The notes under the pieces are model-generated. The model had not been told where the DNA came from. It made no database searches and worked only from the letters and a program-made list of their open reading frames with translations. The position numbers and the translations under genes were made by a program. From NCBI GenBank assembly GCA_964425945.1, contig CAYRPR010000001.1, forward strand, positions 1 to 61,241: a DNA stretch of 61,241 nt, in the 5' to 3' direction. The DNA is from an uncultured Verrucomicrobiota bacterium. Lineage in GTDB: Bacteria; Verrucomicrobiota; Kiritimatiellia; SLAD01. Of this stretch, positions 1-61,241 are shown one piece after another (positions within the stretch are counted from its first letter, which is position 1; each line of letters begins with the position of its first letter).

Positions 1-275
1 GGGACGAGGCGCACCGGTTCGCGCTGACCTATCACCGCAAATTGCGTCTGCGCCGGTTACGCGAATCGTTGCTGGACGAGGTTCCGGGCATCGGCGAAAA
101 GCGCAAGCGGGTGATCCTGTCCCATTTCGGTTCCATCGCGCGCTTGCGCCGCGCGAGTGTGGAAGACATCGCCAAGGTGCCGGGGGTGGGGGACGTCATG
201 GCCCGTTCCATTCACGACGCCCTGCGCCATGCCCGGGCGCGCCGGATCAAGACCGGCGATATCCGGTCGGTGTAA
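1..275 (+). CDS. uvrC: Excinuclease ABC subunit C, C-terminal fragment (5' end lies outside the window)
   Basis: The frame is open from the window edge (DEAHRFALTYHRK...). It is followed by a tandem helix-hairpin-helix, 'VPGIGEKRKRVILSHFGS...IAKVPGVGDVMA', typical of the UvrC C-terminus. Confidence 0.85.
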   Translation, partial: DEAHRFALTYHRKLRLRRLRESLLDEVPGIGEKRKRVILSHFGSIARLRRASVEDIAKVPGVGDVMARSIHDALRHARARRIKTGDIRSV

Positions 276-430
276 TAGTGGGCCCACGAAACACCCGCCT
301 GCCGAAAGTGTTCCTTGAGCACAATGCATCATCGGCGGGCAGGCGCGAAAGTCACGAAAGGGGAGAGCGGGAGATGATGGCCTGGGCACGTTCACCCCTC
401 GAAGCTTGGCGCGCTTCGCGGTCATTGCGG

Positions 431-1024
431 TTAAAGGCGTTTCATCCAGAACTGCATCGGTTTGGGCGATTCGGAGTCTTCATCGAGATCGCGCCATGCG
501 AAGGTGGTCTGCAATCCGGGTTGCGGCTCGAAACCGCGTTTGCGCCAGAAGGCGTCCAGCGGGACGTAATCGGCGGAGCGGCGCGGATGATCGGCCGGGC
601 GAACGACGGCGCAGAACGCGATGTGCGTGAACCGGTCCAGCGATCGCGCGTACCGCTCGCGCTCTTCGATGAAATGTACGCCAAGGCCCCGGCCCCGATA
701 GGATGAGCGCAGAACCGACTCGCCGAAATAGAATATGGTTTCCGGATCGAGCTGGTGTTCCAGGAAAGGACGCTTGAACGCCTCGTTCTCGTCCCGCATC
801 GGCACGCCGGTCGCCACGCCGATCACGGTATCGCCATCACGGGCCACGACGAACACGCTTTCCGGCGACTGGCAATAATTCGTCAGATACTTCCGCTCGT
901 AGGCCATATCGCCGTCGTACAGGTACGGGAATTCGCGGAAGACCTCGATACGCAGACGCGCCAGATCGTCGACATACGGCAGAATGTTGCCGGCGTGTAC
1001 GGTGGTGAGGTTGATGTTGTGCAT
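431..1024 (-). CDS. GNAT-family N-acetyltransferase
   Basis: Acetyl-CoA motif-A-like 'YRGRGLG' in a ~195-aa protein. I chose the internal Met (MHNINL, 1024) as start rather than the ORF-track start at 1114. Confidence 0.7.
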   Translation of the reverse strand: MHNINLTTVHAGNILPYVDDLARLRIEVFREFPYLYDGDMAYERKYLTNYCQSPESVFVVARDGDTVIGVATGVPMRDENEAFKRPFLEHQLDPETIFYFGESVLRSSYRGRGLGVHFIEERERYARSLDRFTHIAFCAVVRPADHPRRSADYVPLDAFWRKRGFEPQPGLQTTFAWRDLDEDSESPKPMQFWMKRL

Positions 1025-1207
1025 GACGGTCCTGGGCTGAACGATTGATAGCTTCTCTGCTTCTCTTGCGCAAGAGGCAAAGTGGCTCATCCGGCGCTGA
1101 TTTTCCCGGCCCACAGCGATTACGATCAGTCGGATGTAGGCCCGGTGTGAATTGAAATCGACGAAGCTTCCGACAAGGCTTGCGACAAGGCATGCGACAA
1201 ATGGACG

Positions 1208-1924
1208 TCATATAGTCGCGAGCGCGCGCAAATGCCGGGCGAGGGTGGAGAGATGGTCGGCGATCAGGGCGCCGTATTCGGTCCAGCTCGGCGTCGAGAC
1301 GGTAACGACCCAGAGGACGATGCCGAGGACGTTGCAGAGATAGATCACGCTGTACGAAAACAGCCGGCCGTGCATCCGAATGTCGGGCTGGTGCAGGGCA
1401 AGGGCGGACAGGGTGAAGGTCAGATGAAAGCCCCAGGTCAGTCCGATCCAGCCCAGCCACAACGGTTCGTAACCCGTCATGTCCACAAAGAACGTCAGGA
1501 CCAGATACAGCAGGACGACGCACAGGGTGTAAAAGGGGCAGAAATAGGGGGCGAGTGTGATCAGGAAATTGTTCTTGGTCAGTTTGACGTGCCCGCCCTT
1601 CTTCGTGACCTTCAGCCCCTTGATCTCGGCGCCGAACATCCATCCCCACAAGGCATGCGTCAGCTCATGCGCGAGCACGTACGCGCGGGCCGGGCGGGGG
1701 AGGCACAGATAAAGCACGATCCACAACAGGAAACCGGCGAAGAGCGCGCGCGTGGAAAGCGGCCAGTCACCCGGCGCGGTGACCGTGCCCATGACCAGTT
1801 GGCCCAGCGCGGCCGTGGCGGACACGCAGACAGGCAGGAGCAACAACCCGATCAGCCATTTCAGTGCCCGCACCGGACCCGCTTCTCCTTCAACAGGCGT
1901 TTTCGGCTCCATGCGCGGATCCAT
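1208..1924 (-). CDS. Polytopic membrane protein with HExxH motif (putative zinc metalloprotease, DUF3267/M50-like)
   Basis: 'HELTHALWG' HExxH motif embedded among several hydrophobic helices. The 5' end overlaps the upstream gene by 64 nt, so the true start is uncertain. Confidence 0.55.
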   Translation of the reverse strand: MDPRMEPKTPVEGEAGPVRALKWLIGLLLLPVCVSATAALGQLVMGTVTAPGDWPLSTRALFAGFLLWIVLYLCLPRPARAYVLAHELTHALWGWMFGAEIKGLKVTKKGGHVKLTKNNFLITLAPYFCPFYTLCVVLLYLVLTFFVDMTGYEPLWLGWIGLTWGFHLTFTLSALALHQPDIRMHGRLFSYSVIYLCNVLGIVLWVVTVSTPSWTEYGALIADHLSTLARHLRALATI

Positions 1925-2742
1925 CGTTCGATGGCCGGATCCATTAGCCAGGGGAACATTGTCGATACGCCGCGCAGGAATTCCAGCCTATCCTCCTCCG
2001 GTATCTTGAACCGGGCCGACGCGTTCAACTGGGTGAGGTTGCGGACGATCATGCGCCGGGTGTACCGGACGTCGAACCGGACACATTCGAGATCGATCCA
2101 GTAGAAGATCCGTCGCGCGTCATCCTCCGGATGCTCGACGAGCAGGTTGGCGACCTTCGTGTCGGCGTGATAGACGCCGTTGCGGTACAGGTTCATCACG
2201 CTCTCGATCAGGGCCGATCGGAAGGACTGGCGGACCGGTTCATCCATGCGCATGTATCGGGACTTGATCCATTCGCGGACGGATACGGCATCGCCCATGA
2301 ATTGGGTAATGATGTAATTGCGCACGGGGAAACCGCGCTCGCGAATTTCGAGATAGCCGAGTGGTTCGGGGGTGGGGATGCCGAGGCCTTGGAGCGCGCG
2401 GGCGGCGGCCCAGGCGCGGCGCGCGCGGGAAGGCCGGTGCAGGTATTTCAGCCGGGCCAGCCAGGACGTCAGGTCGTATCGCTTCAGCAGGACGTCGTGT
2501 CCGCACAGGTTGGCCCGCAGGACGAGGGTGTGGCGGTTCGACTTGATCCGGCTGACGGGCCGGGCTTCGGCCTCCTCGATTTGGCGCAGGAGCTGGTCCG
2601 GCGTCATGGACGGATCGGGCGTCCATCGCCCGCGCAGGGGGAGTCGCCGGCTGTCCGGATCGCCGAGTTCGTCCCGGTACAGGCGGCCGGCGCGGGCGGT
2701 TTCGATTTGACGGGTATCATGCATGCAGGGGGCTCGCCGCAA
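1861..2742 (-). CDS. Lipopolysaccharide kinase (Kdo/WaaP/InaA) family protein
   Basis: Kinase catalytic-loop-like 'GVYHADTKVANLLV', 'FYWIDLECV', and 'VLLKRY' with an ATP-binding Lys. Confidence 0.7.
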   Translation of the reverse strand: MRRAPCMHDTRQIETARAGRLYRDELGDPDSRRLPLRGRWTPDPSMTPDQLLRQIEEAEARPVSRIKSNRHTLVLRANLCGHDVLLKRYDLTSWLARLKYLHRPSRARRAWAAARALQGLGIPTPEPLGYLEIRERGFPVRNYIITQFMGDAVSVREWIKSRYMRMDEPVRQSFRSALIESVMNLYRNGVYHADTKVANLLVEHPEDDARRIFYWIDLECVRFDVRYTRRMIVRNLTQLNASARFKIPEEDRLEFLRGVSTMFPWLMDPAIERWIRAWSRKRLLKEKRVRCGH

Positions 2743-2771
2743 CGGACGTCATGAAAATTCGATAGATTCGG

Positions 2772-2799
2772 TTGACAATCATGCCTTCGTAACTACTAT
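2772..2799 (+). promoter_or_regulatory. Possible sigma70-type promoter for rpsT
   Basis: TTGACA (2772-2777), 16-nt spacer, TACTAT (2794-2799). A GGAG-rich RBS sits just before the ATG at 2876. Confidence 0.35.
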
Positions 2800-2875
2800 T
2801 ACCGCACTTTTCCCGGAGAAATTCAATCATTACAGAATGGGGCCGCGGAATCGGTCCGGTCAGAGGAGAGGGTAG

Positions 2876-3139
2876 ATGCCGAATATCAAGAGTGCGAAGA
2901 AGCGATTGCGCCAGTCGATTGTGGCGCGCGAACGGAACAAGCCGGTGCGCAGCCGGGTCAAGAATATGCGTCGCAAATTCTTCGAGGCCGTACTGGCGGC
3001 CGACAAGAAAATCGCCACGGACGTGTACCGGGAATACTGCTCCACGCTCGACAAGGCCGCGAAGGCCAACGTTATTCACAAGAACAGCGCGATCCGCCGG
3101 AAGGCGCGCGCGGCGAATAAGCTCCGCGCGATGGCGTAA
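2876..3139 (+). CDS. rpsT: 30S ribosomal protein S20
   Basis: 'MPNIKSAKKRLRQS...' is the canonical S20 N-terminus; 87 aa, basic. Confidence 0.95.
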   Translation: MPNIKSAKKRLRQSIVARERNKPVRSRVKNMRRKFFEAVLAADKKIATDVYREYCSTLDKAAKANVIHKNSAIRRKARAANKLRAMA

Positions 3140-3263
3140 AGCCGAGAGCGGCTGGCGCCGATTTCACCCACCCCCGTCCCCTTCCGCCTTCGCTCCGCTT
3201 CGGCGCGACAGGCCGAGGAGGGGAGGTCTTTGGTTGATCTTATTCCGGTTCGACTCAGCGGCA

Positions 3264-3294
3264 GGAGTGCGGCGGCAACGGAGTGCCGCCCTCC
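3264..3294. terminator. GC-rich hairpin between convergent rpsT and the lptE-like gene
   Basis: ggag-tgc-ggcggc / loop aacggagt / gccgcc-ctcc. There is no U-tract, so its function is uncertain. Confidence 0.25.
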
Positions 3295-3315
3295 GGAGCG
3301 AGAAGAATGAGAGGG

Positions 3316-3837
3316 TTACCAGACCTCGACCATCTGCGTGACGATCTGGTGAGCCAGATCGCGCGCGGCGCGCGGAATGGCCGATTGCTTGGCGGAGGTC
3401 ATATCGCCGGACAGGATGAAGGTCGCGTTGCCGTACACGCCGGGATGTTCCGCCACGACTTCGCCGGAGGTCCGCCGCGTCAGCAACAGGCTGGCGGTAA
3501 TGGTGAGGCGATATTCCTCGGCTGCGGCGCGCCGCGACCGGTCAAACGCGAGGGGATCCAACGTCATGGTCAGGATTCGCACCTCGAGGATGGTATCGGC
3601 GACATCCTCGGCCGCGAGCCGGAGCGACCCTTCGCGCTGGACTTCCTGAATGGTGGCCCGCGTGACGTCGACTTCCAGCAGGGGTTCGTCGGTCTCATTA
3701 ATAAAGGTGGGTACATACACGGTCTGGATATCCGGCGGCAGGGTGGAACCGAGCTTGTAACCTACGCAACCGGTCCACGCGCCCAGGATCAGTACGCCGG
3801 CCAGCGATCCGCTCAGGATTTTCATGCAGTTCTTCAT
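3316..3837 (-). CDS. LptE-like LPS-assembly lipoprotein
   Basis: Signal peptide ending '...GAWTGC', then 'YKLGSTLPPDIQTVYVPTFINET', which resembles the LptE N-terminal strand pattern. About 170 aa. Confidence 0.55.
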   Translation of the reverse strand: MKNCMKILSGSLAGVLILGAWTGCVGYKLGSTLPPDIQTVYVPTFINETDEPLLEVDVTRATIQEVQREGSLRLAAEDVADTILEVRILTMTLDPLAFDRSRRAAAEEYRLTITASLLLTRRTSGEVVAEHPGVYGNATFILSGDMTSAKQSAIPRAARDLAHQIVTQMVEVW

Positions 3838-4841
3838 GGGGTCGACTCCACTTTCTCGCGCAGAAACGCGATCCGTCTGTTTGCCTTTTCAACATGATCC
3901 GATTGGGGAAAACGTTCAACAAATAACTCGTACAGGGTCAGGGCCGCCTGGGGTTCGCGGGCGATCCGGTCGTAATAACGCGCCTTGCCATAGGCGAGTT
4001 CAGCCCGGCGCTTCTGAAGGGTCTCCAGATACCCGGATACGGGGCCGATATGCTCCGATTGGGGATACACCTGGCGGAAGATGGAGGCCGAGACGATCGC
4101 ATCCTCGATCAGATTGACGTCATTGGGACTTTCCTGGGCGAGCAGGTACAGGCATCGCGCCCGCCCGAACGCGCCCTTTTCGGACCAGGGACTGCGCGGA
4201 TAGCGCGATTCCAGCGTCGCGTACGCGTGTACGGCGAGTTCGTACTGGTCGGTCAGCTCATAGGCCTGCCCGATATAAAATTGCGCTTCCGCCGATTTCT
4301 CCCAGCGCGGGCCGTGCCGGACGATGGATTCGAAATGCGGGATGGCCCGCTCCGGCGCTTTGAAGCCGGGAAAGAACAGGAACCGGCCCTTGCGTTCGGT
4401 CATCATGCGGTACGCGATATCGAACTGGCGCGCGAGGATGTCCGCGTGCGGGAACTGGCCGGGATATTTATCGAACAGCACCTCGTATTGTTCAAAGGCG
4501 CGGATGTACTTGCCTCGTTCGGCGAGCAGTTCGGCGTAGGCGAGCTGGGCTTTCGGGGCTTCGGGTGTGCTGGGCCAGTACCGGACGAGGGCGCGAAACT
4601 GACGGCGCGCGCCGCGGCGGCGGCCCTGTTCGCGCAGTTTCTCCGCATGGGCGAGCTGGGCCTCGGGCGTGGATTGGGCGGGACGAAGCAGACGGAAGAA
4701 GCGCCGCTCGCGGTCGGCCTCTTCATACGGGCGTTTCGCCTCGGCGACGCCGGCGCAAACGCCAACGAGCGTGACGAGGATCAGGATGAAAAACAAGCGA
4801 TACGTACCGGTTTGCATGCTGGCAGACATTAGATTTGGCAA
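3834..4841 (-). CDS. BamD/YfiO-like TPR outer-membrane assembly lipoprotein
   Basis: N-terminal signal peptide, then TPR-like helical repeats with the typical 'YPxSxxxxxAxxxxxxxY' periodicity. Confidence 0.55.
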   Translation of the reverse strand: MPNLMSASMQTGTYRLFFILILVTLVGVCAGVAEAKRPYEEADRERRFFRLLRPAQSTPEAQLAHAEKLREQGRRRGARRQFRALVRYWPSTPEAPKAQLAYAELLAERGKYIRAFEQYEVLFDKYPGQFPHADILARQFDIAYRMMTERKGRFLFFPGFKAPERAIPHFESIVRHGPRWEKSAEAQFYIGQAYELTDQYELAVHAYATLESRYPRSPWSEKGAFGRARCLYLLAQESPNDVNLIEDAIVSASIFRQVYPQSEHIGPVSGYLETLQKRRAELAYGKARYYDRIAREPQAALTLYELFVERFPQSDHVEKANRRIAFLREKVESTP

Positions 4842-5107
4842 GGCACCGGGTCAAGTGGGAAAGGGGAGAGAGTGACAGGGGGCAGGTGGCAAGAGACTAC
4901 AACCTATCTCAAGATAGTATCCGGCTCGGACGGACTTCGGTGAGTTCAACCGAGGCCTCGCCCTACCTTGAATATATTCGAATCATCGACTGATGGTAGG
5001 GCGAACCCTCCGGGTGAGCCGATACTGATATAGATTCTCGTGACGGATGGCGGTTGGGATTTATACCTTGATTACGCCCGTATCGCTTATTAGTCTGCAC
5101 GGCCATC

Positions 5108-6685
5108 ATGAAGAAGGTGCTTATTCCGACCAAATTGGAGTCGATCGCGCGCGACATCCTGGAACGCCACGGCGGCTACACCGTTGTGCAGGATAACCAG
5201 ACGGCGTTGTCCGAACTCATCGCGCAGCACGCCGACGCCTATGCGTTGATTGTCCGCAGCGAGAAGATTACGGCGGAGATCATGGACGCCCTGCCGGGTC
5301 TGCGCGTCATCATCCGGGCCGGGGCGGGCTTCAACACGATCGACACCAAATACGCCCGCCGGAAGAATATCGACGTCATGAACACGCCGGGCGCGAACGC
5401 GAACGCCGTGGCCGAGGAGGTTGTGGCGTTGATGCTGGCTGATGCCCGGCACCTGATCGCCGCCGATCCGTCCTGCCGGTCGGGCGCGTGGGAAAAGAGC
5501 CGGTTCATGGGCCGGGAAATCACCGGCAAGACCATCGGCATCGTGGGCCTCGGAGCGATCGGCCAGCAGTTGATCCGCCGCCTGCGCGGATTCGAGATGC
5601 GCATGATCGGATACGATCCGGTCATGTCGAAGGATCGCGCGCGCGATTTGGACATTGAACTGGTCGACCTGCCGCACCTCTTTGAGTCCAGCGACTATAT
5701 CTCCCTGCACATCCCGGAAAACGAACAGACGCGCGGCCTGGTCAACGCGGAGTTGCTGGGCCTGATGAAACCGGGCGCGACGCTGATCAACACCGCGCGG
5801 GCGGGCATCGTCAACGAGGTCGATCTGCGTTCGATCAAGGCGTCCCGGGCGATCCGTTACCTGAACGACGTGTATCCGAAGGATGAGGCGGGCCCGAAGA
5901 GCATCGCGGATGTGGCCGACATCGCCGTTCCGCATCTCGGCGCGAGCACCTTGGAGGCGAACAGCAACGCCGCGCGTCGCGCCGCCGAAGAACTGATCGA
6001 GTACGATGAGCGGGGCATCACCACGTTCGTGGTCAATCGCGACATCCCGGCGGGTCTGGACGAAGCCTATGGCGAACTGGCCTACACACTGACGCGGCTG
6101 TGCCGCCAGGTGGTCGGGGTCGATACGCCGCTCAAGCTGATCGAGACGAGTTTCTACGGCACGCTGAAACCCTACGCGCGCTGGCTGGTCCTGCCGATGA
6201 TGGCGGCGTTGAACAAGAATTTCGATCGTACGATGGATTTCGCCGCCGCCCTGCAGTACCTCAAGGAGATGGGGATCGAGTACCAGGACCGCGAGACGGA
6301 TGAGCGGAAGGGATACGAGAACTCGATCACGATCGATATGACGGCGAATCTCTCCGGCGACCGCCTGCAAGGCGCCAGCGTGCGCGGCACGGTGACCGAG
6401 GGGAACATTATGATTTCGCGGATCAACGATTTCGACAAGCTGTACTTTGAGCCGCGCGGGCACACGGTGCTGTTTACGTACCGAGACCGGCCGGGCGTGC
6501 TGGGCCGCATCGCCGCCTCGCTCGCGGACGCGGGGATTAACATCGACGACGTGCGCAATCCGCACAATTCGAAGGGTACCGAATCGCTCGCCCTGCTCAA
6601 GATCGGCAGTGCCGTGCCGTCGGGTCTGGTCCGCCAAATCGCCGGCGAGATCGAAGCCTATACCGCCTGCTATATCGAATTCTGA
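5108..6685 (+). CDS. serA: D-3-phosphoglycerate dehydrogenase with C-terminal ACT domain
   Basis: NAD-binding 'GIVGLGAIGQ', 2-hydroxyacid dehydrogenase core. The C-terminal segment 'FTYRDRPGVLGRIAASLADAGINI' is ACT-like. Confidence 0.95.
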   Translation: MKKVLIPTKLESIARDILERHGGYTVVQDNQTALSELIAQHADAYALIVRSEKITAEIMDALPGLRVIIRAGAGFNTIDTKYARRKNIDVMNTPGANANAVAEEVVALMLADARHLIAADPSCRSGAWEKSRFMGREITGKTIGIVGLGAIGQQLIRRLRGFEMRMIGYDPVMSKDRARDLDIELVDLPHLFESSDYISLHIPENEQTRGLVNAELLGLMKPGATLINTARAGIVNEVDLRSIKASRAIRYLNDVYPKDEAGPKSIADVADIAVPHLGASTLEANSNAARRAAEELIEYDERGITTFVVNRDIPAGLDEAYGELAYTLTRLCRQVVGVDTPLKLIETSFYGTLKPYARWLVLPMMAALNKNFDRTMDFAAALQYLKEMGIEYQDRETDERKGYENSITIDMTANLSGDRLQGASVRGTVTEGNIMISRINDFDKLYFEPRGHTVLFTYRDRPGVLGRIAASLADAGINIDDVRNPHNSKGTESLALLKIGSAVPSGLVRQIAGEIEAYTACYIEF

Positions 6686-6856
6686 TCCGCCGGCGTAGCA
6701 GACGGTCGCGGCGCTGAGGCCGCTCCCTCATTAGCTCTCACCGGGATCGGGCTGTCATTTTTCGAACGGGAACGGTTCCTGTCTGTCCAATTCCGATGCC
6801 GGGCGGAACGTGCGATTCGTCCTCCATCATTGAAATCCACGGCGCGGCGAGGACGC

Positions 6857-6885
6857 TTGACGCATCCTGCGCCATTGTCTATCTT
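6857..6885 (+). promoter_or_regulatory. Possible promoter of the TPR/exbBD operon
   Basis: TTGACG (6857-6862), 17-nt spacer, TATCTT (6880-6885), about 60 nt upstream of the ATG at 6947. Confidence 0.25.
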
Positions 6886-6946
6886 TCCGTAATGGACGTA
6901 TGTTGCGTTCTCACGTAAGCACAGGCCAACAACCACACGTGGAGCT

Positions 6947-9781
6947 ATGTCGAACGTAAAACAGCAGTCGCCTTTCGTCGGTCGAAGCCTATGCTTCGGA
7001 ATCATACTCGGCAGTCTTCTCCTTTTTAATCCTGCCGCACGCGCCGCCATACAGAATGTCGATGAGGAATTCCAGTTCGCTTCCGGCCTGATCGAGTTGG
7101 GTTTTCCCGATTTTGCCACGCGCGTGGTGGACGAAATCGTCAAACAGCATCCGAACCAGGCCGAGCGCGCCAACATCGTGCGCGCGGAAATATTCGTCGC
7201 GCGCCGCGAATTCGACAAGGCGCGGGAAATGGTCGCGAAACTCCAACCGACCGACCCGAAGGCGCAGGCGATCAACCTCGCGATCGCGCGCGGCTATTTT
7301 GCGATTGGCGACCAGGAACAGGCCAAGACGATCTACGAGGCCTTCTTCAACCAGTACAAGGACCGCATTCCGACTGATGCCGATCTGCTGAAGTTCTATC
7401 AGAACGCCGCGTTCCAGTACGCGCAGATTCTCGAACGGCTGGGCGACGGCGAGGGCGCGGCGGCGTCGTACAAGCGCGTACTGGCGACGCCGATGGACGA
7501 TGCGCAGGCCCGGCGGCGCTTGATGAACGATTTGTCGGAACTGTACCTGCGCCTCGGACGGGCCGCGGAGGGCGGCAAGCGCGAGGAGTTCCTCAAACAG
7601 TCCCGCGAACTGGCGGATCAGCTTTTGTGGGGCGGTTATGATTTGTGGTGGGGCAACGCCATCGGCACCATGGCGCATGTGGAGTTGGCGCGCAACAACG
7701 AGTCGGGCGCGCGGGAATTGTTGACCACGTACATGAAGGACCTGAACCAGATTGACAAGCTGTTGGCGGACCAGGGGTTCCCGTCGTCGATCAGTCCGCT
7801 GGCCAGCGCGCGCTTTCTGCTCGGCGAACTGTACGAGAAACAGGGGCGCGCGATGATCGCGCAGAACAAACCGCAATCGGAATTCATCCCGATTCTGGGT
7901 AACGCCATCAGGGAGTACTTCAATGTCTTCTCCAAGTACGGCGACAGCGAGTGGGGGCCGGAAGCCGGCAACAAGGGACGCGCGCTGATCGCCTTGCTCG
8001 AAGGCATGGGGCGGAAAGTGAATGTCGAATTTCCCCAGCCGGAACTTCTGGAAAAAGCCATCGGCGCCCAGTTCCGATTGGCCGAGGATGCGTTCCGCCA
8101 GAAGGATTGGAAGAAGGCGGCTGAAGAATACCTCCGCATCCTGAATATCTATCCCGAAGCCGAAGAGTCCCGGCGGGGGCTGGCGAATGTCATGGTTGCC
8201 TACGTTCAGATGGACGACCCGCTGTACGTCAAGATGCTGGCGCACTATTTCGGCGAGCGGTTCCCCGACAACGAATTCCTGGGGAACGCCGTGTTGATCG
8301 CGGGAAACAGCTATCGCCAGCGCGAGAAGCCGGACCTGTCGCGCGAGCTGTACGATTTCTTCCTCGATCATTTCAAGACGCACCCGCGCGCGCCGGCCGT
8401 GCTGTACGATATCGGGCGTATGAGGGAGCGCGCGGGCGACCGCATTGCGGCCAATCAGTATTTCCGGCGATTGGTGGACGCCTACCCGAAGGATCGCTAT
8501 GCCCTGCACGCGCTGTTCCAGATCGCGTGGGGCGATTACCAGGTGGAGAATTACGAAGAGGCCATCAAGACCTTCCAGGAGTATGTCCGGGTCGCGCCGA
8601 ACGGGACCGAAAAGGCCCGCGCGCAGTTCCTGCTGGCCGACGCCTATCAGCGCATGCCGGATTATCTCGAGGCGATCAAGGCCTATGACCAGCTCGTCAA
8701 GTGGCTGGAACCCTCCAACTCGCCGTTCAATGCGCGGCCGGACGACGTGCCGAAGAACCGGGATCTGCTCGAGAAGGCGCGTTTCTTCCTGGCCTATTGT
8801 TATGGCCGGATCACGGAACCGCCCGCGGCCGTGGCGGAGGCGCAGAACCGGGCGGTGCAGAACTACGATCGCTTCCTGGAATTGCACAAGAGTTCGGATC
8901 TGGCGCCCAAGGCGATGCGGGACAAGGGCCGCATCCAACTGGCCCAGGGCAAGTCGGCGGACGCCGCCCGGACGTTCGAGGATCTGGCGAAGGATTACCC
9001 GCAATCGGAGGAGGGGCGCAGCGCGCTCTTCGCCCTGGTAAGCTCGGCCATCGAGATCGGCCAACTCGATATCGCGCGCGACGCGTTCCAGCGCATGATG
9101 ACCCAGCCGGACGCGTACGGGCCGGATGAGTTCGCGCGAATCGGGCGGCTGATGCTCGAAGCCGGCCTGTATGCGGAGGTGATACCGGCTTATCAGAAGG
9201 TCGTGGCCAGCAGTCAGGACCGGAATATGCTGCAGTTGGCCCTCTCCGGCCTCGGCCAGGCCTATCATCAACAGCAGAATCACGACGAGGCCATCAAGGT
9301 CCTCGAGGATCTGCTGGAGCGTTTCCCCGCGACGGCCTTCATGTTCGACGCGCGTTTCATTCTCAACGACGCCTACCGCCAGAAGGGGCGGTTCGACGAT
9401 GCCATCACCGCGTTGAACGACATCCTGCGTCTCGAGCAGAAAGACAATATCCGTATTCAGACCGCGCAGTTCGAGTTGGGCGTCACCCAGAAGATGATGG
9501 GCGAGAAGACCCGGGCCTTGGCGACGTTTCAGCGTATCGCCCTGTTGCAGGACCCATCCAACACCCGGTTACGTCCCATCATCGAGCGCAGTATCATGGA
9601 GAGCATGTATCTGAGCATGGAGCTGGAGCTGTATGGGGACATCGACGAAATAGCGGATCAATACCTGAACGCGTTTCCGCAGGGATCGCACGTCGAGGAA
9701 GTGCGCCGGATTCGCGCCGACGCGCGTCTGAAGGCCGTGCAACCGGCGGCGCCCGTTCCGGCCGGGGGAGCCGCGCCCTAA
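6947..9781 (+). CDS. Large exported TPR-repeat protein
   Basis: Signal peptide, then more than 20 TPR-like helical hairpins along 944 aa. Confidence 0.8.
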   Translation: MSNVKQQSPFVGRSLCFGIILGSLLLFNPAARAAIQNVDEEFQFASGLIELGFPDFATRVVDEIVKQHPNQAERANIVRAEIFVARREFDKAREMVAKLQPTDPKAQAINLAIARGYFAIGDQEQAKTIYEAFFNQYKDRIPTDADLLKFYQNAAFQYAQILERLGDGEGAAASYKRVLATPMDDAQARRRLMNDLSELYLRLGRAAEGGKREEFLKQSRELADQLLWGGYDLWWGNAIGTMAHVELARNNESGARELLTTYMKDLNQIDKLLADQGFPSSISPLASARFLLGELYEKQGRAMIAQNKPQSEFIPILGNAIREYFNVFSKYGDSEWGPEAGNKGRALIALLEGMGRKVNVEFPQPELLEKAIGAQFRLAEDAFRQKDWKKAAEEYLRILNIYPEAEESRRGLANVMVAYVQMDDPLYVKMLAHYFGERFPDNEFLGNAVLIAGNSYRQREKPDLSRELYDFFLDHFKTHPRAPAVLYDIGRMRERAGDRIAANQYFRRLVDAYPKDRYALHALFQIAWGDYQVENYEEAIKTFQEYVRVAPNGTEKARAQFLLADAYQRMPDYLEAIKAYDQLVKWLEPSNSPFNARPDDVPKNRDLLEKARFFLAYCYGRITEPPAAVAEAQNRAVQNYDRFLELHKSSDLAPKAMRDKGRIQLAQGKSADAARTFEDLAKDYPQSEEGRSALFALVSSAIEIGQLDIARDAFQRMMTQPDAYGPDEFARIGRLMLEAGLYAEVIPAYQKVVASSQDRNMLQLALSGLGQAYHQQQNHDEAIKVLEDLLERFPATAFMFDARFILNDAYRQKGRFDDAITALNDILRLEQKDNIRIQTAQFELGVTQKMMGEKTRALATFQRIALLQDPSNTRLRPIIERSIMESMYLSMELELYGDIDEIADQYLNAFPQGSHVEEVRRIRADARLKAVQPAAPVPAGGAAP

Positions 9782-9813
9782 CCATTTAACGTGAAAATGA
9801 AAGGTACTGTGTC

Positions 9814-10620
9814 ATGACAACTAAACGATACATGCGATGGAGCGGGAAGGCGGGTCTGGTCCTGCTTTGTCTGGGCGTGAGTGTTCACGTCGTCGATGCG
9901 CAATACGTCATCCTGCCGAACGGCCAGCGGGTGGACGGGCAGGCTATCCGGTCGCGACCCAGCGGTGAGATCACATTGACGTTGCCCGGCGGAGCCGGGA
10001 CGCGGACCTTCATGCCGGGTCAGTACGTACAGGCCGTGGCGCCGGAACCGCCGGAATTGGCGCGGGCGATCCGGGGTGTCGAGGCCAAGCAGTATGATCA
10101 GGCCATCGCGATGCTTGAGGATATCGTGCGGGCCAATCAGCACTTGCATTGGGATCTCGTCGCGCTGGGCGAGATTGGCAAGGCGAATGTGGCCAAGGGG
10201 GATCACGCGACCGCGGTGCGTGCGTATGACCGGCTGTTCCAGGCTTCGCCGGACCGGAAGAAGGACGACGCGTTCCGGTGGGGCTATTATCAAGCCTTGC
10301 TGGGGGCCGACCAGCATGATAAGCTCGAAACGGAATTGAACGAGTTGGCCGCCTCCGGCGCCCGGGGCGATGCGGCGCGGGCGCAGGTCATGCGCGGCGA
10401 CATCAAGCTGGCGAAAGGCCTGGTGGAGCCGGCGGTCATGGATTACCTGCGAACGGCGGTGCTGTTCGAGCGGGAAACCGCGGTCGTCGCGGAGGCGACG
10501 TTCAAGGCTGCGCAGGGGCTTGAGCAATTGCGGGATCCGCGGGCGAAGGACCTGTACCGGCGCGTGGCGGAACGGTATCCGACCAGCCCGTATGCCGCGC
10601 AGGCCCGGCCGAAGATGTAG
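9814..10620 (+). CDS. Exported TPR-like protein
   Basis: Signal peptide 'LVLLCLGVSVHVVDA', then a helical-repeat C-terminal half ending in a 'YPTSPYAAQA' TPR cap. Confidence 0.6.
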   Translation: MTTKRYMRWSGKAGLVLLCLGVSVHVVDAQYVILPNGQRVDGQAIRSRPSGEITLTLPGGAGTRTFMPGQYVQAVAPEPPELARAIRGVEAKQYDQAIAMLEDIVRANQHLHWDLVALGEIGKANVAKGDHATAVRAYDRLFQASPDRKKDDAFRWGYYQALLGADQHDKLETELNELAASGARGDAARAQVMRGDIKLAKGLVEPAVMDYLRTAVLFERETAVVAEATFKAAQGLEQLRDPRAKDLYRRVAERYPTSPYAAQARPKM

Positions 10621-10683
10621 GACGATGAAGCGGAATGTTCCCAGGCGGGAAGGATGGAATGCAGAACGAAAAGGAGACAGCAT

Positions 10684-11490
10684 ATGTTCACGCGTAAGTT
10701 GGTTCTAATCGCAACGGTGTGCGTCCTGGTCGTGTCGGGAGCGGTGTGGACGGCGTACGGGCAGGATGAAGGCGGTCCGGGCGAGGCCGTGGCCCCCGGA
10801 CTGGAAGTCCGCGGCGACGCGCCGCCGACGGAAATCGCAAAAGGCCCCGGCTTCATGGATATCGTGATGGGCGGCGGCTTCATCGGCGTCCTGTTGTGGT
10901 TGGCCTTGTTCGCGGCATCGATCGCGGGCGTGGCGCTGATCGTCGATTCGTTCATCACCATTCAGAACAAGAAGATCGCGCCGGAAGATCTTGTGGCCCA
11001 GGTGCGAACGGCCATGGAGCAGGGCGATGTCATGAAGGCGCTGAAGCATTGTGAGGAACAGCCCGGCCCCTTGTCGAACATTCTGTCGGCGGCGTTCTCG
11101 AACGTCGAAGAGGGATTCGAGGCCGTCCAGGACGCCGTCGGCGTGGCGGCGGATCTCGAGGGCGAGAAACTGCTGCAGCGCGTGAACTACCTCAACGTGG
11201 TCGGCAACCTGTCGCCGATGCTCGGACTGCTCGGTACGGTGCAAGGTATGATCTTCGCTTTCGCCACCCTGGGTCAGGCCGCGGAAGGCGCGGCCAAGCA
11301 GGCGGCGCTGGCGTTGAACATTTCACAGGCCCTGTTCACGACGGCCGCCGGTCTGGCGATCGCCGTGCCGGCGGTGGCGTTCTTCTACTTCTTCCGTAAC
11401 AAGGCGACCAAAATCATCCTCGGCATGGAAGGCCAGACCATGGATCTGATCAAGGTCTTCCGTAACGTCGAAGTCGTGGACGAGGAATAA
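10684..11490 (+). CDS. exbB: MotA/TolQ/ExbB proton-channel protein
   Basis: Signature C-terminal helices 'LSPMLGLLGTVQGMI...ALFTTAAGLAIAVPAVAFFYFF'. Start chosen at MFTRKL (10684), which gives a signal-like N-terminus. Confidence 0.9.
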   Translation: MFTRKLVLIATVCVLVVSGAVWTAYGQDEGGPGEAVAPGLEVRGDAPPTEIAKGPGFMDIVMGGGFIGVLLWLALFAASIAGVALIVDSFITIQNKKIAPEDLVAQVRTAMEQGDVMKALKHCEEQPGPLSNILSAAFSNVEEGFEAVQDAVGVAADLEGEKLLQRVNYLNVVGNLSPMLGLLGTVQGMIFAFATLGQAAEGAAKQAALALNISQALFTTAAGLAIAVPAVAFFYFFRNKATKIILGMEGQTMDLIKVFRNVEVVDEE

Positions 11491-11543
11491 TCGATCGTTA
11501 GCCGTCGGTGGACGCCGGTTCGCCGAGGGCGGGAGAGGCCCCA

Positions 11544-11975
11544 ATGGCATTCAAGAAAAAAGGCATGCGGGTGGCCGAAAGCGGCGAAATCAACATGACG
11601 CCGATGATCGATATCGTCTTCCAGATGATCATCTTCTTCGTGCTGACGGTTGAGCTGGAAAAGGACATGATCGACGAGCACCTCAAGCTGGCCATGTCCC
11701 CGCACGGACCCGCCATCGAACAGAAGGATCCCAGGACGATCCATGTGGACGTGCGGCAGAACGGCCGTCTGTCGCTCGGCCGGGTCCCCGTATCCGACGG
11801 CCAGCTTCGCAACATCCTGCGCAACGCGGCGATGCAGTACGGCGCCACGACCCCGGTGGTCATCCGGGGGGATATGAACACCCCGCACGAGGAGATCAAG
11901 CGGGTCATGGATATCTGCACGTCCGCCGGCATCTGGAAAATCAAGTTCGGCGCGATCAAGGAAAAGGTGAAGTAG
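11544..11975 (+). CDS. exbD: ExbD/TolR biopolymer transport protein
   Basis: 'INMTPMIDIVFQMIIFF' signature. Start chosen at MAFKKK (11544), after GGGAGAGG. Confidence 0.9.
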   Translation: MAFKKKGMRVAESGEINMTPMIDIVFQMIIFFVLTVELEKDMIDEHLKLAMSPHGPAIEQKDPRTIHVDVRQNGRLSLGRVPVSDGQLRNILRNAAMQYGATTPVVIRGDMNTPHEEIKRVMDICTSAGIWKIKFGAIKEKVK

Positions 11976-11984
11976 GAGGCGATT

Positions 11985-12401
11985 ATGGCTCACAAACGAT
12001 CTCGAAAGCGCCCCGCGCAGATCAGCGGCGAAATCCAGATGACGCCGATGATCGATATCGTGTTCCAGCTCCTGATCTACTTCATCCTGACCTTCGAGCC
12101 GATGGACGTGATGGCCAATCTGGATGTCTTCCGGCCCTCTCCGGAAGCCGAGAAAAAAGAGGAAATGGAGCCGCCGAACGTGCTCCGCGTCACGATCTAC
12201 GAGGACGGTTTTACGGTGAACGATCGCCGGGTCGGCATGCCGGAAATGGAACGCGTGCTGTTCCGCCTCGCCGGCCTCGATCGGAATCAGACCGTACTGA
12301 TCATGGCTACGGCGCATTCGAGGCACGAAAGCCTGATCCAGGTGTTGGACCTCTGCTCGAAGACCGGCTTGCGCAATCTGTCCGTGGTCAGCATGAATTG
12401 A
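11985..12401 (+). CDS. exbD: ExbD/TolR biopolymer transport protein (second paralog)
   Basis: 'IQMTPMIDIVFQLLIYFI' signature. Confidence 0.9.
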   Translation: MAHKRSRKRPAQISGEIQMTPMIDIVFQLLIYFILTFEPMDVMANLDVFRPSPEAEKKEEMEPPNVLRVTIYEDGFTVNDRRVGMPEMERVLFRLAGLDRNQTVLIMATAHSRHESLIQVLDLCSKTGLRNLSVVSMN

Positions 12402-12467
12402 TGAGGGTCGTCCTGCCACATTGCGGGTATGTGCCGAATAGGGTAGTATGAAGAACGGAGCATCGTC

Positions 12468-13919
12468 ATGACACGCAGGGAATACATGCGGAAGAAGCTT
12501 ATGGAGCATCTCGTGGGCCCCACGGGATCGATCATCCTCCATATCCTGATCTTTGCGGCGTTGATCCATCTCGTCGTCTTTGAGACCCGGCAGAGCGAGC
12601 AGGAAATCGAAGTGACCCTGATGGAGCTTCAGACGGTCGATCTGGAAGAGCTTCTCGAGGAAATTGAACCGGAGATCGAGCCGGAGGAGCTCGATGTCAT
12701 GATCGACGCCCCGTCGTTTGATGTCGAGGTGGACGTCGCGCCGGTCGAGGATTTCTCCCAGCCCGAACCCGATGTGGATTACGCCGCACTGAATGTGATG
12801 AATATGGACAGCCCGCTGGTCCTGCAGGGCTTATTCTCGGGGCGAACGGCCGCCGGACGCGCGGCCCGTCTCAAACAGTACGGCGGCCGCTGGGGCGAAC
12901 TGACGGAAGCCTCCGTGCAGAAGGCCTTGGAGTGGCTGAAGAAGAATCAGAATCCGGACGGATCGTGGGACCACGGCGCCCGTAGCCCGGCCGCCATGAC
13001 CGGACTTGGTCTCCTGACGTTTCTCGCGCACGGTGAAACCGTATCGTCCGAGAAATACGGGCAGACGGTCGAGAAGGCCATCCGCTGGCTGGTCAACGAC
13101 ATGCAACCGAACGGCATGTTCAAGGGCGTCGGCACCGGCAACGGCACGGTGTACGCCCAGGCCATTGCCGCGTACGCGATGAGCGAGGCCTACGCCATGA
13201 CGCGTATCCCCGATATCAAGCCGGTCATGGATAAGGCGATTCAGGTCATCATCGACGGTCAACAGGCCCGCGGCGGCTGGGATTACCAGTATAAGAAGGA
13301 GTCCCGTCGTGACACCTCGATCGCGGGATTCAATATTCAGGGCCTGAAGGCCGCGCTGTTGGCCGGATCGAGCGCGACCGGCATCAAGCAGACGATGGAT
13401 AAGTCGCTGGAGGATCTGCTGACGGTGTTCAACCCGGAGACCGGATCGTTCGGGTATTCGTCCGTTCAGGGGCGGAACGACAGCATGACGGCGTTGGCCT
13501 GCCTGCTGTTCCAATTGGCGGGCAATCCGCGCGCCCCCGAAGTCCGGGCGGGTGTGACGGCGTTACGGGATGTGCGATGCAACTGGAATGACCCGCCACA
13601 AGGCGCCATGTACACGTGGTATTACATGACGCAGGTCATGTTCCAGACCGGCGGTTCGACGTGGAATAGTTGGAACAACATGTTCGCCCCGCAGTTTGTG
13701 AACAATCAGAATGCCGACGGGAGTTGGACGTCGCCCAGCGGGCGACTGCCGCAGGGCACGCCGCATCGGGAGGTCAATTACGGCCCGGTGTATTCAACCA
13801 CGCTCGCCGCTTTGTCGCTCCAGGTTTATTACCGCATTCTCCCCACCTTCGCCGTGGTCGAACAGCCCGCCGAGGAAGAGGAGAAGAAGACCGACGACGT
13901 GATCATCGAGATCATCTAG
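12468..13919 (+). CDS. TonB-N-terminus-like anchor fused to a prenyltransferase/squalene-cyclase-type alpha/alpha-toroid repeat domain
   Basis: TM helix with an SxxxH motif ('GSIILHILIF'), an E/P-rich acidic spacer ('EEIEPEIEPEE'), then repeated 'NPDGSW', 'RGGWDYQ', 'NADGSW' toroid-repeat motifs. Confidence 0.7.
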   Translation: MTRREYMRKKLMEHLVGPTGSIILHILIFAALIHLVVFETRQSEQEIEVTLMELQTVDLEELLEEIEPEIEPEELDVMIDAPSFDVEVDVAPVEDFSQPEPDVDYAALNVMNMDSPLVLQGLFSGRTAAGRAARLKQYGGRWGELTEASVQKALEWLKKNQNPDGSWDHGARSPAAMTGLGLLTFLAHGETVSSEKYGQTVEKAIRWLVNDMQPNGMFKGVGTGNGTVYAQAIAAYAMSEAYAMTRIPDIKPVMDKAIQVIIDGQQARGGWDYQYKKESRRDTSIAGFNIQGLKAALLAGSSATGIKQTMDKSLEDLLTVFNPETGSFGYSSVQGRNDSMTALACLLFQLAGNPRAPEVRAGVTALRDVRCNWNDPPQGAMYTWYYMTQVMFQTGGSTWNSWNNMFAPQFVNNQNADGSWTSPSGRLPQGTPHREVNYGPVYSTTLAALSLQVYYRILPTFAVVEQPAEEEEKKTDDVIIEII

Positions 13920-14060
13920 GACCGGTGCCTCATCGCGGTCGCCGTGCGGTATCCTCCGCCTCAAGTTTCATGAGGTATGGGACGGGGCGGGGCGACGGCC
14001 GGATGATTCACGCGCGTGTTCCGCGTTGTCGCGACGCGTCGCTATGCTATACTCGACGGC

Positions 14061-15851
14061 ATGGAAACCGTTGTCCCACGCATCCACGTCCTATCGGACC
14101 ATGTCGCGAACAAGATCGCGGCGGGCGAAGTCGTCGATCGCCCCGCGTCGGTCCTTAAGGAGCTGATGGAAAATGCCCTGGACGCGGGGGCGACGCAGAT
14201 CGACGTGCAGGTCGTGTCGGGCGGGAAAAAGCTCGTGGCCGTGACCGACAATGGACACGGGATGACACGCGACGACGCCCTGCTTTCCATTGAGCGTCAT
14301 GCCACCAGCAAGATCCACGACGTCGATGACATCGAGTCCGTCAACACGCTGGGATTCCGTGGCGAAGCGCTCGCGGCGATCGCCTCGGTCTCACGGTTCA
14401 GCATGAACACCCGAACAGCCGACGCGTTGAGCGGTCTCGAAATGACACTGACGGCGGGCAAGATGCTGGACGTGCAGGAGGCCGGCTGTCCGGTGGGCAC
14501 CACGATCAAGGTGCGCGATCTGTTTCACAACGTGCCGGCCCGCCGGAAATTCCTGCGCGCTGAACAAACCGAATCCGCCCATATCCGGCAGGTATTCATC
14601 GTGCTGGCCCTGTCGCATCCGGATGTCGGCATGCGGCTGACCATGGACGAGCGCGATCTCTATGTCCTGCCGGGCGCATCCACGCTCCGCGACCGGATTC
14701 GCGAACTCTACAGCGAATCCTATCTGAAGGATCTGCGCGACGTGGCCTATGAACGCGGACCGGTGCGGGTGAGCGGGCTCGTGGGCATGCCGCATGCGAC
14801 GCGAAATGATCGCACCGAGCAGTTCATCTTCGTCAACCGGCGACCCGCCGGCGCGCCGCTGTTAAGCTACGCGCTGAATGAGGGGTACCAGACCCTGATC
14901 CCGAAAGGCCGCTATCCGATCGTGTTTCTGTTCATTGACCTGGATCCCTCCCGGGTGGATGTCAATGTGCATCCGACCAAGAAGGAGGTGCGGTTCCGGC
15001 ATCCCGGCGAGGTCCGCGATGCGGTGATCGAGGCCGTGCGCAAAGCGTTGGCGCAGACGTCTCCCGTCTCCGCGGACGCGCCGGCGGGGGCGCCGACGTC
15101 CGAGCGGTCGATGGGACCGAAAGAGCCGCAACTGCGCATCGAGGACCTGCCGGAGTTCCGCGTATTTCAATACCCGCGCGTGCCGCCGGTTCCCGAAACA
15201 AAACCGGGCACGCCCGGTCCGCCGGCGGCGTTCGAGAGGGATCGCGAGTCCGTTCCACCAAGGGAAAGCCCGTGGAGCTGGTGTCGCATCGTCGGACAGG
15301 TCGGCGGGCTCTACGTCATCATGGAAACGGAGGACGGGATGGTTCTGATGGATCCCCATGCGGCGCACGAGCGCCTGATGTACGAAAAATTCATGGCCGA
15401 ATTGCTCACACATCACGTCAAAAGTCAGGGGCTGTTGACACCGGAATCGCTCGATCTCTCGCCCGGCGATGCGGAATGCGTCCGGATGAATCTCGATGCG
15501 CTCCAGCGGATGGGATTCGGCATCTCGGAATTCGGCGGTGACACATTCATTGTGGATGCGTTACCCGTCTGCCTCGGCAATGTGACGGCGGAATCCGTTC
15601 TGAGTGATGTGGCGCGTAGTCTGGAGGAAGGGGGCACGCGCGGGGGCACGGAGCGATGGGCGGAAGAGCGGATTGCGCGCGCGGCCTGCCGCGCGGCCGT
15701 CAAGGCCCGCGACAAACTGTCATTGCAGGAGATCGAAAAACTGGTGATCGACCTGGGGCGCGCTGAAATGCCCTATACCTGTCCGCACGGCCGCCCGACA
15801 TTGATCTTCATGGGGTACAACGAGCTGGACCGCAAGTTCGGACGGATTTAG
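14061..15851 (+). CDS. mutL: DNA mismatch repair endonuclease MutL
   Basis: 'NKIAAGEVV', 'DNGHGM', and the C-terminal endonuclease motif 'DPHAAHERLMYE'. Start chosen at METVVP. Confidence 0.95.
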   Translation: METVVPRIHVLSDHVANKIAAGEVVDRPASVLKELMENALDAGATQIDVQVVSGGKKLVAVTDNGHGMTRDDALLSIERHATSKIHDVDDIESVNTLGFRGEALAAIASVSRFSMNTRTADALSGLEMTLTAGKMLDVQEAGCPVGTTIKVRDLFHNVPARRKFLRAEQTESAHIRQVFIVLALSHPDVGMRLTMDERDLYVLPGASTLRDRIRELYSESYLKDLRDVAYERGPVRVSGLVGMPHATRNDRTEQFIFVNRRPAGAPLLSYALNEGYQTLIPKGRYPIVFLFIDLDPSRVDVNVHPTKKEVRFRHPGEVRDAVIEAVRKALAQTSPVSADAPAGAPTSERSMGPKEPQLRIEDLPEFRVFQYPRVPPVPETKPGTPGPPAAFERDRESVPPRESPWSWCRIVGQVGGLYVIMETEDGMVLMDPHAAHERLMYEKFMAELLTHHVKSQGLLTPESLDLSPGDAECVRMNLDALQRMGFGISEFGGDTFIVDALPVCLGNVTAESVLSDVARSLEEGGTRGGTERWAEERIARAACRAAVKARDKLSLQEIEKLVIDLGRAEMPYTCPHGRPTLIFMGYNELDRKFGRI

Positions 15852-15887
15852 CCCGGATAGAGCACGACCACACGCACACAATACTGG

Positions 15888-16472
15888 TCAGCCTCTGGCC
15901 GGCACGCCGTTCAGCGCTTCCGGCATGCGAAAACGGCTGTTGGCTTCTTCGCGGAAGCTCGCATAGGCCTTGTCATACCGTGCCTTGTCATCCGGGCTCA
16001 TGGCTTCGGCTATCTGCACCTGAAGGGCGCGGTAAGGGGACTGCGCGTAGCGCAGCATCTGCCAGAGGCCCTGCATCAGGTCGTCCGCACGCCGACGATA
16101 GTGCAGGGCGGGAAGAATGGCCTGCTCCGCGGATGCGTTGAGAAACTGGCACAGGAAACTTTCCGCCGCCTCCAGATGCGCTTGGTGCAGCAGCATCGAG
16201 TGAATGGACTGCACGTTGTCGGCGATCAATCCGAGAAAATGCAGGAAGTCGTGTTCCTTGGGCGCGGCGCGGGGGGACCGGACGGCAAAAAAGGCGTGTT
16301 TGCTGGCTGTCTTCAACAGGGCCATCACCTTGTTGATCTGCTGGATCCGGGCCTGCAGATCCATCTCCTGGCTGGGTATGCACAGCAGTTCGACCGCGCG
16401 CTCATAGAAGGCGTCGCGTCGCGCCAGATGGATCGCCCGGTTCAGATTCGTGTGTAACGCCGTCATCAGCAA
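15888..16472 (-). CDS. Hypothetical all-helical protein
   Basis: Clean 194-aa ORF with no recognisable motif. Confidence 0.45.
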   Translation of the reverse strand: MLMTALHTNLNRAIHLARRDAFYERAVELLCIPSQEMDLQARIQQINKVMALLKTASKHAFFAVRSPRAAPKEHDFLHFLGLIADNVQSIHSMLLHQAHLEAAESFLCQFLNASAEQAILPALHYRRRADDLMQGLWQMLRYAQSPYRALQVQIAEAMSPDDKARYDKAYASFREEANSRFRMPEALNGVPARG

Positions 16473-16535
16473 TCAATAATGCCGGGGATCCACGCCTCCC
16501 GGCCGGATTTATCGCCCGACACCCCATACAACAGG

Positions 16536-16564
16536 TTGAATTTATCAGAAATGACATTTATCAT
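16536..16564 (+). promoter_or_regulatory. Possible sigma70-type promoter
   Basis: TTGAAT (16536-16541), 17-nt spacer, TATCAT (16559-16564), in an AT-rich gap upstream of the 16624 gene. Confidence 0.3.
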
Positions 16565-16623
16565 GCCGCGCATTGTTTTATAAGCAAAAAAACAAAGGCT
16601 CACTACCAACAGGGGATAACATC

Positions 16624-17232
16624 ATGCAGTACAGAATGTTTTGCGTTTCGCTGGCCGCCATTCTGCTGGTCGCGTCGGCATGGGCCGCGGACGAGGCGGC
16701 GGATCGGCCGAAAGGCGTGACACTGGTGGCCGTGGGGAATATGGAGGACGACCTGATCGAGCGCATTCATGAGTTTGTGGTGCTCAACTCGGCCATACCC
16801 ACCCGGGTTCTTCGGCGCGACGCGGCGGCGGACGGTTCGCTGGCCGGGGAGGGGCGGGCGTTTGCGGATGTGAAGGACGATCGCGATATCGCCCTTGTTG
16901 TCTGGGTGACACCCGGCGAGCGCGAGGATGAGCATATTGCGTATCTTCAGGACGAGGGCATCGCCGTCGTGAATGTCGGCGCACTCCGTGTCGATAACGA
17001 GGAACAGTTTGCGCGCCGCATGGAGAAGATGACGATGCGAGCCCTCGCCGTTCTGCTGGGCGTGGAGCCCGTTCCCAATCCTCAATCCGCTCTTTTCACC
17101 TACACGTCCATCGAGGAACTGGATGCGATGGGGCGGAACTATGATCCGCCGTCACTCATGCGGGTTCAGGAGCGCGCGGTCCAGCGCGGCGTGCAGCTGA
17201 TCGAGGACAGTCCGTTTCGCCTTGTGCCTTGA
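16624..17232 (+). CDS. Exported hypothetical protein
   Basis: Start chosen at MQYRMF, which gives the signal peptide 'SLAAILLVASAWA'. No recognisable catalytic motif. Confidence 0.5.
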   Translation: MQYRMFCVSLAAILLVASAWAADEAADRPKGVTLVAVGNMEDDLIERIHEFVVLNSAIPTRVLRRDAAADGSLAGEGRAFADVKDDRDIALVVWVTPGEREDEHIAYLQDEGIAVVNVGALRVDNEEQFARRMEKMTMRALAVLLGVEPVPNPQSALFTYTSIEELDAMGRNYDPPSLMRVQERAVQRGVQLIEDSPFRLVP

Positions 17233-17241
17233 GACCCCGTC

Positions 17242-18510
17242 ATGCTCGATATCAAAGTCATCCGCGAGCGCGAGCAGGACGTGCGTCAGGCCATGGACGA
17301 CCGCGCCGCGCATACGTCGCTGGACGACGTGATTGAACTGGATGCGCGTCGCCGAGCGATCCTTGCCGAAGTCGAACAGCTCAAGAACCGGCGTAATGTC
17401 GCATCGAAGGAGATCGGCCGCCTCAAGAAGGCGGGGCAGGATACCTCGGCCGCCCAGGCTGAAATGCGGGATGTCGGGAACCGCATATCCACGCTCGATG
17501 AGGAGGAGCATTCGCTGGATGTCCGCCTGGCGGAGCTTCTGCTGAGTATCCCGAATATGCCGCACGCGTCGGTGCCCGTCGGGGCGGACGAGACCGGCAA
17601 CCGTGTGGTGCGCGTCGTGGGCGATGCGAGCGCGTTCGACTACCCGCCCCAATCCCACGTGGACATCGCCGAACGCCTCGGCATCATCGATTTTGCGCGG
17701 GCGGCGCGCATGACCGGCGCCGGGTTTGCGCTGTTCCGCGGCGTCGGAGCCCGACTGGAGCGGGCCCTGATCCAGTTCATGATCGACCTGCATGTGAATG
17801 AGCACGGTTATGAGGAGGTGTCGCCGCCGTTTCTGTGCAACGGTGATGCCATGACCGGCACGGGCCAGTTGCCCAAGATGGCGGAGGACATGTACCACAT
17901 TCCGTCCGACGGATTGTACCTGGTCCCCACCGCGGAAGTGCCCGTGACGAACATGTACCGGGACGAGATCATCCAGGAACCGTTGCCGATCCGCCATGTC
18001 GCTTACACACCCTGTTTCCGGCGCGAGGCGGGTGCGGCGGGACGGGAGACCCGTGGCCTGATTCGAGTGCACCAGTTCGACAAGGTGGAGCTGGTTAAAT
18101 TTGTCGCGCCGGCCGCCTCGTATGAGGAACTCGAGCAACTGGTGAAGGATGCCGAGGTCGTCTTACAGCGCTTGGAATTGCATTACCGGGTGAAGGAGCT
18201 CTGTACCGGCGACCTGAGTTTTGCGGCGGCCAAGTGCTATGACATCGAGCTATGGGCGCCGGGCCAGAATGCGTGGCTGGAGGTGTCGTCGTGCAGCAAT
18301 TTTGAGGATTTCCAGGCGCGTCGCGCGAAGATCCGGTATCGCAATGCCGCCGGCAAGGTGGAGTTCGTTCATACGCTGAACGGGTCCGGCGTGGCCCTGC
18401 CGCGCCTGATGGTCGCCATCCTGGAGAATTACCAGCAGGCCGACGGCTCGGTCGTCCTGCCCGACGCCATCCGCCCGTACCTGGGCGGCCTGGACCGCAT
18501 CCGCGCCTGA
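17242..18510 (+). CDS. serS: Seryl-tRNA synthetase
   Basis: N-terminal coiled coil plus class II motifs ('FRREAG', 'RVHQFDKVE', 'GSGVALPR'). Confidence 0.97.
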
Positions 18511-18517
18511 CGGCAAT

Positions 18518-21500
18518 TTACTGCGGCAGGATCTCGATCTGGTCGGGTTCGCGTATTTCGATGTTGGGATTGCCGCGGTGAAGGTAGATTCGTCCGGATA
18601 GCCTTATCGTCCTCCCGGCCAATGCGCCATGAAGGTCGCCGCCCAGGGCCGCCTCGAGCACGGGTACACGATCCGGATAGATGACGCCCGTGAGTTGTTC
18701 ATCGCCGATCTTCTCGAAGTTCAGGAATGTTCTCATGCCGCCGTCCTGCGCCGTCGCATTGCGAATCATGCCCTCAACGACCACCTGCCGGCCTTCATGC
18801 GAGCGTAACTCGTCCATGGCGCGTGCGGATAGGGTGGGTATATCCGTCCGGGACGCCGTGCGCGTATCCGGTTCGGCGAGGACGCGGATCTGTTCGGGGC
18901 GATTCAGGACGATTTGTGGCGTTCCGTTAAATACGCTCACTATGCCTTCCAGTTCAACCTCGGTTCCGGCGAGATCATCGAGGCGCTCACCGTATATCGT
19001 CGTAAACGCAGCCAGCGCGTTGCGGTGGATGACTCCCGTGAACTGCCCGCGTGTTGTTCCAAACTGCAGGAAGGAGAGCTCCGTGCGGCCGACTTGCAGG
19101 ACAATGGTCAGAATAGTGCCCCGCACCGCGACCGATTGTCCGGCGTGGGCCTTCAACAACTCGATATCGTGCGCATCGAGGGGATCGGTTGCCGCGGTCG
19201 GTTGTCGCGTGTCGGTCGGCTCGGCCGGGCCGAACGGGCGGTGCCACCGATCCGGCGCCGGCAGGAGGACGTCCGCGGCGGATTCAGCCCCGTCCTCCGA
19301 GACGGGTTCCGGCGTCCGGCCTGAGACCTCGCTGATGCGCAGTTCCGTCCAGGTGAGAGAACGGCGGATTCCGTCATCTTTGGGATATTCGCGGGCCAGT
19401 TGGAGCCATATCCGGCGTGCGTCCTCCAATCGCTGTTGAGCTTCCGACCCCCGCAAGGCGTTGGACCAGAAACCCAGCATATACGCCAGGTCCATCCGCA
19501 GAGAACGACTGTTGGGGGCGTTCGCCACCAGGCGGAGGTACCGCTCATGCGATTCCTTGAACAGGGCTTGCGCGGTGGCCCGATCGCCGGCGCGATCATA
19601 CAGGCGTCCGCGTTCGGAATAGTTTCGCGCCAGATCGCGAAGATAATCGCTGTTGCCGGGATAGCCGGCCGCCAATTCGTTAAACACGTCATAGGCCTCC
19701 TCAAATGCATGGAGGGCCTGTTGGTGCTGTTCCCGCTGGGCATGGGTTTTACCCAGCTCACTCCATGTGATCGCAAGGTCGCGAAGGAAATCCGGGTCCC
19801 TCGGATGCCGTTTGACGAGGTCGACTTTGATGGCCAGCGACCGCTCCAGCGCTTCAACGGCCTCATCGTACCGGCGCGCGCTCAGGCGCATTTTCCCGAG
19901 TTCGTCCCACGATCGGGCCTCGTCTCGGCGGTACTCGATCTGCGCGGGATGACGATCGGTCAGTTCGCGCTTCACGCGGGTGGCTTGCTCGAGCGCCTGC
20001 TCGGCGTCATCGTATCGGTTGAAGCGGGCGTGTATCTTGCCGAGCTCGTCCCAGCTTCGCGCGTAGGCACGCGTGAACTCGGGATCATCCGGAAATTCCC
20101 GGGCCAAGGTCTGTTTCAGTTTGAGCGCCTGTTCCACGGCGCCCTGGGCGGCGGCCCAATCGCCCGCGCGCTGATAGATCAGTCCCCGTTCGTCCCAATT
20201 CCGCGCCCATTCCCTGCGATAGTCCACATGATCCGGAAAGGCACGCACCAGTTGTTGAAAGAGGGCGCCGGCCCGTTCCTGAGCCGAGATGGCGGATGAA
20301 ATGTCCCCCAACTCGGCGTCGAGACGCGCGAGTTCCTCCCAACTGCGCGCCATGTCCCGTTGATAGTAGGGGGAGTCGGGATATCGCGCGTGGAGCGCCT
20401 GCAGGCGCGCGATACGTTCTTCGTGCAACGCGCGCGATTCGTACAAGTCGCCGGCCTCGCGCCGGGCGGCGGCGAGCAGCGTGAGTGACCAGGACAGTTC
20501 TTCGCGTAAACGTTCATCGTTCGTGTTATCGGCCGCGAGTTGCTCATAGAAGGACACGGCGTCCCGCAGCAATTGATCGCGAACGGGGGCCGCGTCGGGA
20601 TTGTGCGCCAACGGACCGCGGGCGATGAGGGTCGTGAATTGGTCCACGGTGTCGAGCGCCTTGCGCAGATTCGTTTCGGCGCGTTCGCGTTCCAGGACGG
20701 CGACCTGTTCGGCCTGCCGAGTGCGCATGAGGGCGATGCTCGCGGCCGCCAGGCCGAGCGCGAGGGCGGTGACCACGGCCGCGCCCGCGCCGACGAGGGC
20801 CTTATGCCGGCGGGCAAATTTGCGCATCTGATACCACGCGGACGGTGGTCGCGCCACAATGGGCTCGTCGTTCAGGAAGCGCAGGAGATCGTCGCCCAGT
20901 GCGGCCGCCGAGGCATAGCGGCGCGCTTTGTCCTTCTCCATGGCTTTGTGGACGATGATCTCGAGGTCGCCGCGAAGCGACGGAACAACGGCGCCCAAAC
21001 GGCGCGGCTCCTGCTCGTGAATGACGCGGATGGCGTCGTGCAATGTTTTGGATCCGAATTGATGGGGACGCTCACCGCTGAGCAGTTCGAAAGCCACCAC
21101 GCCGAGCGCGTAGATATCGGAGCGCACGTCGATCGGGTCGTTCTGCGAGCCGGCTTGTTCGGGCGGCATGTAGGCGAGCGTGCCCAACACGCCTCCCGTA
21201 TCCAGGGTCAGCGTGTGGATCGGCTGGTCGACATCGAGAATCCGGGCGACGCCGAAGTCCAGGATGCGAGGCTGACCGGCGGCATCGACCGCGATATTCG
21301 CCGGCTTCAGATCGCGATGAATGATTCCTTTCTGATGGGCATAATGAACGCCCTCCACCACTTTGATCAGGAGGGCGATTCGATCCCGCGTGCCGAGCAG
21401 ATGCAGACGGGCATAGTTGGTGATGGGCGCGCCCTCGATAAACTCCATGGCGAAGTAGGGGTGTATCTGTCCGTTTGCATCCCATGAACCGGCTTCGTAG

Positions 21501-21790
21501 ATGCGCGCGATGGCGGGATGTTCCAGCCGGCCCAGAATGTCCACCTCCAGGCTGAAGCGGCGCAGCAACCGCGGGGTAAGCAATCCCGCCCGTAGAACTT
21601 TCAGCGCCACGCGCCGATGCGGCTTCTCCTGCCAGGCTTCATAGACCGTGCCCATGCCGCCCTCATCGATCAGTCGAACGATGCGGTAGCCGGGCGGCTG
21701 CGGCCACAGGGATGATGTCGCCGGCGCAACAGGCTCTCCGGACTGGCTCATCGGCGGTCGGCCGTTCATCTCGGGGGTGGCGTTCTCCAT
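18518..21790 (-). CDS. Membrane Ser/Thr protein kinase with TPR array and two C-terminal OB-like repeats
   Basis: Hanks kinase motifs ('VALKVL', 'HRDLKPANI', 'DFGVA', 'APE'-like 'MPPEQ') and a TM helix 'ALVGAGAAVVTALALGLAAASIALM'. About 430 aa of TPR follow, then a duplicated ~110-aa beta-rich module. Confidence 0.9.
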   Translation of the reverse strand: MENATPEMNGRPPMSQSGEPVAPATSSLWPQPPGYRIVRLIDEGGMGTVYEAWQEKPHRRVALKVLRAGLLTPRLLRRFSLEVDILGRLEHPAIARIYEAGSWDANGQIHPYFAMEFIEGAPITNYARLHLLGTRDRIALLIKVVEGVHYAHQKGIIHRDLKPANIAVDAAGQPRILDFGVARILDVDQPIHTLTLDTGGVLGTLAYMPPEQAGSQNDPIDVRSDIYALGVVAFELLSGERPHQFGSKTLHDAIRVIHEQEPRRLGAVVPSLRGDLEIIVHKAMEKDKARRYASAAALGDDLLRFLNDEPIVARPPSAWYQMRKFARRHKALVGAGAAVVTALALGLAAASIALMRTRQAEQVAVLERERAETNLRKALDTVDQFTTLIARGPLAHNPDAAPVRDQLLRDAVSFYEQLAADNTNDERLREELSWSLTLLAAARREAGDLYESRALHEERIARLQALHARYPDSPYYQRDMARSWEELARLDAELGDISSAISAQERAGALFQQLVRAFPDHVDYRREWARNWDERGLIYQRAGDWAAAQGAVEQALKLKQTLAREFPDDPEFTRAYARSWDELGKIHARFNRYDDAEQALEQATRVKRELTDRHPAQIEYRRDEARSWDELGKMRLSARRYDEAVEALERSLAIKVDLVKRHPRDPDFLRDLAITWSELGKTHAQREQHQQALHAFEEAYDVFNELAAGYPGNSDYLRDLARNYSERGRLYDRAGDRATAQALFKESHERYLRLVANAPNSRSLRMDLAYMLGFWSNALRGSEAQQRLEDARRIWLQLAREYPKDDGIRRSLTWTELRISEVSGRTPEPVSEDGAESAADVLLPAPDRWHRPFGPAEPTDTRQPTAATDPLDAHDIELLKAHAGQSVAVRGTILTIVLQVGRTELSFLQFGTTRGQFTGVIHRNALAAFTTIYGERLDDLAGTEVELEGIVSVFNGTPQIVLNRPEQIRVLAEPDTRTASRTDIPTLSARAMDELRSHEGRQVVVEGMIRNATAQDGGMRTFLNFEKIGDEQLTGVIYPDRVPVLEAALGGDLHGALAGRTIRLSGRIYLHRGNPNIEIREPDQIEILPQ

Positions 21791-21844
21791 GGAGCTAGGT
21801 AAGGAATAGCGCCGGGGTCAGGCCGTGTAAAGCGGAGAAATGCC

Positions 21845-22369
21845 TTACTCGCCGCCGGTCTGCCGAACGGCCTCGTCAAAGAGGCCCTTGATATCGGCGG
21901 GCATCCACGGCCGATCGGCGGCCCAACGGTACCCGTTCAGGACATCCCGCCGCGGCAGTTCCGTAATCACCGTGCGGGTGCGCAATTCAGCGACGGCGAT
22001 GCTGGCGTAGTAGAGCACCGTCGCCACATCTTCCGGATAGGCAAGCTGGGCGCGCCGACTCAATTGCTTGGCGAAATCCTTGACGAGGCGCAAGGCCTCA
22101 AGCGAGGGGTCCGGGCTCAGGAGCAGTTCGCGAAACGACCGATCGGGCAATTGTGAGTTGCGGACATCCGGAAGCAGTTGAGTCAGGTCGGACACGAGCG
22201 CCGCATTCAGTTGATGCACCAGAATGGCCCCATAGTCACTGTCCCGCCACGAGGTGCGCGCGGACGTCGTTTCATCCATCAGGTTGCCGAGTATCCGCGC
22301 CTCGGTCTGTCGCCGCTTAGTCGGTTCTGGGTGGTTTGGTGACATGATCATATTGTTGTGTATACGCAC
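21845..22369 (-). CDS. Hypothetical protein between the ECF sigma and kinase genes
   Basis: The ORF overlaps the sigma 3' end by 53 nt; an internal Met (MDETT, ~22279) would remove the overlap. No motif recognised. Confidence 0.45.
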   Translation of the reverse strand: MRIHNNMIMSPNHPEPTKRRQTEARILGNLMDETTSARTSWRDSDYGAILVHQLNAALVSDLTQLLPDVRNSQLPDRSFRELLLSPDPSLEALRLVKDFAKQLSRRAQLAYPEDVATVLYYASIAVAELRTRTVITELPRRDVLNGYRWAADRPWMPADIKGLFDEAVRQTGGE

Positions 22370-23102
22370 TAACCTCCGCCAATATTGCGCGGAGTTCTCG
22401 TATTTCCTTGTCTACGTCGGGTTCACTGCCCGTATATTCCCACACGACCGATCGAAACGTACGTTCAAACATCCGTTTCACCGTGAACAACGCATTGGCC
22501 GCCTGTACGGGAGAGACAAAGCCGAGTCGCACAACCATCTCGGCATAGGGTTCGGGTTGCAGGCCCTCCAGAATCGGCTGAACGACACGGTTCTGGAACA
22601 ACAGCCAGTAATGAACGCGTCCCGATGTCCGGCAATCGTGTTCCACGCGGCGCAACGTCTCGCTTACAATCTCGCGAATCCAGGCCAGGTCGAAATCGGT
22701 GGAGGCGGCGGGCATGGCCGCTGACGCATCGGCGTCCGGCGGCATCGACTCCAGTGAGACCAGGGGGCCGCCGCTCGGCGCTCGCCGTACGGAGGTAACC
22801 CGGCGGAACTCGCTGATGGCATATCGTTCCAGGGCCGTGAGGAGCAGCGTGCGAAACTTGCCTCGATCGCGCCGCGCGCGCGCAATCAGGTCGCCCTGCA
22901 GAATCTTGTCGGCCACAAACCCCTGTATGAGATCATCGGCTTGATCCGGATGGACCCGCATCGTGTACACGAGATGCGCTCTCAGGGCGGGCAGATAGCG
23001 ATCGAGGAGTTCGCCTAGCGCCTCTTCGGCGTCTTCAGCACTCGAATCGGCCGCCCGCTCGATCAGCGTCCAACGTGTCGGCGGAAACCGTCCATCCTGC
23101 AT
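22317..23102 (-). CDS. ECF-type RNA polymerase sigma factor (kinase-associated type)
   Basis: N-terminal 'TRWTLIERA', sigma2-like 'DDLIQGFVADK', and a sigma4 HTH-like 'YAEMVVRLGFVSPVQAANALFTVKRMF'. Confidence 0.75.
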   Translation of the reverse strand: MQDGRFPPTRWTLIERAADSSAEDAEEALGELLDRYLPALRAHLVYTMRVHPDQADDLIQGFVADKILQGDLIARARRDRGKFRTLLLTALERYAISEFRRVTSVRRAPSGGPLVSLESMPPDADASAAMPAASTDFDLAWIREIVSETLRRVEHDCRTSGRVHYWLLFQNRVVQPILEGLQPEPYAEMVVRLGFVSPVQAANALFTVKRMFERTFRSVVWEYTGSEPDVDKEIRELRAILAEVSAYTQQYDHVTKPPRTD

Positions 23103-23238
23103 AGTGGAATCCCTGATACCAGATTACTCATTCGCCCCGGCTTGATATAACCTAATACATCGACGATAAAGAGCCGTCAACATATCCAATATTTCAGGAA
23201 AGGTGGCGTATAGGGAATGAGGGGAATGCGCATCGATC

Positions 23239-23826
23239 ATGAGTTCGCCGGGCCATCGCGGAAAACCGAGTGTTTCGGTCGTCAGCGGCAACACGCTGAT
23301 TCGAGAGGGATTGTGTGCCGTTTTCCGGCGATACGCCTGGCGTGTTGACAGTTGCGCAAACGACGCCGCGCTTCGCCGACCTTCCACATCGGATCTGATT
23401 GTCCTGGACTTGGAATCCGTGCCCATGAGCGGGCGCACGGGCTCCGCACAACTCCGCGTATATCAAAACGGCACGCCGATACTTCTTTACGGCTCGCGTG
23501 AGATCATTCGGAAACGACGCTGGCTTACGCGGCGTGGTGTGGTCGGGTCGCTTAGCGGCGATGAAACGCCGCACGACATCGTGAGGCTGGCCAACCGGCT
23601 GGTCAATGCGGCGGACGCCATCATGGATATCGGGAACGTGCTTTCCACGCGTGAGCAGGACGTGTTCCGTCTCCTGGGCGAGGGCAAATCAAATCGCCAG
23701 ATAGCGCGCGATCTTGGTGTGAGCGTGAAGACGGTGGAGACGCACAAGGAACACCTCAAGCAGAAGCTCGCCATGGCGACCACGGCGGATTTGCTGGAAC
23801 TCGCCATTCGTCTGAGCGGGGGATAA
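23239..23826 (+). CDS. LuxR/FixJ-family regulator with atypical receiver-like N-domain
   Basis: C-terminal HTH 'LSTREQDVFRLLGEGKSNRQIARDLGVSVKTVETHKEHLKQKL'. The N-domain keeps 'DLIVLDL' but lacks the N-terminal acidic pair and the conserved Lys context. Confidence 0.8.
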   Translation: MSSPGHRGKPSVSVVSGNTLIREGLCAVFRRYAWRVDSCANDAALRRPSTSDLIVLDLESVPMSGRTGSAQLRVYQNGTPILLYGSREIIRKRRWLTRRGVVGSLSGDETPHDIVRLANRLVNAADAIMDIGNVLSTREQDVFRLLGEGKSNRQIARDLGVSVKTVETHKEHLKQKLAMATTADLLELAIRLSGG

Positions 23827-24051
23827 ACAGCCACATGCCTTTCCGGATCCAATGGGAATGAAGAATCAGGGAATGTCCCGATTTACTCAGCTTCTAAAAT
23901 TGTGTCAAATGGCCGTTATGTAATTAGGGGGAGGGGGCGTGGAGACGCTTCAGGGTACGCTGAACGGGTTCTGAACGGAATGAAATAGTATGGCATGCGC
24001 ATTACCAATCAGCAGGTGGTCCCGAGTCCACACATGGCAGGAGATCCGGTT

Positions 24052-25545
24052 ATGAATAGAGGGACGAATTGCGGGGTATCGAGAGCGGGTGCGGTTCTCT
24101 TTTCTGGCTTGGCCGGCGTGTTACTCGCCGTCGTTCCTCAAACCGATGCGGCTTATGAATCCGCGGCTCATGTGATCAACGCGTCAGGCGGTCACATGGA
24201 AAATCTGCTTTATCAAACTACGACGGCCGTGGGTCAGGGACACGGGCTGGGCTTCAACTCATCCGCATCCATTAGTCACTACGCGGGTTTCATTCAGCGG
24301 GATTCCTCCGGCAACGATTATGCTCCGGTGCTGGCGCCGATCGGTCAGTGGGTGGCGTGGGTCAGCAGTGAATTCGAGGTCACCCTGTGCGCCAGCGATC
24401 AGGATGGCATTCCGCCGTCCGTGAGCGCCGAGTGGCTTCCCACCGGGGCCGTACTGCAGGATCACGGCAATGGTTGCGCGACGCTGATCTGGACGCCCGA
24501 GAGCGTCGACCACGGTGTGCATGGCATCCGCATTACGGCCAGTGATGGGATCAGAGAAGTGACGCAGGTGGTGCGACTATACGTCGGCGGCGCCGAGGAG
24601 GACGCCGATCCGCAGACCGGCCTGCCCGAATCGCTCGTGACCTGGTCCGTGCCCATCCTGTCCATTGAGGCCGATCCGTTTGCAACCAGTTCGCTGGTGG
24701 AATGGGAGTCCAAACCGGATGTGGTCTACGACATGTACGGCAGTGATGACGGAGAGAACTGGAGCGTGATCAGTGCGTCCGTTGCGGCCGATGATGACAC
24801 CGTTGAGCAAACGGACAACACGTTGGCGGATCGCTCGTGGCGCTTCTATCAAGTGGTGTTCGAGGGCGAGACGCCGTCGAGTTCGGCGCAGTCGTGGAGT
24901 CTGGCCCGATCCGAAGTGCAGGCCGGCACGTACAGCATGTACGGGTCTCCGGCGCGTTCCGACCGGAAGTTCGACGGCCAGATGGGCACGTCGCTCGCTT
25001 CGGTATTGACCGGCCACAACAGTGGGATCGGCACCCAGACGGGCGACGAAGTCTATGTGTTGGAGAGCGACGGAAACTGGCGGATGCTTTACCTCGACAC
25101 GACCGGCGTGTGGCGGGAAAGCGACGGCAGCGCATCGTACTGTGAGCTGGAACCGGGTCAGGGTTTCTTCGTGGCGCGGTTCACGCCGTCCTCCACGCAA
25201 TGGAGCATGGCCGGGGAGATCGACGGCAACGGTACCGGTACCGCGACCATCCGGGAGGGCTGGAACATCCTCAATTTCGCGGAGGGGCGCCCGGTCAATC
25301 TCAACAACGTCCTCGGCAATAAACCGTCCGGCGGCGCGTCAGAGGAACAGTCCGACCTGATCGTGGTGTATCAATCGGACGGTTCCTGGCGCCGGTACAT
25401 GTATATACAGGGGTGGGGCGCCCCCTACGACGGCAAATGGTGGGATTTGGACGGCAACCAGATCGTCCAGATCACCAATCAACCCGGTCGCGCTTTCTAC
25501 TACTACCGAAAGCCGGGGGCGGGGCAGACGACGGTGGATTATTGA
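24052..25545 (+). CDS. Exported multi-domain protein (one cadherin-like Ig domain, a beta-sandwich, and a duplicated C-terminal module)
   Basis: Start at MNRG after AGGAGA, with a signal peptide. 'PVLAPIG...ASDQDG...LIWTPES...ITASDG' matches the cadherin-like repeats of the giant proteins. Confidence 0.65.
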   Translation: MNRGTNCGVSRAGAVLFSGLAGVLLAVVPQTDAAYESAAHVINASGGHMENLLYQTTTAVGQGHGLGFNSSASISHYAGFIQRDSSGNDYAPVLAPIGQWVAWVSSEFEVTLCASDQDGIPPSVSAEWLPTGAVLQDHGNGCATLIWTPESVDHGVHGIRITASDGIREVTQVVRLYVGGAEEDADPQTGLPESLVTWSVPILSIEADPFATSSLVEWESKPDVVYDMYGSDDGENWSVISASVAADDDTVEQTDNTLADRSWRFYQVVFEGETPSSSAQSWSLARSEVQAGTYSMYGSPARSDRKFDGQMGTSLASVLTGHNSGIGTQTGDEVYVLESDGNWRMLYLDTTGVWRESDGSASYCELEPGQGFFVARFTPSSTQWSMAGEIDGNGTGTATIREGWNILNFAEGRPVNLNNVLGNKPSGGASEEQSDLIVVYQSDGSWRRYMYIQGWGAPYDGKWWDLDGNQIVQITNQPGRAFYYYRKPGAGQTTVDY

Positions 25546-25546
25546 G

Positions 25547-26419
25547 ATGGATCGAACACACCGCAGAGTCATCCGCCGGCGAAAACGGTGGCGACGTGTC
25601 GGCGGCGGGAGCGGCGGACTATCCTACGCCTGGCTGGTGAGGGCGTCGCTCTCGACCGCCGTATCGTTTTGCTGCCTGATGGCGATGTCGGTGTCCGGAG
25701 CCGTAGTGATGACGGAAACATGGAGTGATGGGCATGCCGAGGGCTGGACCGGTGTCGGTACGGATATGACCGTGACCTACAGCGGCGTCGAAGGCCTTCC
25801 GCCCGGATCCCTGTCCGGGACCTTCGGCAGTCAGGCGATTCCCGCATCCGAGGTGGGCGCGTTTCAGGCGACGGTTGCCGCTTCGGGCGGCGGATTTACC
25901 GGAGATTACTGGACGGATGTGCCGGGCTGGACCGGTTGGACGTTCAGTTTTCTGGCCGCCGATATCCTGCCGTCCAGCGTTCAACTGCGTCTGCATGGAA
26001 ATGGATGGACGGCCTGGTACAACGTGACCGCGCAAATCAACAACGTGGGGCTGTGGCAATCCGTTTCTGTTCCGAGTGTCTACACGGCGGCTTGGGTGCC
26101 GCCCGGCAATGAGGTCAACTGGTCCAACGCGCTGTCCGACGTGGAGTGGATCGAGGTCCAGGTCGGTCGGGCGGGTGAGGACGAACAGTCCTACTTCCTC
26201 GACAATTTCCGTATCTCGATGAATGAGCTGGGCGGGTCGGCCGCCATACCGGAGCCGGACTATGCCCTGATGATGGCCCTGTTCATGCTTCTGCTTCTTC
26301 GTGGTGTTAAGTCCCGTGCCGAGGCCGAACGCCGCGGTGATGTTGTATCCGAGTCGCGGAGTCCGGCGACCGGCATGGATACAAGGTTTTATGTCGATCA
26401 GCGAGTTCTATCTGAATAG
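25547..26419 (+). CDS. Exported protein with PEP-CTERM-like sorting tail
   Basis: Signal peptide and a beta-rich domain, then 'AAIPEPDYALMMALFMLLLLRGVKSR' (PEP motif, hydrophobic helix, basic cluster). Confidence 0.65.
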   Translation: MDRTHRRVIRRRKRWRRVGGGSGGLSYAWLVRASLSTAVSFCCLMAMSVSGAVVMTETWSDGHAEGWTGVGTDMTVTYSGVEGLPPGSLSGTFGSQAIPASEVGAFQATVAASGGGFTGDYWTDVPGWTGWTFSFLAADILPSSVQLRLHGNGWTAWYNVTAQINNVGLWQSVSVPSVYTAAWVPPGNEVNWSNALSDVEWIEVQVGRAGEDEQSYFLDNFRISMNELGGSAAIPEPDYALMMALFMLLLLRGVKSRAEAERRGDVVSESRSPATGMDTRFYVDQRVLSE

Positions 26420-27215
26420 GAGTGTACCCTTGATTGTCACGGCATGGCTTGGTCTGAGCTGGACGCATGATATCGAGGCGGCGCAGAACCATACGGAGAC
26501 GTTTACATCCGGGCTGGCGGGTTGGATCCATCAGGGCCAGGGATCGATCCAGGTGACGAACGAATCCGTTCATGTGATTTTCGCCGCGCAGGGAGGACCG
26601 CCGCAACCGCAGACGGCGTCGTTGACCGCGGATACCTCCGCCTCCGGTGGCGCTTTTACGGGGGATTATGGCGATGCGGATGTGGACCTGATTGGATTCG
26701 ATTTCTACGCCGAAAACGCGCTCCCCTCGCTGTTGAAGTTGGAATGGTCCGCCGGCACGAACACCTATTTTCGCGACCTGAAGACGCATATCGGCGTCAC
26801 GGGCGCGTGGCATACGCTCACGGTTTCGCTGGCGGGCCGGGCGGCGGGGGCATGGCAGGGGCCGGAAGAGGAGACGGTATTCGCGCAATCCCTCCAAATC
26901 GTATCGCAGGTTGTCGTGCGGGTATCACGGGCCGGTGTCGCATCACAACGCTATCGCATCGACAACGTGCGCCTGGGCCGACGCCCCGAACCCGCGTCGA
27001 TGGACTTGTCGGAAAGCACGATTATCGTCAACTGGTCCAATTTGCAGTCCAATCTGGCGTATCAAGTACAGGCGGCAAACACGCTCACCGGGGAGTGGAC
27101 GCATATCGGAACACATATGGCCGGTGAGGATGTCGATTTCGTCGTAGAGCCGGTTTCGTCGACGAACACCGTTCGTTTTTATCGTTTACTTCAGGAGGAA
27201 GTCCATGCGCCGTAG
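26391..27215 (+). CDS. Exported paralog of the 25547 gene with a beta-sandwich 'FYRL' C-terminus
   Basis: Shared 'ASGG(A/G)FTGDY', 'LPS(L/S)(L/V)(K/Q)L' segments with the previous protein. Start chosen at MSISEF (26391). Confidence 0.6.
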   Translation: MSISEFYLNRSVPLIVTAWLGLSWTHDIEAAQNHTETFTSGLAGWIHQGQGSIQVTNESVHVIFAAQGGPPQPQTASLTADTSASGGAFTGDYGDADVDLIGFDFYAENALPSLLKLEWSAGTNTYFRDLKTHIGVTGAWHTLTVSLAGRAAGAWQGPEEETVFAQSLQIVSQVVVRVSRAGVASQRYRIDNVRLGRRPEPASMDLSESTIIVNWSNLQSNLAYQVQAANTLTGEWTHIGTHMAGEDVDFVVEPVSSTNTVRFYRLLQEEVHAP

Positions 27216-27786
27216 AAAAGATGATGGGCCCCGTCGGCCGGCCGACGGGAGTGTGCGGGTTGTGTTCGGTATCGCCCTGGCGGCCGGATGCATGATGTGG
27301 TTGTGCGGGGATGTGGCGCGCGGCGAAGAAGGAGCCGCCTCGGGCTGGCAGGCATACGTCGATAGCCGTTTCTCCTTCATGGTCGAATATCCCAACGGAT
27401 GGAGCGCGGAGATTGCGGATGAGAACGATGACGCCATGCCCGACTACGTCATGAAGCGCAGTATCTACTTCAAGTCCGGCAGTCCGGCCACGTTCATGAT
27501 CTATGTCTGGAGCAATCGCGAAGAACTGGACCTGATTTCCTGGGCTCATACCAACTATCTGGACTTGATGTCCTATCCGGAGGAGGCGCCTGCCGAAATA
27601 AATGACGAGGTGTTCGGCCAGCCGGCCGTTCGTTTCTTCAACCGGCAGATGACGACGTGCGACATGGAAATCGTTCTGTTCCAGTATCAGGACTGGGTCT
27701 ACATGCTCTTGTACCGCAACTGTGATGAGGGCGCATCGAAACTGCTGTATGAACATTTTGTCGCGTCATTCGCCGGGGATTTCTAA
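27205..27786 (+). CDS. Exported protein, stand-alone copy of the domain duplicated at the N-terminus of the second giant protein
   Basis: 'FSFMVEYPNGWSAE...FMIYVWSNREELDLISWAHTN' aligns with 'FAIYMPTRGWTV...IWIDVWSNPGGLDLDQWMATN' in the 37877 protein. Confidence 0.6.
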   Translation: MRRRKDDGPRRPADGSVRVVFGIALAAGCMMWLCGDVARGEEGAASGWQAYVDSRFSFMVEYPNGWSAEIADENDDAMPDYVMKRSIYFKSGSPATFMIYVWSNREELDLISWAHTNYLDLMSYPEEAPAEINDEVFGQPAVRFFNRQMTTCDMEIVLFQYQDWVYMLLYRNCDEGASKLLYEHFVASFAGDF

Positions 27787-27787
27787 T

Positions 27788-30700
27788 ATGCGATCCGCCA
27801 GACTAGCCGGACTTGCTTTGCTGTGGGCCGCGATGTGGCTCCTGTCCGGCGTCCGCGACGCGTCAGCAGCCGGATACAGCGTCTCCTCCTGCGGAGGGGT
27901 GGCGGCGTGCAGTGGCAACTTCTGTTACTGCTGTGACTCCGAAGGCGTCTATAACGGCGGCAATTGCGTGTGGTACACATGGAATCGCCGGTGCCAGGCC
28001 GGCGAGAAACTGACTTGGTGTACGGACGCCCACAAATGGGCGGCGGACGCGAAATCGCGCGGATGGCCCGTCTGCAGCGTGCCCAAGGTCGGAGCGATCG
28101 GCGTCTACTCGGGACAGCATGTCGGCTACGTGGATGCCATTGAAGGCGATTATGTGTGGACCCGTGAGCAGGCCTGCTGGGGATTCTCCGGCGTCAAATA
28201 TATCAAGCGTCATAAGAGTTATTGGGATCTTGGCTATATCTACTTCAAAAATGACTCGTGTGCGCCTACCACCGGCAATCTGAAGGTGACGATTGAGCCA
28301 TCGGGTGCGCGTAGCGCGGGTGCGCAGTGGCGCCGTACGGGTACGAGCACGTGGCGGAACAGCGGGTACACGGAGACGGGTCTTTCGACGGGCAGCAAGA
28401 CGGTGGAATTCAAGACGATCTCGAACTGGGACAAGCCGGCCAACGCGAGCATCACGGTCAACGCGGGCCAGACGGCTTCGATGACGAAGACGTACGTTCG
28501 TCACAAGGGCTCGCTGAAGGTGACGATCAACCCCTCGGACGCGCGCACGGCGGGCGCGAAGTGGCGCCGGACGGGCACGAGTACCTGGCGTGACAGCGGT
28601 GCTACGGAGTCGAACATCGACACGGGCACGTACACGGTGGAGTTCAACACGTTGGCCAGTCCGTGGATCAAGCCTTCGAACATCAGCGTATCGATCACGA
28701 AGAACAATACGACGTCGGCCACGGCGCGTTATAACCGACCGCCGGTTCTGGCGTCGCCGGGCAGTCATTTTGTGCATGTCGGCGCGTTGTTGACGTTCCC
28801 GGTGACGGCGACGGACGCGGATGGCGACGCGATCACATTGAGTATGGCGAGCGCGCCGTCGGGTGCGACGCTGGTCTCGACGGGCGGTGTGGGTACATTG
28901 CGGTATACGCCGACGTTGGCGCAGTCCGGCGGGACCTTCACGCCGAGCTTCACGGCGACGGACGCGCTGAACGCGAAGGATACGAAGAGCGGGACGATCC
29001 AGGTGGGTTCGCCGCCGACGATCGATCCGATTGCGCCCCAGCGCGCGCGTGTGGGGCAGTTGTACGAGTTGGACGTGCAGGCCGACGATCCGAACGGCGA
29101 CGTGATTACGTTGACGATGGGCAACGCCCCCTCCGGGGCGGTGTTCGATCCGGGCGATGGCCGTCATGGCGTGTTCACGTTCACGCCGGAGTCGTCGCAG
29201 GGCGGCGAGGTGCATGACATCGTATTCACGGCCAGTGATGCGGACGGTCAGCACAGTGTGACGGTCACGCTGATCATCGGCGCGCCGCCGGTGTTACAGC
29301 CGGTTGACGACGTGGCGCTGACCGCGGGTCAGATCGCGAGCTTTACGGTAACCGCGGCGGATCCGAACAACGATGCGAAGACGTTTACGATGACGGGCGC
29401 GCCGGAGACGGCGACGCTGACGGGCTCGGGCGATAGCCGTACGTTTTCATACACGGCGCTGGAGTCGGAGAAGGGGATCGCGTTCGACATCACGTTCCAG
29501 GTGTCGGAGATCGACGGCGAGGACAGCGCGACGATGCGTCTTCGTGTGCAGGGTCCGCCGGAGTTCGTTGAGATCCCGCCGCAACGGGTGGTCATTACGA
29601 ATGAGCTGGAACTGGCGGTGGAAGCGGTGGATCCGGACGGGGACGCGATGACGTTTTCGATGACCGACGCGCCGCCGTCGGCCGTGTTCGAGACGCACGC
29701 GTCGGGCGGGACGTTCCGTTACACGCCTTCGGCGGAGGAGGGGGCGCAGACCTATACGGTGACGTTCACGGCCTCGGCGATCGACGGGGTGACGGGGATG
29801 GAGGTGCCGGTTCTGGTGGGCGTGCCGCCGTTGATGACGGCGCCGGTGACACAGCAAGTGGCCAAGTTTAACCTGCTGGAGTTCGAGGTGAGCGCCTCGG
29901 ACCTGAACGACGACGAACTGGTATTAAGCGTGGCTTCGTTGCCGGAGAACGCGGAGTTCGAGGTGGATGGGCCGGTGGGGGTGTTCCGGTTCACGCCGTC
30001 GTCGTTCCAGGGCGATCAGGATTACGCGGTGGTGTTCCGGGTCGAGGACGGGCTCGACGGATACGATGAGCGTACGGTGGACATTCGCGTGCTCGACGAC
30101 GACATGTACGAGCAGAACGATCTGATGGAGGAGGCGACCGACTTCAATCCATATCGTGGGATGACGCGTCCGGCGAAGCAGTCGGACGACGACTGGTATT
30201 ACATTGACCTGCCGTTCGGCCGTCAACGGGTCAGCGTGGATGTGCAGTTCGACCGTGAGTTGGGCGATATGCAGACCGTGTTGTACAACGCGCAGGGTGT
30301 GGTGGTGGGATACGGCGTTACGATGGCATCGGGATTGGAGTTGCATGCGGATAGTCCCTATTTTGGGCGGCACTATCTGGTGATATTTGGAGAGAACGTT
30401 GGGAATGGATACGCGCTCCTGTGGGATCACGCGGATTCGTGGGACGGTTGCGTCGGGGCGGATGACGCCTATGCGCCGAATCACACGCGGGATACGGCGG
30501 TGGTGTTGACGTCGGGTGAATGGCTGACGGACGGGTTGGGCGTGGGGATCGCGGGTCCGGCGGACTGGTATGTGATCGATGTTCCGGGCGGTGAGGAATG
30601 GTTGAGCGTTACGAGTATCTACGGTCAGGTGGAGCATCCGTTGCGATTGGAGGTGTACGATCCGGACGGCGAGTTGATTGCTTCGGTGGATGGTGCGGAT

Positions 30701-33517
30701 GGCCGGGTGGAGTGGAGCGGCGCGCTGGTATCGCGCGGGGCGCATGCGGTGAAGATCGAGTCGGTGAACGATCCGGTGTGCATTCCGTATGATCTGATTG
30801 TGCATACGGCGCCTCGTGAGAATCTTCCGGTGGAATATCTGTCGGGACGTTATGTGCGTTTGCCGGTATCGGTGTCGGATCAACCGGGCCGCTGGCTGGC
30901 GCCGGACCCGTCGGAAGGAGGGCGGTACAACGCCGCGGGAGCCGGTGGCCGGACGGGTCCGGACTTCTGGGGCAATGTGCCGGCGTTGGCCAACCAGGTG
31001 ATCGGGTTGGGCGGCTCGGTGCGTACGAACGGGTTGGACTGGCATCAGGCGCCGATGATTACGCGTTTGAGCGCAGGGAGCTGGAACCGGTTGTCGATCG
31101 AAGGGGAGCCGTTCGAGGGGCTGTATTTTCAGCGGGTGGTGGAGTTCGAGGAGGGCGACCGGGTGGTGGTGGTGCGCGACCAGTTGCTGAACCTGACCGA
31201 TGAGTCGCTGGAATCACTGCTTACGATGGACAGTGTGAACCCGACGCCGGACTACGCGCAGGCGGATCTGCGCACGGCGAACGACGTGCGGACGGTGTTT
31301 GATCGGCCGGATCTGGTGACGGCGTCGTCGTTGTTGAGCGGGCGGACGGTGGCGTTGGGCTCGTCGCATCCGGCGGCGGTGCCGGACGCGTCGTTCCTGA
31401 GCCGGGTGAATCCCTACACGGTGCTGGCTTCGCCGAACGATCCGGACGGTGCGGCGGCGAATCTGTCGGTGAAGCTGATTCTGAATCACGATCAACTCGG
31501 CGCGAATGAGTCGACCGAGGTTCTGTGGTATCTCGTGTTCGGGTCGGACGCGGATGATGCGGCGGATCAATTTGAGATTGCGGTGATGCGTAACGAGTGG
31601 GATGACGACGCGTTTGAGCCGAATGATGAGTTGGTTGGGGCGGTGGATGTGTCGGGTCAGTCCGGTGCGCGTTTGCGGGCGATCCAGGCCAACGATGACT
31701 GGTACGCGATCGAGTTGCCGATCGGGGTGCAGGACGTGAATGTGGAGGCTCGTTTTGCGCGGGCGCACGGCGACGTGCAGATCGACCTTTATTCGGCGGA
31801 CGGGGACTGGCTGTGCGGGTCGGAATTGACCGACGAGGGCGCGACGCTTTCCTGTGTGGCGGCGGCGCACGGGATCGTTTATCTGCGCGTGTGGGGGGAT
31901 GATTCGGGGAACGTGTACGATCTGGTCTGGACCGCCGGAAGCTCGTGGGGCGGGTGTGCGGGGTCGGTGGACGATGGGTTCGAGCCGAACAACAGCCGGG
32001 ATGAAGCGGGCTTGCTGGCGCCGGGGGTGTGGGGCGCGCTGCAGTCGGGCGGCATGCTGGTGGCGGGAGATGATGACTGGTATGCGCTGGAGTTGACGCC
32101 GGATCAGGTGGCGTTGACCGTAACCAGTGCCCACCATGCGGCGCACGGCGACCTGGCCCTGGAACTGTACGATTGGACCGGGACGCTGTTGCACGCGGTG
32201 GACACGGCGTCGGACTACGAGGTGCTTGCGTTCACGGTGCCCCGGGAAGGGCGGTACTATCTGCGGGTTGTTCCGCCCGCGAGTGGTGCGACGTGCAATC
32301 CGTACGATCTGATCTGGAGCGGGGAACCGTCTGCGGATCCGGCGTCGGATGCGATTCATCTGTACGGACGGTATTTGTATCTGCCGATTCAGCGGACGGG
32401 CGAACCGGGGCGGATGGTCCTGTCGGATCAGAGTGCGGGGTTGCGTTACGATGCGTCGGGGGTGGACGGCTTCGGGGGCGTGGATATCTGGCGTTACCTG
32501 ACGATTCCGTGCGCGCATTACATCGGCTGGGACGGTTCGCAGGTGGTGACGAACGGCAAGGGCTGGGCGTCGGGTCCGGTGGTGGAGAAGCTGAGTGCGG
32601 GCGACTTGAATCATGCCCGTATCAGCGGTACGCCGAAGGATGGTCTGTTGTTCGTCCGTGACGTGCGCTTCATGGATGGCGACCGCGTGATCCTGATTGA
32701 AGATGTGCTGGTCAACGAGGGGGTTGATCCGTTGGACCAGGTGCTGACGATGGATACTTTCCATCCGAATCCGGACTATGACGAGGGCATCCTCAACACC
32801 CGTAACTATGTGACCGCGCTATACCGGGATTTCGAACTGGCAGTGGCCGAGGCGACGCTTTCCGGAATCACACTGGCGGTGGGTTCGGAAAGTCCGTATG
32901 CGGTGGTGGACGCCTCCTTCCTGAGCCGGCAGAACCCCTATACGGTATTGAATGCGCCGAATCATCCGTCGGGTCAGGAGGCGAACTTCTCGCTCAAGAT
33001 GTTGATGAACTATGGCGCCGTGCCGCCGGGTGCGGCCGTGACCGGTCGCTGGGAAATCGTCGTGGGGGTTTCGCGGGCCGAGGCGATAACGCTGTGGCGT
33101 GAGTTGGGGGCGGATCAGCCGGCGATGATGGACATGCAGGGTTCCAGCCTGCCGGACTGGTGGGAGATCGCGTATTTCGGCGGATCGGTCGACCCGGATG
33201 CCGATGAGGATGGAGACGGCATGAGCAATCTCCGGGAGTACCTCGCGGGCACGGACCCCCATGATCCGGAGAGCGTATTCCGCGTGGACTTCAGCGTTCC
33301 GGTTTTCGATCCGCTCATCCCGGGCGGTCCGGTTCTTCACTTTGAGATCCAGCCGGGCCGTCGCGGCACGCTGTTGTACGGGACCAACCTGTTCGGTCCG
33401 TTCTGGCCGTTCCCGGATGCGCCGAGCGGTCCCGGCCGCCATTCCGTGACCGATCATTGGGATCGGATCGAAGGCACCATGTACTATTTATTGCGATTAG
33501 ATGAACCCCAACAATAA
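27788..33517 (+). CDS. Giant exported CHAP-domain protein: CHAP, 2 PEGA-like, 5 cadherin-like Ig, 2x[PPC-PPC-unknown module], Ca-type repeat, terminal beta-sandwich
   Basis: Start at MRSARL with the signal 'ALLWAAMWLLSGVRDASA'. CHAP Cys in 'GGNCVWYTW' (27965) and His in 'GQHVGYV' (28118). Five ~91-aa 'D.(D/N)GD..T..M...P.GA......G.F.(Y/F)TP' repeats. Four PPC-like 'E(P/Q)N(D/N)...DDDWY' domains. C-terminal segment 'DGDGMSNLREYLAGTDPHDPES'. Confidence 0.85.
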   Translation: MRSARLAGLALLWAAMWLLSGVRDASAAGYSVSSCGGVAACSGNFCYCCDSEGVYNGGNCVWYTWNRRCQAGEKLTWCTDAHKWAADAKSRGWPVCSVPKVGAIGVYSGQHVGYVDAIEGDYVWTREQACWGFSGVKYIKRHKSYWDLGYIYFKNDSCAPTTGNLKVTIEPSGARSAGAQWRRTGTSTWRNSGYTETGLSTGSKTVEFKTISNWDKPANASITVNAGQTASMTKTYVRHKGSLKVTINPSDARTAGAKWRRTGTSTWRDSGATESNIDTGTYTVEFNTLASPWIKPSNISVSITKNNTTSATARYNRPPVLASPGSHFVHVGALLTFPVTATDADGDAITLSMASAPSGATLVSTGGVGTLRYTPTLAQSGGTFTPSFTATDALNAKDTKSGTIQVGSPPTIDPIAPQRARVGQLYELDVQADDPNGDVITLTMGNAPSGAVFDPGDGRHGVFTFTPESSQGGEVHDIVFTASDADGQHSVTVTLIIGAPPVLQPVDDVALTAGQIASFTVTAADPNNDAKTFTMTGAPETATLTGSGDSRTFSYTALESEKGIAFDITFQVSEIDGEDSATMRLRVQGPPEFVEIPPQRVVITNELELAVEAVDPDGDAMTFSMTDAPPSAVFETHASGGTFRYTPSAEEGAQTYTVTFTASAIDGVTGMEVPVLVGVPPLMTAPVTQQVAKFNLLEFEVSASDLNDDELVLSVASLPENAEFEVDGPVGVFRFTPSSFQGDQDYAVVFRVEDGLDGYDERTVDIRVLDDDMYEQNDLMEEATDFNPYRGMTRPAKQSDDDWYYIDLPFGRQRVSVDVQFDRELGDMQTVLYNAQGVVVGYGVTMASGLELHADSPYFGRHYLVIFGENVGNGYALLWDHADSWDGCVGADDAYAPNHTRDTAVVLTSGEWLTDGLGVGIAGPADWYVIDVPGGEEWLSVTSIYGQVEHPLRLEVYDPDGELIASVDGADGRVEWSGALVSRGAHAVKIESVNDPVCIPYDLIVHTAPRENLPVEYLSGRYVRLPVSVSDQPGRWLAPDPSEGGRYNAAGAGGRTGPDFWGNVPALANQVIGLGGSVRTNGLDWHQAPMITRLSAGSWNRLSIEGEPFEGLYFQRVVEFEEGDRVVVVRDQLLNLTDESLESLLTMDSVNPTPDYAQADLRTANDVRTVFDRPDLVTASSLLSGRTVALGSSHPAAVPDASFLSRVNPYTVLASPNDPDGAAANLSVKLILNHDQLGANESTEVLWYLVFGSDADDAADQFEIAVMRNEWDDDAFEPNDELVGAVDVSGQSGARLRAIQANDDWYAIELPIGVQDVNVEARFARAHGDVQIDLYSADGDWLCGSELTDEGATLSCVAAAHGIVYLRVWGDDSGNVYDLVWTAGSSWGGCAGSVDDGFEPNNSRDEAGLLAPGVWGALQSGGMLVAGDDDWYALELTPDQVALTVTSAHHAAHGDLALELYDWTGTLLHAVDTASDYEVLAFTVPREGRYYLRVVPPASGATCNPYDLIWSGEPSADPASDAIHLYGRYLYLPIQRTGEPGRMVLSDQSAGLRYDASGVDGFGGVDIWRYLTIPCAHYIGWDGSQVVTNGKGWASGPVVEKLSAGDLNHARISGTPKDGLLFVRDVRFMDGDRVILIEDVLVNEGVDPLDQVLTMDTFHPNPDYDEGILNTRNYVTALYRDFELAVAEATLSGITLAVGSESPYAVVDASFLSRQNPYTVLNAPNHPSGQEANFSLKMLMNYGAVPPGAAVTGRWEIVVGVSRAEAITLWRELGADQPAMMDMQGSSLPDWWEIAYFGGSVDPDADEDGDGMSNLREYLAGTDPHDPESVFRVDFSVPVFDPLIPGGPVLHFEIQPGRRGTLLYGTNLFGPFWPFPDAPSGPGRHSVTDHWDRIEGTMYYLLRLDEPQQ
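28269..33486 (+). repeat. Copy 1 of a 5.2-kb direct repeat (partner at +11,112 nt)
   Basis: By hand alignment, the first ~346 nt differ from copy 2 at 31 positions. From 28615 to 33486 the forward and reverse-frame ORF translations of the two copies are all identical. Confidence 0.9.
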
Positions 33518-33526
33518 GGTGAAATA

Positions 33527-34237
33527 ATGACGCCTATGCACATGGCTCGAATAATGAAGATGGTCATGGCCGCTTCGACCGTTCTCGGCGGTCTGGTGTG
33601 CCAGGGACTTGCCCTAACGCCGACCCACCACCTGGTAAACAACATGGGGGGGCATATGAGCGCGGCGTCCTATTCCACGTACTCGGCCGGTGCCCAAGGT
33701 CATCCGGTGGGCGTGATCGCCGACACGGAGGATATATGGAGCAAGACGATCTACAACTTCACCGGTTTCATTCAGCCGGACGACATCGATCTGCTGGAGG
33801 ATACGGATGGTGACGGCATCGCGGATGTCGTGGATCCCGATATGGACGGCGACGGGCTCTCCAATATCGACGAGTTGTTCGGTTCGTGGTTCGGCGGCGT
33901 GGCGACCGATCCCAAGAGGGGGGACACGAGTGGGAATGGCACATCGGATTACGAGCATTGGATGACGGGCACCAATCCCACCGATCCGGAAAGCCAGCTT
34001 CGCATAACGGAGGTTATTTACAATTCGCCGACCGACGTGCGCATCCGGTTCAGGAGCGTCGGTGGACGGCAATATGAACTATCTCGATCCACGACGCTTG
34101 AGGGCCTGCTGGACGCGCCGTCCATCGACGGCATTGAAGGGGTGCCCGGCCAGGGCCCCTTCAATGAGGGTATAACCGAGTTCATCGATGTGCCGTTCGG
34201 TGAGGATTATTATTATCGTGTGCGATTGGTTCCGTAG
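33527..34237 (+). CDS. Exported protein with thrombospondin-type-3-like Ca-binding repeats and 'YYYRVRL' beta-sandwich C-terminus
   Basis: 'DTDGDGIADVVDPDMDGDGLSNIDE', 'GNGTSDYEHWMTGTNPTDPESQLRI', and terminal 'YYYRVRLVP'. Confidence 0.7.
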   Translation: MTPMHMARIMKMVMAASTVLGGLVCQGLALTPTHHLVNNMGGHMSAASYSTYSAGAQGHPVGVIADTEDIWSKTIYNFTGFIQPDDIDLLEDTDGDGIADVVDPDMDGDGLSNIDELFGSWFGGVATDPKRGDTSGNGTSDYEHWMTGTNPTDPESQLRITEVIYNSPTDVRIRFRSVGGRQYELSRSTTLEGLLDAPSIDGIEGVPGQGPFNEGITEFIDVPFGEDYYYRVRLVP

Positions 34238-34267
34238 TTCATGAAATCACAAAATGGGAGTAGCGAT

Positions 34268-34723
34268 ATGAAGGCATGGCTGATGATGCTGGGCATGATG
34301 ACAGCGGGCACGGTGTTCGCACACATGGTGGCGGAAGGGGAGGAACATGAATTCCACGAAAGTGAAATCCCCATCAGCATGACGACGGACGCGGACGGAC
34401 GACACTTCCTGCTGGCGGCGGACGCGCACGCTGTGGAGGCGACGCCGACATGGGATGGATCGGGCGAGCCGCCCCTGTCCACGGGTAAGGCGCTTGCCCT
34501 GGCCATTGACTGGCTGAAGGAGAACGAACCTGATTTCAGTGAGTTCCATGCGGAGCGTATCACCCTCCAGCGCGTCTGGCATGAGGGACTCGAAGATCGC
34601 TGGATCGCCGCTGTGACGGTTCGCGCTGTCGGATCGCTGGGACGCGTCAAGGTGTCGCACGATTTCGAGGTGGCTGTGCTGATGGACGAAACCGTAGTAG
34701 GACCGCAGGAGGTAAAACCATGA
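34268..34723 (+). CDS. Small exported hypothetical protein
   Basis: Start chosen at MKAWLMMLGMMTAGTVFA (signal peptide). About 150 aa, no motif recognised. Confidence 0.5.
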   Translation: MKAWLMMLGMMTAGTVFAHMVAEGEEHEFHESEIPISMTTDADGRHFLLAADAHAVEATPTWDGSGEPPLSTGKALALAIDWLKENEPDFSEFHAERITLQRVWHEGLEDRWIAAVTVRAVGSLGRVKVSHDFEVAVLMDETVVGPQEVKP

Positions 34724-34760
34724 CGGATGCGAACGCCAATGCAACCAACGGAGAGATGCT

Positions 34761-35744
34761 ATGAAAAAAATGCTTACCATACTGTTTGCGGCGTGGATCG
34801 CCGCGGCCATGGCGCAAGCCGGACCGCCCGATCTGATGAATTACCAGGGGCGCCTGGTCGATACGAATGGTGACCCGGTCAACGGGACCGTATCCGTCGT
34901 CGTACGCATCTTCACGCAGGCGAGCGGCGGAACCGAAATCTGGGAGCAGAACGTCGGGAATGTCGATGTCGCCGGGGGCATGTACACCCTGCAGTTCGGC
35001 GACGCCGGTCTGATCGGCGCGTTCAACAATGCCGAGACCTGGTTGGAGCTGGAGGTCAACAGCGAAACGCTCAGCCCCCGTCACCGTTTGTCATCCGTGC
35101 CGTACGCGCTGCGCGCAGCCGTTGCCGACCAGCTTGGAACACCGCTGGCCGGCATACCAACCGGCGGCATCGCTATCTGGAGCGGAACGCTGCAGGACGT
35201 GCCCGAGGGGTGGGTGTTGTGCGACGGAGACAATGACACGCCTGACCTGCGCGAGCTGTTCATCATGGGCGCGGCGACCGGTCAGGACCCGGGTGATACG
35301 GGCGGCGCACACACCCTGACGCTGGCAGTGAATCAGATGCCGGCTCACACGCACACCGCAACAGCCGGAAGCGCGGGGTCGCACTCGCATTCCGCGTCCA
35401 CCGGTTCGGGAGGGAGCCACTCCAATCACGGAGGGACAACTGGTAGCGGAGGAAGTCACAGCCACTCGATGCCCGCGGACAATTCCCTGGGTTCTCAAAC
35501 CGGACGAATCGGCGGCGGCGTGGGCGGATCGCGAACATCGCAAAGCGAAGAGGGCTTTAACTCGCGGAATCACAGTCACTCCGTCAACAGCCTCAGTTCG
35601 GGCGGCGCTCATACGCATTCGGCGGTAACGGCAAATGCCGCCGGGAGTCATAACCACACGGTCACCGTGAATTCCACCGGTTCGGGCGAGTCCATTGAGA
35701 ACCGCCCGGCGTTTTACGCGTTGGCGTTCATTATGAAGCTGTAA
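34761..35744 (+). CDS. Sec-signal-bearing phage-tail-collar/fibre-like protein with HxH ladder (paralog 1)
   Basis: Signal 'ILFAAWIAAAMAQA'. Collar-like 'PEGWVLCDGDNDTPDLRELF'. Motifs HTH, HSH, HSNH, HSH, then an insert, then HSH, HTH, HNH. Ends 'ENRPAFYALAFIMKL'. Confidence 0.85.
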   Translation: MKKMLTILFAAWIAAAMAQAGPPDLMNYQGRLVDTNGDPVNGTVSVVVRIFTQASGGTEIWEQNVGNVDVAGGMYTLQFGDAGLIGAFNNAETWLELEVNSETLSPRHRLSSVPYALRAAVADQLGTPLAGIPTGGIAIWSGTLQDVPEGWVLCDGDNDTPDLRELFIMGAATGQDPGDTGGAHTLTLAVNQMPAHTHTATAGSAGSHSHSASTGSGGSHSNHGGTTGSGGSHSHSMPADNSLGSQTGRIGGGVGGSRTSQSEEGFNSRNHSHSVNSLSSGGAHTHSAVTANAAGSHNHTVTVNSTGSGESIENRPAFYALAFIMKL

Positions 35745-35762
35745 ACAACGGAGTACACAATC

Positions 35763-36749
35763 ATGAAAACTATGATAATTACCTGTATCTGCGCGGCGGC
35801 CCTGCTGGTCGGCGCGACGGTTCGCGCCGAGGCGCCGCCATCGTCCATCTATTACCAGGGGCGTCTGCTCGATGCCGGCGGCGATCCGGTGGACGCGACC
35901 ATTGACGTCGAAGTGCGCCTATTCACCGAGGAAAGCGGCGGCACGGCGGTGTGGAGCCAGGCGCTTTCCGATATCTCCGTGGTCAACGGCCTCTACAGCT
36001 TCTTCTTCGGTGACGGAGGCCTGGCTGAAGCATTGGCCAACGACTCCGTCTGGCTCGAGTCAGAGGTTGACGGAGAAACCCTCGCACCGCGGCAGCGGTT
36101 GATATCCGTTCCTTACGCCCTGCGCGCCGCAACGGCCGGCCAATTGGATCCTCCGATGTCGGGCGTGCCGACCGGCGTGATCATCATGTGGAGCGGCGGT
36201 CTGGGCGAAATACCGGACGGATGGGCCTTGTGCGACGGTCTGAACGGAACGCCGGACCTGCGTGAACGGTTTGTGATGGGCGCGGGGGTCGAGGACGATG
36301 TCGGCGACATCGTCGGCGCCAACTCCCTCGTGCTTACCGCCGGTCAACTGCCATCCCACGCGCATACCGGATCGCTGGAACTGGCGGGCGCACATGCGCA
36401 CACATCACCCAACGCCCCCTCCGGCGGATCACACACCCATTCCGGCGGGGCGATCAACAATTCCGGGAGCCACACCCACTCCATCCGGTATGGAAATTAC
36501 AGCGAAACCGGCCGAGGTCGTCCGGGTGGCAAATACGGTAACTACACTCAGTTCAACGTGACGTCCGTGTCCGGAGGGAATCACACGCATACGTACAGCG
36601 TGTCGAGCGCGGGGAACCACACGCATACCCTCACTGTGAGTACGACCAACACCCATGCCCACACCGTAACCCTGGAACAAACCGGCGGGAGCGAGGCGAT
36701 CGACAATCGGCCCGCCTATTTCGCACTGGCCTTCATCATGAAGCTGTAA
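35763..36749 (+). CDS. Sec-signal-bearing phage-tail-collar/fibre-like protein with HxH ladder (paralog 2)
   Basis: Signal 'AAALLVGATVRA'. 'PDGWALCDGLNGTPDLRERF'. Motifs HAH, HAH, HTH, HTH, then an insert, then HTH, HTH, HAH. Ends 'DNRPAYFALAFIMKL'. Confidence 0.85.
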   Translation: MKTMIITCICAAALLVGATVRAEAPPSSIYYQGRLLDAGGDPVDATIDVEVRLFTEESGGTAVWSQALSDISVVNGLYSFFFGDGGLAEALANDSVWLESEVDGETLAPRQRLISVPYALRAATAGQLDPPMSGVPTGVIIMWSGGLGEIPDGWALCDGLNGTPDLRERFVMGAGVEDDVGDIVGANSLVLTAGQLPSHAHTGSLELAGAHAHTSPNAPSGGSHTHSGGAINNSGSHTHSIRYGNYSETGRGRPGGKYGNYTQFNVTSVSGGNHTHTYSVSSAGNHTHTLTVSTTNTHAHTVTLEQTGGSEAIDNRPAYFALAFIMKL

Positions 36750-36766
36750 AAAACGGAGAAGATTAC

Positions 36767-37741
36767 ATGAAAACAATGATACAAAATACCCTGTGCGCGT
36801 TGGCACTGATCGTCGGGGTCGCCGTACAAGCCGCCAGCCCGGCCCTGATCAACTACCAGGGACGTCTGCTCGATACGGCTGACGAACCGGTGAACGCGAA
36901 TGTGTCCGTCGTCGTACGGGTGTTCACCCAGCCGTCCGGCGGCAGCGCGGTGTGGGAGGAAAACGTCGGCTCCGTTCTCGTGATCAACGGTCTCTACAAC
37001 TTCCAGTTCGGCGACGCGGGTCTATCCGATGCGCTGGACAACGACCAGGCCTGGCTGGAGTTGACGATGGGCGGCAATACGTTCTCGCCCCGCCAGCGGC
37101 TGGTGTCGGTCCCTTACGCCCTGCATGCCGAGATAGCGGGCGAGGTCGAGGACGCTCCGTCCGGCGTACCGAGCGGCTTGATTGTGATGTGGTACGGCGC
37201 ATTGAGTGCGATTCCGGACGGGTGGCTGCTGTGTGACGGATCGAATGACACACCCGACCTGAGGAACCGGTTCGTGTATGGGGCGTCCGACAGCGTTTCG
37301 CCGGGCACAACGGGAGGCGCCAATTCGTACGTGCTGGCCACGGCCCAATTGCCTGCCCACACGCATGCCGGGGCATCCAGTACGGAGGGATCCCATACGC
37401 ATACCGTGACTACGGCGAGCGCCGGCGCGCACACGCACACCGCGTCGGTCAATAGCCCGAGCCATCGGCACAACCATTATCAGCGCAGTTACAGTGGCAC
37501 GTATCCCCAGGACTCCGTTGCCACGTCGCCGAATACCGGAACGGCCACCATCAACAGCGGTTCATCCGGGAACCACAACCACACGCGCCCGAACGTCAGC
37601 GGCGGATCGCACGGGCACACCATCAGCATTACATCAAACGGAGCGCATGAGCACGATCTGACCATTGACACCACGGGTGACAATGAGGCCATCGACAATC
37701 GGCCGGAGACCATGGTGCTCGCGTTCATCATGAAGGAGTAG
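36767..37741 (+). CDS. Sec-signal-bearing phage-tail-collar/fibre-like protein with HxH ladder (paralog 3)
   Basis: Signal 'ALALIVGVAVQA'. 'PDGWLLCDGSNDTPDLRNRF'. Motifs HTH, HTH, HTH, HRHNH, then an insert, then HNH, HGH, HEH. Ends 'DNRPETMVLAFIMKE'. Confidence 0.85.
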   Translation: MKTMIQNTLCALALIVGVAVQAASPALINYQGRLLDTADEPVNANVSVVVRVFTQPSGGSAVWEENVGSVLVINGLYNFQFGDAGLSDALDNDQAWLELTMGGNTFSPRQRLVSVPYALHAEIAGEVEDAPSGVPSGLIVMWYGALSAIPDGWLLCDGSNDTPDLRNRFVYGASDSVSPGTTGGANSYVLATAQLPAHTHAGASSTEGSHTHTVTTASAGAHTHTASVNSPSHRHNHYQRSYSGTYPQDSVATSPNTGTATINSGSSGNHNHTRPNVSGGSHGHTISITSNGAHEHDLTIDTTGDNEAIDNRPETMVLAFIMKE

Positions 37742-37876
37742 GGCGTCTCGACGTGGGATACCGGCGTGGGTCCGCAAGGCAAGCGCTCGCAATGCATCGA
37801 GGACCCATGGGGGGCGACTGACTGCGCCTGAATGGTGGATATTGTTGTGCCGAACAATTCAGGAAACCGAATAGGG

Positions 37877-40800
37877 ATGACCAATGGGCGCGAGAGGAAG
37901 GCCGTTCAACGCGGCGCCCTGTCGGCTTGTGTACTCCTGCTGATGGCGGCCGCCCTGATCGCAACGTACCCCGCGCGCGCGGACTACAGCCTGCACGTTC
38001 CCGGTGTATACACGCATGATCAATTCGGCTTCGTAGTGTCCTATCCCGCCGAGTGGTCGGTGGTGACCGGGCCGTCAGCCGATGGCGTGGGCGTCGTGTC
38101 CTTCGAGAGCGCGGCGGGGGATCGCATCGTATGCTCCTTCGAGACGTGGACTGGAAAAGGCGGCCTCATGGAGCGTCTGGCAGACGGCGGCGCCCTTCTT
38201 GACGGCATCCTGTCGTCGTGGTTGCCTGATGAGCCAAACGCGTTTGCGGCTGGCGATGCGCCGGCTGTTCGCGTCGCGTGGCCGGCTGAATTCGGGAACA
38301 CCCGGCTGACCACGTTCTTTGTTAAGTACGATTTGGTCTTCCGGATCGATTATGCGCGGGTGTCGGCCGCGGATCACCTGGAGGCGTATGATCACTTGCT
38401 GGATTCGTTCTTCTACGAGCCTTTCCCGCCCCCCGAGCAGGAGTGGATTGCCAATGCCACGCGCGAATTCGCGATATACATGCCAACGCGGGGCTGGACC
38501 GTGCGTCATGAAACCTGGGCCACGGATTATGAATTCGAAATAGAGGAGAAACTGGATTTCGTTCATGTCGATGGCGCCATGATATGGATCGATGTATGGA
38601 GCAATCCTGGAGGACTGGACCTGGATCAGTGGATGGCCACGAATGCATCCATCCTTTCCTTTGGGCCGGAGGATGTGTCGGCGATGTCGCTGTCGGACGG
38701 GCTGATCACGGCGTACCGACATGAAGAAGCGGGTCCGGAAGTCCAAGCGTTCAATAGTGTTCAAACACTCTTTGCCTTCGGCTCGAAAGTATACCGGGCC
38801 AGCTACCTCAAGCGGGACGGTGGCGCCGCGCTGGCGCTATTTGATGAATTGGTTCAGAGCGTATCATTTCAGCCGTCGCCGCGTTGGAATGATTCTTCCG
38901 TACTCGCCGTTTACGAGCGCCGGACCGCATCCAGCGTCGGAGAGATCGTTCCGCTCGTGTACTCCTGCGGCGGCCAGAATGATACCTGCCCGTGCGGCGC
39001 ATACAATCCGTTTCCGTGTTGTAAACATACCGACTGCTATGCGGATGGTTCCGATGGAAATTGCACATGGCACGCGTGGCATCGCGGATGCTGCGATTGG
39101 AACAAGAATATCCCGCCGCGCGGAAATGCCAACACCTGGGCCGGTGTATTCAGCAGCCATGCGGACTACACACTGTCATCCACGCCGCAAGTCGGCGATA
39201 TCGCCTGCAAGAACTCGGGAACGTTCGGCCATGTGGCCTATGTCACATCGGTGGGCTCGACTACGGTTACTGTAACCGAGCAGAACTGCTGTGGCGCCGT
39301 ATGGGGTGTGCCCAGCGGAACGCGCACACACACGTACAGTAAGAGCTACTTCGACGGGGGATATGCCCGGCCTAAATCCGCCACCGGCAGCCTGAAGGTG
39401 ACGATTGAGCCCTCGGGTGCGCGTAGCGCGGGTGCGCAGTGGCGCCGTACGGGCACGAGCACGTGGCGGAACAGCGGGTATACGGAGACGGGTTTGTCGA
39501 CGGGGTCGAAGACGGTGGAGTTCAAGACGATCTCGAACTGGGACAAGCCGGCCAACGCGAGCATCACGATCAACGCGGGCCAGACGGCTTCGATGACGAA
39601 GACGTACGTGCGTCACAAGGGTTCATTGACGGTGACGATCAACCCGGCGGATGCGCGCACGGCGGGCGCTCAGTGGCGTCGGACGGGCACGAGCACCTGG
39701 CGCAATAGCGGGGCGACGGAGTCGAGCATCGACACGGGCACGTACACGGTGGAGTTCAACACGTTGGCCAGTCCGTGGATCAAGCCTTCGAACATCAGCG
39801 TATCGATCACGAAGAACAATACGACGTCGGCCACGGCGCGTTATAACCGACCGCCGGTTCTGGCGTCGCCGGGCAGTCATTTTGTGCATGTCGGCGCGTT
39901 GTTGACGTTCCCGGTGACGGCGACGGACGCGGATGGCGACGCGATCACATTGAGTATGGCGAGCGCGCCGTCGGGTGCGACGCTGGTCTCGACGGGCGGT
40001 GTGGGTACATTGCGGTATACGCCGACGTTGGCGCAGTCCGGCGGGACCTTCACGCCGAGCTTCACGGCGACGGACGCGCTGAACGCGAAGGATACGAAGA
40101 GCGGGACGATCCAGGTGGGTTCGCCGCCGACGATCGATCCGATTGCGCCCCAGCGCGCGCGTGTGGGGCAGTTGTACGAGTTGGACGTGCAGGCCGACGA
40201 TCCGAACGGCGACGTGATTACGTTGACGATGGGCAACGCCCCCTCCGGGGCGGTGTTCGATCCGGGCGATGGCCGTCATGGCGTGTTCACGTTCACGCCG
40301 GAGTCGTCGCAGGGCGGCGAGGTGCATGACATCGTATTCACGGCCAGTGATGCGGACGGTCAGCACAGTGTGACGGTCACGCTGATCATCGGCGCGCCGC
40401 CGGTGTTACAGCCGGTTGACGACGTGGCGCTGACCGCGGGTCAGATCGCGAGCTTTACGGTAACCGCGGCGGATCCGAACAACGATGCGAAGACGTTTAC
40501 GATGACGGGCGCGCCGGAGACGGCGACGCTGACGGGCTCGGGCGATAGCCGTACGTTTTCATACACGGCGCTGGAGTCGGAGAAGGGGATCGCGTTCGAC
40601 ATCACGTTCCAGGTGTCGGAGATCGACGGCGAGGACAGCGCGACGATGCGTCTTCGTGTGCAGGGTCCGCCGGAGTTCGTTGAGATCCCGCCGCAACGGG
40701 TGGTCATTACGAATGAGCTGGAACTGGCGGTGGAAGCGGTGGATCCGGACGGGGACGCGATGACGTTTTCGATGACCGACGCGCCGCCGTCGGCCGTGTT

Positions 40801-43800
40801 CGAGACGCACGCGTCGGGCGGGACGTTCCGTTACACGCCTTCGGCGGAGGAGGGGGCGCAGACCTATACGGTGACGTTCACGGCCTCGGCGATCGACGGG
40901 GTGACGGGGATGGAGGTGCCGGTTCTGGTGGGCGTGCCGCCGTTGATGACGGCGCCGGTGACACAGCAAGTGGCCAAGTTTAACCTGCTGGAGTTCGAGG
41001 TGAGCGCCTCGGACCTGAACGACGACGAACTGGTATTAAGCGTGGCTTCGTTGCCGGAGAACGCGGAGTTCGAGGTGGATGGGCCGGTGGGGGTGTTCCG
41101 GTTCACGCCGTCGTCGTTCCAGGGCGATCAGGATTACGCGGTGGTGTTCCGGGTCGAGGACGGGCTCGACGGATACGATGAGCGTACGGTGGACATTCGC
41201 GTGCTCGACGACGACATGTACGAGCAGAACGATCTGATGGAGGAGGCGACCGACTTCAATCCATATCGTGGGATGACGCGTCCGGCGAAGCAGTCGGACG
41301 ACGACTGGTATTACATTGACCTGCCGTTCGGCCGTCAACGGGTCAGCGTGGATGTGCAGTTCGACCGTGAGTTGGGCGATATGCAGACCGTGTTGTACAA
41401 CGCGCAGGGTGTGGTGGTGGGATACGGCGTTACGATGGCATCGGGATTGGAGTTGCATGCGGATAGTCCCTATTTTGGGCGGCACTATCTGGTGATATTT
41501 GGAGAGAACGTTGGGAATGGATACGCGCTCCTGTGGGATCACGCGGATTCGTGGGACGGTTGCGTCGGGGCGGATGACGCCTATGCGCCGAATCACACGC
41601 GGGATACGGCGGTGGTGTTGACGTCGGGTGAATGGCTGACGGACGGGTTGGGCGTGGGGATCGCGGGTCCGGCGGACTGGTATGTGATCGATGTTCCGGG
41701 CGGTGAGGAATGGTTGAGCGTTACGAGTATCTACGGTCAGGTGGAGCATCCGTTGCGATTGGAGGTGTACGATCCGGACGGCGAGTTGATTGCTTCGGTG
41801 GATGGTGCGGATGGCCGGGTGGAGTGGAGCGGCGCGCTGGTATCGCGCGGGGCGCATGCGGTGAAGATCGAGTCGGTGAACGATCCGGTGTGCATTCCGT
41901 ATGATCTGATTGTGCATACGGCGCCTCGTGAGAATCTTCCGGTGGAATATCTGTCGGGACGTTATGTGCGTTTGCCGGTATCGGTGTCGGATCAACCGGG
42001 CCGCTGGCTGGCGCCGGACCCGTCGGAAGGAGGGCGGTACAACGCCGCGGGAGCCGGTGGCCGGACGGGTCCGGACTTCTGGGGCAATGTGCCGGCGTTG
42101 GCCAACCAGGTGATCGGGTTGGGCGGCTCGGTGCGTACGAACGGGTTGGACTGGCATCAGGCGCCGATGATTACGCGTTTGAGCGCAGGGAGCTGGAACC
42201 GGTTGTCGATCGAAGGGGAGCCGTTCGAGGGGCTGTATTTTCAGCGGGTGGTGGAGTTCGAGGAGGGCGACCGGGTGGTGGTGGTGCGCGACCAGTTGCT
42301 GAACCTGACCGATGAGTCGCTGGAATCACTGCTTACGATGGACAGTGTGAACCCGACGCCGGACTACGCGCAGGCGGATCTGCGCACGGCGAACGACGTG
42401 CGGACGGTGTTTGATCGGCCGGATCTGGTGACGGCGTCGTCGTTGTTGAGCGGGCGGACGGTGGCGTTGGGCTCGTCGCATCCGGCGGCGGTGCCGGACG
42501 CGTCGTTCCTGAGCCGGGTGAATCCCTACACGGTGCTGGCTTCGCCGAACGATCCGGACGGTGCGGCGGCGAATCTGTCGGTGAAGCTGATTCTGAATCA
42601 CGATCAACTCGGCGCGAATGAGTCGACCGAGGTTCTGTGGTATCTCGTGTTCGGGTCGGACGCGGATGATGCGGCGGATCAATTTGAGATTGCGGTGATG
42701 CGTAACGAGTGGGATGACGACGCGTTTGAGCCGAATGATGAGTTGGTTGGGGCGGTGGATGTGTCGGGTCAGTCCGGTGCGCGTTTGCGGGCGATCCAGG
42801 CCAACGATGACTGGTACGCGATCGAGTTGCCGATCGGGGTGCAGGACGTGAATGTGGAGGCTCGTTTTGCGCGGGCGCACGGCGACGTGCAGATCGACCT
42901 TTATTCGGCGGACGGGGACTGGCTGTGCGGGTCGGAATTGACCGACGAGGGCGCGACGCTTTCCTGTGTGGCGGCGGCGCACGGGATCGTTTATCTGCGC
43001 GTGTGGGGGGATGATTCGGGGAACGTGTACGATCTGGTCTGGACCGCCGGAAGCTCGTGGGGCGGGTGTGCGGGGTCGGTGGACGATGGGTTCGAGCCGA
43101 ACAACAGCCGGGATGAAGCGGGCTTGCTGGCGCCGGGGGTGTGGGGCGCGCTGCAGTCGGGCGGCATGCTGGTGGCGGGAGATGATGACTGGTATGCGCT
43201 GGAGTTGACGCCGGATCAGGTGGCGTTGACCGTAACCAGTGCCCACCATGCGGCGCACGGCGACCTGGCCCTGGAACTGTACGATTGGACCGGGACGCTG
43301 TTGCACGCGGTGGACACGGCGTCGGACTACGAGGTGCTTGCGTTCACGGTGCCCCGGGAAGGGCGGTACTATCTGCGGGTTGTTCCGCCCGCGAGTGGTG
43401 CGACGTGCAATCCGTACGATCTGATCTGGAGCGGGGAACCGTCTGCGGATCCGGCGTCGGATGCGATTCATCTGTACGGACGGTATTTGTATCTGCCGAT
43501 TCAGCGGACGGGCGAACCGGGGCGGATGGTCCTGTCGGATCAGAGTGCGGGGTTGCGTTACGATGCGTCGGGGGTGGACGGCTTCGGGGGCGTGGATATC
43601 TGGCGTTACCTGACGATTCCGTGCGCGCATTACATCGGCTGGGACGGTTCGCAGGTGGTGACGAACGGCAAGGGCTGGGCGTCGGGTCCGGTGGTGGAGA
43701 AGCTGAGTGCGGGCGACTTGAATCATGCCCGTATCAGCGGTACGCCGAAGGATGGTCTGTTGTTCGTCCGTGACGTGCGCTTCATGGATGGCGACCGCGT

Positions 43801-44623
43801 GATCCTGATTGAAGATGTGCTGGTCAACGAGGGGGTTGATCCGTTGGACCAGGTGCTGACGATGGATACTTTCCATCCGAATCCGGACTATGACGAGGGC
43901 ATCCTCAACACCCGTAACTATGTGACCGCGCTATACCGGGATTTCGAACTGGCAGTGGCCGAGGCGACGCTTTCCGGAATCACACTGGCGGTGGGTTCGG
44001 AAAGTCCGTATGCGGTGGTGGACGCCTCCTTCCTGAGCCGGCAGAACCCCTATACGGTATTGAATGCGCCGAATCATCCGTCGGGTCAGGAGGCGAACTT
44101 CTCGCTCAAGATGTTGATGAACTATGGCGCCGTGCCGCCGGGTGCGGCCGTGACCGGTCGCTGGGAAATCGTCGTGGGGGTTTCGCGGGCCGAGGCGATA
44201 ACGCTGTGGCGTGAGTTGGGGGCGGATCAGCCGGCGATGATGGACATGCAGGGTTCCAGCCTGCCGGACTGGTGGGAGATCGCGTATTTCGGCGGATCGG
44301 TCGACCCGGATGCCGATGAGGATGGAGACGGCATGAGCAATCTCCGGGAGTACCTCGCGGGCACGGACCCCCATGATCCGGAGAGCGTATTCCGCGTGGA
44401 CTTCAGCGTTCCGGTTTTCGATCCGCTCATCCCGGGCGGTCCGGTTCTTCACTTTGAGATCCAGCCGGGCCGTCGCGGCACGCTGTTGTACGGGACCAAC
44501 CTGTTCGGTCCGTTCTGGCCGTTCCCGGATGCGCCGAGCGGTCCCGGCCGCCATTCCGTGACCGATCATTGGGATCGGATCGAAGGCACCATGTACTACT
44601 TACTGAGACTCGATGACCCCTAG
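37877..44623 (+). CDS. Giant exported CHAP-domain protein 2: two N-terminal copies of the 27205-type domain, a diverged CHAP head, then the same stalk as the 27788 protein
   Basis: Start chosen at MTNGRE with the signal 'ACVLLLMAAALIATYPARA'. CHAP Cys in 'DGNCTWHAW' (39062) and His in 'GTFGHVAYV' (39230). From 'GSLKVTIEPSG' onward it is collinear with the 27788 protein. Confidence 0.85.
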   Translation: MTNGRERKAVQRGALSACVLLLMAAALIATYPARADYSLHVPGVYTHDQFGFVVSYPAEWSVVTGPSADGVGVVSFESAAGDRIVCSFETWTGKGGLMERLADGGALLDGILSSWLPDEPNAFAAGDAPAVRVAWPAEFGNTRLTTFFVKYDLVFRIDYARVSAADHLEAYDHLLDSFFYEPFPPPEQEWIANATREFAIYMPTRGWTVRHETWATDYEFEIEEKLDFVHVDGAMIWIDVWSNPGGLDLDQWMATNASILSFGPEDVSAMSLSDGLITAYRHEEAGPEVQAFNSVQTLFAFGSKVYRASYLKRDGGAALALFDELVQSVSFQPSPRWNDSSVLAVYERRTASSVGEIVPLVYSCGGQNDTCPCGAYNPFPCCKHTDCYADGSDGNCTWHAWHRGCCDWNKNIPPRGNANTWAGVFSSHADYTLSSTPQVGDIACKNSGTFGHVAYVTSVGSTTVTVTEQNCCGAVWGVPSGTRTHTYSKSYFDGGYARPKSATGSLKVTIEPSGARSAGAQWRRTGTSTWRNSGYTETGLSTGSKTVEFKTISNWDKPANASITINAGQTASMTKTYVRHKGSLTVTINPADARTAGAQWRRTGTSTWRNSGATESSIDTGTYTVEFNTLASPWIKPSNISVSITKNNTTSATARYNRPPVLASPGSHFVHVGALLTFPVTATDADGDAITLSMASAPSGATLVSTGGVGTLRYTPTLAQSGGTFTPSFTATDALNAKDTKSGTIQVGSPPTIDPIAPQRARVGQLYELDVQADDPNGDVITLTMGNAPSGAVFDPGDGRHGVFTFTPESSQGGEVHDIVFTASDADGQHSVTVTLIIGAPPVLQPVDDVALTAGQIASFTVTAADPNNDAKTFTMTGAPETATLTGSGDSRTFSYTALESEKGIAFDITFQVSEIDGEDSATMRLRVQGPPEFVEIPPQRVVITNELELAVEAVDPDGDAMTFSMTDAPPSAVFETHASGGTFRYTPSAEEGAQTYTVTFTASAIDGVTGMEVPVLVGVPPLMTAPVTQQVAKFNLLEFEVSASDLNDDELVLSVASLPENAEFEVDGPVGVFRFTPSSFQGDQDYAVVFRVEDGLDGYDERTVDIRVLDDDMYEQNDLMEEATDFNPYRGMTRPAKQSDDDWYYIDLPFGRQRVSVDVQFDRELGDMQTVLYNAQGVVVGYGVTMASGLELHADSPYFGRHYLVIFGENVGNGYALLWDHADSWDGCVGADDAYAPNHTRDTAVVLTSGEWLTDGLGVGIAGPADWYVIDVPGGEEWLSVTSIYGQVEHPLRLEVYDPDGELIASVDGADGRVEWSGALVSRGAHAVKIESVNDPVCIPYDLIVHTAPRENLPVEYLSGRYVRLPVSVSDQPGRWLAPDPSEGGRYNAAGAGGRTGPDFWGNVPALANQVIGLGGSVRTNGLDWHQAPMITRLSAGSWNRLSIEGEPFEGLYFQRVVEFEEGDRVVVVRDQLLNLTDESLESLLTMDSVNPTPDYAQADLRTANDVRTVFDRPDLVTASSLLSGRTVALGSSHPAAVPDASFLSRVNPYTVLASPNDPDGAAANLSVKLILNHDQLGANESTEVLWYLVFGSDADDAADQFEIAVMRNEWDDDAFEPNDELVGAVDVSGQSGARLRAIQANDDWYAIELPIGVQDVNVEARFARAHGDVQIDLYSADGDWLCGSELTDEGATLSCVAAAHGIVYLRVWGDDSGNVYDLVWTAGSSWGGCAGSVDDGFEPNNSRDEAGLLAPGVWGALQSGGMLVAGDDDWYALELTPDQVALTVTSAHHAAHGDLALELYDWTGTLLHAVDTASDYEVLAFTVPREGRYYLRVVPPASGATCNPYDLIWSGEPSADPASDAIHLYGRYLYLPIQRTGEPGRMVLSDQSAGLRYDASGVDGFGGVDIWRYLTIPCAHYIGWDGSQVVTNGKGWASGPVVEKLSAGDLNHARISGTPKDGLLFVRDVRFMDGDRVILIEDVLVNEGVDPLDQVLTMDTFHPNPDYDEGILNTRNYVTALYRDFELAVAEATLSGITLAVGSESPYAVVDASFLSRQNPYTVLNAPNHPSGQEANFSLKMLMNYGAVPPGAAVTGRWEIVVGVSRAEAITLWRELGADQPAMMDMQGSSLPDWWEIAYFGGSVDPDADEDGDGMSNLREYLAGTDPHDPESVFRVDFSVPVFDPLIPGGPVLHFEIQPGRRGTLLYGTNLFGPFWPFPDAPSGPGRHSVTDHWDRIEGTMYYLLRLDDP
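39381..44598 (+). repeat. Copy 2 of the 5.2-kb direct repeat
   Basis: See copy 1. Identity ends about 25 nt before each stop codon ('...YYLLRLDEPQQ*' against '...YYLLRLDDP*'). Confidence 0.9.
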
Positions 44624-44703
44624 TCGTGAGCCGAAAAGGCTGGTACTGGTTTCCAATCTGTGCTTCTATGGATTGAGTATCTACGGAAAGATTTAGAGTC
44701 CCC

Positions 44704-45936
44704 ATGAGTCCCGAATATGTTGCCCTGCGCGGCCGAGGGCTGTTGGTCATTGCCGTCACGTTGCTCCTGCCCTGGTTGATCCTTCTGTATATCCTCCAAC
44801 CCTGGGAGGGCCCGACCGTCAAGACCGTCAGGCGTCCGTTGGTGGTCGATGCACCCAAGCGATCGGCGGGTTCGTGGGGTGATATCGAATACACCCGCAT
44901 CACCATCGCGCCGCCGGATGAGTTCCTGCGCGAGATGCTTCCGGCGGGCGGCGCGAAGGAAACCACCTGGTTCATCACTGACATGACCGAGGAGACGTTC
45001 ACGGAGTTCGTCGATGGGTTGGACCTTACCGATTCGCAGCGCACCTGGTTGAAGGACTCATTGCAGACGGCGCCCCTTGTCAACGGATACAAGCTTCACC
45101 CGGACAGTGAATTTATCCGCACGCTTTCACCGTCCGCGCGGGCCGCGATTTATCATCGCCTCGGCGAAACCGAACTGAACATGGCCCAGGAGCGGGCCTA
45201 TCGGTTTTGCGGCGAGCCCGACGAATGGTTTGCCGATGCGACCCTGCCGGAGCCCATCATCGAACGGATGCAATCGATGGTCTATGAAAACGGCCGGTTC
45301 CGCTTCTTTGCCGATATCGACCTTTTGCTCCCGTTGCTCGAGACGCAGGCGCAGCGATTGGATCTGGTGAAACTGCTGGCGCGCGAATCGACGCTATTGA
45401 TGCGATTGCATATCAACGCGGATACGGATATCGATCAGCTTGTCGAGTACTGGGGCAAGGGCGGTCGCAGCAAGGATGTACGTCCGTTGCTGGAATCGTT
45501 GTCCAGACTGCCGGGCGAGCAGTACATTGACGTCGTGCATCTGCTTCCGCCCTTTGCGCGGCGACGCTTGTACACCTATCCTCACGTGATCGCCGATGGA
45601 AAGGCGCACATGCGCGATTGTCATTGGACATCGCTGAATTTCTTCAATGAAGTGCCCGACGAGCGTTTGACCGATCCGGATTTCCAGTTTAAGCGTTTGA
45701 CGAATGACTACTATCCCGTTTACGGGGACCACGAGCTGGGGGATCTGGTATTCTTCATGGCGGGCAGCAACCAGCTGTATCATACCGCCGTGTATATTGC
45801 CGATGATGTCTTGTTCACGAAGAATGGCGCGCTTCCCTCACGGCCCTGGATGCTCGTGCGCCTGGAGGACATGCAGGACTATTATCCCAAACACGATCCC
45901 ATCGAGGTCCATTATTTCCGCCGTAGAGGACGTTGA
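44704..45936 (+). CDS. Membrane-anchored protein with C-terminal NlpC/P60-like (papain-fold) domain
   Basis: N-terminal TM 'LLVIAVTLLLPWLILLYIL'. The C-terminal segment 'RDCHWTSLNFF...ELGDLVFFMAGSNQLYHTAVYIADDVLFTKNG' fits the Cys...GDLVFF...H pattern of NlpC/P60. Confidence 0.6.
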   Translation: MSPEYVALRGRGLLVIAVTLLLPWLILLYILQPWEGPTVKTVRRPLVVDAPKRSAGSWGDIEYTRITIAPPDEFLREMLPAGGAKETTWFITDMTEETFTEFVDGLDLTDSQRTWLKDSLQTAPLVNGYKLHPDSEFIRTLSPSARAAIYHRLGETELNMAQERAYRFCGEPDEWFADATLPEPIIERMQSMVYENGRFRFFADIDLLLPLLETQAQRLDLVKLLARESTLLMRLHINADTDIDQLVEYWGKGGRSKDVRPLLESLSRLPGEQYIDVVHLLPPFARRRLYTYPHVIADGKAHMRDCHWTSLNFFNEVPDERLTDPDFQFKRLTNDYYPVYGDHELGDLVFFMAGSNQLYHTAVYIADDVLFTKNGALPSRPWMLVRLEDMQDYYPKHDPIEVHYFRRRGR

Positions 45937-45997
45937 GGCCGCATCCGGGAGCGGCTTCGTCCTTTTCTTATCGTCGCCGGTGCTTTAATCTGCGGTC

Positions 45998-47377
45998 ATG
46001 TTGCATCTCAAGGTCCAGGCGTATATCCGGCAATGCGATCTGATCCAGCCCGGCGACGAGGTGGTGGTGGGGGTGTCGGGCGGAGCGGACTCGATAGCGC
46101 TGTCGCATATTCTGAGCCGGCTCTCCAAGCGCATGAAATTCGGGATCGTGATCGCCCACCTGAATCACCAGATTCGGGGAAAGGCGGCGGACGAGGACGA
46201 GGCGTTCGTCAAGGCCTGGGCGGAAACGTTGGGCGTGGAATTCCTTTGCGAACGGCGCGATGTCCCCAAATGGGCGAACGAGCAATCGATCTCCACCGAA
46301 ATGGCGGCGCGTGCGGCGCGGCATGAGTTCTTTCGCACCTGCGGGGGCGAGGCGGTCGCCGTGGCGCATACGGCCGACGACCAGGCGGAGACGGTCCTGA
46401 TGCGTTTTCTTCGCGGAAGCGGCGCGCGGGGACTGGGCGGCATGTTGCCGGTGGCCACGTTGCGGGGCCTGAAGATCATCCGGCCCCTGCTGGGCTCATC
46501 GCGCGCCGGGGTGGAGGAATACCTGCGCCGGGAGAATATCCCCTGGCGCGAAGACGCGTCCAATCGCGATCCAAAGCATGTGCGCAACAGGGTCCGACAC
46601 ACCCTGCTGCCGTTGCTGGAAAAGGAGTTCAATCCCGCCATCCGCGAGACGCTGCGCCGGACGGCCGCCGTGCTGGGGGATGAGGATCGGATCCTGGCGG
46701 AATGGGCCGTTCAATCGGCGGACATTGATAAATCTTATCAATTGCGACTGAACCATTGGCGGGCCGTACCCATGGCGCTTCAGCGCCGGATCCTGATGGG
46801 GTGGCTTGAGGGGCGGGGGTATCCGCCGGAACACATCGATTTCGATCTCGTCCAGCGGGCATTGCGGCTCATGGACGACCTGTGCGGGACCGAGCGCCTG
46901 ACGTTGGAAAACGGCTGGGTCCTCGTGCGACGATATCGCCATCTGCAGTTGATCCGTGAAACCGAGGACGCCGCATCATTCGCCCAGATCCTGCTCGTAC
47001 CCGGCACGACGGAGATGCCGCGCGAGGGATGGCGTATCTCGACGAAGTGGTCAAAGGGCATTCTCAAGACGCGCCCCACGACCCCCGGTCGCATCCCCGC
47101 AACGGCATCGATCAGCGCGGCCAAAGTGGGGCGGGCGGCTATCGTGGTGCGATCCTGGCGGGATGGGGACCGGATGAAACCATACGGTCTTCGTGGCTCA
47201 AAAAAACTGCAGGATATCTTCGTGGACGCCAAGATCCCTCGCGACACGCGACACACCATCCCCGTCTTCGAATGCCGCAAGGAGATCATCTGGATTCCCG
47301 GGTATCGGATAGCCCGCGATTGGGCGCTGAAGAGCGAGTCGGAACCGGCTCTCCACCTGCGTATCCGCAGGGCGTGA
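45998..47377 (+). CDS. tilS: tRNA(Ile)-lysidine synthetase
   Basis: PP-loop 'GVSGGADS' and 'AHLNHQIRG'. Confidence 0.9.
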   Translation: MLHLKVQAYIRQCDLIQPGDEVVVGVSGGADSIALSHILSRLSKRMKFGIVIAHLNHQIRGKAADEDEAFVKAWAETLGVEFLCERRDVPKWANEQSISTEMAARAARHEFFRTCGGEAVAVAHTADDQAETVLMRFLRGSGARGLGGMLPVATLRGLKIIRPLLGSSRAGVEEYLRRENIPWREDASNRDPKHVRNRVRHTLLPLLEKEFNPAIRETLRRTAAVLGDEDRILAEWAVQSADIDKSYQLRLNHWRAVPMALQRRILMGWLEGRGYPPEHIDFDLVQRALRLMDDLCGTERLTLENGWVLVRRYRHLQLIRETEDAASFAQILLVPGTTEMPREGWRISTKWSKGILKTRPTTPGRIPATASISAAKVGRAAIVVRSWRDGDRMKPYGLRGSKKLQDIFVDAKIPRDTRHTIPVFECRKEIIWIPGYRIARDWALKSESEPALHLRIRRA

Positions 47378-47528
47378 ACGGGTTTGCATTTCGGTGGTTT
47401 ACGGGTAAACTGCTTGACATAATGCATTGCATTGGCGGTTTCCCGGTGGTAACGTGCGACGGATTACGAAAAAACCTCGATGCCGCAGCGGCGATTCTTC
47501 TGTTTAACCGCTTCCAAGCCAGATAGTT

Positions 47529-49556
47529 GTGAGCAAGATGGATAGGAAGATAAAGAGTGATAACGGGGAGCCGTCCCCGGGGCCCCAGCGCTTTCCCATG
47601 CGAGGCATGGTGATGTGGATGTTGCTGCTGGCGATGACCATCACCATGTACCAGGTCTTTTCGCAGAATCCCGATAAGCCGACCCGCATGCCGTACAACC
47701 CGAATTTCATCCAGAAAGTCGAGCGGAAGGAGATTCGCAAGGCCGAAATCGTGATGGAGGTTTCGGGCCAGCAGTATATTCAGGGCGAGCTGACCGATCT
47801 GGATCCCAAGACGGGGCGCCACCAGCGTTTCCGCGTGGAGGTACCGGTTACGGACCGTCTGCTCGAGAGACTGGATGAGCACGGCGTCCAGTATGAGTTC
47901 AAATCCCAGAATCCGTATCTGTGGCAGTTGGTTTCGGGCGCGCTGCCGTTTCTGCTGGTGCTGGGCTTGTTGTATTTCTTTTTTGTCCGCCAGATGCGCA
48001 TCGCGGGCAAGGGCGCCATGAGTTTCGGAAAGAGCCGCGCGCGATTGTTGACGCGGGACAAGAACAAGATCACGTTCGGCGAGGTGGCCGGCATCGAAGA
48101 GGCGAAAGAGGAGGTCGAGGAGATCATCGATTTCCTTAAAGACCCCAAGAAATTCCAGAAGCTGGGCGGCCGGATTCCGAAAGGGGTTCTGCTGGTGGGG
48201 CCCCCGGGTACGGGCAAGACGCTGCTGGCCAAGGCCATCGCGGGCGAGGCCGAAGTGCCGTTCTTCAGCATCAGCGGATCCGATTTCGTCGAGATGTTTG
48301 TCGGCGTGGGCGCGTCGCGCGTGCGGGACATGTTCGAGCAGGGCAAGAAGAATGCGCCGTGCATCATTTTCATCGATGAAATCGATGCCGTGGGCCGGAG
48401 CCGTTTCAGCGGGATCGGCGGCGGCCACGATGAGCGCGAGCAGACGCTGAACGCCCTGCTGGTCGAAATGGACGGATTCGATACGCAGGAGGGCGTGATC
48501 ATCATCGCGGCGACGAACCGGCCGGACGTGTTGGACCCGGCCTTGCTGCGCCCGGGCCGTTTCGACCGGCAGATCATCATCGACCTGCCCACACTGGAAG
48601 GCCGCGAAGCGATTCTCAAGATTCATTCCAAGCGCATCAAGCTCGAGCCGGCCGTCGAGTTGCGTCGCGTGGCGCGCGGGACGCCGGGCTTCTCCGGAGC
48701 CGATCTCGCGAATCTTATCAACGAGGCCGCCTTGCTGGCGGCGCGGCGCAACGCGGATGCCGTTTCGATGCCCGATCTGGAAGAGGCGCGCGACAAGGTG
48801 CGCTGGGGCCGCGAGCGGCGCAGTCGGCTGATGGATGATCATGAGAAGCGGCTGACGGCGTATCACGAGGGCGGGCACGCGCTGGTCATGCTGTTGACCG
48901 AGGGCAGTGAACCCCTGCACAAGGTGACGATCATCCCGCGCGGTCAGTCACTGGGATCAACCATGCAGCTGCCGGAAAAGGACCGTTACACGGAAAGTCG
49001 GCATAAATTGCTGGGCATGCTCGCCGGCATCATGGGCGGGCGGGCGGCCGAGGAACTGGTATTCGGCGACATCACGACGGGCGCCTACAGCGATTTGAAG
49101 CAGGCGACCAAGATCGCGCGGGCCATGGTCTGTGAGTGGGGCATGAGCCCGATTCTCGGTCCGCAAAGCTTCGGCAACCGCGAGGAGATGCTCTTCATGG
49201 GCCGCGAGGTATCGCGGAACAATGAGTACAGCGAGGAAACCGCGCGGAAGATCGATGAAGAAGTCAACCGCCTCCTCCGCGAGGCGTATGACCGGGCATC
49301 GGATATTCTCAAGAGCCATCGGAAGGAATTGGATTTGATGGTCGATCAATTGCTCGAACGCGAAACACTCGACGGCCGGGAGGTCGAGGAGCTGGTCAAG
49401 CATGGCCGGCTGCTGTCCGAAGTGGAACGAGCCGAAGCGGAGGGCGGAGCCGAGGACCGGCCTCAGGCTCCGGCCGAGTCGCCCTCAAAAGTCCGTCCGT
49501 CGCCGGTGTCCGCGCCGACCATCACCGCACCCAAGACCGGACCTTCGGTCGCCTGA
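47529..49556 (+). CDS. ftsH: ATP-dependent zinc metalloprotease FtsH
   Basis: Walker A 'GPPGTGKT', the SRH region, and zinc site 'HEGGHA'. Starts at GTG 47529, or ATG 47538. Confidence 0.97.
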
Positions 49557-49565
49557 CGTACGGTC

Positions 49566-50432
49566 ATGGAACGGCCCGGTCAGGCTCAACTGCAATGGCG
49601 ATGCCGGGACCGGTTATTCTCGCTTGGCAAGCGCACCCTCATCATGGGCGTGCTCAACGTGACGCCCGATTCCTTTTCGGACGGTGGCGCCTATATCGAT
49701 CCCGACAGGGCCATTCGTCGCGCCTTCGAGATGCTGGATGAAGGGGCGGATATCATTGATGTCGGGGGTGAATCCTCCCGCCCGGGGTCCGAACGGGTGT
49801 CGTTGGCGGAGGAACTCCGGCGTGTTATCCCGGTGGTCAGCGCGCTTGCGCAGGCGGGCAGAGGAGCCATTTCTGTGGATACCATGAAGGCGGACGTGGC
49901 GCGCCGGTCCCTCGATGCCGGGGCTCATATCATCAACGATATCACCGGTCTGACCCATGATCCGGCCATGGTCGAGGTGGTTCGGGCGGCTGGGGCCGGT
50001 GTCGTCATCATGCACATGCAGGGCGAACCGCGGACGATGCAACTCCGTCCGGCGTATGCAGATGTGACCCGGGAGGTGGTCGCCTACCTGCGCGATCGTC
50101 TGGCGGTAGCGGTGCGCCACGGCGTGGACGCGACCTCTGTCGCGCTGGATCCCGGCATCGGATTCGGGAAGACGGTCGAGCACAACCTCCAGTTGCTTCG
50201 CGATCTGCCCCTCCTGCTCGAGCTGGGACGACCGATCCTGGTCGGAATATCCCGCAAAAGCTTTCTCGGCGCCATAACCGGTCGCGAGAATCCATCGGAC
50301 CGGTTGGCGTCGGGTGTCGCGGCGATGGCCGTCGCGCGTATGAACGGGGCGCATATCGTGCGTGTCCATGACGTAAAGGAAGCTTGCGACGGCGCGCGCG
50401 TTGTGGATAGAATAACACGAGTGGAAGCCTGA
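49566..50432 (+). CDS. folP: Dihydropteroate synthase
   Basis: 'GVLNVTPDSFSDGG' and 'DVGGESSRPG'. Confidence 0.95.
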   Translation: MERPGQAQLQWRCRDRLFSLGKRTLIMGVLNVTPDSFSDGGAYIDPDRAIRRAFEMLDEGADIIDVGGESSRPGSERVSLAEELRRVIPVVSALAQAGRGAISVDTMKADVARRSLDAGAHIINDITGLTHDPAMVEVVRAAGAGVVIMHMQGEPRTMQLRPAYADVTREVVAYLRDRLAVAVRHGVDATSVALDPGIGFGKTVEHNLQLLRDLPLLLELGRPILVGISRKSFLGAITGRENPSDRLASGVAAMAVARMNGAHIVRVHDVKEACDGARVVDRITRVEA

Positions 50433-50433
50433 C

Positions 50434-51303
50434 ATGCCGATGACCGATCTAACGCATCTGCCGGACGTAGCCGGGATCCTTGAGATCGCGGTGCTCGCGG
50501 TCGCTTTCTACTACATCATCAACTTCTTCCGGGGCACGCGCGGCGCCGCCGTGCTGTCCGGTCTGGTGGTCCTCCTGATCCTGATGATCGTGGTCACGCA
50601 TTTTTTCAGCCTGAACACCTTGAGCTGGATTCTCCAGCGCTTCTCGGTGTACCTGGCGGTGGCGCTGGTCGTGATCTTCCAGCCTGAAATCCGGCGCGCC
50701 CTGGCGGAGCTGGGCAAGCAGCCGGTGTTCAATGCCAACGTCGCGGAGCGGGGCGTCGTCGAGGACGTGGTCAAGGCGGTCATGACGTTGTCGGAGCGGA
50801 AAATCGGCGCGTTAATCGCGATCGAGCGCGAAATCGGAACGCGTCACATTCAGGAATCGGGTACGCGGATTGACAGCCAGGTCTCGCCGGAACTCCTGGT
50901 CACCCTGTTTTTCCCGCACACGCCCCTGCACGATGGCGGTGTGATCATCCGCGAGGATCGGGTGCTGGCGGCGGGCTGTTTCTTTCCGCTGTCCCAACGG
51001 GAGGAGTTGAGCAAATCCCTCGGCACACGGCATCGAGCCGCGATCGGGTTCACCGAGGAAACCGATGCCGTTGCGGTGGTGGTGTCGGAGGAAACGGGCA
51101 ACATATCGGTCGCGTACAAGGGGCGCCTGAGTCGCGGATTGGACGATGAGCGTCTCCGTCGGATCCTGGCCACCATTTTGCTCCGCCCGCAGAAGCCGCA
51201 GAGTTCCCTGACGCGCGTACAGCAGAAACTCGATCTGACACCCGAGGCCGTGGCGAAGACCGAGGCGATGACCAAGACCGAGGTTATGACGGACGCATCA
51301 TGA
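50434..51303 (+). CDS. cdaA: Diadenylate cyclase CdaA (membrane DAC-domain protein)
   Basis: Three N-terminal TM helices. DAC motifs 'LHDGGVII' (DGA-type) and 'GTRHRAAIG' (RHR). Confidence 0.9.
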   Translation: MPMTDLTHLPDVAGILEIAVLAVAFYYIINFFRGTRGAAVLSGLVVLLILMIVVTHFFSLNTLSWILQRFSVYLAVALVVIFQPEIRRALAELGKQPVFNANVAERGVVEDVVKAVMTLSERKIGALIAIEREIGTRHIQESGTRIDSQVSPELLVTLFFPHTPLHDGGVIIREDRVLAAGCFFPLSQREELSKSLGTRHRAAIGFTEETDAVAVVVSEETGNISVAYKGRLSRGLDDERLRRILATILLRPQKPQSSLTRVQQKLDLTPEAVAKTEAMTKTEVMTDAS

Positions 51304-52247
51304 AAGATCGTTTCATCCGAATTCAGCGAGCGGTTGCAAACAACAAGTATACCAAGCTGATTGCGCTCGTGCTGGCTGTGATCACCTGGTATGCCGTACA
51401 GCCGGCCATCAGCTTTGAAACCGTCGTCAGCGATGTCCCGGTGCGCATCCAGGTGGATCCGGGGTGGGCGGTGCTGGAACAATCGGTCGCGGCGGTGGAC
51501 GTACATTTCCGGGGCTCGCGTGAGGCCATTCGCTTCCTGTCCATCGAACAGCCGGAAGTGAGCTTGGATGTCCGGGGCCTGCAATATGGGGACTCGTTGA
51601 CGATGCCGATCCCATTGAAGAATGTGCGGGCGCCGGGCGGCGCCCGGCCGGTGTATCTTCGGCCGGGTGAGGTGGTGCTGACGATCGATCAGGAGAGCGA
51701 GAAGGTCGTACCGGTCAAGGCGAACGTGCAAGGCAGCCCGCCCGACGGAATCGAGGTGGAACGGACGGTAACCACGCCGGCGGTGGTATCGATCAGCGGT
51801 CCGCGTCAACGGCTGGAAACCGTCGATTCCGTTCGTACAATGCCGATCGATCTGGAAGGGCGTCTGCAATCGTTCAAGGCGCGTGTGGCCGTCGTGTCGC
51901 CGAGCAAGACCTGGGTGGCGCGCATGGAGCCGGAACGCGTGGACGTGGAAGTGGTGCTGGTGGAGCGGTCCGCCAGCGCGGAATGGAAGGATATCGCCGT
52001 GCGCGCCATGGTGTCGCCGGGCAAGCATCCGCATGCGGAGATCACGCCGACCCGCGTTAATGTCGTGCTGAAGGGGCGCGCGGAACTGCTTGACGCCCTG
52101 GAGACGGATGCGATTCAGGCGTTTGTCGATTGTTCCCGGATCGATGCGGATACCCGGTATGATCTGCCGGTCACATTGCATCTTCCCCCGCGGATAACCG
52201 CGGAGGCCATTGAACCGCCGGTTGTCTCCGTGATCATGCGGGATTGA
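51300..52247 (+). CDS. cdaR: CdaR-like YbbR-repeat regulator of CdaA
   Basis: ATGA overlap with cdaA, an N-terminal TM helix, and repeated YbbR-like beta modules. Confidence 0.7.
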   Translation: MKDRFIRIQRAVANNKYTKLIALVLAVITWYAVQPAISFETVVSDVPVRIQVDPGWAVLEQSVAAVDVHFRGSREAIRFLSIEQPEVSLDVRGLQYGDSLTMPIPLKNVRAPGGARPVYLRPGEVVLTIDQESEKVVPVKANVQGSPPDGIEVERTVTTPAVVSISGPRQRLETVDSVRTMPIDLEGRLQSFKARVAVVSPSKTWVARMEPERVDVEVVLVERSASAEWKDIAVRAMVSPGKHPHAEITPTRVNVVLKGRAELLDALETDAIQAFVDCSRIDADTRYDLPVTLHLPPRITAEAIEPPVVSVIMRD

Positions 52248-52270
52248 CGGGCTGAAAAGGGCTTCAGTTA

Positions 52271-52927
52271 ATGCAGGAACGCTTCTATACGATGGTCATG
52301 GTGCTCGCTTTGCTGGGTGTGTGGGCGCCGACCGCCGTCGCGGAGAACCAGCCGGCGGATAGCGGCGCCGGTAGCACGCCGGCGGCAAGCCCGGGCGCGC
52401 CGCCGACCAGTGACCAGATCCAACGCATGCTGGGCGAAGCCTATGAACACATGCGCGCGAAGGATCACGTCAAGGCCATACGTGGATTCCGTGATGTGCT
52501 CGAGATCGCCCCGCGCAGCAAGGAAGCCCGGTTCGGACTGGGTACGGCCCTCATTCAATTGAAGCGATACCGCGACGCCCTGCTGCTGCTCGAGCAACTG
52601 AAGGACGAGTTCCCGCAGGATTATTTCATCCGGAACAATATGGCCTGGCTCTACGCGACGGCATCGGATCATACGGTGCGCGATGGACCGCGCGCCGTGG
52701 CCCTGGCTCAGGAGGCCCTGCTGATCGAGCCGAACGACTTCCACGTGTGGAGCACGCTTTCAGAGGCTCACTACATATCGGGTGATTACGAGAAGGCTTT
52801 TCGCGCGGCCGAACAGGCCCTGCGGCTGGCGCGGCGGAACCGCGCCGATCCGCAACGCGTGCGGGAATACGAGCGGCAGGCGGATAAATGCCGCCGGGCG
52901 GCCCAGGCGCTGACGATTCTCGAGTGA
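52271..52927 (+). CDS. Exported TPR protein
   Basis: Signal peptide plus 4-5 TPR motifs. Confidence 0.7.
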   Translation: MQERFYTMVMVLALLGVWAPTAVAENQPADSGAGSTPAASPGAPPTSDQIQRMLGEAYEHMRAKDHVKAIRGFRDVLEIAPRSKEARFGLGTALIQLKRYRDALLLLEQLKDEFPQDYFIRNNMAWLYATASDHTVRDGPRAVALAQEALLIEPNDFHVWSTLSEAHYISGDYEKAFRAAEQALRLARRNRADPQRVREYERQADKCRRAAQALTILE

Positions 52928-52933
52928 CGGAAA

Positions 52934-53731
52934 TCAATCTTCATCGGACACGGCCGGCCGTGTCGGATACTGCCCGCGTTTGGCGTTCTCGATGATGGCC
53001 TTCGTGTCAGCCCGGAAATCGCCTTTGAGGATCCAGTCGAGATACTTGGAGTCATCCTTCACCAGGTCGACCAGCTTCTTGCCCTGTTTCTGGCCGAAGT
53101 TGATGACGAGATCGTCTCCGACCCACTTCAGTTTGCCGTCCTGATCCGCCCACGACGGGTCGCGCGGGTTGCAGAACGCGTCCAAGCCGGCCAGATCGCG
53201 CGGCAGGTCGTCATACCGCTCCAATTGCGCTTCCAGGACGCGGGTCGTGGCCACCACGTCCTCCATGGCGCCGTGCGCTCCGAGATGGAGTTCGCCGCAA
53301 TAGTAGCGCAGGGCGGCCGTGAGATCCCGCGGCTCCTTCTTGTGATAGATGCGCTGGGCGTCGACGACGCGACGGCCTTCCGTGCTGAACGGCACGCCGG
53401 CCCGGGCGAATTCCTCGCAAAGCATCGGAATGTCGTAATACAGTATGTTGAAGCCGCCCAGATCGCAGCCCTCAAGCAGTTTTGCGATCTGCGGGGCCTG
53501 TTGCTTGAATGTCGGGGCGCCGGCCACATCCGCATCGGTGATGCCGTGAACGGCGGTGGCTTCCCGCGGAATGGGCACGCCGGGATTCACACGATAGGCA
53601 TGCTCCTCCCGCTTGCCGTCGGGCCGGAGAATCAGAATGGCGAGATCGATGATGCGATCGACCTTCCGATTGACACCCGTGGCTTCGATATCGAAAATGG
53701 CCAAAGGCCGTTCAAGCTTCCAGATAGACAT
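52934..53731 (-). CDS. DEDDh 3'-5' exonuclease with C-terminal DUF3820-like extension
   Basis: ExoI 'FDIEATG', ExoIII 'HGAMEDV', and C-terminal 'YLDWILKGDF'. Start set at MSIWKL (53731); the longer track ORF to 54541 is antisense to the next gene. Confidence 0.8.
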   Translation of the reverse strand: MSIWKLERPLAIFDIEATGVNRKVDRIIDLAILILRPDGKREEHAYRVNPGVPIPREATAVHGITDADVAGAPTFKQQAPQIAKLLEGCDLGGFNILYYDIPMLCEEFARAGVPFSTEGRRVVDAQRIYHKKEPRDLTAALRYYCGELHLGAHGAMEDVVATTRVLEAQLERYDDLPRDLAGLDAFCNPRDPSWADQDGKLKWVGDDLVINFGQKQGKKLVDLVKDDSKYLDWILKGDFRADTKAIIENAKRGQYPTRPAVSDED

Positions 53732-53929
53732 ATCCCCAGCATATAGAGGGGAGATGCGGGATACAATGCTCAAGATGGATGGACGTTCCATTCCGACTGC
53801 AGTGAGGCGCGGGCAATGTGGAAGCGGCGTCCCGCCGCTTGATCGCGTCATCCGGTCTGTCGAAAGCGGCAGGATGCCGCTTCTACACGCTCGACATGAC
53901 TCCATGATTCCGGCATAAAATTCATACGG

Positions 53930-55084
53930 ATGACGACACTTCAGGAGATCATAGATCATGAAGACGTCCGCCGACACATGTTCCCGGTGGTCGAACAAGG
54001 CGTCTTTCTGGGGCACGCCGGCGTGGCGCCGCTGCCGCGCGCGGCGGCGGACGCCCTCACGGAATTCGCCGGGCGGGCCGCCGCCATCGGTCAGGAAGAC
54101 GAGGAAATCTGGGGGCGCATTGCCGGGACGCGCGCCTTGATAGCCCGCTTGTTGGGGGCGCAACCGCAGGAGATCGCCCTGCTGGGCCCGACCGCCCTGG
54201 GCCTGAATCTGGTGGCGAACGGGCTGACCTGGAGCGAGGGCGATGAGGTGATCTATCACCCGGATGATTATCCGGCCAATGTGTACCCGTGGATCAAACT
54301 GCGCGACCGGGGTGTCAAAGCCGTGCCAATGCAACCGGAACGCCCGGGTGTGATCACGTGGGAGCTGATCGAGCCCTTGTTGACGTCCCGCACGCGCCTC
54401 GTTGCACTGGCGTCCTGCCATTACCTTTCGGGTTATCGTATCGATGTGGATCGGATCGGGCGAGCGTTGCGCGAGCGGAATATCCTGTTCTGTCTCGACG
54501 CCATTCAAACACTCGGCGCATTTGCGCTCTCCGTGGAGCATGTGGACTTTCTAAGCGCCGATTCACACAAATGGATGCTCGGTCCGGTCGGCGCCGGTGT
54601 CTTCTACGTGAAGGAACAGCATTTTGATCGCCTGCAACCGACGCTGCTGGGCGCGTGGAATGTGTACTCGCCGGAATTCATCGCGCAGGATCGTATTCGC
54701 TATTATGAAGGCGGACGTCGCTACGAACCGGGCTCGCTGAATATTCCGGGCATCCTGGCCATGGCGGCCTCGTTGAGCCTGCTGGAAGACGTCGGGCCTG
54801 ACGAGGTTTCCCGGCGAATTCTGGAATTACGCGACCACTTGTCCGGCGCCCTCCATGACAGGGGCTATAAACTCTACCTGCCAGATGGGGAATCACGTGT
54901 CCGGTCGGGTATCGTTACATGCTCCACATCCAGGGAACCATCCGCGGACATCCATGAGCGGTTGATCAAGCAAGGCGTTCGGGCCTCGCTTCGGAAGAAT
55001 CGAGCAGGTGAAGCCTTCATCCGGTTCTCTCCGCATTGCTATAACACCATTGAGGAATTGAACCGCACGCTGGCGATTCTTTAG
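53930..55084 (+). CDS. Class V aminotransferase / cysteine-desulfurase-like PLP enzyme
   Basis: PLP-lysine motif 'SADSHKWMLGP'. Confidence 0.85.
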   Translation: MTTLQEIIDHEDVRRHMFPVVEQGVFLGHAGVAPLPRAAADALTEFAGRAAAIGQEDEEIWGRIAGTRALIARLLGAQPQEIALLGPTALGLNLVANGLTWSEGDEVIYHPDDYPANVYPWIKLRDRGVKAVPMQPERPGVITWELIEPLLTSRTRLVALASCHYLSGYRIDVDRIGRALRERNILFCLDAIQTLGAFALSVEHVDFLSADSHKWMLGPVGAGVFYVKEQHFDRLQPTLLGAWNVYSPEFIAQDRIRYYEGGRRYEPGSLNIPGILAMAASLSLLEDVGPDEVSRRILELRDHLSGALHDRGYKLYLPDGESRVRSGIVTCSTSREPSADIHERLIKQGVRASLRKNRAGEAFIRFSPHCYNTIEELNRTLAIL

Positions 55085-55161
55085 CCCGACGAGTTGACAG
55101 GGTCGTTCAACGGGATATGTTCCTGAGTGGCGGATCGATCATCAACCCAAGGAGAATAACC

Positions 55162-55740
55162 ATGCGGAGAATTGTGGTGTGCATGCTGGCGGCATTCGTA
55201 GCCATCTGTTCAGTGGCTGTTTCCCATGCCGATACGTACAAGATCGACAAGGATCATTCGTCGGTCGGCTTTGCTGTCCGGCATCTGGGCATCGCCAATG
55301 TCAAAGGCACATTTGGTGACTATGAGGCGGTCATCACGTTCGACGGCGAGAACATCGAATCGCTGGGCGTTTCGGCCACGATCCAGGCGGCCAGTATCGA
55401 CACCGCCCAGTCGCGCCGTGACAATCACCTGCGAAGCGCGGACTTCTTCGAGGTCGAAACCTATCCGACGATCACGTTCAAGAGCGAATCGGTCGAGCCG
55501 GAAGGCGAGGGCCATGTGTTGGTGGGATCCTTGACCATCAAGGATGTGACCCAAACGGTGCGGCTTCCCGTATCGCTCGGTGGTCCGATCGAAGATCCAT
55601 GGGGCCATACCCGGATCAGTCTGGATATCGGCGGCAGCCTCCTGCGGCATGATTATGGCGTGGGTTTCGACGGTATGTCGGACCGCGGTATCGGAAAAGA
55701 GATCCGAATCGAAATCTTCGTGGCGGCGGTGAAGGAATAG
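55162..55740 (+). CDS. yceI: YceI-family periplasmic protein
   Basis: 'YKIDKDHSSVGFAVRHLGIANVKGTF'. Start at MRRIVV after AAGGAG. Confidence 0.9.
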   Translation: MRRIVVCMLAAFVAICSVAVSHADTYKIDKDHSSVGFAVRHLGIANVKGTFGDYEAVITFDGENIESLGVSATIQAASIDTAQSRRDNHLRSADFFEVETYPTITFKSESVEPEGEGHVLVGSLTIKDVTQTVRLPVSLGGPIEDPWGHTRISLDIGGSLLRHDYGVGFDGMSDRGIGKEIRIEIFVAAVKE

Positions 55741-55800
55741 GTCGCGCCGCACGTGTGCTTTTCACTTTGATCCATGCGGGAGTTTGAATAACCTCCCTGC

Positions 55801-57711
55801 ATGAGCGTCGCTCGATATGGCCTCCTTGTCGCACTGATTGCCGTGTCATGCCCGGGTGAATCGTTTGTTCTCGCCGGGGATGATGAGCGCCATATCCGCG
55901 AGGCTCTTCATGCGTTGAGCATGGACCTTCAGGACCTGGGCTTCGAGAAGGATGTCGGCGAACCGGAACGGGCTTATGGGGGCATCCGCGCGATGCTCCA
56001 CGATCCCCTGAAACTGCCCCTGCTTGGGGATCGCCTCATCGCGGCGGCGCGCGAGCGTTCGGCGGACGTCTTGTGGCGCATGGTATTTGAATGGAGGGAG
56101 GTCGTGTCCCCGCCGGACCTAGCGTCGCACACGGAGATCGCTTGGGATCGCGACGCCGTCGAGGACGAGGCGTTGACGGCCGCGCTCGACGATTTCATGG
56201 AGTCCGTCGCGCGCGCGCGCAACCGTGTGCATCCAGCGTTCGAGGGATTGTCGCCGGAAGATCTGCAATACCTGGCGGCGCGACATCTGGTCGGGGCGGT
56301 CAATGCGGAGGATCGTGTCGAGGCGCGTCAGGCGCTGATCAATGCCGGCGTATCCGGCGAAATCATACAGTCCGTCATAGCCGAAAGCGAAGCAATCGAT
56401 CCGGCGCCGGCCGTACGCCGGGCCATGGATCTGGCCGCTCGCATCGATCAAGGCGACCTGATGCGGGCGGGCGATCTGCTGGTCGGCGCATCACACAACC
56501 TCCGGCGCGCGACCGCCGAGGTGACACGCTGGCCGAGGGAGAAACTCGTTATCGAGACGGAACTGGGCGCGCTGCTTATCGGGACCGTGAACGCGGATGT
56601 GTATGACGAGGCGGCCCTGTTGATTCTCGATCCCGGTGGCCATGACGCGTATCTGGGCTCCGCGGGTGCCGCCAACGGACTGAAACATCATCCGATTTCC
56701 GTGGTCATCGATCTGGCCGGCAACGATGTGTACGATTCGGACGCTCTGCTGGCCGCCGGGGCGGCGCAGTTCGGCGTATCCGTACTTCTGGATGTGGCGG
56801 GGGACGATATGTACCGCGCGGCTTATGTCGGACAAGGCAGCGGACTGTTTGGCGCCGGCTGGATGGAAGATCAGGCCGGGGATGATGTCTATCGGGCCGG
56901 TCTGTTTGCGCAAGGAGCGGGTGTTCATGGTTTCGGCGTGTTGATCGATGAGGCCGGAAATGATCTGTACGATGTGGGATTATGCGGCCAGGCCTATGCG
57001 GGAACTTTGGGCGTCGGGTTATTGATCGATCACGCGGGCGATGATCTCTACCGGGCGGGAGGGCGGGAGCGGGATCATGAACGTCATCCCGATCGCTATC
57101 TCTCCTTGTCACAAGGTTTCTCCATCGGCCACCGTCCGTTTGTGGGCGGCGGATACGCGGCCTTGATCGATCTGTCGGGTAATGACACGTACATCGCCGA
57201 CGTATTCGGGCAGGGGGCGTCGTACTGGTATTCCGTCGGCCTGCTGTTGGATCTCGAAGGCCAGGACACCTACCGAGTGCATCATTACGGCCAGGGCGCG
57301 GGTGTCCACATGAGTCTCGGGCTTTTGTACGACGGGGCCGGCGGCGATGTATATGATGGTCATATACTGGCGCAGGGCAGCGCGCACGATTACGGCGTGG
57401 GCATGCTGATCGATCACGGCGGCCAAGATGTCTTCACCGGCGATCATCATGTCCAGGGCCGCGCCGTCAACAACAGCCTGGCCCTGCTGTTAAACCGCGG
57501 GGGCGACGACGCCTATTTCGCCGCACAACCGCTCCGCGCGCAGGGGATCGGTAATGACGGGGATCGGCGCGAATACGGCAGTATCTCCCTGCTGATCGAT
57601 CCCGATGGGCGCGATACCTATTCGACGACCGTGCGCGAGGGCGAAATCCGCGTGCGGCCGTCTCATGGCGTGATATTCAATACTCCTTTGGAGCAGGAAC
57701 ATGAGAACTAG
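55801..57711 (+). CDS. Exported protein with 12 copies of a ~27-aa 'hhhDxxGxDxY...QG' repeat (predicted beta-solenoid)
   Basis: Signal peptide, a helical N-domain, then repeats such as VVIDLAGNDVY, VLLDVAGDDMY, VLIDEAGNDLY, LLIDHAGDDLY, ALIDLSGNDTY and LLLDLEGQDTY. Confidence 0.6.
   Translation: MSVARYGLLVALIAVSCPGESFVLAGDDERHIREALHALSMDLQDLGFEKDVGEPERAYGGIRAMLHDPLKLPLLGDRLIAAARERSADVLWRMVFEWREVVSPPDLASHTEIAWDRDAVEDEALTAALDDFMESVARARNRVHPAFEGLSPEDLQYLAARHLVGAVNAEDRVEARQALINAGVSGEIIQSVIAESEAIDPAPAVRRAMDLAARIDQGDLMRAGDLLVGASHNLRRATAEVTRWPREKLVIETELGALLIGTVNADVYDEAALLILDPGGHDAYLGSAGAANGLKHHPISVVIDLAGNDVYDSDALLAAGAAQFGVSVLLDVAGDDMYRAAYVGQGSGLFGAGWMEDQAGDDVYRAGLFAQGAGVHGFGVLIDEAGNDLYDVGLCGQAYAGTLGVGLLIDHAGDDLYRAGGRERDHERHPDRYLSLSQGFSIGHRPFVGGGYAALIDLSGNDTYIADVFGQGASYWYSVGLLLDLEGQDTYRVHHYGQGAGVHMSLGLLYDGAGGDVYDGHILAQGSAHDYGVGMLIDHGGQDVFTGDHHVQGRAVNNSLALLLNRGGDDAYFAAQPLRAQGIGNDGDRREYGSISLLIDPDGRDTYSTTVREGEIRVRPSHGVIFNTPLEQEHEN
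56617..57621 (+). repeat. Coding tandem repeat array (12 x ~81 nt, diverged) inside the 55801 gene
   Basis: Repeat anchors fall at residues 273, 301, 328, 354, 380, 407, 453, 481, 508, 535, 562 and 597 of the ORF. Confidence 0.7.
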
Positions 57712-58609
57712 CCTCCTGCTCGTCATGTTGTTAACGCTGAACGGCCAGGCGTCGGACCCGCCCTTCGACGAATGGTTGCGTCAGGTCCAGCGGTATGGCG
57801 ATACGGAAGAGCGTCGTCAATCGAAGGCGGAAGCCCGCGAGCAATTCCTGGAGCACGGCGGGGCGTCTTTGCGCTACCTGATGGATCATATCCACATCGA
57901 GAACTTGTGGATACGTATTCTGGCCCAGGAACTGGTCGTGCAGTTGGAAGCGGAGGAAGCTCTGCCGGTACTGGCGGCGGCTCTGGATTCGCCGAATGAA
58001 TCGACGCATCGATACGCGCTCTACTTCATGGGGTTCTATACCAATGTATGGGCACTGGCCATGCCCGGGCTTCCGGAACGGGTGATGACCTATGTGGATG
58101 ATGAGAAGGCGGGGGGATCGGCCATCCGCACGTTGGGTAAATGGCAGTACACACCGGCCGTTCCGGCATTGATTCAGGCGTTGGAACACCCGAAGGAGCG
58201 CCGCCGCATTGTCGCGGTGAACGCATTGCGTGATATCGGCGATCCGGCCGCCGTCGATGCGTTGATCGCGGCGTTGGACGATCCGGTGGCGACGGTGCGC
58301 TATGCGGCGGAACGCGCCCTGGCGGGCTTGGGCGACGCCGCGGAGGATGCGGTTCTGGAGACCATGGCGCACGCTTCCGACCGCGCCTTGCGTCATATGA
58401 TACGGATACTGGCTCGACGACCTTCGGACGCCGTCATGCCACGCTTGGTCGCGTTACTGGAGCACGAGGATTGGGGCGTGCGAGGCGACGCCGCGCGGGC
58501 CTTGCCGTTATTCCGTCCGGACGCCGAGTGGATCGAACGCATTCGGGGCGATGCTCATCCCTTTGTGCGATCCGCCTTGTATCACCGGGAAGAATCGCTG
58601 GTTGACTGA
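57701..58609 (+). CDS. Exported HEAT-repeat (PBS-lyase-type) protein
   Basis: Signal peptide, then 'AVPALIQALEHP...AVNALRDIGDPAAVDALIAALDDPVATVRYAAERALAGLGD'. It overlaps the previous gene by 11 nt. Confidence 0.75.
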   Translation: MRTSLLLVMLLTLNGQASDPPFDEWLRQVQRYGDTEERRQSKAEAREQFLEHGGASLRYLMDHIHIENLWIRILAQELVVQLEAEEALPVLAAALDSPNESTHRYALYFMGFYTNVWALAMPGLPERVMTYVDDEKAGGSAIRTLGKWQYTPAVPALIQALEHPKERRRIVAVNALRDIGDPAAVDALIAALDDPVATVRYAAERALAGLGDAAEDAVLETMAHASDRALRHMIRILARRPSDAVMPRLVALLEHEDWGVRGDAARALPLFRPDAEWIERIRGDAHPFVRSALYHREESLVD

Positions 58610-58737
58610 TCCGGCGAGCAAAAAAGAGATGGTATTGCAGCGTGTAAGAGATTAGAAGATATCGCCATATAAGTAGGAGCGATAGCTGGCGCGGTGTCCC
58701 AGATACGCCCTGCAGGAGCAGATCGCTACGAAGAATC

Positions 58738-60162
58738 ATGAGCAGCCATATGCAATATATCAGTACGCGGGGAGGGACTCCGCCGATGGGATTCCAGGAC
58801 GCCGTATTGACGGGACTGGCCCCGGACGGTGGCTTGTTGATTCCCGAATCGATCCCCGATGTGCGCGATCGCCTCGATGCGTGGTCCCGCTTGTCGTATC
58901 AGGATATCACGTTTGAAATCCTGCGGCTGTTTGTCGATTTGCCGGACAATGACCTGCGAAACCTGATCGAGAAAAGTTATTCGGCCTTCCGCAATCCGGA
59001 GATTGCGCCGGCCTATAAAAAGGGGCCGGTCTATATCCTCGAGCTGTTCCACGGCCCGACCCTGGCGTTCAAGGATATTGCGTTGCAGTTCCTCGGCAAT
59101 TTCTTCGAGTACATCCTCGATCGCCGCGACATGCGCATGAACATCCTCGCGGCCACGAGCGGGGATACCGGCAGCGCGGCCATCCATGGTGTGCGGGGCA
59201 AGGAGCGTATCAACATCTTCGTGATGCATCCGAAAGGCCGCGTGGCGCCCCTGCAGGAAAAACAGATGACCGCCGTGCTGGACAAGAACGTATTCAATCT
59301 GGCTGTGGAGGGCACGTTTGACGATTGCCAGCGCATCATGAAGCGACTGTTCTGTGACTTGGAGTTCAAGACGCGGTATTCGCTCGGCGCGGTGAACTCG
59401 GTCAACTGGTCCCGGGTATTGACCCAGATCGTTTATTACTTCTCGGCCGGGCTCTATGTTCTAAAACAGAACAATGCGAAACGGGCCCGTTTCGCCGTAC
59501 CCACTGGCAATTTCGGGGATATTCTGGCCGGTTATTACGCCGCGCGCATGGGCATGCCGATCAGCAAGCTGATCCTCGCCACGAACGAAAACGACATTCT
59601 TTCACGCTTCTTTAATACGGGCGTGTATAGCCTGGGCGACGTGGTGCCGACAATCAGTCCCTCGATGGATATCCAGGTGGCCAGCAATTTTGAGCGGTAC
59701 CTGTATTACCTGCTCGACGAGAATCCCGCGCGGGTCAGCGCCATGTTGAACGAGTTTGAGCAGACCGGCGCCATGTCCCTCCCGGACAAGCGGGAAGGCA
59801 AAGTGGACGAGCTGTTCGACGCCGGGGTGGGCGATACGGCCGGCACCTTGCGTACCATCAAGAAATACCATGATCAACATAAGATCCTGATCGATCCGCA
59901 TACAGCCGTGGGCATAGCGGTCGGGGAGCGATACCTCGATCCGAATGAGCCCATGATCTGCCTTGCCACCGCCCATCCAGCGAAATTCAGTCAGGCGATC
60001 ATCGACGCCATCGGCAAGGACACGCATCATGACGTGCTGGACGCCCTGAAGGACGCGCCGACGCGTTGCGATACCGTACCCGCTACGACGGCCGCCGTAC
60101 GGGAATACCTGGTCCAGCACGCAAAACCTAGCGTGGGCGCGTCATCGGGTACAAGCCGATAA
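58738..60162 (+). CDS. thrC: Threonine synthase
   Basis: PLP site 'FHGPTLAFKDIALQ' and 'ATSGDTGSA'. Confidence 0.95.
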   Translation: MSSHMQYISTRGGTPPMGFQDAVLTGLAPDGGLLIPESIPDVRDRLDAWSRLSYQDITFEILRLFVDLPDNDLRNLIEKSYSAFRNPEIAPAYKKGPVYILELFHGPTLAFKDIALQFLGNFFEYILDRRDMRMNILAATSGDTGSAAIHGVRGKERINIFVMHPKGRVAPLQEKQMTAVLDKNVFNLAVEGTFDDCQRIMKRLFCDLEFKTRYSLGAVNSVNWSRVLTQIVYYFSAGLYVLKQNNAKRARFAVPTGNFGDILAGYYAARMGMPISKLILATNENDILSRFFNTGVYSLGDVVPTISPSMDIQVASNFERYLYYLLDENPARVSAMLNEFEQTGAMSLPDKREGKVDELFDAGVGDTAGTLRTIKKYHDQHKILIDPHTAVGIAVGERYLDPNEPMICLATAHPAKFSQAIIDAIGKDTHHDVLDALKDAPTRCDTVPATTAAVREYLVQHAKPSVGASSGTSR

Positions 60163-60277
60163 AACGCGTTCCAGGAAGTCGAGCACTCGTACGCGATATT
60201 CGTCTCCCCAGGCGGCTGTTATTGTCGTATACTATGCCAAGGGGCAACGCGTATGACGAAGAAGGAGTTCTGGCAGA

Positions 60278-60985
60278 ATGAAGGCATTGAGTGGTCGCAT
60301 TATTGGGCTATATAGCCTGCTATGCGTATGTGGTTGTTCGGCGGTAATGAATAGCCACGCCGTTGCAGGTGAGGCGAAAATGGAAGTGTTCAGGTACTGT
60401 CTGTCTACATTGGGTGGCAGGCTTGACTGCTATTTCACGGTTGAAAGTGTGGGCCGTTCCTCGTCTCTCAATAACCCGATTCTTGACGCCATGGTGTCTG
60501 TGGATACCGCAGGAATTCACGACGTGGAAGGCCTGATCGCGTTCCTGACAAACGAGGTTCGGATTGTGTGGATAGATGAGGGCGTAACCAACGATATCCG
60601 ACTTGTGACGGAGAGGATCGAACGCGATAAGACCATCATAAGGATACGTGATGCGAGATTGTTGGATGTTGCCGGTTACTCTCTTACCAACAGGGTATCG
60701 ATGGAATATGTGGGGCATCCAGAAGGACTGCTGATTGATCTGTCGAGTCAGAACAGTCTGATACAACGCCAGAAAGCGTGGGGTATCGGAGGAGGCCCGC
60801 TTCTAGTAGATTTCGATTCTCATGTAGACATTGCTGTTACCAATATGGCTGTCCGGGATTTGCTGACCCACTGCATTCCGCTGGAAGGCTATAATAGGGT
60901 CATCTGGAGCAGCTATACGGACGGTAATGCGGAATCGCCGCTTGTCACTGTGCGGTTTCACGGGTTGCGATGGGCGGGCCATTGA
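60278..60985 (+). CDS. Hypothetical lipoprotein in a visibly lower-GC segment
   Basis: 'LLCVCGCSAV' signal/lipobox-like N-terminus. No motif recognised. Composition looks AT-richer than its neighbours. Confidence 0.5.
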   Translation: MKALSGRIIGLYSLLCVCGCSAVMNSHAVAGEAKMEVFRYCLSTLGGRLDCYFTVESVGRSSSLNNPILDAMVSVDTAGIHDVEGLIAFLTNEVRIVWIDEGVTNDIRLVTERIERDKTIIRIRDARLLDVAGYSLTNRVSMEYVGHPEGLLIDLSSQNSLIQRQKAWGIGGGPLLVDFDSHVDIAVTNMAVRDLLTHCIPLEGYNRVIWSSYTDGNAESPLVTVRFHGLRWAGH

Positions 60986-61004
60986 TGTCGTGTCAGAAAC
61001 ATGC

Positions 61005-61199
61005 CTAATCGATCTCGCGCACCTGCAAATAGCGATCCAGGAACGACAACACCCGCTTCGCATATTCATCCCGCGCTTTTGCGAGAACATCCTCATGCCC
61101 GGCGTCGGGGACCAGCCATAATTCCTTCGGTTCTTTCGCCGCATCGTATAGGTTACGAGTGTGCTCGGGCAAGGTGTGACGATCCTTCGTAAGCGTCAC
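61005..61199 (-). pseudogene. C-terminal remnant of an alpha/beta-hydrolase
   Basis: The 64-aa ORF contains only the catalytic-His end of the fold ('LWLVPDAGHEDV...DEYAKRVLSFLDRYL'). In-frame stops lie upstream, within 61200-61241. Confidence 0.4.
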
Positions 61200-61210
61200 G
61201 CCAAGCCGCC

Positions 61211-61230
61211 CCTATGACCTGCGTCATAGG
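61211..61230. other. Perfect 8-bp-stem hairpin/palindrome
   Basis: cctatgac-ctgc-gtcatagg, immediately upstream of the truncated hydrolase remnant. Confidence 0.6.
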
Positions 61231-61241
61231 TATATGGCTAT

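Follow-up and report, generated by a model that had tools for sequence, protein, structure and literature searches.

A clade-specific cassette of exported fibre-like and CHAP-domain proteins in uncultured Kiritimatiellia

We analyzed a 61,241-nucleotide stretch of DNA from an uncultured Kiritimatiellia bacterium, hereafter the window, in which 12 consecutive genes occupy the + strand in an uninterrupted run from 24052 to 45936 (Table 1). The initial annotation had reported this same-strand run, with intergenic gaps of at most 37 nt or overlaps up to 37741 and gaps of 135 and 80 nt thereafter. All of this was borne out apart from the gene count, which is 12 instead of 13. In agreement with the signal peptide or transmembrane (TM) anchor previously assigned to every product, each of the 12 proteins has an N-terminal hydrophobic segment (best 15-residue Kyte-Doolittle mean 1.3-2.8, compared with 0.3-1.0 for the cytoplasmic regulators); since the cytoplasmic TilS protein reaches 1.44, the segments of gene 3 (1.29) and gene 7 (1.51) count as weak calls. 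Of a terminator-like hairpin at the stop codon of the last gene, the position alone is suggestive; in total, terminator-like sites across the region are no more frequent than chance. The flanks contain only housekeeping genes in the Pfam scan, namely, serA, mutL and serS upstream, and tilS-like, folP, cdaA and ybbR genes downstream, where an ftsH-like open reading frame lay outside the scan. Family library scans produced no match anywhere in the window to capsid, terminase, sheath or baseplate proteins, to VgrG/PAAR/Rhs, TpsB or ABC/MFP components, or to Por_Secre_tail or exosortase, so that the absence of phage, T6SS, T1SS and TPS parts noted initially extends across the window.

Table 1. Positions and main characteristics of the features in and around the cassette.
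Feature	Coordinates	Strand	Description
Ser/Thr protein kinase	18518..21790	-	1090 aa; Pkinase E 4.8e-38, TPR repeats in C-terminal region
Conserved protein	21845..22369	-	~174 aa; between kinase and sigma-like gene; 42% identical to same-position L022 gene
Sigma-like protein	22317..23102	-	261 aa; Sigma70_r2 E 0.062 only
LuxR/GerE-type HTH regulator	23239..23826	+	GerE E 5.6e-16; directly upstream of cassette
Gene 1	24052..25545	+	Exported, 497 aa; gene-6-type N-terminal module, giant-type Ig-like domain, beta-rich C-terminal region
Gene 2	25547..26419	+	Exported, 290 aa; C-terminal PEP-CTERM-type signal (IPEP, hydrophobic helix, basic cluster)
Gene 3	26391..27215	+	Gene 2 paralogue without PEP-CTERM; ends in beta-sandwich with '...RFYRL'
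Gene 4	27205..27786	+	Exported, 193 aa, possibly lipoprotein; same domain fused to N-terminus of type-B giants
Giant A	27788..33517	+	1909 aa; Pfam and domain map; L002 orthologue 64% identical
CHAP domain, giant A (type-A head)	27950..28171	+	PF05257 35.2 bits (gathering 26)
4,872-bp repeat, copy 1	28615..33486	+	100% identical to 39727-44598 (offset-11112 identity profile)
X domain, copy 1	30818..31597	+	~260 aa, in giant A; other copies 32342-33142, 41930-42709, 43454-44254
Gene 6	33527..34237	+	Exported, 236 aa; gene-1-type N-terminal module, TSP3 calcium-binding repeats, giant-type C-terminal beta-sandwich
Gene 7	34241..34723	+	Exported, 160 aa; always immediately upstream of fibre triad
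Fibre 1	34761..35744	+	327 aa; signal peptide, MAT-like N-domain, tail-collar, HxH needle; PHROG tail fibre E 2.6e-26; Bdello_MAT_N 35.7 bits; 6 HxH motifs
Fibre 2	35763..36749	+	328 aa; architecture as fibre 1; PHROG E 3.9e-26; Bdello_MAT_N 29.6 bits; 7 HxH motifs
Fibre 3	36767..37741	+	324 aa; architecture as fibre 1; PHROG E 7.7e-27; Bdello_MAT_N 40.9 bits; PDB tail fibres 9qgo, 9nxk
Giant B	37877..44623	+	2248 aa; signal peptide, gene-4-like region, type-B CHAP head, giant A body
CHAP domain, giant B (type-B head)	39041..39286	+	PF05257 47.8 bits (gathering 26)
Gene 12	44704..45936	+	N-terminal TM helix, novel alpha/beta region of ~250 aa, candidate C-terminal NlpC/P60-fold domain (about 45601-45933)
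Terminator-like hairpin	45934..45959	+	9 pairs (6 G-C), then T-rich tail; at gene 12 stop, before tilS

The same genes recur in the same order in five other Kiritimatiellia loci (L002/L010, L004, L006, L007/L011 and L022) with different flanking genes, and the gene-neighborhood check thus reveals a co-conserved module, as initially proposed. Across the six loci, the core set, in fixed order, consists of the LuxR gene, genes 1, 2, 3, 6 and 7, three fibres and one CHAP giant. A true orthologue of gene 6 is present in just 2 of the 185,579 GTDB species representatives. The cassette is chromosomal and specific to one small clade of uncultured Kiritimatiellia, and searches of family libraries, the PDB and the literature found no described system that matches it, consistent with its original designation as an undescribed system. 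In one of the syntenic loci, an FGE-sulfatase gene adjoins the fibres.

The regulatory genes are partly shared among these loci. The LuxR-type regulator, the N-terminus of which is degenerate and receiver-like (Response_reg only at E 0.01), adjoins the cassette in three of the five other loci (L010, L011 and L022), and the divergent kinase/sigma-like arm is present in two (L011 and L022). Kinase orthologues precede the cassette in L011 (40-57% identity) and L022, and the sigma-like protein is 60% identical to the product of the same-position gene in L022 and 52-60% identical to that in L011. The LuxR-type regulator and the kinase stand as annotated, whereas the assignment of the third protein to the ECF-type sigma factors could not be confirmed, with the marginal Sigma70_r2 match accompanied by no NCBIfam or PDB support.

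In the giants, the CHAP domain is located at the N-terminal end, opposite the module common to gene 6, and is followed by ~1,750 residues made up of Ig-like, PPC-like, X and TSP3 modules. In giant A, the signal peptide and the type-A head are followed by 2 beta domains, 5 Big_9/cadherin-like Ig repeats, two [PPC-like, PPC-like, X-domain] modules, a TSP3 repeat and a C-terminal beta-sandwich. Among the adhesin-type modules listed in the initial annotation, the cadherin-like Ig domains are supported by above-threshold Pfam matches in both giants (Big_9, five repeats, and Cadherin_5); PPC (23.2 and 25.8 bits against a gathering threshold of 25.9) and TSP3 (~18 against 25) fall below gathering, and no PEGA-like domain was detected at E <= 0.1. 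The ~260-aa X domain is rare (138 cluster representatives among 1.84 billion proteins) and matches nothing in Pfam, NCBIfam or the PDB, a result that a 19-sequence profile did not change; its AF2 model, built from 2 sequences, is poor (pLDDT 43.6).

The type-A head shares 86% identity with its L002 counterpart and 37% with head B, which in turn is 59-65% identical to the heads of L004, L006 and L022. The Cys and His of the type-A domain align to SsaA-type CHAP structures, and the Cys, His and Glu-x-Asn of the type-B domain align to those of SsaA and PcsB. Across 7 giants, with heads of two types, the Cys, His and acidic residue are invariant, and the catalytic residues are conserved in both heads and all orthologues. 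That one body carries interchangeable heads of two types (A and B) would point to two substrate specificities.

A 4,872-bp tract of the giant bodies is 100% identical between the two genes and is preceded by ~350 bp (28269-28614) at ~92% identity; the repeat search returned only the 300-bp diverged edge. Neither this identity nor the PEP-CTERM tail of gene 2 discussed below had been remarked upon in the initial annotation. One CHAP giant per locus is the ancestral state; the second giant here carries another type of head and is a duplicate restricted to this lineage. An exact match of this length inside a metagenome-derived contig could also arise if a collapsed repeat had been traversed twice or two strains joined, with one giant or two less similar giants present in reality; moreover, the only other assembly recovered from the sample is a 2.1-kb contig ending ~134 nt past fibre 3, just before giant B. 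We consider such an artefact improbable, given that relatives have giants at either position (in L002, L004 and L006 before gene 6, in L022 downstream of the fibres), that the two heads represent separately conserved types, and that identity decays through the ~350-bp edge as expected of a gene-conversion tract.

The three tail-fibre-like HxH proteins were correctly recognized at the outset: the fibres (324-328 aa) have matches to tail-fibre PHROGs of phages with E-values of 1e-22 to 1e-27, typically ~1e-26, and carry 6-8 HxH motifs each, with Pfam Collar below gathering (15-20 bits against 24). In each, a non-phage N-domain is joined to a phage-type collar and HxH needle tip, and the ~34% identity of fibre 3 to phage fibres spans residues 137-321 only. 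The N-termini match Bdello_MAT_N at E 1.7e-10 to 5e-7, below the NCBIfam cut-off and over less than half of the model. In MAT proteins, which are adhesive trimers displayed on the cell surface, the N-domain that follows the signal is conserved and the tips are swapped (PMC10769870); the cassette fibres weakly resemble them in this anchor domain but are far shorter. Identity among the fibres is 59-61% within orthologue groups versus 46-48% between paralogues (62% versus 40% in the needle region, with the HxH motifs in register), and the three sequences are ancient paralogues whose order has stayed fixed. That the C-terminal 190 aa of each fibre match phage tail-fibre families and 202 phage records might point to a degraded prophage or tailocin, with the fibres as leftover phage genes in an otherwise unrelated neighborhood. 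This origin is highly improbable: no other phage gene was found in the 61 kb or the five syntenic loci, the fibres possess signal peptides and a non-phage N-domain, and the triad order and neighbours are maintained at 46-66% protein identity, which demonstrates long-term selection in a cellular context. Furthermore, the fibre tips are not hypervariable between species; therefore, a stable ligand or a structural role fits better than an arms race with prey.

The smaller exported proteins are tied to the giants and to each other. Gene 1 (He_PIG weak, E 0.009) is linked by BLAST to gene 6 and the giants, has orthologues with 32-33% identity in L010, L011 and L022, and showed no PDB relative in profile searches; gene 6 (weak TSP_3 match; 56-61% identity across five loci) is linked to gene 1 and the giant C-terminus. 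Gene 4 is 74% identical to its L002 orthologue and 29-32% identical to residues 219-330 of giant B, its single family match being weakly PsbP-like (E 0.014). Gene 3, with orthologues in all syntenic loci, shares 31% identity with gene 2 over 179 aa (BLAST). Gene 7 (37-44% identity across five loci) had no family or PDB match and may be an assembly or anchoring factor. The PEP-CTERM motif is visible in gene 2 and its L010, L007 and L022 orthologues, with weak PF07589 matches in those of L007 and L022. Export is therefore not Sec-only, and the earlier description of a Sec-exported apparatus with no exosortase was too strong; the tail implies an exosortase encoded elsewhere.

For gene 12, the AF2 model (pLDDT 90.4) retrieved almost exclusively NlpC/P60 proteins from the PDB with Foldseek, at probability 0.97-0.99 but E of about 1e-2, and C306, H360 and N374, the Cys/His/Asn of the NlpC/P60-like domain, are invariant. 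The C-terminal domain probably adopts the NlpC/P60 fold. Of the three papain-fold domains in the initial annotation, two are CHAP domains by Pfam, and this third is seen with AF2 and Foldseek, sequence profiles giving no support. More than 1,796 family members are spread over Planctomycetes and Verrucomicrobia, and their genomic contexts are unrelated; the gene is absent from L011 and L022, and L002, L004 and L006 carry syntenic paralogues (28% identity). Gene 12 is thus a peripheral rather than a core member of the cassette, contrary to its initial inclusion.

CHAP enzymes can also cut the wall of the producer, as PcsB does, and the CHAP giants and the NlpC/P60-like protein could remodel or open the producer's own sacculus for surface structures, matrix or sheath, with the fibres and Ig-repeat proteins as structural parts of its envelope. 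Consistent with such a role, the gene 12 product has an inner-membrane anchor and its PVC-wide family occurs in housekeeping-type contexts, the division hydrolase PcsB is among the closest solved CHAP relatives, the locus sits among housekeeping genes such as tilS, folP and cdaA, and the fibre tips are conserved instead of diversifying. Self-directed activity is nevertheless unlikely: the narrow distribution indicated by gene 6 is unexpected for a basic wall function, the CHAP domain tips a stalk of adhesin-type modules, two divergent head types occur on one body, and gene 12 is not core.

Kiritimatiellia are known as saccharolytic anaerobes and, to our knowledge, not as antagonists. The fibres and giants might support this lifestyle by binding polysaccharide, mucin or mineral particles, the CHAP head acting on a non-peptidoglycan substrate or having only an auxiliary role. 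The giants consist mostly of Ig-like, PPC-like and TSP3 calcium-binding modules typical of adhesins, the X domain recurs elsewhere in giant exoproteins with proteases, cadherin repeats and PEP-CTERM tails, and the FGE-sulfatase gene beside the fibres in one locus would also fit. Glycans are common ligands of phage collar/HxH tips and of MAT tips (PMC10769870). However, the strict conservation of the catalytic residues in the two head types speaks for a selected enzymatic role, and the conserved genes of the cassette include no CAZyme or sulfatase. We therefore regard adhesion to substrates or particles as a rather doubtful explanation.

Tentatively, we interpret the cassette as encoding a regulated device for adhesion at the cell surface that has a wall hydrolase at its distal end and is directed at non-self material. 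Counting against this interpretation are the action of CHAP enzymes such as PcsB on the producer's wall, the lack of hypervariability in the fibre tips, the sub-threshold and partial MAT match, the shortness of the fibres and the saccharolytic character known for Kiritimatiellia. In addition, the outer membrane of a Gram-negative target shields its peptidoglycan, and no membrane-breaching component was found. Under the proposed scheme, expression would be controlled by a dedicated set comprising the LuxR-type regulator and the divergent arm (kinase, 174-aa protein and sigma-like protein). Each needle would be a metal-stapled trimer, whether the fibre paralogues build three homotrimers or combine into one heterotrimer; the N-domains would hold the needles at the outer surface, and the needles would bind a stable ligand on foreign material. 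Genes 1-4, 6 and 7, which have modules in common with the giant, are probably anchoring, scaffold or assembly partners, and gene 2 would be fixed by the exosortase encoded elsewhere. The giant would be anchored by the C-terminal TSP3/beta-sandwich module common to gene 6, although which end is anchored is a guess, and its stalk would extend the CHAP head to a distance of tens of nanometres from the producer. At that distance, the head could cut stem peptides or cross-bridges in the peptidoglycan of other cells or in cell-wall debris, and the cassette may serve antagonism, epibiotic attachment or necromass harvesting in this clade of Kiritimatiellia.

The cassette forms an unbroken run of plus-strand genes from 24052 to 45936 of the 61,241-bp contig, as described in the initial annotation, but consists of 12 genes rather than 13 (see the table). 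The spacing given there was accurate: gaps of at most 37 nt or overlaps up to 37741, followed by gaps of 135 and 80 nt. All 12 products carry a hydrophobic N-terminal segment, which is followed in most of them by an AxA-like site. The product of the last gene, gene 12, starts with a transmembrane helix that looks uncleaved, and simple hydropathy shows only weak leaders for genes 3 and 7, with a cytoplasmic TilS control scoring between these two. The flanks are ordinary chromosome, with serA, a TPR/ExbB cluster, mutL and serS upstream and a tilS-like gene, an ftsH-like ORF (outside the scan), folP, cdaA and ybbR downstream. No match was obtained in tRNA and Rfam scans of the window, and the overall counts from promoter and terminator scans were no better than chance. 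Outside the locus, five additional plus-strand ORFs (207-636 aa) gave no Pfam match at E <= 0.001.

Coordinates of the cassette genes and of other features in the window
Feature	Position	Strand	Remark
Gene 1	24052-25545	+	
Gene 2	25547-26419	+	
Gene 3	26391-27215	+	
Gene 4	27205-27786	+	
Giant A	27788-33517	+	
Gene 6	33527-34237	+	
Gene 7	34241-34723	+	
Fibre 1	34761-35744	+	
Fibre 2	35763-36749	+	
Fibre 3	36767-37741	+	
Giant B	37877-44623	+	
Gene 12	44704-45936	+	
ORF between kinase and sigma-like gene	21845-22369	-	~174 aa
ORFs without Pfam match	1232-2104, 2131-2754, 4050-4832, 55801-57711, 60278-60985	+	
Repeat copies inside the giant genes	28269-33486, 39381-44598		direct repeat, offset 11,112 bp
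Identical part of the repeat	28615-33486, 39727-44598		4,872 bp
Diverged edge of the repeat	28269-28614		~350 bp
Antisense ORF within a giant gene (example)	31214-32764	-	
X domain copies	30818-31597, 32342-33142, and both +11112	+	~260 aa
C-termini with a TSP3 repeat and/or a beta-sandwich ending in ...[FY]YR[VLA]..	33272-33517, 44384-44623		giants; also in gene 6, gene 3, P0247, P0252, P0256-P0260 and P0262

The gene arrangement, the conservation of which had been left to be checked, proved to be shared: the same block recurs in five other Kiritimatiellia loci. In Kiritimatiellia AMR_MDS_0145 (L002/L003/L010), it consists of the LuxR gene, genes 1-4, a giant, gene 6, gene 7, three fibres, a gene-12-like copy and a gene for a 156-aa protein. 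In Kiritimatiellae FR_21 (L007/L011), genes for the kinase, the sigma-like protein and LuxR are followed by genes 1-3, 6 and 7 and the fibres, with the giant located 10 kb away. The order in L022 is kinase, 181-aa protein, sigma-like protein, LuxR, genes 1-3, 6 and 7, fibres, YceI and giant; L004 and L005/L006 are the remaining two loci. The genes outside the cassette vary from locus to locus, and thus what is conserved is the block as such. All named close orthologues recovered in the protein search are proteins of Kiritimatiellia or Kiritimatiellae MAGs, and true orthologues of gene 6, which encodes a small TSP3 protein, are present in 2 of 185,579 GTDB species representatives, indicating that the clade is narrow. 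In the divergent regulatory arm, the ~174-aa ORF located between the kinase and the sigma-like gene is 42% identical to its counterpart at the same position in L022; hence, this arm comprises three genes, not two. The protein previously called an ECF sigma factor is better described as sigma-like, given that searches against PDB and NCBIfam yielded no usable match that would support the ECF assignment.

Furthermore, the cassette matches no contractile injection system, type VI secretion system, type I adhesin operon or two-partner system. Pfam and PHROG searches detected no sheath, tube, baseplate or VgrG/PAAR components in the locus proteins or flanks. Transporter genes of type I or two-partner systems are missing from the window, and the giants, which start with Sec-type leaders, gave no RTX or two-partner match. 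A literature search, including Kiritimatiellota CHAP proteins, tail-collar or microcystin-dependent proteins and non-phage HxH proteins, found no published description of the cassette, which accordingly retains the undescribed status initially assigned to it. The cassette is a set of co-conserved exported proteins linked to regulators, in which phage-tipped fibres with a MAT-like N-domain (MAT, the mosaic adhesive trimer fibres of Bdellovibrio) are combined with a giant that carries an intact CHAP catalytic centre.

Phage receptor-binding tips that combine a collar with an HxH metal-binding needle are of the T4 gp12/gp37 type, and tips of this kind terminate the three fibres of 324-328 aa. The PHROG tail-fibre families 2097, 1800 and 8469 match the C-terminal ~200 residues (~125-327) with E values of 1e-22 to 1e-27, whereas the Pfam Collar model PF07484 stays below threshold (15.3-20.5 bits against a gathering value of 24). 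The collar begins at approximately residue 131, directly after the N-domain, and each fibre contains, like phage tips, 6-8 HxH motifs in register; the matching solved tail-fibre structures are 9qgo, 9nxk and 6ov6. The 202 matching phage records, among them fibres of Burkholderia, Ralstonia and Pseudomonas phages, are ~34% identical to the fibres and always cover residues 137-321 only, so that the N-terminal domain is covered by no phage record. Many cellular homologues found by protein search are labelled 'microcystin-dependent protein'. In contrast to phage tips and stand-alone tail-collar proteins, the fibres combine signal peptides (by inspection, AxA-like sites AQA/GP, AEA/PP and VQA/AS in fibres 1-3, respectively) with a cellular N-domain and lack a phage or tailocin context. 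We rejected a prophage or tailocin origin because no other phage genes are present in the window or in the syntenic loci: there are no further phage-family matches in the locus (PHROG), in the window (Pfam) or in the syntenic loci. Thus, despite the phage-like tips, it is highly improbable that the cassette is a phage remnant. Judging from sequence similarity, the tips are true relatives of phage collar/HxH tips that reside outside any phage module.

The N-terminal part of the fibres points to a different relationship. Residues ~15-85 match the NCBIfam model of the MAT N-domain, NF053851, with E values of 1.7e-10 to 5e-7; the match is significant but partial (model positions 4-76 of 162) and, at 35.7, 29.6 and 40.9 bits for fibres 1-3, falls under the family cut-off of 60. 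MAT fibres (Caulton et al. 2024) are ~600-1,100 aa long and are encoded by 21 genes in a predator, Bdellovibrio bacteriovorus; their conserved, beta-rich N-domain of ~130 aa directly follows the signal peptide and is proposed to hold the fibres on the cell surface, and their tips are S74, TNF-like, lectin or novel sandwich domains (PMC10769870; NF053851). The features common to both, known here from sequence, are a Sec signal peptide, a beta-rich N-domain thought to bind the surface of the producer, a tip derived from phages or adhesins and the presence of several paralogues per genome; the fibres are also predicted to be trimeric, as MAT fibres are. However, the fibres described here are only ~325 aa long and lack the long shaft, the tip is a tail-collar with an HxH needle rather than one of the MAT types (no S74 domain was found in the fibres), and instead of 21 genes there is a fixed triad, embedded in a cassette together with a CHAP giant and dedicated regulators. 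By analogy, the fibres may work like MAT fibres, yet we do not file them as members of that family because they score below its cut-off and lack the long shaft, two features that define it.

Across the loci, fibre orthologues correspond one-to-one and occur in the same order, with identities of 59-61% within orthologous groups versus 46-48% between paralogues, which indicates that the triad arose by an old triplication and has been under purifying selection. The needle is the most paralogue-specific region (62% identity among orthologues versus 40% among paralogues). This pattern would be compatible with three homotrimers as well as with one heterotrimer; arms-race diversification is not seen. 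Among distant full-length relatives, P0050 adjoins an RHS protein and P0033 a T2SS-type ATPase, and neither context shares the cassette.

Both giants, giant A of 1,909 aa and giant B of 2,248 aa, exceed Pfam thresholds for CHAP (PF05257; 35.2 bits in giant A and 47.8 bits in giant B, against a gathering value of 26), Big_9 (five copies) and Cadherin_5. Of the other modules named in the initial annotation, TSP3_bac and PPC are visible but just below the Pfam threshold, and a PEGA-like domain was not detected in the giants by the Pfam scan; apart from the gene count and a few such sub-threshold domain names, the original observation was essentially right. Giant A is composed of a signal peptide, a Cys-rich segment with the CHAP domain (~residues 30-160), two ~78-aa beta domains, five Ig-like repeats, two ~500-aa modules, one TSP3 repeat and an 80-aa C-terminal beta-sandwich. 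Each ~500-aa module consists of two PPC-like domains and a 260-aa domain (X domain), and the two modules are 38% identical to each other.

The CHAP cysteine (GNC[TV]W), histidine ([GQ]HV) and acidic residue ([ED]-Q) do not vary among seven giants and align with those of the SsaA-type structures 2k3a and 2lrj and of PcsB; in giant A, the E-x-N motif reads E-Q-A and thus has no Asn. By these signatures, the heads qualify as bona fide CHAP domains, with peptidoglycan cleavage as a prediction. Two types of heads are distinguishable: type A, in giant A and L002 (86% identical), and type B, in giant B, L004, L006 and L022 (59-71%), with 35-39% identity between the types. Secreted CHAP hydrolases, namely the staphylococcal SsaA-type proteins (2k3a/2lrj) and pneumococcal PcsB (4cgk), share the fold and the aligned Cys/His/Glu(-x-Asn) residues. 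Unlike in these proteins, the CHAP domain here is the N-terminal head of a 1,900-2,250-aa multi-module protein of a Gram-negative PVC host, follows a Cys-rich segment, exists in two types and has neither a coiled-coil nor an FtsEX-type partner. The Cadherin-like/Big_9, PPC-like and TSP3 calcium-binding repeats are shared with giant Ig-repeat adhesins that carry sorting tails, such as PEP-CTERM/exosortase proteins. One cassette member has a candidate PEP-CTERM tail; the giants themselves lack PEP-CTERM, RTX, LPXTG or T9SS tails and end, at the pole opposite to the CHAP domain, in an unclassified beta-sandwich shared with gene 6. The likeness to the myxobacterial TSP3-repeat proteins CglD and MtsC covers the TSP3 repeats only, and membership in the Amuc_1099, BamM, MtsC or CglD families, suggested by weak NCBIfam matches, was rejected, as these matches are confined to the TSP3 repeat.

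The giant genes contain a direct repeat, the copies of which are 100% identical over 4,872 bp; this stretch is preceded by an edge with ~92% identity, and the similarity stops 31 nt ahead of the stop codon. The two giants thus differ in their heads but share one body. Relatives carry a single giant, which precedes gene 6 in L002, L004 and L006 and follows the fibres in L022 (in L011 it is displaced), and in the window both positions are occupied. We read the second giant as a real, recent duplicate that was homogenised by gene conversion. Alternatively, the second giant, or its perfect identity, could be an assembly artefact. Assembly of a collapsed repeat could exaggerate the identity of the bodies, and the only other assembly recovered from the sample, an independent Logan contig of 2,113 bp (L001, SRR9016296), corresponds to 35763-37875 of the window, containing only fibres 2 and 3, and ends ~134 nt past the stop codon of fibre 3, immediately short of giant B. 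The break at this junction could reflect strain heterogeneity or a drop in coverage. Because that assembly ends short of giant B, we give the artefact some weight, although we consider it improbable. GC skew reaches 0.23-0.28 over the repeated bodies of the giants (29000-33000 and 40000-44000), versus 0.03-0.11 elsewhere, probably because of the amino acids and codons used in the repeat domains, which probably also give rise to long spurious antisense ORFs (373 and 516 aa). Since these ORFs are duplicated exactly, together with the repeat, we dismissed them as by-products of G+C-rich repeat-coding sequence.

An exhaustive HMMER search for the X domain among 1.84 billion proteins yielded 138 cluster representatives, nearly all of them giant exoproteins, in which it is associated with M36 metalloproteases, cadherin arrays or RTX-type repeats; a plain protein consisting of a signal peptide, the X domain and a PEP-CTERM tail was also found. 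The consensus includes L.G.Y..LP, GTGG..G.DFW, NG..W, TLD..DPD.D and DPNGA..D..INLA.NYG. No relatives were detected in Pfam, NCBIfam or PDB, profiles of 8 and 19 sequences gave only noise against PDB, and the AF2 model built from the two window copies (pLDDT 43.6) was unusable for structure search. The domain may be a binding domain or an enzyme. A word-index protein search with the second copy in giant A retrieved no match, not even its own giants; compared with the 138 HMMER relatives, this indicates that a word index can miss domains embedded in very long proteins.

BLAST comparisons between the locus proteins revealed extensive sharing of modules: genes 1 and 6 have a common post-signal N-terminal module, gene 1 and the giants a common Ig-like domain, and gene 6 and the giants the TSP3 repeats and the C-terminal beta-sandwich; genes 2 and 3 are paralogues, and the domain of gene 4 is found again in giant B, within its N-terminal extension. 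Thus, the small proteins appear to be associated with the giant and not merely to lie beside it. Profile searches of genes 1 and 7 against PDB returned only noise, and a PsbP relationship of gene 4 was discarded, the NCBIfam match spanning 30 residues only. Many giant exoproteins of PVC bacteria, including several X-domain proteins, likewise have a C-terminal TSP3 repeat and/or a short beta-sandwich with a ...[FY]YR[VLA].. end. No family model matched this sandwich, which may be an unrecognised sorting or anchoring domain.

Gene 2 and three orthologues share, by eye, a C-terminal [AV][IV]PEP motif, a hydrophobic helix and a basic cluster, which we assign as a putative PEP-CTERM sorting signal; PF07589 matches two of the orthologues weakly, neither TIGR02595 nor PF07589 matches gene 2 of the window, and the latter protein has 32 extra residues beyond the motif. 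Pfam scans found no exosortase within the 61-kb window, in agreement with the initial annotation. However, a PEP-CTERM signal on gene 2 would imply an exosortase elsewhere in the genome, in which case export is not purely Sec-dependent as had been supposed.

Gene 12 had been credited with an NlpC/P60-like domain. It has no Pfam, NCBIfam or PHROG match at E <= 0.1 and no PDB sequence match, but the AF2 model built with 34 homologues (pLDDT 90.4) retrieved from PDB, by Foldseek, almost exclusively NlpC/P60 structures as top matches (4xcm, 3h41, MepS, Spr, RipA), with ~110 C-terminal residues aligned at probabilities of 0.97-0.99, target TM scores of 0.4-0.5 and E values of only ~1e-2. C306, H360 and N374 are invariant in the 34 family members and the syntenic paralogues, N374 being the likely third catalytic residue; W58, G59, R146, Y150, N159 and D204 are, like C306 and H360, invariant in the family. 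The model therefore supports an NlpC/P60 fold with a conserved triad, outside sequence-profile membership. The family, which lacks a Pfam model, includes >1,796 hypothetical proteins across Planctomycetes, Verrucomicrobia and Kiritimatiellia, with a TM anchor, a novel ~250-aa region and the NlpC/P60-fold domain (P0122-P0240). Two homologue loci, in Opitutus sp. ER46 and a marine Tara-derived scaffold, have contexts unrelated to the cassette, gene 12 shares only 28% identity with the copies that lie beside the fibres of L002, L004 and L006, and there is no homologue nearby in L011 or L022. Gene 12 is thus peripheral rather than part of the cassette core.

The functional reading of the cassette continues to be interpretive, with three amendments: a candidate PEP-CTERM protein is present, gene 12 is not core, and the second giant reads as a recent duplicate. 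In the mechanism that we propose, the fibres would be trimeric, metal-stapled needles attached to the cell surface through their N-domains, as proposed for MAT fibres (PMC10769870). The C-terminal module would hold the giant, perhaps with the help of gene 6 and the candidate PEP-CTERM protein, so that the Ig-like stalk would display the CHAP head at a distance from its own cell, to cut the peptidoglycan of other cells or wall debris there; having two types of head would widen the range of substrates. As a whole, we consider this mechanism plausible but slightly less than an even prospect: how the giant is oriented is a guess, the proteins include no obvious candidate for breaching the outer membrane of a Gram-negative cell, and the fibre tips are conserved rather than diversifying. 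Rather than on other cells, the CHAP heads could act in self-directed wall or envelope remodelling, a reading to which we give a small share of the probability. Similarly unlikely, in our estimate, is adhesion to a substrate or particles with the CHAP domain in an auxiliary role. The most novel form of the proposed mechanism is an undescribed contact-dependent device without a dedicated secretion system, in which the MAT-like phage-tipped triad recognises a cell or its remains and the ~1,900-aa stalk brings one of two interchangeable CHAP heads to cut the wall of that cell, switched on by a circuit of the Ser/Thr kinase, the sigma-like protein and LuxR; this is speculative, and the chances are against it.

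We rate the cassette as a combination of chimeric surface fibres with a giant hydrolase-tipped adhesin. Three of its uncharacterised modules are worth defining, namely the 260-aa X domain, the PVC-wide membrane-anchored NlpC/P60-fold family and the TSP3/beta-sandwich module of the giants and gene 6. If it is a plain adhesin or envelope cluster, the cassette is of local interest only. If the proposed mechanism is true, MAT-type chimeric fibres, with a cellular anchor and a phage receptor-binding tip, would not be limited to the predatory Bdellovibrio but would reach the PVC superphylum, and the cassette would be the first link of such fibres to a stalk-mounted giant CHAP hydrolase and to a kinase/sigma-like/LuxR circuit of their own. 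For Kiritimatiellia, a class with few studies and mainly uncultured members that are viewed as sugar degraders, it would provide a mechanism for contact with other cells or cell-wall debris. Should the contact-dependent device prove real, a phylum known only for its saccharolytic members would also include bacteria capable of antagonism, epibiosis or necromass harvesting, and Bdellovibrio would no longer be a special case, as MAT-type fibres would then be in general use among bacteria.

Follow-up and report, generated by a model that had tools for sequence, protein, structure and literature searches.

Gene conversion between paralogous surface proteins has been described for the outer-membrane adhesins babA, babB, and babC of Helicobacter pylori, in which intragenomic conversion produces chimeric genes (PMC4552749). 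These genes are ∼2.2 kb long, lie at distant loci and exchange zones of under 200 bp to ∼900 bp. They share their 5′ and 3′ ends and vary in the middle; the chimeras re-assort the variable functional part with the shared part, and locus occupancy varies among strains (PMC4552749). Concerted evolution is likewise known from the duplicate tuf genes and the rRNA operons of enterobacteria (PMC5485169, PMC8022953, PMC6053082), where non-reciprocal, RecA-type conversion keeps the duplicates nearly identical, stops at the ends of homology, and leaves tracts that are shaped by mismatch repair. For tuf conversion in Salmonella, the mean walk is ∼500 nt per direction (PMC5485169). A further mode of diversification, module swapping, is displayed by the family of mosaic adhesive trimer (MAT) fibres of Bdellovibrio (PMC10769870).

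The window analyzed here, a stretch of 61,241 nt, comes from the chromosome of an uncultured member of the Kiritimatiellia and carries a conserved surface-protein locus. Two giant genes in this locus, A and B, share a stalk that is perfectly identical over most of its length, and probable gene conversion between them provides a new, clear-cut case of a familiar process, on a tract of unusual length. As in the bab family, A and B are surface-protein paralogues in one genome in which near-identical segments, attributable to homologous recombination, are joined to a distinct other part. They differ from bab in size (5.7–6.7 kb), in lying in direct orientation only 4.3 kb apart within one operon-like cluster, in a tract length of 4.9 kb, and in the location of the variable part, an N-terminal CHAP head; a phase-variable repeat, in contrast with bab, was not seen in A or B. 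The likeness to the tuf and rRNA genes lies in the conversion that keeps duplicates nearly identical, but in that case essential housekeeping genes with high expression are homogenized over their whole length, whereas in A and B only the stalk is homogenized, the heads remain at ∼36% identity, and the tract exceeds the mean tuf walk by a factor of roughly ten. A tract of this length may call for several events or for a different mechanism of exchange.

Paired giant proteins offer another comparison. HMW1/HMW2 of Haemophilus influenzae and MhaB1/MhaB2 of Moraxella catarrhalis, two-partner-secretion adhesins with long identical stretches, resemble A and B in being two very large secreted surface proteins of one genome with long near-identical regions and a differing functional end. 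They differ from A and B in their secretion system and their TpsA beta-helix fold, and are not known to have a CHAP head.

The surface-protein locus

In addition to a Ser/Thr kinase and a LuxR-type regulator, the conserved locus encodes several exported proteins, three tail-fibre-like proteins, and a giant protein with a CHAP head. Between the two giants lie five genes on the forward strand (33527–37741), encoding proteins of 236 and 160 aa followed by three tandem tail-fibre-like paralogues of ∼325 aa each (34761–35744, 35763–36749, and 36767–37741, forward strand). The C-terminal halves of the latter match tail-fibre PHROGs (E 1e-26), and a PDB tail fibre, 9qgo, is matched at E 2.7e-7. Their match to the N-terminal domain of MAT proteins (NCBIfam NF053851, Bdello_MAT_N) is weak; together with these phage tail-fibre-like C-terminal parts, it recalls the Bdellovibrio fibres. 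Assignment to the MAT family was rejected, as the scores of 36–41 bits (35.7, 40.9) are below the cutoff of 60; the proteins are also about a third of MAT length, and the giants A and B themselves are not MAT proteins.

A gene of 410 aa (44704–45936, forward strand) lies 3′ of gene B. Its putative counterpart in the relatives L002 and L005, matched by position, is an unannotated gene of 343–398 aa located directly after the third fibre gene; in the window, gene B stands between the third fibre gene and the 410-aa gene. A terminator-like hairpin is present at 45934–45959, at the end of the 410-aa gene.

Architecture of the giant genes

Gene A (27788–33517, forward strand; mechanical ORF from 27722) encodes a protein of 1,909 aa, P0001, and gene B (37877–44623, forward strand; mechanical ORF from 37832) a protein of 2,248 aa, P0124, which falls in the same 90% cluster. 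Both consist of a signal peptide, a CHAP head, and a stalk of Ig-like, PPC, beta-supersandwich, and TSP3 domains. In gene A, Pfam detects CHAP at 35.2 bits (cutoff 26) and Big_9 at 93 bits, while PPC and TSP3_bac stay under their cutoffs; in gene B, CHAP scores 47.8 bits (cutoff 26). The A-type head is short (27788–28268, forward strand), comprising the signal peptide and CHAP, whereas the long B-type head (37877–39380, forward strand) carries ∼150 extra residues and, according to the alignment and structure model, a PsbP-like domain in addition to CHAP. Foldseek matches the model of the B head to PsbP and Tsi3 folds (2xb3, E 2.6e-5; Tsi3, 4luq).

The assignment of the heads to CHAP draws on Pfam scores above the cutoff and on the catalytic pair, Cys396 and His452 in B numbering, which is conserved without exception among the eight family members compared. 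In the PDB, the heads match CHAP and PcsB structures with E values of 6e-10 to 3e-7. A and B are predicted to be secreted cell-wall hydrolases with heads of the CHAP family (PF05257, peptidoglycan hydrolases). The two heads have diverged widely (dN 0.76, dS saturated), and their composition is native, with a GC content of 0.59–0.60 in both. Both proteins are presumably made, with the stalk serving as a shared scaffold that would present two different cell-wall-hydrolase heads. Silent cassettes of the pilE/pilS type, a basis of antigenic variation in which a single expression locus is supplied by truncated donor copies lacking a promoter, were considered and rejected, because both copies at the A/B locus are complete ORFs, each with its own start codon and signal peptide.

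The perfect repeat and its edges

Direct comparison at an offset of 11,112 reveals that positions 28615–33486 in gene A and 39727–44598 in gene B (both forward strand) form a single run of 4,872 identical nt with 0 mismatches, in agreement with the 4.9-kb tract described in the first-pass annotation; self-BLASTN and codon analysis concur. The run comprises 1,623 codons and 1,198 synonymous sites without a single difference. Self-BLASTN, a check that the annotation had proposed, returns one HSP (28269–33508 against 39381–44620, 99.29% over 5,240 nt) and no other long repeat in the whole window; the differences are confined to the outside of the tract rather than scattered throughout.

On the 5′ side, the tract is preceded by a zone of older homology (28269–28614 in gene A, 39381–39726 in gene B, both forward strand) that covers the first Ig-like domain of the stalk and half of the second. 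A recount of this zone returned the 31 mismatches in 346 positions reported earlier, an identity of 91.0%, with dS 0.29, dN 0.038, and dN/dS 0.13. Under an even spread of the 31 differences across zone and tract (5,218 nt together), the probability of all of them falling in the first 346 nt would be 10^-36.5; at the rate of the 5′ zone, ∼437 differences are expected in the tract, where none is observed. The pattern is thus not a product of chance, and an old duplication does not fit the divergence of the two genes. Within the zone, the mismatches are uneven, with 12 in the first 229 positions and 19 in the following 117, such that divergence is 16% next to the tract and 5% farther out, the reverse of what a simple eroding-edge model predicts.

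Upstream of 28269, nucleotide identity between A and B is at random level (24–37% per 100 nt). The earlier description of the flanks as unrelated nevertheless goes too far, as both heads contain CHAP and retain ∼36% aa identity. On the 3′ side, the reported collapse of identity ∼25 nt before the stop codons is borne out by six mismatches in the 19 nt past 33486/44598, and the last ∼25–31 nt of both genes are diverged (33487–33517 in gene A, 44599–44623 in gene B, both forward strand). The tails end in YLLRLDEPQQ and YLLRLDDP, respectively, B terminating (stop codon 44621–44623) two codons earlier than A (33515–33517). Over the last eight codons, YLLRLD(E/D)P, four of the seven shared residues are encoded by different synonymous codons in A and B, in addition to the E/D difference. 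Both edges of the tract lie inside the ORFs, as previously noted, and the frame is identical in A and B.

Head types and distances among relatives

One giant gene per genome is found in the relatives examined (L002, L005, L007, L164, L011, and L012). The giant precedes the five genes in L002, L005, L007, and L164 and follows them in L012, while L011 has a single giant and lacks the five genes. Both giant positions known from the relatives are occupied in the present genome; a second genome with both giants, in which independent homogenization might show in the comparison of orthologous loci suggested by the first-pass annotation, was not found among the genome contigs, the metagenome contigs, and the contigs of P0002–P0007 and P0015.

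Across its full length, the A head shares 79–80% aa identity with those of P0002 and P0007, and its CHAP core is 89% identical to that of P0002 and 36% to that of B. The B head is 45–52% identical to the heads of P0003–P0006. By these comparisons, the heads are of two old types, each with orthologues that occur singly per genome in other Kiritimatiellia. The stalk shows the same identity (61% aa) to orthologues of either head type and so points to neither gene as the donor. In the tract, A and B are 100% identical, as opposed to at most 66% nt and 63% aa identity with the six orthologues; in the 5′ zone, the orthologues reach at most 78% nt identity, and dS is at least 0.94 over tract and 5′ zone. 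In both regions, A and B are far closer to each other than to any orthologue.

Origin of the identical tract

The probable explanation of these observations is recent gene conversion between the pre-existing paralogues A and B that overwrote the interior of the stalk, presumably by a RecA-type mechanism. A and B would already have been paralogues with complete homologous stalks before the event. Recent non-reciprocal homologous recombination, in one or a few overlapping events, would then have copied at least 4,872 nt of stalk between the genes, from a 5′ end in the second Ig-like domain to a 3′ end ∼10 codons before the stop, erasing all differences in the copied part; the adjacent 346 nt would have been left at their dS of 0.29 by an earlier homogenization or by the duplication itself. 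A perfect block between diverged homologous flanks is the classical signature of conversion. Here, the block is flanked on both sides by homologous, more diverged sequence, two physically separate homologous copies occur in one genome (as seen in the contig and in Logan contigs), and the paralogues are closer to each other in the tract than to any of the six orthologues. Divergence is layered, from saturated heads through the same terminal peptide in different codons and the moderately diverged 5′ zone to a tract with none. The codons peculiar to the 3′ tail of B, together with the diverged 5′ zone, imply that gene B had its own stalk ends before its interior was overwritten. The giant-gene family is recombination-prone elsewhere too: over 9.9 kb downstream of the giants, L011 and L014 share 99.91% identity, whereas the giants themselves are only 92.9% identical, with blocks of 100% beside blocks of 54–88%, and the upstream flanks are unrelated. 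For concerted evolution in the strict sense of recurrent homogenization, the two or three layers of divergence are no more than suggestive. Speaking against conversion, besides the length of the tract and the uneven 5′ zone, is that the genome encodes MutL (14016–15851); mismatch repair should hinder conversion at ∼9% divergence.

The assembly artefact raised as an alternative in the first-pass annotation has two parts, of which the existence of two copies and their perfect identity fare differently when the window is compared with independent Logan contigs (k=31) of run SRR9016296. The starts of contigs L009 (window 33457–35489) and L010 (44569–46084) both lie within the tract, exactly 30 nt from its 3′ end, and L092 (26636–28330) stops after exactly 30 nt of the first run of at least 31 nt that A and B share in the 5′ zone. 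These breaks, k−1 = 30 nt inside the repeat edges, indicate that the raw reads contain both repeat exits as well as a branch within the 91% zone. An artefactual second copy is thereby largely excluded by the Logan breaks and the two distinct exits, whereas the perfection of the identity could still be artefactual. Misassembly of a genome with one stalk, in which the contig would have joined variants from two strains or included a circular or duplicated intermediate of 11.1 kb, is accordingly very unlikely, even though the contig is metagenome-assembled, short reads do not span a perfect 4.9-kb repeat, and the graph is formally compatible with a chromosome 'A head-R-B tail-410-aa gene' (R being the repeat) plus an 11,112-bp circle. 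The two homologous copies lie on one contig, 11,112 nt apart, with four unique junctions outside the repeat; three of these are found in L092, L009, and L010, and L001 (35763–37875) connects the last fibre gene with the beginning of gene B. The assembled path is the only linear path that uses each junction once, the order of giant and five genes is that of the relatives, with the giant after the five genes in L012, and a branch without B, leading from the fibre gene directly to the 410-aa gene, is not seen in L001 or L010. A more serious contender, doubtful but possible, is that both copies are real and only their perfection is a product of assembly: the stalks would be, for example, 98–99.9% identical, isolated differences would have been collapsed by the assembler or polisher, and the edges would only mark where divergence is dense enough for two graph paths. 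Two entries, two exits, and one shared edge form a topology that short-read assemblers resolve by duplicating the edge; the 100% identity could thus be partly assembler-made, an X-R-S-R-Y loop writing one collapsed edge twice with sparse SNPs popped, and 0 differences in 4,872 nt is the expected outcome of such a collapse. The Logan contigs are short and break at each shared run of at least 31 nt, a pattern that suggests short-read data. Even so, identity rises from 84–95% to at least ∼98% over a few bases at either end; recent conversion is therefore required anyway, and the age and number of events are altered rather than the mechanism.

Recent segmental duplication and fusion, by which ∼5.2 kb of the A stalk would have been copied behind a separate B-type head that had no earlier stalk, is improbable, although the single giant of the relatives would allow B to be young and the equidistance of the stalk from orthologues of both head types is compatible with it. 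The differences in the 5′ zone and the tail would have to have arisen later or been imported from another strain. Uniform divergence after duplication is at odds with the distribution of differences given above, the tail of B encodes the residues of A with different codons and hence points to an old homologue rather than a copy, and the dS and dN/dS of the 5′ zone reflect long-term evolution under selection; a rescue would need additional recombination at both ends, which is conversion again. A long perfect repeat in a bacterium is usually a mobile element, and the neighbouring genes are tail-fibre-like, but it is scarcely credible that this repeat is an IS, transposon, or phage-derived cassette present twice. 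It lies wholly within two long ORFs in the same frame and codes for stalk domains whose orthologues occupy the same place in single-copy relatives. Searches of Pfam, NCBIfam, and PHROGs found no transposase or integrase and, in the flanking genes, no family typical of mobile elements, only the fibre genes matching PHROGs, and a mobile origin was rejected in view of the in-frame edges and the lack of a terminal repeat or other mobile feature. The earlier preference for gene conversion over a mobile element is thus favoured by the diverged homologous flanks, the old head types, and the absence of mobile features.

Implications of the repeat structure

The 4.9-kb direct repeats probably make the intervening 6.2 kb, consisting of the five genes and the B head, prone to deletion. 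A speculative and rather unlikely reading is that the repeats are a functional design, in which the stalk is kept identical so that both CHAP heads dock to the same locus-encoded partners, while recombination lets the population gain, lose, or swap heads. The docking partners would be the products of the five intergiant genes, including the tail-fibre-like trimers. If true, the Kiritimatiellia would possess a modular system of one scaffold with an exchangeable cell-wall-hydrolase warhead for attack on or attachment to other bacteria, and the mosaic alleles in the near-identical strains L011 and L014 would represent the between-genome face of the same process.

Two giant genes with an identical interior

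The two giants are large plus-strand ORFs, each composed of an N-terminal head and a long stalk, in which the repeat lies in frame: gene A (27788-33517; 1,909 aa, protein P0001) and gene B (37877-44623; 2,248 aa, protein P0124). Direct comparison at an offset of 11,112 nt reveals 4,872 identical bases without interruption, the tract 28615-33486 against 39727-44598. In the 5' zone directly upstream (28269-28614 against 39381-39726), 31 of 346 positions differ (91.0% identity), and identity upstream of 28269 is at the random level. Past 33486/44598, 6 of 19 nt are mismatched, with the stop codon of gene B coming two codons before that of gene A. The first-pass annotation had described a perfect tract, a 5' zone of about 91% identity, and a 3' collapse near the stop codons, all of which prove exact to the base; the BLASTN check that it proposed returns a single HSP of 5,240 nt at 99.29% identity when the window is compared with itself, and no further long repeats in the window. 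Were the 31 differences distributed evenly across 5' zone and tract (5,218 nt together), the probability of all falling within the first 346 would be 10^-36.5; at the 5'-zone rate, ∼437 differences are expected in the tract. Tandem Repeats Finder returns an empty result for 27000-45500, and a tandem array is rejected.

Both giants begin with a signal peptide and contain a CHAP domain (35.2 bits in A and 47.8 bits in B; cutoff 26), whose catalytic cysteine and histidine are invariant across all family members. The stalk consists of two ∼78-aa Ig-like domains after the heads, several Big_9 or 'tandem-95' Ig repeats, a duplicated module (30821-31600 and 32354-33103) of PPC-like domains and a ∼260-aa beta-supersandwich, a TSP3 repeat, and a C-terminal beta domain. 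The beta-supersandwich resembles the N-domains of GH94 phosphorylases (Foldseek, E 5e-7), a fold akin to the carbohydrate-binding N-domains of GH94/GH65/GH63 enzymes. The module duplication is old and internal, with copies that are ∼41% identical in amino acid sequence and one patch of 70.6% nucleotide identity (31350-31485 against 32874-33009).

The head of gene B is ∼340 residues longer than that of gene A and consists of a ∼150-aa poorly modelled stretch, a PsbP/Tsi3/DcrB-like fold, and the CHAP domain, in that order. The PsbP-like domain (pLDDT 70-90 in the predicted model, residues ∼185-350) has Foldseek matches to 2xb3 (E 2.6e-5) and to Tsi3 (4luq, E 1.5e-4). Within residues 1-358 of the B head (window 37877-38950), the ∼150 at the N-terminus are absent from other B-type heads. 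By eye they resemble the adjoining PsbP/Tsi3-like domain, as if a second copy of it had degenerated, in a region whose model is of low confidence.

Gene conversion as the probable origin of the tract

The divergence between the giants is layered, as estimated by the Nei-Gojobori method on a codon alignment. The heads of A and B have a dN of 0.76 with saturated dS, and the 114 codons of the 5' zone have a dS of 0.29 and a dN of 0.038 (dN/dS 0.13). The tract, with 1,623 codons and 1,198 synonymous sites, has zero differences. The 5' zone of either giant compared with any orthologue gives a dS of 0.94 or more. The final eight codons encode YLLRLD(E/D)P in both giants, with synonymous codon differences at four of the seven shared C-terminal residues (TAT/TAC, TTG/CTG, CGA/AGA, and TTA/CTC). 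Since gene B has this diverged homologous tail and a head of its own, its C-terminus is old and the interior alone is identical to A. Old ends around an identical interior are the pattern expected when the inside of a pre-existing paralogue is overwritten, that is, by gene conversion.

The conversion reading of the first-pass annotation is thus supported by the diverged homologous ends around a perfect interior, and the same pattern bears on the other possible origins. A tail that is diverged yet homologous is not expected if a foreign head was joined to a newly duplicated stalk, and an old duplication predicts divergence throughout; neither fits the pattern. The annotation had also preferred conversion to a mobile element, a choice that stands because the repeat is in frame inside both ORFs and encodes stalk domains only.

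It is also possible that the two copies differ slightly: an assembler working from short reads may have written one collapsed edge twice and so hidden sparse differences. The first-pass annotation had raised an assembly artefact as its alternative; the exact identity could indeed reflect collapse, but the existence of two copies is supported by the points at which independent contigs break. Logan contigs (k = 31, run SRR9016296) are 100% identical to the window and end at the expected de Bruijn branch points. Two of them start within the tract, 30 nt (k-1) short of its 3' end, and lead into one downstream flank each (L009, 33457-35489; L010, 44569-46084). Upstream, contig L092 (26636-28330) stops in the 5' zone, 30 nt past the start of the zone's first shared run of at least 31 nt (28301-28341), and L001 (35763-37875) leads from the last of the three tail-fibre-like genes into gene B. 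The same organism is also present in run SRR9016297 (L093), the contigs being 100% identical to the window in both SRA runs. The repeat has two entries and two exits and its junctions are unique, so the assembled order is the only linear path, and its gene order agrees with that of relatives. It is therefore very likely that the two copies are real. Even under collapse, identity would climb at each edge from 84-95% to at least ∼98%, which still points to recent conversion; collapse would alter only the age and number of conversion events.

The 5' zone itself is uneven, with 12 of 229 positions differing in its outer part (5%) and 19 of 117 in the part adjacent to the tract (16%; Fisher p 0.0012, post hoc split), which hints at more than two events. 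This gradient runs opposite to that of a simple eroding edge.

Locus and relatives

The flanking housekeeping genes, encoding MutL, a SerA-like dehydrogenase, TilS, and FtsH, show that the region is chromosomal. The giants belong to a syntenic cluster (window 18518-45936) common to Kiritimatiellia MAGs at ∼60% amino acid identity (L002, L005, L007, L012, and L164). It comprises a Ser/Thr kinase and two small genes on the minus strand, a LuxR/GerE regulator, three or four exported proteins (one with a weak PEP-CTERM match), the giant CHAP gene followed by genes of ∼240 aa and ∼160 aa, three tandem ∼325-aa genes, and a 340-410-aa gene. A Pfam family is lacking for most members, and the cluster may encode a surface fibre or an apparatus for adhesion.

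The three tandem ∼325-aa paralogues (34761-35744, 35763-36749, and 36767-37741) match PHROG tail-fibre families in their C-terminal halves (E 1e-26) and the tail fibre 9qgo in the PDB (E 2.7e-7). Their N-termini score 36-41 bits, under the cutoff of 60, against the N-terminal domain of the Bdellovibrio MAT family (PMC10769870). No PHROG matches occur in the cluster beyond these three genes, and a prophage is rejected on this ground and because housekeeping genes flank the locus. The fibre paralogues are mutually only 65-67% identical in nucleotide sequence, so homogenisation is specific to the giants.

Each relative fetched has a single giant within ±10 kb (tblastn). The giant precedes the five genes (those of ∼240 aa and ∼160 aa and the three of ∼325 aa) in L002, L005, L007, and L164 and follows them in L012, and the five genes are missing in L011. 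The window has both positions occupied, with gene B inserted downstream of the third fibre gene, which ends at 37741, and ahead of the 410-aa gene, which starts at 44704. No other two-giant locus occurs among one genome per GTDB species and JGI metagenomes, a search that yielded two further family members from the former and one from the latter. L164 and L165 each carry a second large gene with no relation to the giants, rejected as an additional copy.

The closest homologues are in Kiritimatiellia MAGs (P0002 at 64%, P0003-P0007 at 49-59%), and the family members compared fall into two head classes. A-type heads (A, P0002, P0007, and P0015) are 70-80% identical in amino acid sequence, and B-type heads (B, P0003-P0006, P0012, and P0121) are 40-52% identical. 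CHAP cores are 30-36% identical between classes and 89% between A and P0002; the heads of A and B are ∼36% identical. The stalk of A and B is equally close, at 61%, to A-type P0002 and B-type P0003. As the affinity of stalks is not sorted by head type, head and stalk have different histories in the giant family. Comparison of the stalk with A-type and B-type orthologues gives no direction of conversion, the two being equidistant. Composition gives no signal of horizontal transfer of gene B, GC being ∼0.59-0.60 in both heads.

Two near-identical strains illustrate exchange between genomes. Downstream of the giant, L011 (Logan SRR34578581) and L014 (MAG FR_21) have 99.91% identity across 9.9 kb; upstream of it they share nothing. 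The giant itself (L011 3992-10324 against L014 9794-16150) is 92.9% identical and is a mosaic of 100% blocks of up to 1.3 kb beside blocks of 54-88%, most strongly in the CHAP head. Between genomes, too, the giant family is thus a hot spot of recombination.

Mechanism and known systems

Bacterial conversion is a RecA-dependent, processive repair of breaks from a homologous template; in Salmonella tuf genes, the walk averages ∼500 nt in each direction, aborts where homology ends, and yields tracts that mismatch repair shortens (PMC5485169). MutL is encoded in this genome. By the tuf standard, 4.9 kb is long for one tract, and several overlapping events may sum to it. Unequal exchange between sister chromosomes is an alternative, made possible by the direct orientation of the copies and their spacing of 11.1 kb. 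The locus is predicted to be structurally unstable, since 4.9-kb direct repeats flank five genes. From this geometry, RecA could mediate a deletion of 33487-39726 (the five genes and the B head), whose product would be an A-head/B-tail hybrid.

The closest documented parallel is the bab adhesins of H. pylori, in which intragenomic conversion between paralogues generates chimeras and locus occupancy differs among strains (PMC4552749); the standard examples of concerted evolution are the tuf genes and the rRNA operons (PMC5485169, PMC8022953, PMC6053082). The kind of process is the same in the giants, and no new mechanism is revealed. The giants differ from these systems in host lineage, in scale (a 4.9-kb tract in 6-kb genes), and in selectivity, as the stalk alone is homogenised and the predicted enzymatic heads are kept apart. 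They offer a natural example of domain-selective homogenisation, with ∼5 kb of two giants identical and heads at ∼36%, in a little-known Kiritimatiellia family that evolves by module exchange at the head-stalk boundary. That the identical stalk and direct repeats represent a functional design for head exchange in a fibre-associated predicted cell-wall-hydrolase system is quite improbable. For genome scanning, the giants are a useful case of an extended perfect repeat on a metagenome contig that is probably genuine biology, but whose exact identity should be trusted only with reads.

Other features of the window

Scans of the window for tRNAs and Rfam families return nothing, and a promoter and terminator scan gives a site count no higher than in shuffles. 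A GC-rich hairpin with a T-rich tail at 45934-45959 overlaps the stop codon of the 410-aa gene and may be the terminator of the long plus-strand gene run that starts near 23239. A 394-aa minus-strand ORF without a Pfam match (11385-12569) contains a 76-nt direct repeat of 83% identity (11580-11655 against 12024-12099).

Follow-up and report, generated by a model that had tools for sequence, protein, structure and literature searches.

Three tandem Kiritimatiellia genes predicted to encode Sec-exported mini-fibres with a gp37-type tip

The gene triad and its protein plan

Three paralogous genes lie in tandem on the forward strand of the window (the whole stretch analysed, a 61-kb contig of 61,241 nucleotides from an uncultured Kiritimatiellia bacterium), encoding fibre paralog 1 of 327 amino acids (34761-35744; orthogroup g1), paralog 2 of 328 amino acids (35763-36749; g2) and paralog 3 of 324 amino acids (36767-37741; g3). 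The identity among the three proteins is 45-50% (50% and 45% against paralog 1), and both the ORF listing and the alignment agree with an earlier note on this DNA that the three ORFs at these coordinates follow a common plan. In paralog 1 this plan comprises a signal peptide (residues 1-20; 34761-34820), an N-domain (21-117; 34821-35111), the N-part of a collar (133-195), an upward needle segment (196-235; HTH, HSH, HSNH, HSH), a Gly-rich head with one aromatic residue (236-270; 35466-35570), a downward needle segment (271-299; HSH, HTH, HNH) and the C-part of the collar (300-327). The corresponding parts of paralog 2 are residues 1-22, 23-120 (35829-36122), 136-198, 199-239 with 4 HxH, a Tyr-rich head at 240-273 (36480-36581), 274-300 with 3 HxH, and 301-328; those of paralog 3 are residues 1-22, 23-119 (36833-37123), 135-197, 198-237 (HTH, HTH, HTH, HRHNH), a head at 238-269 (37478-37573), 270-296 (HNH, HGH, HEH) and 297-324. 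The N-terminal beta domain is about 97 residues long in each paralog, and the C-terminal motif (E/D)NRP......AFIMK(L/E) reported before is present in all three proteins.

The signal peptides, assigned by rule and not by a predictor, are MKKMLTILFAAWIAAAMAQA/G, MKTMIITCICAAALLVGATVRA/E and MKTMIQNTLCALALIVGVAVQA/A for paralogs 1, 2 and 3, in which the slash marks the putative cleavage position. A basic n-region and a hydrophobic core are present in all three paralogs and in the orthologues, and the sites AQA/G, VRA/E and VQA/A are of the SPase-I, AxA type, in line with the earlier description of these peptides as cleavable-looking. Neither a lipobox nor a twin-arginine motif was detected in the three signal peptides by the rule-based inspection.

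Each gene is preceded on the same strand by the Shine-Dalgarno sequence AACGGAG, at 34747-34753, 35747-35753 and 36752-36758; the first two positions are as given before, while the third had been placed at 36750. The heptamer is not enriched in the window (10 observed against 7.6 expected). The proposal that the duplication unit included this translation signal had to be abandoned: since the triplication is ancient and the orthologous loci keep only the GGAG(A) core, not the whole AACGGAG, the heptamer is not a relic of the duplication.

Conserved surroundings of the triad

A triad of genes for 323-339 amino acids was found in all eight Kiritimatiellia loci examined. The genes fall into three orthogroups, each with 100% bootstrap support, in the same order wherever this could be assigned, and the identity between orthologues is 45-66%. 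The contig itself is a housekeeping chromosome (SerS, MutL, TilS, FtsH, FolP, CdaA, ThrC and similar), and genes for capsid, terminase, sheath, tube or baseplate were found neither in the 61 kb of this contig nor in the flanking 10 kb at the eight loci. The genes thus stand outside any virion or phage structural context in the contig and the related loci, and the readable flanks, which differ from each other, are cellular, supporting the prediction that the proteins act off the virion and do not belong to a prophage.

On both sides of the triad are genes for giant exported proteins; like the triad, the neighbouring genes given with coordinates below are on the forward strand. Giant 1 (27722-33517; 1931 amino acids) carries a CHAP amidase/peptidase domain, Big_9/cadherin-like Ig repeats, PPC and a TSP3 repeat, and its orthologues lie upstream of the triad in loci L001, L004 and L006. 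Giant 2 (37832-44623; 2263 amino acids) also has a CHAP domain, and its C-terminal 5.2 kb are 99.3% identical in DNA sequence to giant 1 (39381-44620 against 28269-33509); in L092 a CHAP giant is located downstream of the triad. The survey of triple cassettes beside CHAP giants, suggested earlier as a check, placed a CHAP giant next to the triad in the window; of the five other sufficiently long loci, four have one as well, and the fifth has a giant with no recorded CHAP match. The link between the triad and the CHAP giants is a real, conserved synteny.

Immediately upstream of the triad is a gene for a 160-aa exported protein (34241-34723) with a His/Asp/Glu-rich stretch after the signal peptide; a gene of this type takes the same position in every examined locus but L087, in which none was called. 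This protein, which gave no match in Pfam or PDB, might speculatively be an assembly or metal helper. It is preceded by a 236-aa exported protein (33527-34237) with thrombospondin-type-3 (Ca-binding) repeats and a giant-like C-terminal domain; a gene for 233-252 amino acids occupies this position in 8/8 loci, the TSP3 similarity being faint or weak where recorded. Further upstream, the segment 23239-27786 carries genes co-conserved with the triad, coding for a LuxR/GerE regulator (23239-23826), a 516-aa He_PIG-like protein, a 290-aa PEP-CTERM-like protein (25547-26419), a protein of about 280 amino acids (26301-27215) and a 193-aa protein (27205-27786). Matching LuxR, 514-aa, PEP-CTERM and 278-aa genes lie upstream of the triad in L092, and orthologues of the 193-aa protein are present in L001 and L087. 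Downstream of giant 2, a 410-aa membrane-anchored protein (44704-45936) has an invariant Cys and His in a C-terminus of papain/NlpC-like appearance; it gave no family match, and in L001 and L006 the triad is likewise followed by an orthologue.

Phage-type tip, HxH needle and probable MAT-type N-domain

The tail-fibre families of PHROGs match residues ~128-327 with E-values of 1e-22 to 1e-27 (2.6e-26 for paralog 1 and 7.7e-27 for paralog 3). The tail collar recognized in the earlier note is given by Pfam below threshold only (15-20 bits against a cut-off of 24; profile positions 1 to 20-22, the N-part alone), since the needle interrupts it, leaving GWxLCDGxNxTPDLR in the N-part and NRPxxxxLAFIMK at the C-terminal end. 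A PDB search with a profile built from all three sequences matches 9qgo, 9nxk, 2xgf and 6ov6, all of them fibre tips and each listing three chains of one sequence, and the same four entries were obtained by phmmer with paralog 2. The match to 2XGF, the tip of T4 gp37 (E 2e-8), runs from the collar through both needle strands, and the alignments to 2XGF and 6OV6 cover both collar parts. The AlphaFold2 monomer has the needle at pLDDT 45-55, and Foldseek with the C-terminal model gave only six matches at E<=10, with low TM-scores (0.25-0.29). Fibres of phages or contractile injection systems make up five of these (6ov6 chains, 9nxk, 8on5), four having a probability of 1.00; the sixth, at 0.14, is one chain from the baseplate complex of T4 (5iv5). 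Judged by these profile matches, the C-terminal half shares homology with the tips of phage tail fibres, that of T4 gp37 among them, in keeping with the comparison made before, and its seven HxH motifs equal in number the seven Fe sites reported for gp37.

The ladder of four plus three HxH motifs around an insert, claimed from the first inspection, was found by motif scan in all three proteins. Paralog 1 carries six strict HxH and the degenerate HSNH at residues 220-223, paralog 2 seven, and paralog 3 eight including the overlapping HRHNH, while 5000 composition-preserving shuffles yielded 0.6-0.7 motifs on average and never more than 5. The insert between motifs 4 and 5 is 35, 34 and 32 residues long in paralogs 1, 2 and 3. 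The seven levels are arranged as 4+3 in all 28 triad sequences, with exceptions at levels 3 and 4: the third level is degenerate in two g1 members, that of the window (W_1) and that of L004 (L004_1), and five of the six g3 members have one more HxH, an overlapping one, at level 4. The period of HxH is 12 residues in 28/28 sequences, and in the same 28 the spacing is fixed both from GWxLCDG to the first HxH (46 residues) and from the last HxH to NRP (16 residues). Among 121 relatives, His is invariant or nearly so in the first two and the last HxH. In the source genome of the window, one HxH of paralog 1 has been lost (HSNH).

The head is 55% identical within orthogroups versus only 11-18% between them, in contrast to 50-60% between groups for the other regions of the mature protein (40-48% for the linker), and group-specific conserved positions outside the head account for 0-5% per region. 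By these alignments, the paralogs differ almost solely in the head insert, which contains one aromatic residue in paralog 1 and five and three in paralogs 2 and 3. Collar, needle and anchor are shared and essentially the head alone differs, so that the triad would present three conserved head sequences.

The N-domain was matched by no Pfam model, and its sole NCBIfam match is Bdello_MAT_N (NF053851), with E-values of 5e-7 to 1.7e-10 for the three N-domains (7e-9 for paralog 1 and 1.7e-10 for paralog 3) at 30-41 bits versus a curated cut-off of 60, the best stretch being about positions 4-76 of 162. AlphaFold2 predicts a beta sandwich for residues ~28-115 with pLDDT >90. A profile search with this domain collected 63,686 representative proteins from many phyla, nearly always at residues ~21-125, and six of ten scanned relatives also gave sub-threshold MAT_N matches. 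The C-termini of the relatives carry Peptidase_S74, collagen, pentapeptide, MopE-like or Collar domains, and one has a sub-threshold Peptidase_G2 match; mosaic tips on a common N-domain are thus present in this family, the triad being of the non-S74 type, and arrays of paralogous MAT-like fibres that vary in their C-terminal tips are common elsewhere. In the MATs of Bdellovibrio, a conserved, beta-rich N-domain of about 130 amino acids comes right behind the signal peptide in all 21 fibres, and the C-termini form a mosaic of S74 and non-S74 types (PMC10769870), which the wider N-domain family parallels. The N-domain of the triad is probably a MAT-type anchor domain as in Bdellovibrio fibres; it is not phage-like. 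This probable identity, absent from the first reading of the DNA, would be key to the nature of the proteins.

Proposed fibre, its assembly and role, and relation to known systems

Based on the observed gene structure, homologies, conservation and synteny, we propose, with a probability of about 0.7, that the triad encodes Sec-exported, surface-displayed MAT-like mini-fibres with gp37-type metal-stapled tips. The cleavable signal peptide would carry each chain over the inner membrane, and the beta-sandwich N-domain of about 97 residues would dock the fibre at the cell surface. Kiritimatiellia are taken to be diderm, and a Sec signal alone reaches the periplasm; no route to the surface was identified for the triad proteins, and we infer that they are exported past the periplasm. 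The C-terminal ~190 residues would then form a miniature receptor-binding tip of T4-gp37 type with almost no shaft before it, in which the split collar keeps three chains together and the needle consists of an ascending strand with four HxH and a descending strand with three. Trimerisation and metal binding are predicted from the homology to gp37: at each HxH level, the three chains may together form a His6 metal site on the axis, with as many as seven such sites in one trimer, and the 32-35-residue head at the far end would bind the ligand.

The three heads may be carried by three homotrimers or by one 1:1:1 heterotrimer. We hold three separate homotrimers, each with its own head and ligand and together making a small fixed set of adhesins on one type of anchor, to be slightly better than an even chance, in agreement with the rule for the gp37-type tip fold, with the single-gene relatives of the same architecture (P0024 and P0033), and with the confinement of the difference to the putative receptor-binding head, the pattern of tip diversification described for MATs (PMC10769870). 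However, a free repertoire should gain and lose members, while exactly three were kept in 8/8 loci, and in each genome the head lengths of the three paralogs agree to about 3 residues, which would be needless for independent fibres. An obligate heterotrimer, a single asymmetric fibre with a head built from three different inserts, is only a little less credible. It would account for exactly three genes, one per orthogroup, at 8/8 loci despite the 45-66% identity of orthologues, for gene spacings of 17-18 nt with Shine-Dalgarno sequences of equal strength, for the identical register of collar and needle in all three paralogs, and for the divergent L087 lineage, in which the three heads have jointly become longer, by about 3 residues; the Gly-rich head of paralog 1, with one aromatic residue against five and three, looks a poor homotrimeric core, and HxH loss is confined to this paralog. 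A precedent is offered by virophage DSLV2, in which three consecutive gp37-tip-like proteins co-purify (PMC12724248). On the other hand, characterised fibre-tip relatives (gp37) are homotrimeric, 9qgo, 9nxk, 2xgf and 6ov6 each list three chains of one sequence, the more distant relatives P0024 and P0033 are single genes, paralogous MAT-like arrays with differing tips are common elsewhere, and the group-specific positions outside the head (0-5% per region) leave no collar or needle feature that could enforce chain selection.

The most likely role of the proposed fibres is to bind specifically to other cells or to glycans of the cell envelope and so to position the CHAP apparatus, and we infer a functional coupling to the CHAP giants. 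We know of no predatory or lytic phenotype and of no ligand for Kiritimatiellia, and a full-text literature search for Kiritimatiellia together with 'tail fiber' gave no match. Kiritimatiellia are polysaccharide degraders, and it is conceivable, though rather unlikely, that the fibres are self-directed or structural, anchoring or regulating the CHAP giants for remodelling of the own wall, or binding polysaccharide particles. The heads, 55% identical within orthogroups as is the rest of the protein, are under purifying and not diversifying selection, so that a conserved ligand fits better than an arms race. Against this stand the outward-facing appearance of the CHAP giants with Ig-like and PPC domains, and the binding of surface receptors of other cells by all characterised tip relatives (PMC10769870, PMC11705849, PMC12724248). 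A bolder version, an obligate 1:1:1 heterotrimeric metal-stapled fibre, assembled and loaded with metal outside the cytoplasm and steering the CHAP giants onto other bacteria by its asymmetric three-part head, is improbable; if true, no earlier gp37-type fibre would be both cellular and Sec-exported, and Kiritimatiellia would have a phage-free contact-dependent bacteriolytic or predatory apparatus. A prophage or tailocin remnant with domesticated but still particle-borne tail fibres is very improbable, even though annotated tail fibres of Burkholderia and Ralstonia phages share 31-37% identity with the C-terminal half, Synechococcus phages give most matching records and short relatives of about 200 amino acids sit in phage contigs, because phage structural genes are absent from the 61-kb contig and the 10-kb flanks of the eight loci, each of the three proteins carries a signal peptide and an N-domain that is not of phage type, with no phage match covering the N-terminal ~90 residues, and the locus is vertically conserved under purifying selection.

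If the triad indeed encodes exported mini-fibres, cells would have adopted the receptor-binding tip of long tail fibres of the T4 type for an exported module of their surface, fused to an anchor domain described so far for Bdellovibrio MAT fibres only. This domain heads a very large family of ~63,700 representative proteins in many phyla. The triad would be a tractable system for metal acquisition by HxH needles outside the cytoplasm, for possible gp37-type heterotrimers in cells, as reported for the virophage, and for the binding partner of the MAT N-domain. The conserved link to the CHAP giants suggests an unrecognised system of cell-cell interaction or lysis in Kiritimatiellia.

The triad shares its collar-needle-head plan with the T4 gp37 tip (2XGF) and the relatives 6OV6 (Bizionia prophage C24), 9NXK (Pseudomonas phage Pa223 fibre) and 9QGO. 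As in gp37, the collar is split, HxH motifs stand on the ascending and the descending needle strand, a head of about 30 residues lies at the turn, and seven HxH per chain compare with seven Fe; the motifs of gp37 are three up and four down with irregular spacing, whereas those of the triad are four up and three down with a strict 12-residue period. Phage tips lack signal peptides, fold in the cytoplasm and sit on the virion, gp37 doing so with chaperones and Fe(II), whereas the triad proteins have signal peptides and a putative cellular anchor domain. For gp37, the binding of seven Fe via HxH motifs (PMC11705849), a collar split into residues 811-860 and 1016-1026, and a homotrimeric state (PMC12724248) are on record. 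Virophage DSLV2 likewise has three consecutive paralogous collar and receptor-binding proteins, with positional orthogroups and a 1:1:1 heterotrimer reported from experiments in a 2025 study (PMC12724248), the main text of which does not contain the term HxH; compared by description, these are viral and capsid-attached, ~58 kDa in total, and without signal peptide or MAT N-domain.

A further close likeness in plan is to the MATs of Bdellovibrio bacteriovorus (Caulton et al. 2024, PMC10769870), in which, according to the available text, a signal peptide is followed by a beta-rich N-domain and a phage-like variable tip, the genes being chromosomal, non-virion and present in several paralogs per genome. 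The MATs are about 840-1,150 amino acids long where lengths are given, as against 324-328 with essentially no shaft here, and the gp37-type HxH needle is not among the tips mentioned in that text. Unlike the Bdellovibrio MATs, the present proteins score below the curated HMM cut-off and belong to the PVC-group Kiritimatiellia, where they form a fixed triad in fixed order, linked to CHAP giants.

The three fibre genes and their HxH ladder

The three open reading frames sit on the forward strand exactly where the earlier note had placed them, paralog 1 at 34761-35744 (327 aa), paralog 2 at 35763-36749 (328 aa) and paralog 3 at 36767-37741 (324 aa). Identity to paralog 1 is 50% for paralog 2 and 45% for paralog 3, and the mean column identity is 69% in the alignment of all three. 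Each protein begins with a basic n-region and a hydrophobic core, followed by a predicted signal peptidase I site (between AQA and G, VRA and E, and VQA and A in paralogs 1, 2 and 3, respectively), in agreement with the cleavable signal peptides suspected before; neither a lipobox nor a twin-arginine motif was found in the three signal sequences. The proposed 4 + 3 ladder of HxH motifs was also found in all three, with a degenerate third level in paralog 1. Strict HxH motifs number 6, 7 and 8 in paralogs 1, 2 and 3 (plus the degenerate HSNH in paralog 1, and with an overlapping HRHNH in paralog 3), against a mean of 0.6-0.7 and a maximum of 5 in 5000 composition-preserving shuffles. At the HSNH level, the closest orthologue of paralog 1 (in the related locus L004) is also degenerate, HSDH, and deeper orthologues are not. 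The insert splitting the ladder is 35, 34 and 32 residues long in paralogs 1, 2 and 3. Among 28 triad sequences the HxH period is 12 residues, occasionally 11 or 13, and in all 28 the first HxH lies 46 residues after GWxLCDG, while NRP follows the last HxH at a distance of 16.

The heptamer AACGGAG precedes each fibre start codon, at 34747 and 35747 as reported in the earlier note, and at 36752 for the third gene in place of the 36750 given there. It had been proposed that the duplication unit included this translation signal. Orthologous loci retain just a GGAG(A) core with unchanged spacing and the heptamer is not enriched within the window, by which a relic of the duplication unit is ruled out; the best reading of AACGGAG is simply that of a strong Shine-Dalgarno sequence. 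A scan for promoters and terminators gave no signal exceeding shuffle expectation.

A gp37-type tip and a MAT-like N-domain

The fibre proteins consist of two modules with almost no shaft between them. The C-terminal module (residues about 130-328) is covered end to end by PHROGs tail-fibre families (E down to 1e-27), and the PDB entries matched by a profile of the three paralogs were fibre tips only: 9QGO, 9NXK (fibre of Pseudomonas phage Pa223), 6OV6 (the C24 protein of a Bizionia prophage, putatively the tip of its long tail fibre) and 2XGF (the phage T4 long-tail-fibre tip gp37, E 2e-8). The alignment with gp37 runs through the collar motif, the first needle strand, the head, the second strand and the C-terminal strand. 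The gp37 collar comes in two parts, residues 811-860 and 1016-1026 (PMC12724248), and HxH pairs of gp37 hold seven iron ions (PMC11705849); the triad collar is likewise split (GWxLCDGxNxTPDLR ... NRPxxxxLAFIMK), and the triad proteins have seven HxH levels. The parallel with gp37 drawn in the earlier note is supported by the homology of the C-terminal module. The Pfam Collar match stays below threshold because the model sees only the N-terminal 20-22 positions ahead of the needle interruption. AlphaFold2 monomer models of the full length and of the C-terminal half gave a needle pLDDT of about 50, the outcome to be expected when an intertwined trimer is modelled from one chain, and low Foldseek TM-scores. 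Judged from sequence and motif, the tip belongs to the gp37-type collar-needle-head family.

The N-terminal module (residues about 21-120) is a domain of about 97 residues, encoded on the forward strand at 34821-35111, 35829-36122 and 36833-37123 in paralogs 1, 2 and 3. No Pfam model matched it in the three paralogs, and the sole library match was NCBIfam NF053851 (Bdello_MAT_N), at E 5e-7 to 1.7e-10 and 30-41 bits, below the curated cut-off of 60. The AlphaFold2 model is a beta sandwich with pLDDT >90. An earlier homologue search with the N-domain profile gave 34 matches, to short proteins only, and was uninformative; an exhaustive search of representative proteins, on which the family counts rest together with a scan of species-representative genomes, gave 63,686 proteins at E<=1e-3, of which 25,143 reach E<=1e-10. 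The matches lie nearly always at residues about 21-125, almost always directly behind a signal peptide, in proteins of 130 to >3000 aa. Among the species-representative genomes the domain is spread over many groups, Kiritimatiellae, Lentisphaerae, Verrucomicrobiota, Elusimicrobiota, Zixibacteria, Ignavibacteria, Gemmatimonadota and Cloacimonadota among them. The C-termini of N-domain relatives are mosaic, with Peptidase_S74, collagen, pentapeptide repeats, MopE-like repeats or a classical Collar, and with a sub-threshold Peptidase_G2 match in one case; 6 of the 10 mosaic proteins scanned gave sub-threshold MAT_N matches (29-53 bits). For Bdellovibrio, Caulton et al. (PMC10769870) describe 21 mosaic adhesive trimer (MAT) fibres, all with a conserved beta-rich domain straight behind the signal peptide that is thought to be located at the predator surface, and with variable, phage-like C-terminal tips with or without the S74 chaperone-protease. 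The mosaic C-termini and the MAT_N matches place the Kiritimatiellia fibres in a very broad MAT-like superfamily, of which they would be compact non-S74 members carrying a gp37-type needle as tip.

The divergent Kiritimatiellia-type locus L087 carries upstream of its giant gene a fourth MAT-like fibre (L087:87-1001, 304 aa) with the same N-domain and a tip composed of a classical Collar and Gp10_C, without the HxH needle, which illustrates the swapping of tips on the same anchor inside one locus. The Pseudomonadales MAG PL25a_bin.76 (JANQLY01 contigs) has a minimum of ten or eleven genes for N-domain fibres (contigs L018, L019, L024, L031, L033, L039, L043, L051, L059, L074 and L080) with collagen, pentapeptide or Cys-rich C-termini; the size of this repertoire recalls the Bdellovibrio set and raises the question of whether the organism might be a predator. 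P0033 (278 aa, 3 HxH; region L090:604-3599), a distant relative that occurs as a single gene, is encoded directly downstream of a gene for a T2SS-E/type-IV-pilus-type ATPase, which may hint at a fibre export route or be a coincidence. Of the short 'microcystin-dependent protein' relatives of about 200 aa, the two inspected for a triad arrangement are each a lone gene on a phage contig, and Burkholderia phage DC1 has four paralogous fibres in place of three.

The chromosomal locus and its neighbours

The window is the entire 61,241-bp contig of the NCBI MAG, and the rest of it is chromosomal, encoding among others a 2-hydroxyacid dehydrogenase, TPR proteins, ExbB, MutL, SerS, a Ser/Thr kinase, TilS, FtsH, FolP, CdaA, YbbR and ThrC; neither phage structural genes nor tRNA genes were found in the 61,241 bp. 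Full-length relatives of the fibres occur in Kiritimatiellia only, and eight independent loci were compared (the window, L001, L004, L006, L087, L092, L093 and L094). All eight contain exactly three consecutive fibre genes, for proteins of 323-339 aa, preceded by a gene for a protein of 233-252 aa with thrombospondin-type-3 (TSP3) similarity wherever a match was recorded. The flanks past the locus, where readable, carry cellular genes and vary between loci. A prophage fibre cassette, the alternative that the earlier note had set against its own proposal, is thus rejected, from annotation of the complete contig and of 8 related loci. A role in anti-phage defence was rejected, PADLOC giving no match on the fibres or their neighbours.

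Between the TSP3-like gene and the triad, seven of the eight loci (not L087) encode an exported protein of about 160 aa directly upstream of the fibres (34241-34723 in the window; L001:7533-8021; L004:7481-7969; L006:7513-8013). It carries a variable His/Asp/Glu-rich stretch just behind the signal peptide, reading HAHEGHDGHVHGEDHD in L001, and has no match in Pfam, NCBIfam, PADLOC or PDB; one may speculate that it is a periplasmic metal-binding protein or assembly helper.

Wherever the locus is sufficiently long, a giant protein of 1900-2260 aa is encoded next to the triad, preceding it in L001, L004, L006 and L087, following it in L092, and flanking it on either side in the window (giant 1, 27722-33517, 1931 aa; giant 2, 37832-44623, 2263 aa). 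The CHAP domain, a peptidoglycan amidase/peptidase fold, was detected in the giants of the window, L001, L004, L006 and L092, in support of the linkage noticed from the window alone; the L087 giant has no recorded CHAP match. The CHAP giants also carry Ig-like, PPC and TSP3 modules. In the window a direct repeat of 5,242 bp (28269-33509 and 39381-44620, 99.3% identity) codes for the C-terminal 1750 aa or so of each giant, and its two copies enclose the TSP3 and 160-aa genes together with the triad; the related loci have a single giant, before or after the triad, and the repeat arose either by very recent duplication or as an artefact of assembly. As a recombination substrate it would allow deletion or amplification of the cassette. 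Giant 2 has an N-terminal extension of about 330 aa (37832-38900) that giant 1 lacks, resembling by eye (F.F..YP..W motif) a 193-aa protein encoded upstream of giant 1 (27205-27786), which suggests gene fusion in one giant copy.

Two further genes belong to the surroundings. A 290-aa ORF (25547-26419) ends with IPEPDYALMMALFMLLLLRGVKSR, a PEP-CTERM-like sorting signal, and its L092 counterpart gave a weak PEP_exosort_dom match, implying that the same conserved locus would encode exosortase-dependent surface proteins. A 410-aa protein is encoded after the triad in the window (44704-45936, behind giant 2), with orthologues after it in two other loci (L001:11275-12306; L006:11090-12286). A membrane helix lies at its N-terminus, and its C-terminus is conserved and recalls papain/NlpC-type peptidases in having an invariant Cys (DCxW) and an invariant His; it has no match in Pfam, NCBIfam, PADLOC or PDB.

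Divergence of the heads, composition of the proposed trimer and possible role

A neighbour-joining tree resolved the fibres into three orthogroups with 100% bootstrap each, which match the first, second and third gene of the triad in the window, L001, L004 and L006; protein lengths and memberships in L092-L094 are consistent with the same order. Since the orthogroups match gene positions across lineages, with orthologue identity of 45-66% between lineages, the triplication predates the divergence of these lineages. Identity between orthogroups (0.50-0.60 in N-domain, collar and needle; 0.40-0.48 in the linker) is nearly as high as that within orthogroups outside the head (0.51-0.72). In contrast, head identity is 0.55 within orthogroups and 0.11-0.18 between them. 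The head alone diverges, and the paralogs are therefore defined by their heads, each of which is in its turn under purifying selection.

For the composition of the predicted trimer, three homotrimers, one per paralog, are slightly favoured, at about 55%. The characterized relatives in PDB are single-sequence trimers, and each of the more remote cellular relatives is encoded by a lone gene. Group-specific conserved positions, sought as a signature of chain selection, are almost absent outside the head, leaving little to enforce the choice of partner, and do not separate the two arrangements. One 1:1:1 heterotrimer of paralogs 1, 2 and 3 is given slightly less than even odds. It agrees with the 1:1:1 gene content of all eight loci, a gene order shared by all seven loci that allowed this check, the tight spacing with equal Shine-Dalgarno sequences, the identical needle register, and head lengths within about 3 residues of each other per genome (all about 3 longer in the L087 lineage). 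Also in its favour, the paralog 1 head is Gly-rich and nearly free of aromatic residues, with Tyr-rich heads in paralogs 2 and 3, and three consecutive gp37-like proteins of the virophage DSLV2 co-purify 1:1:1 (PMC12724248).

Built on the observed gene structure, homology, conservation and synteny, a scheme may be drawn in which trimer formation, metal binding, surface exposure and ligand follow the homologues. The fibres would be exported by Sec with cleavage of the signal, and the N-domain would dock them at the cell surface. The collar would nucleate the trimer, the needle strands, two from each of the three chains, would wind about one another and enclose up to seven His6 metal sites along the axis, and the head would bind the ligand. 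Since the linkage to CHAP giants is conserved, the most economical reading is recognition of target cells or envelope glycans in the service of a lytic or adhesive surface apparatus. A self-directed or polysaccharide-binding role is kept alive by the purifying selection on the heads and by the class itself, in which, to our knowledge, no predatory behaviour has been described.

A full-text literature search combining the taxon with 'tail fiber' found no paper, and no description was found in the searchable literature of the features that we consider new: the fusion of a MAT-like N-domain with a gp37-type tip without a shaft, the strict 12-residue 4 + 3 HxH ladder, the fixed and ancient triad, Kiritimatiellia as host, and the linkage to CHAP giants. 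As a kind, the triad proteins are predicted to be MAT-like bacterial surface fibres, sharing with MATs the signal peptide and the mosaic tips; the N-domain matches the MAT model below the HMM threshold only (30-41 bits against 60). Unlike phage fibres, they would have to fold and acquire metal outside the cytoplasm, and would need a route across the outer membrane. The tip belongs with gp37 by sequence and motif, whereas the virion context of gp37 is missing, so that the triad, though not a phage tail fibre, probably works in the manner of that tip.
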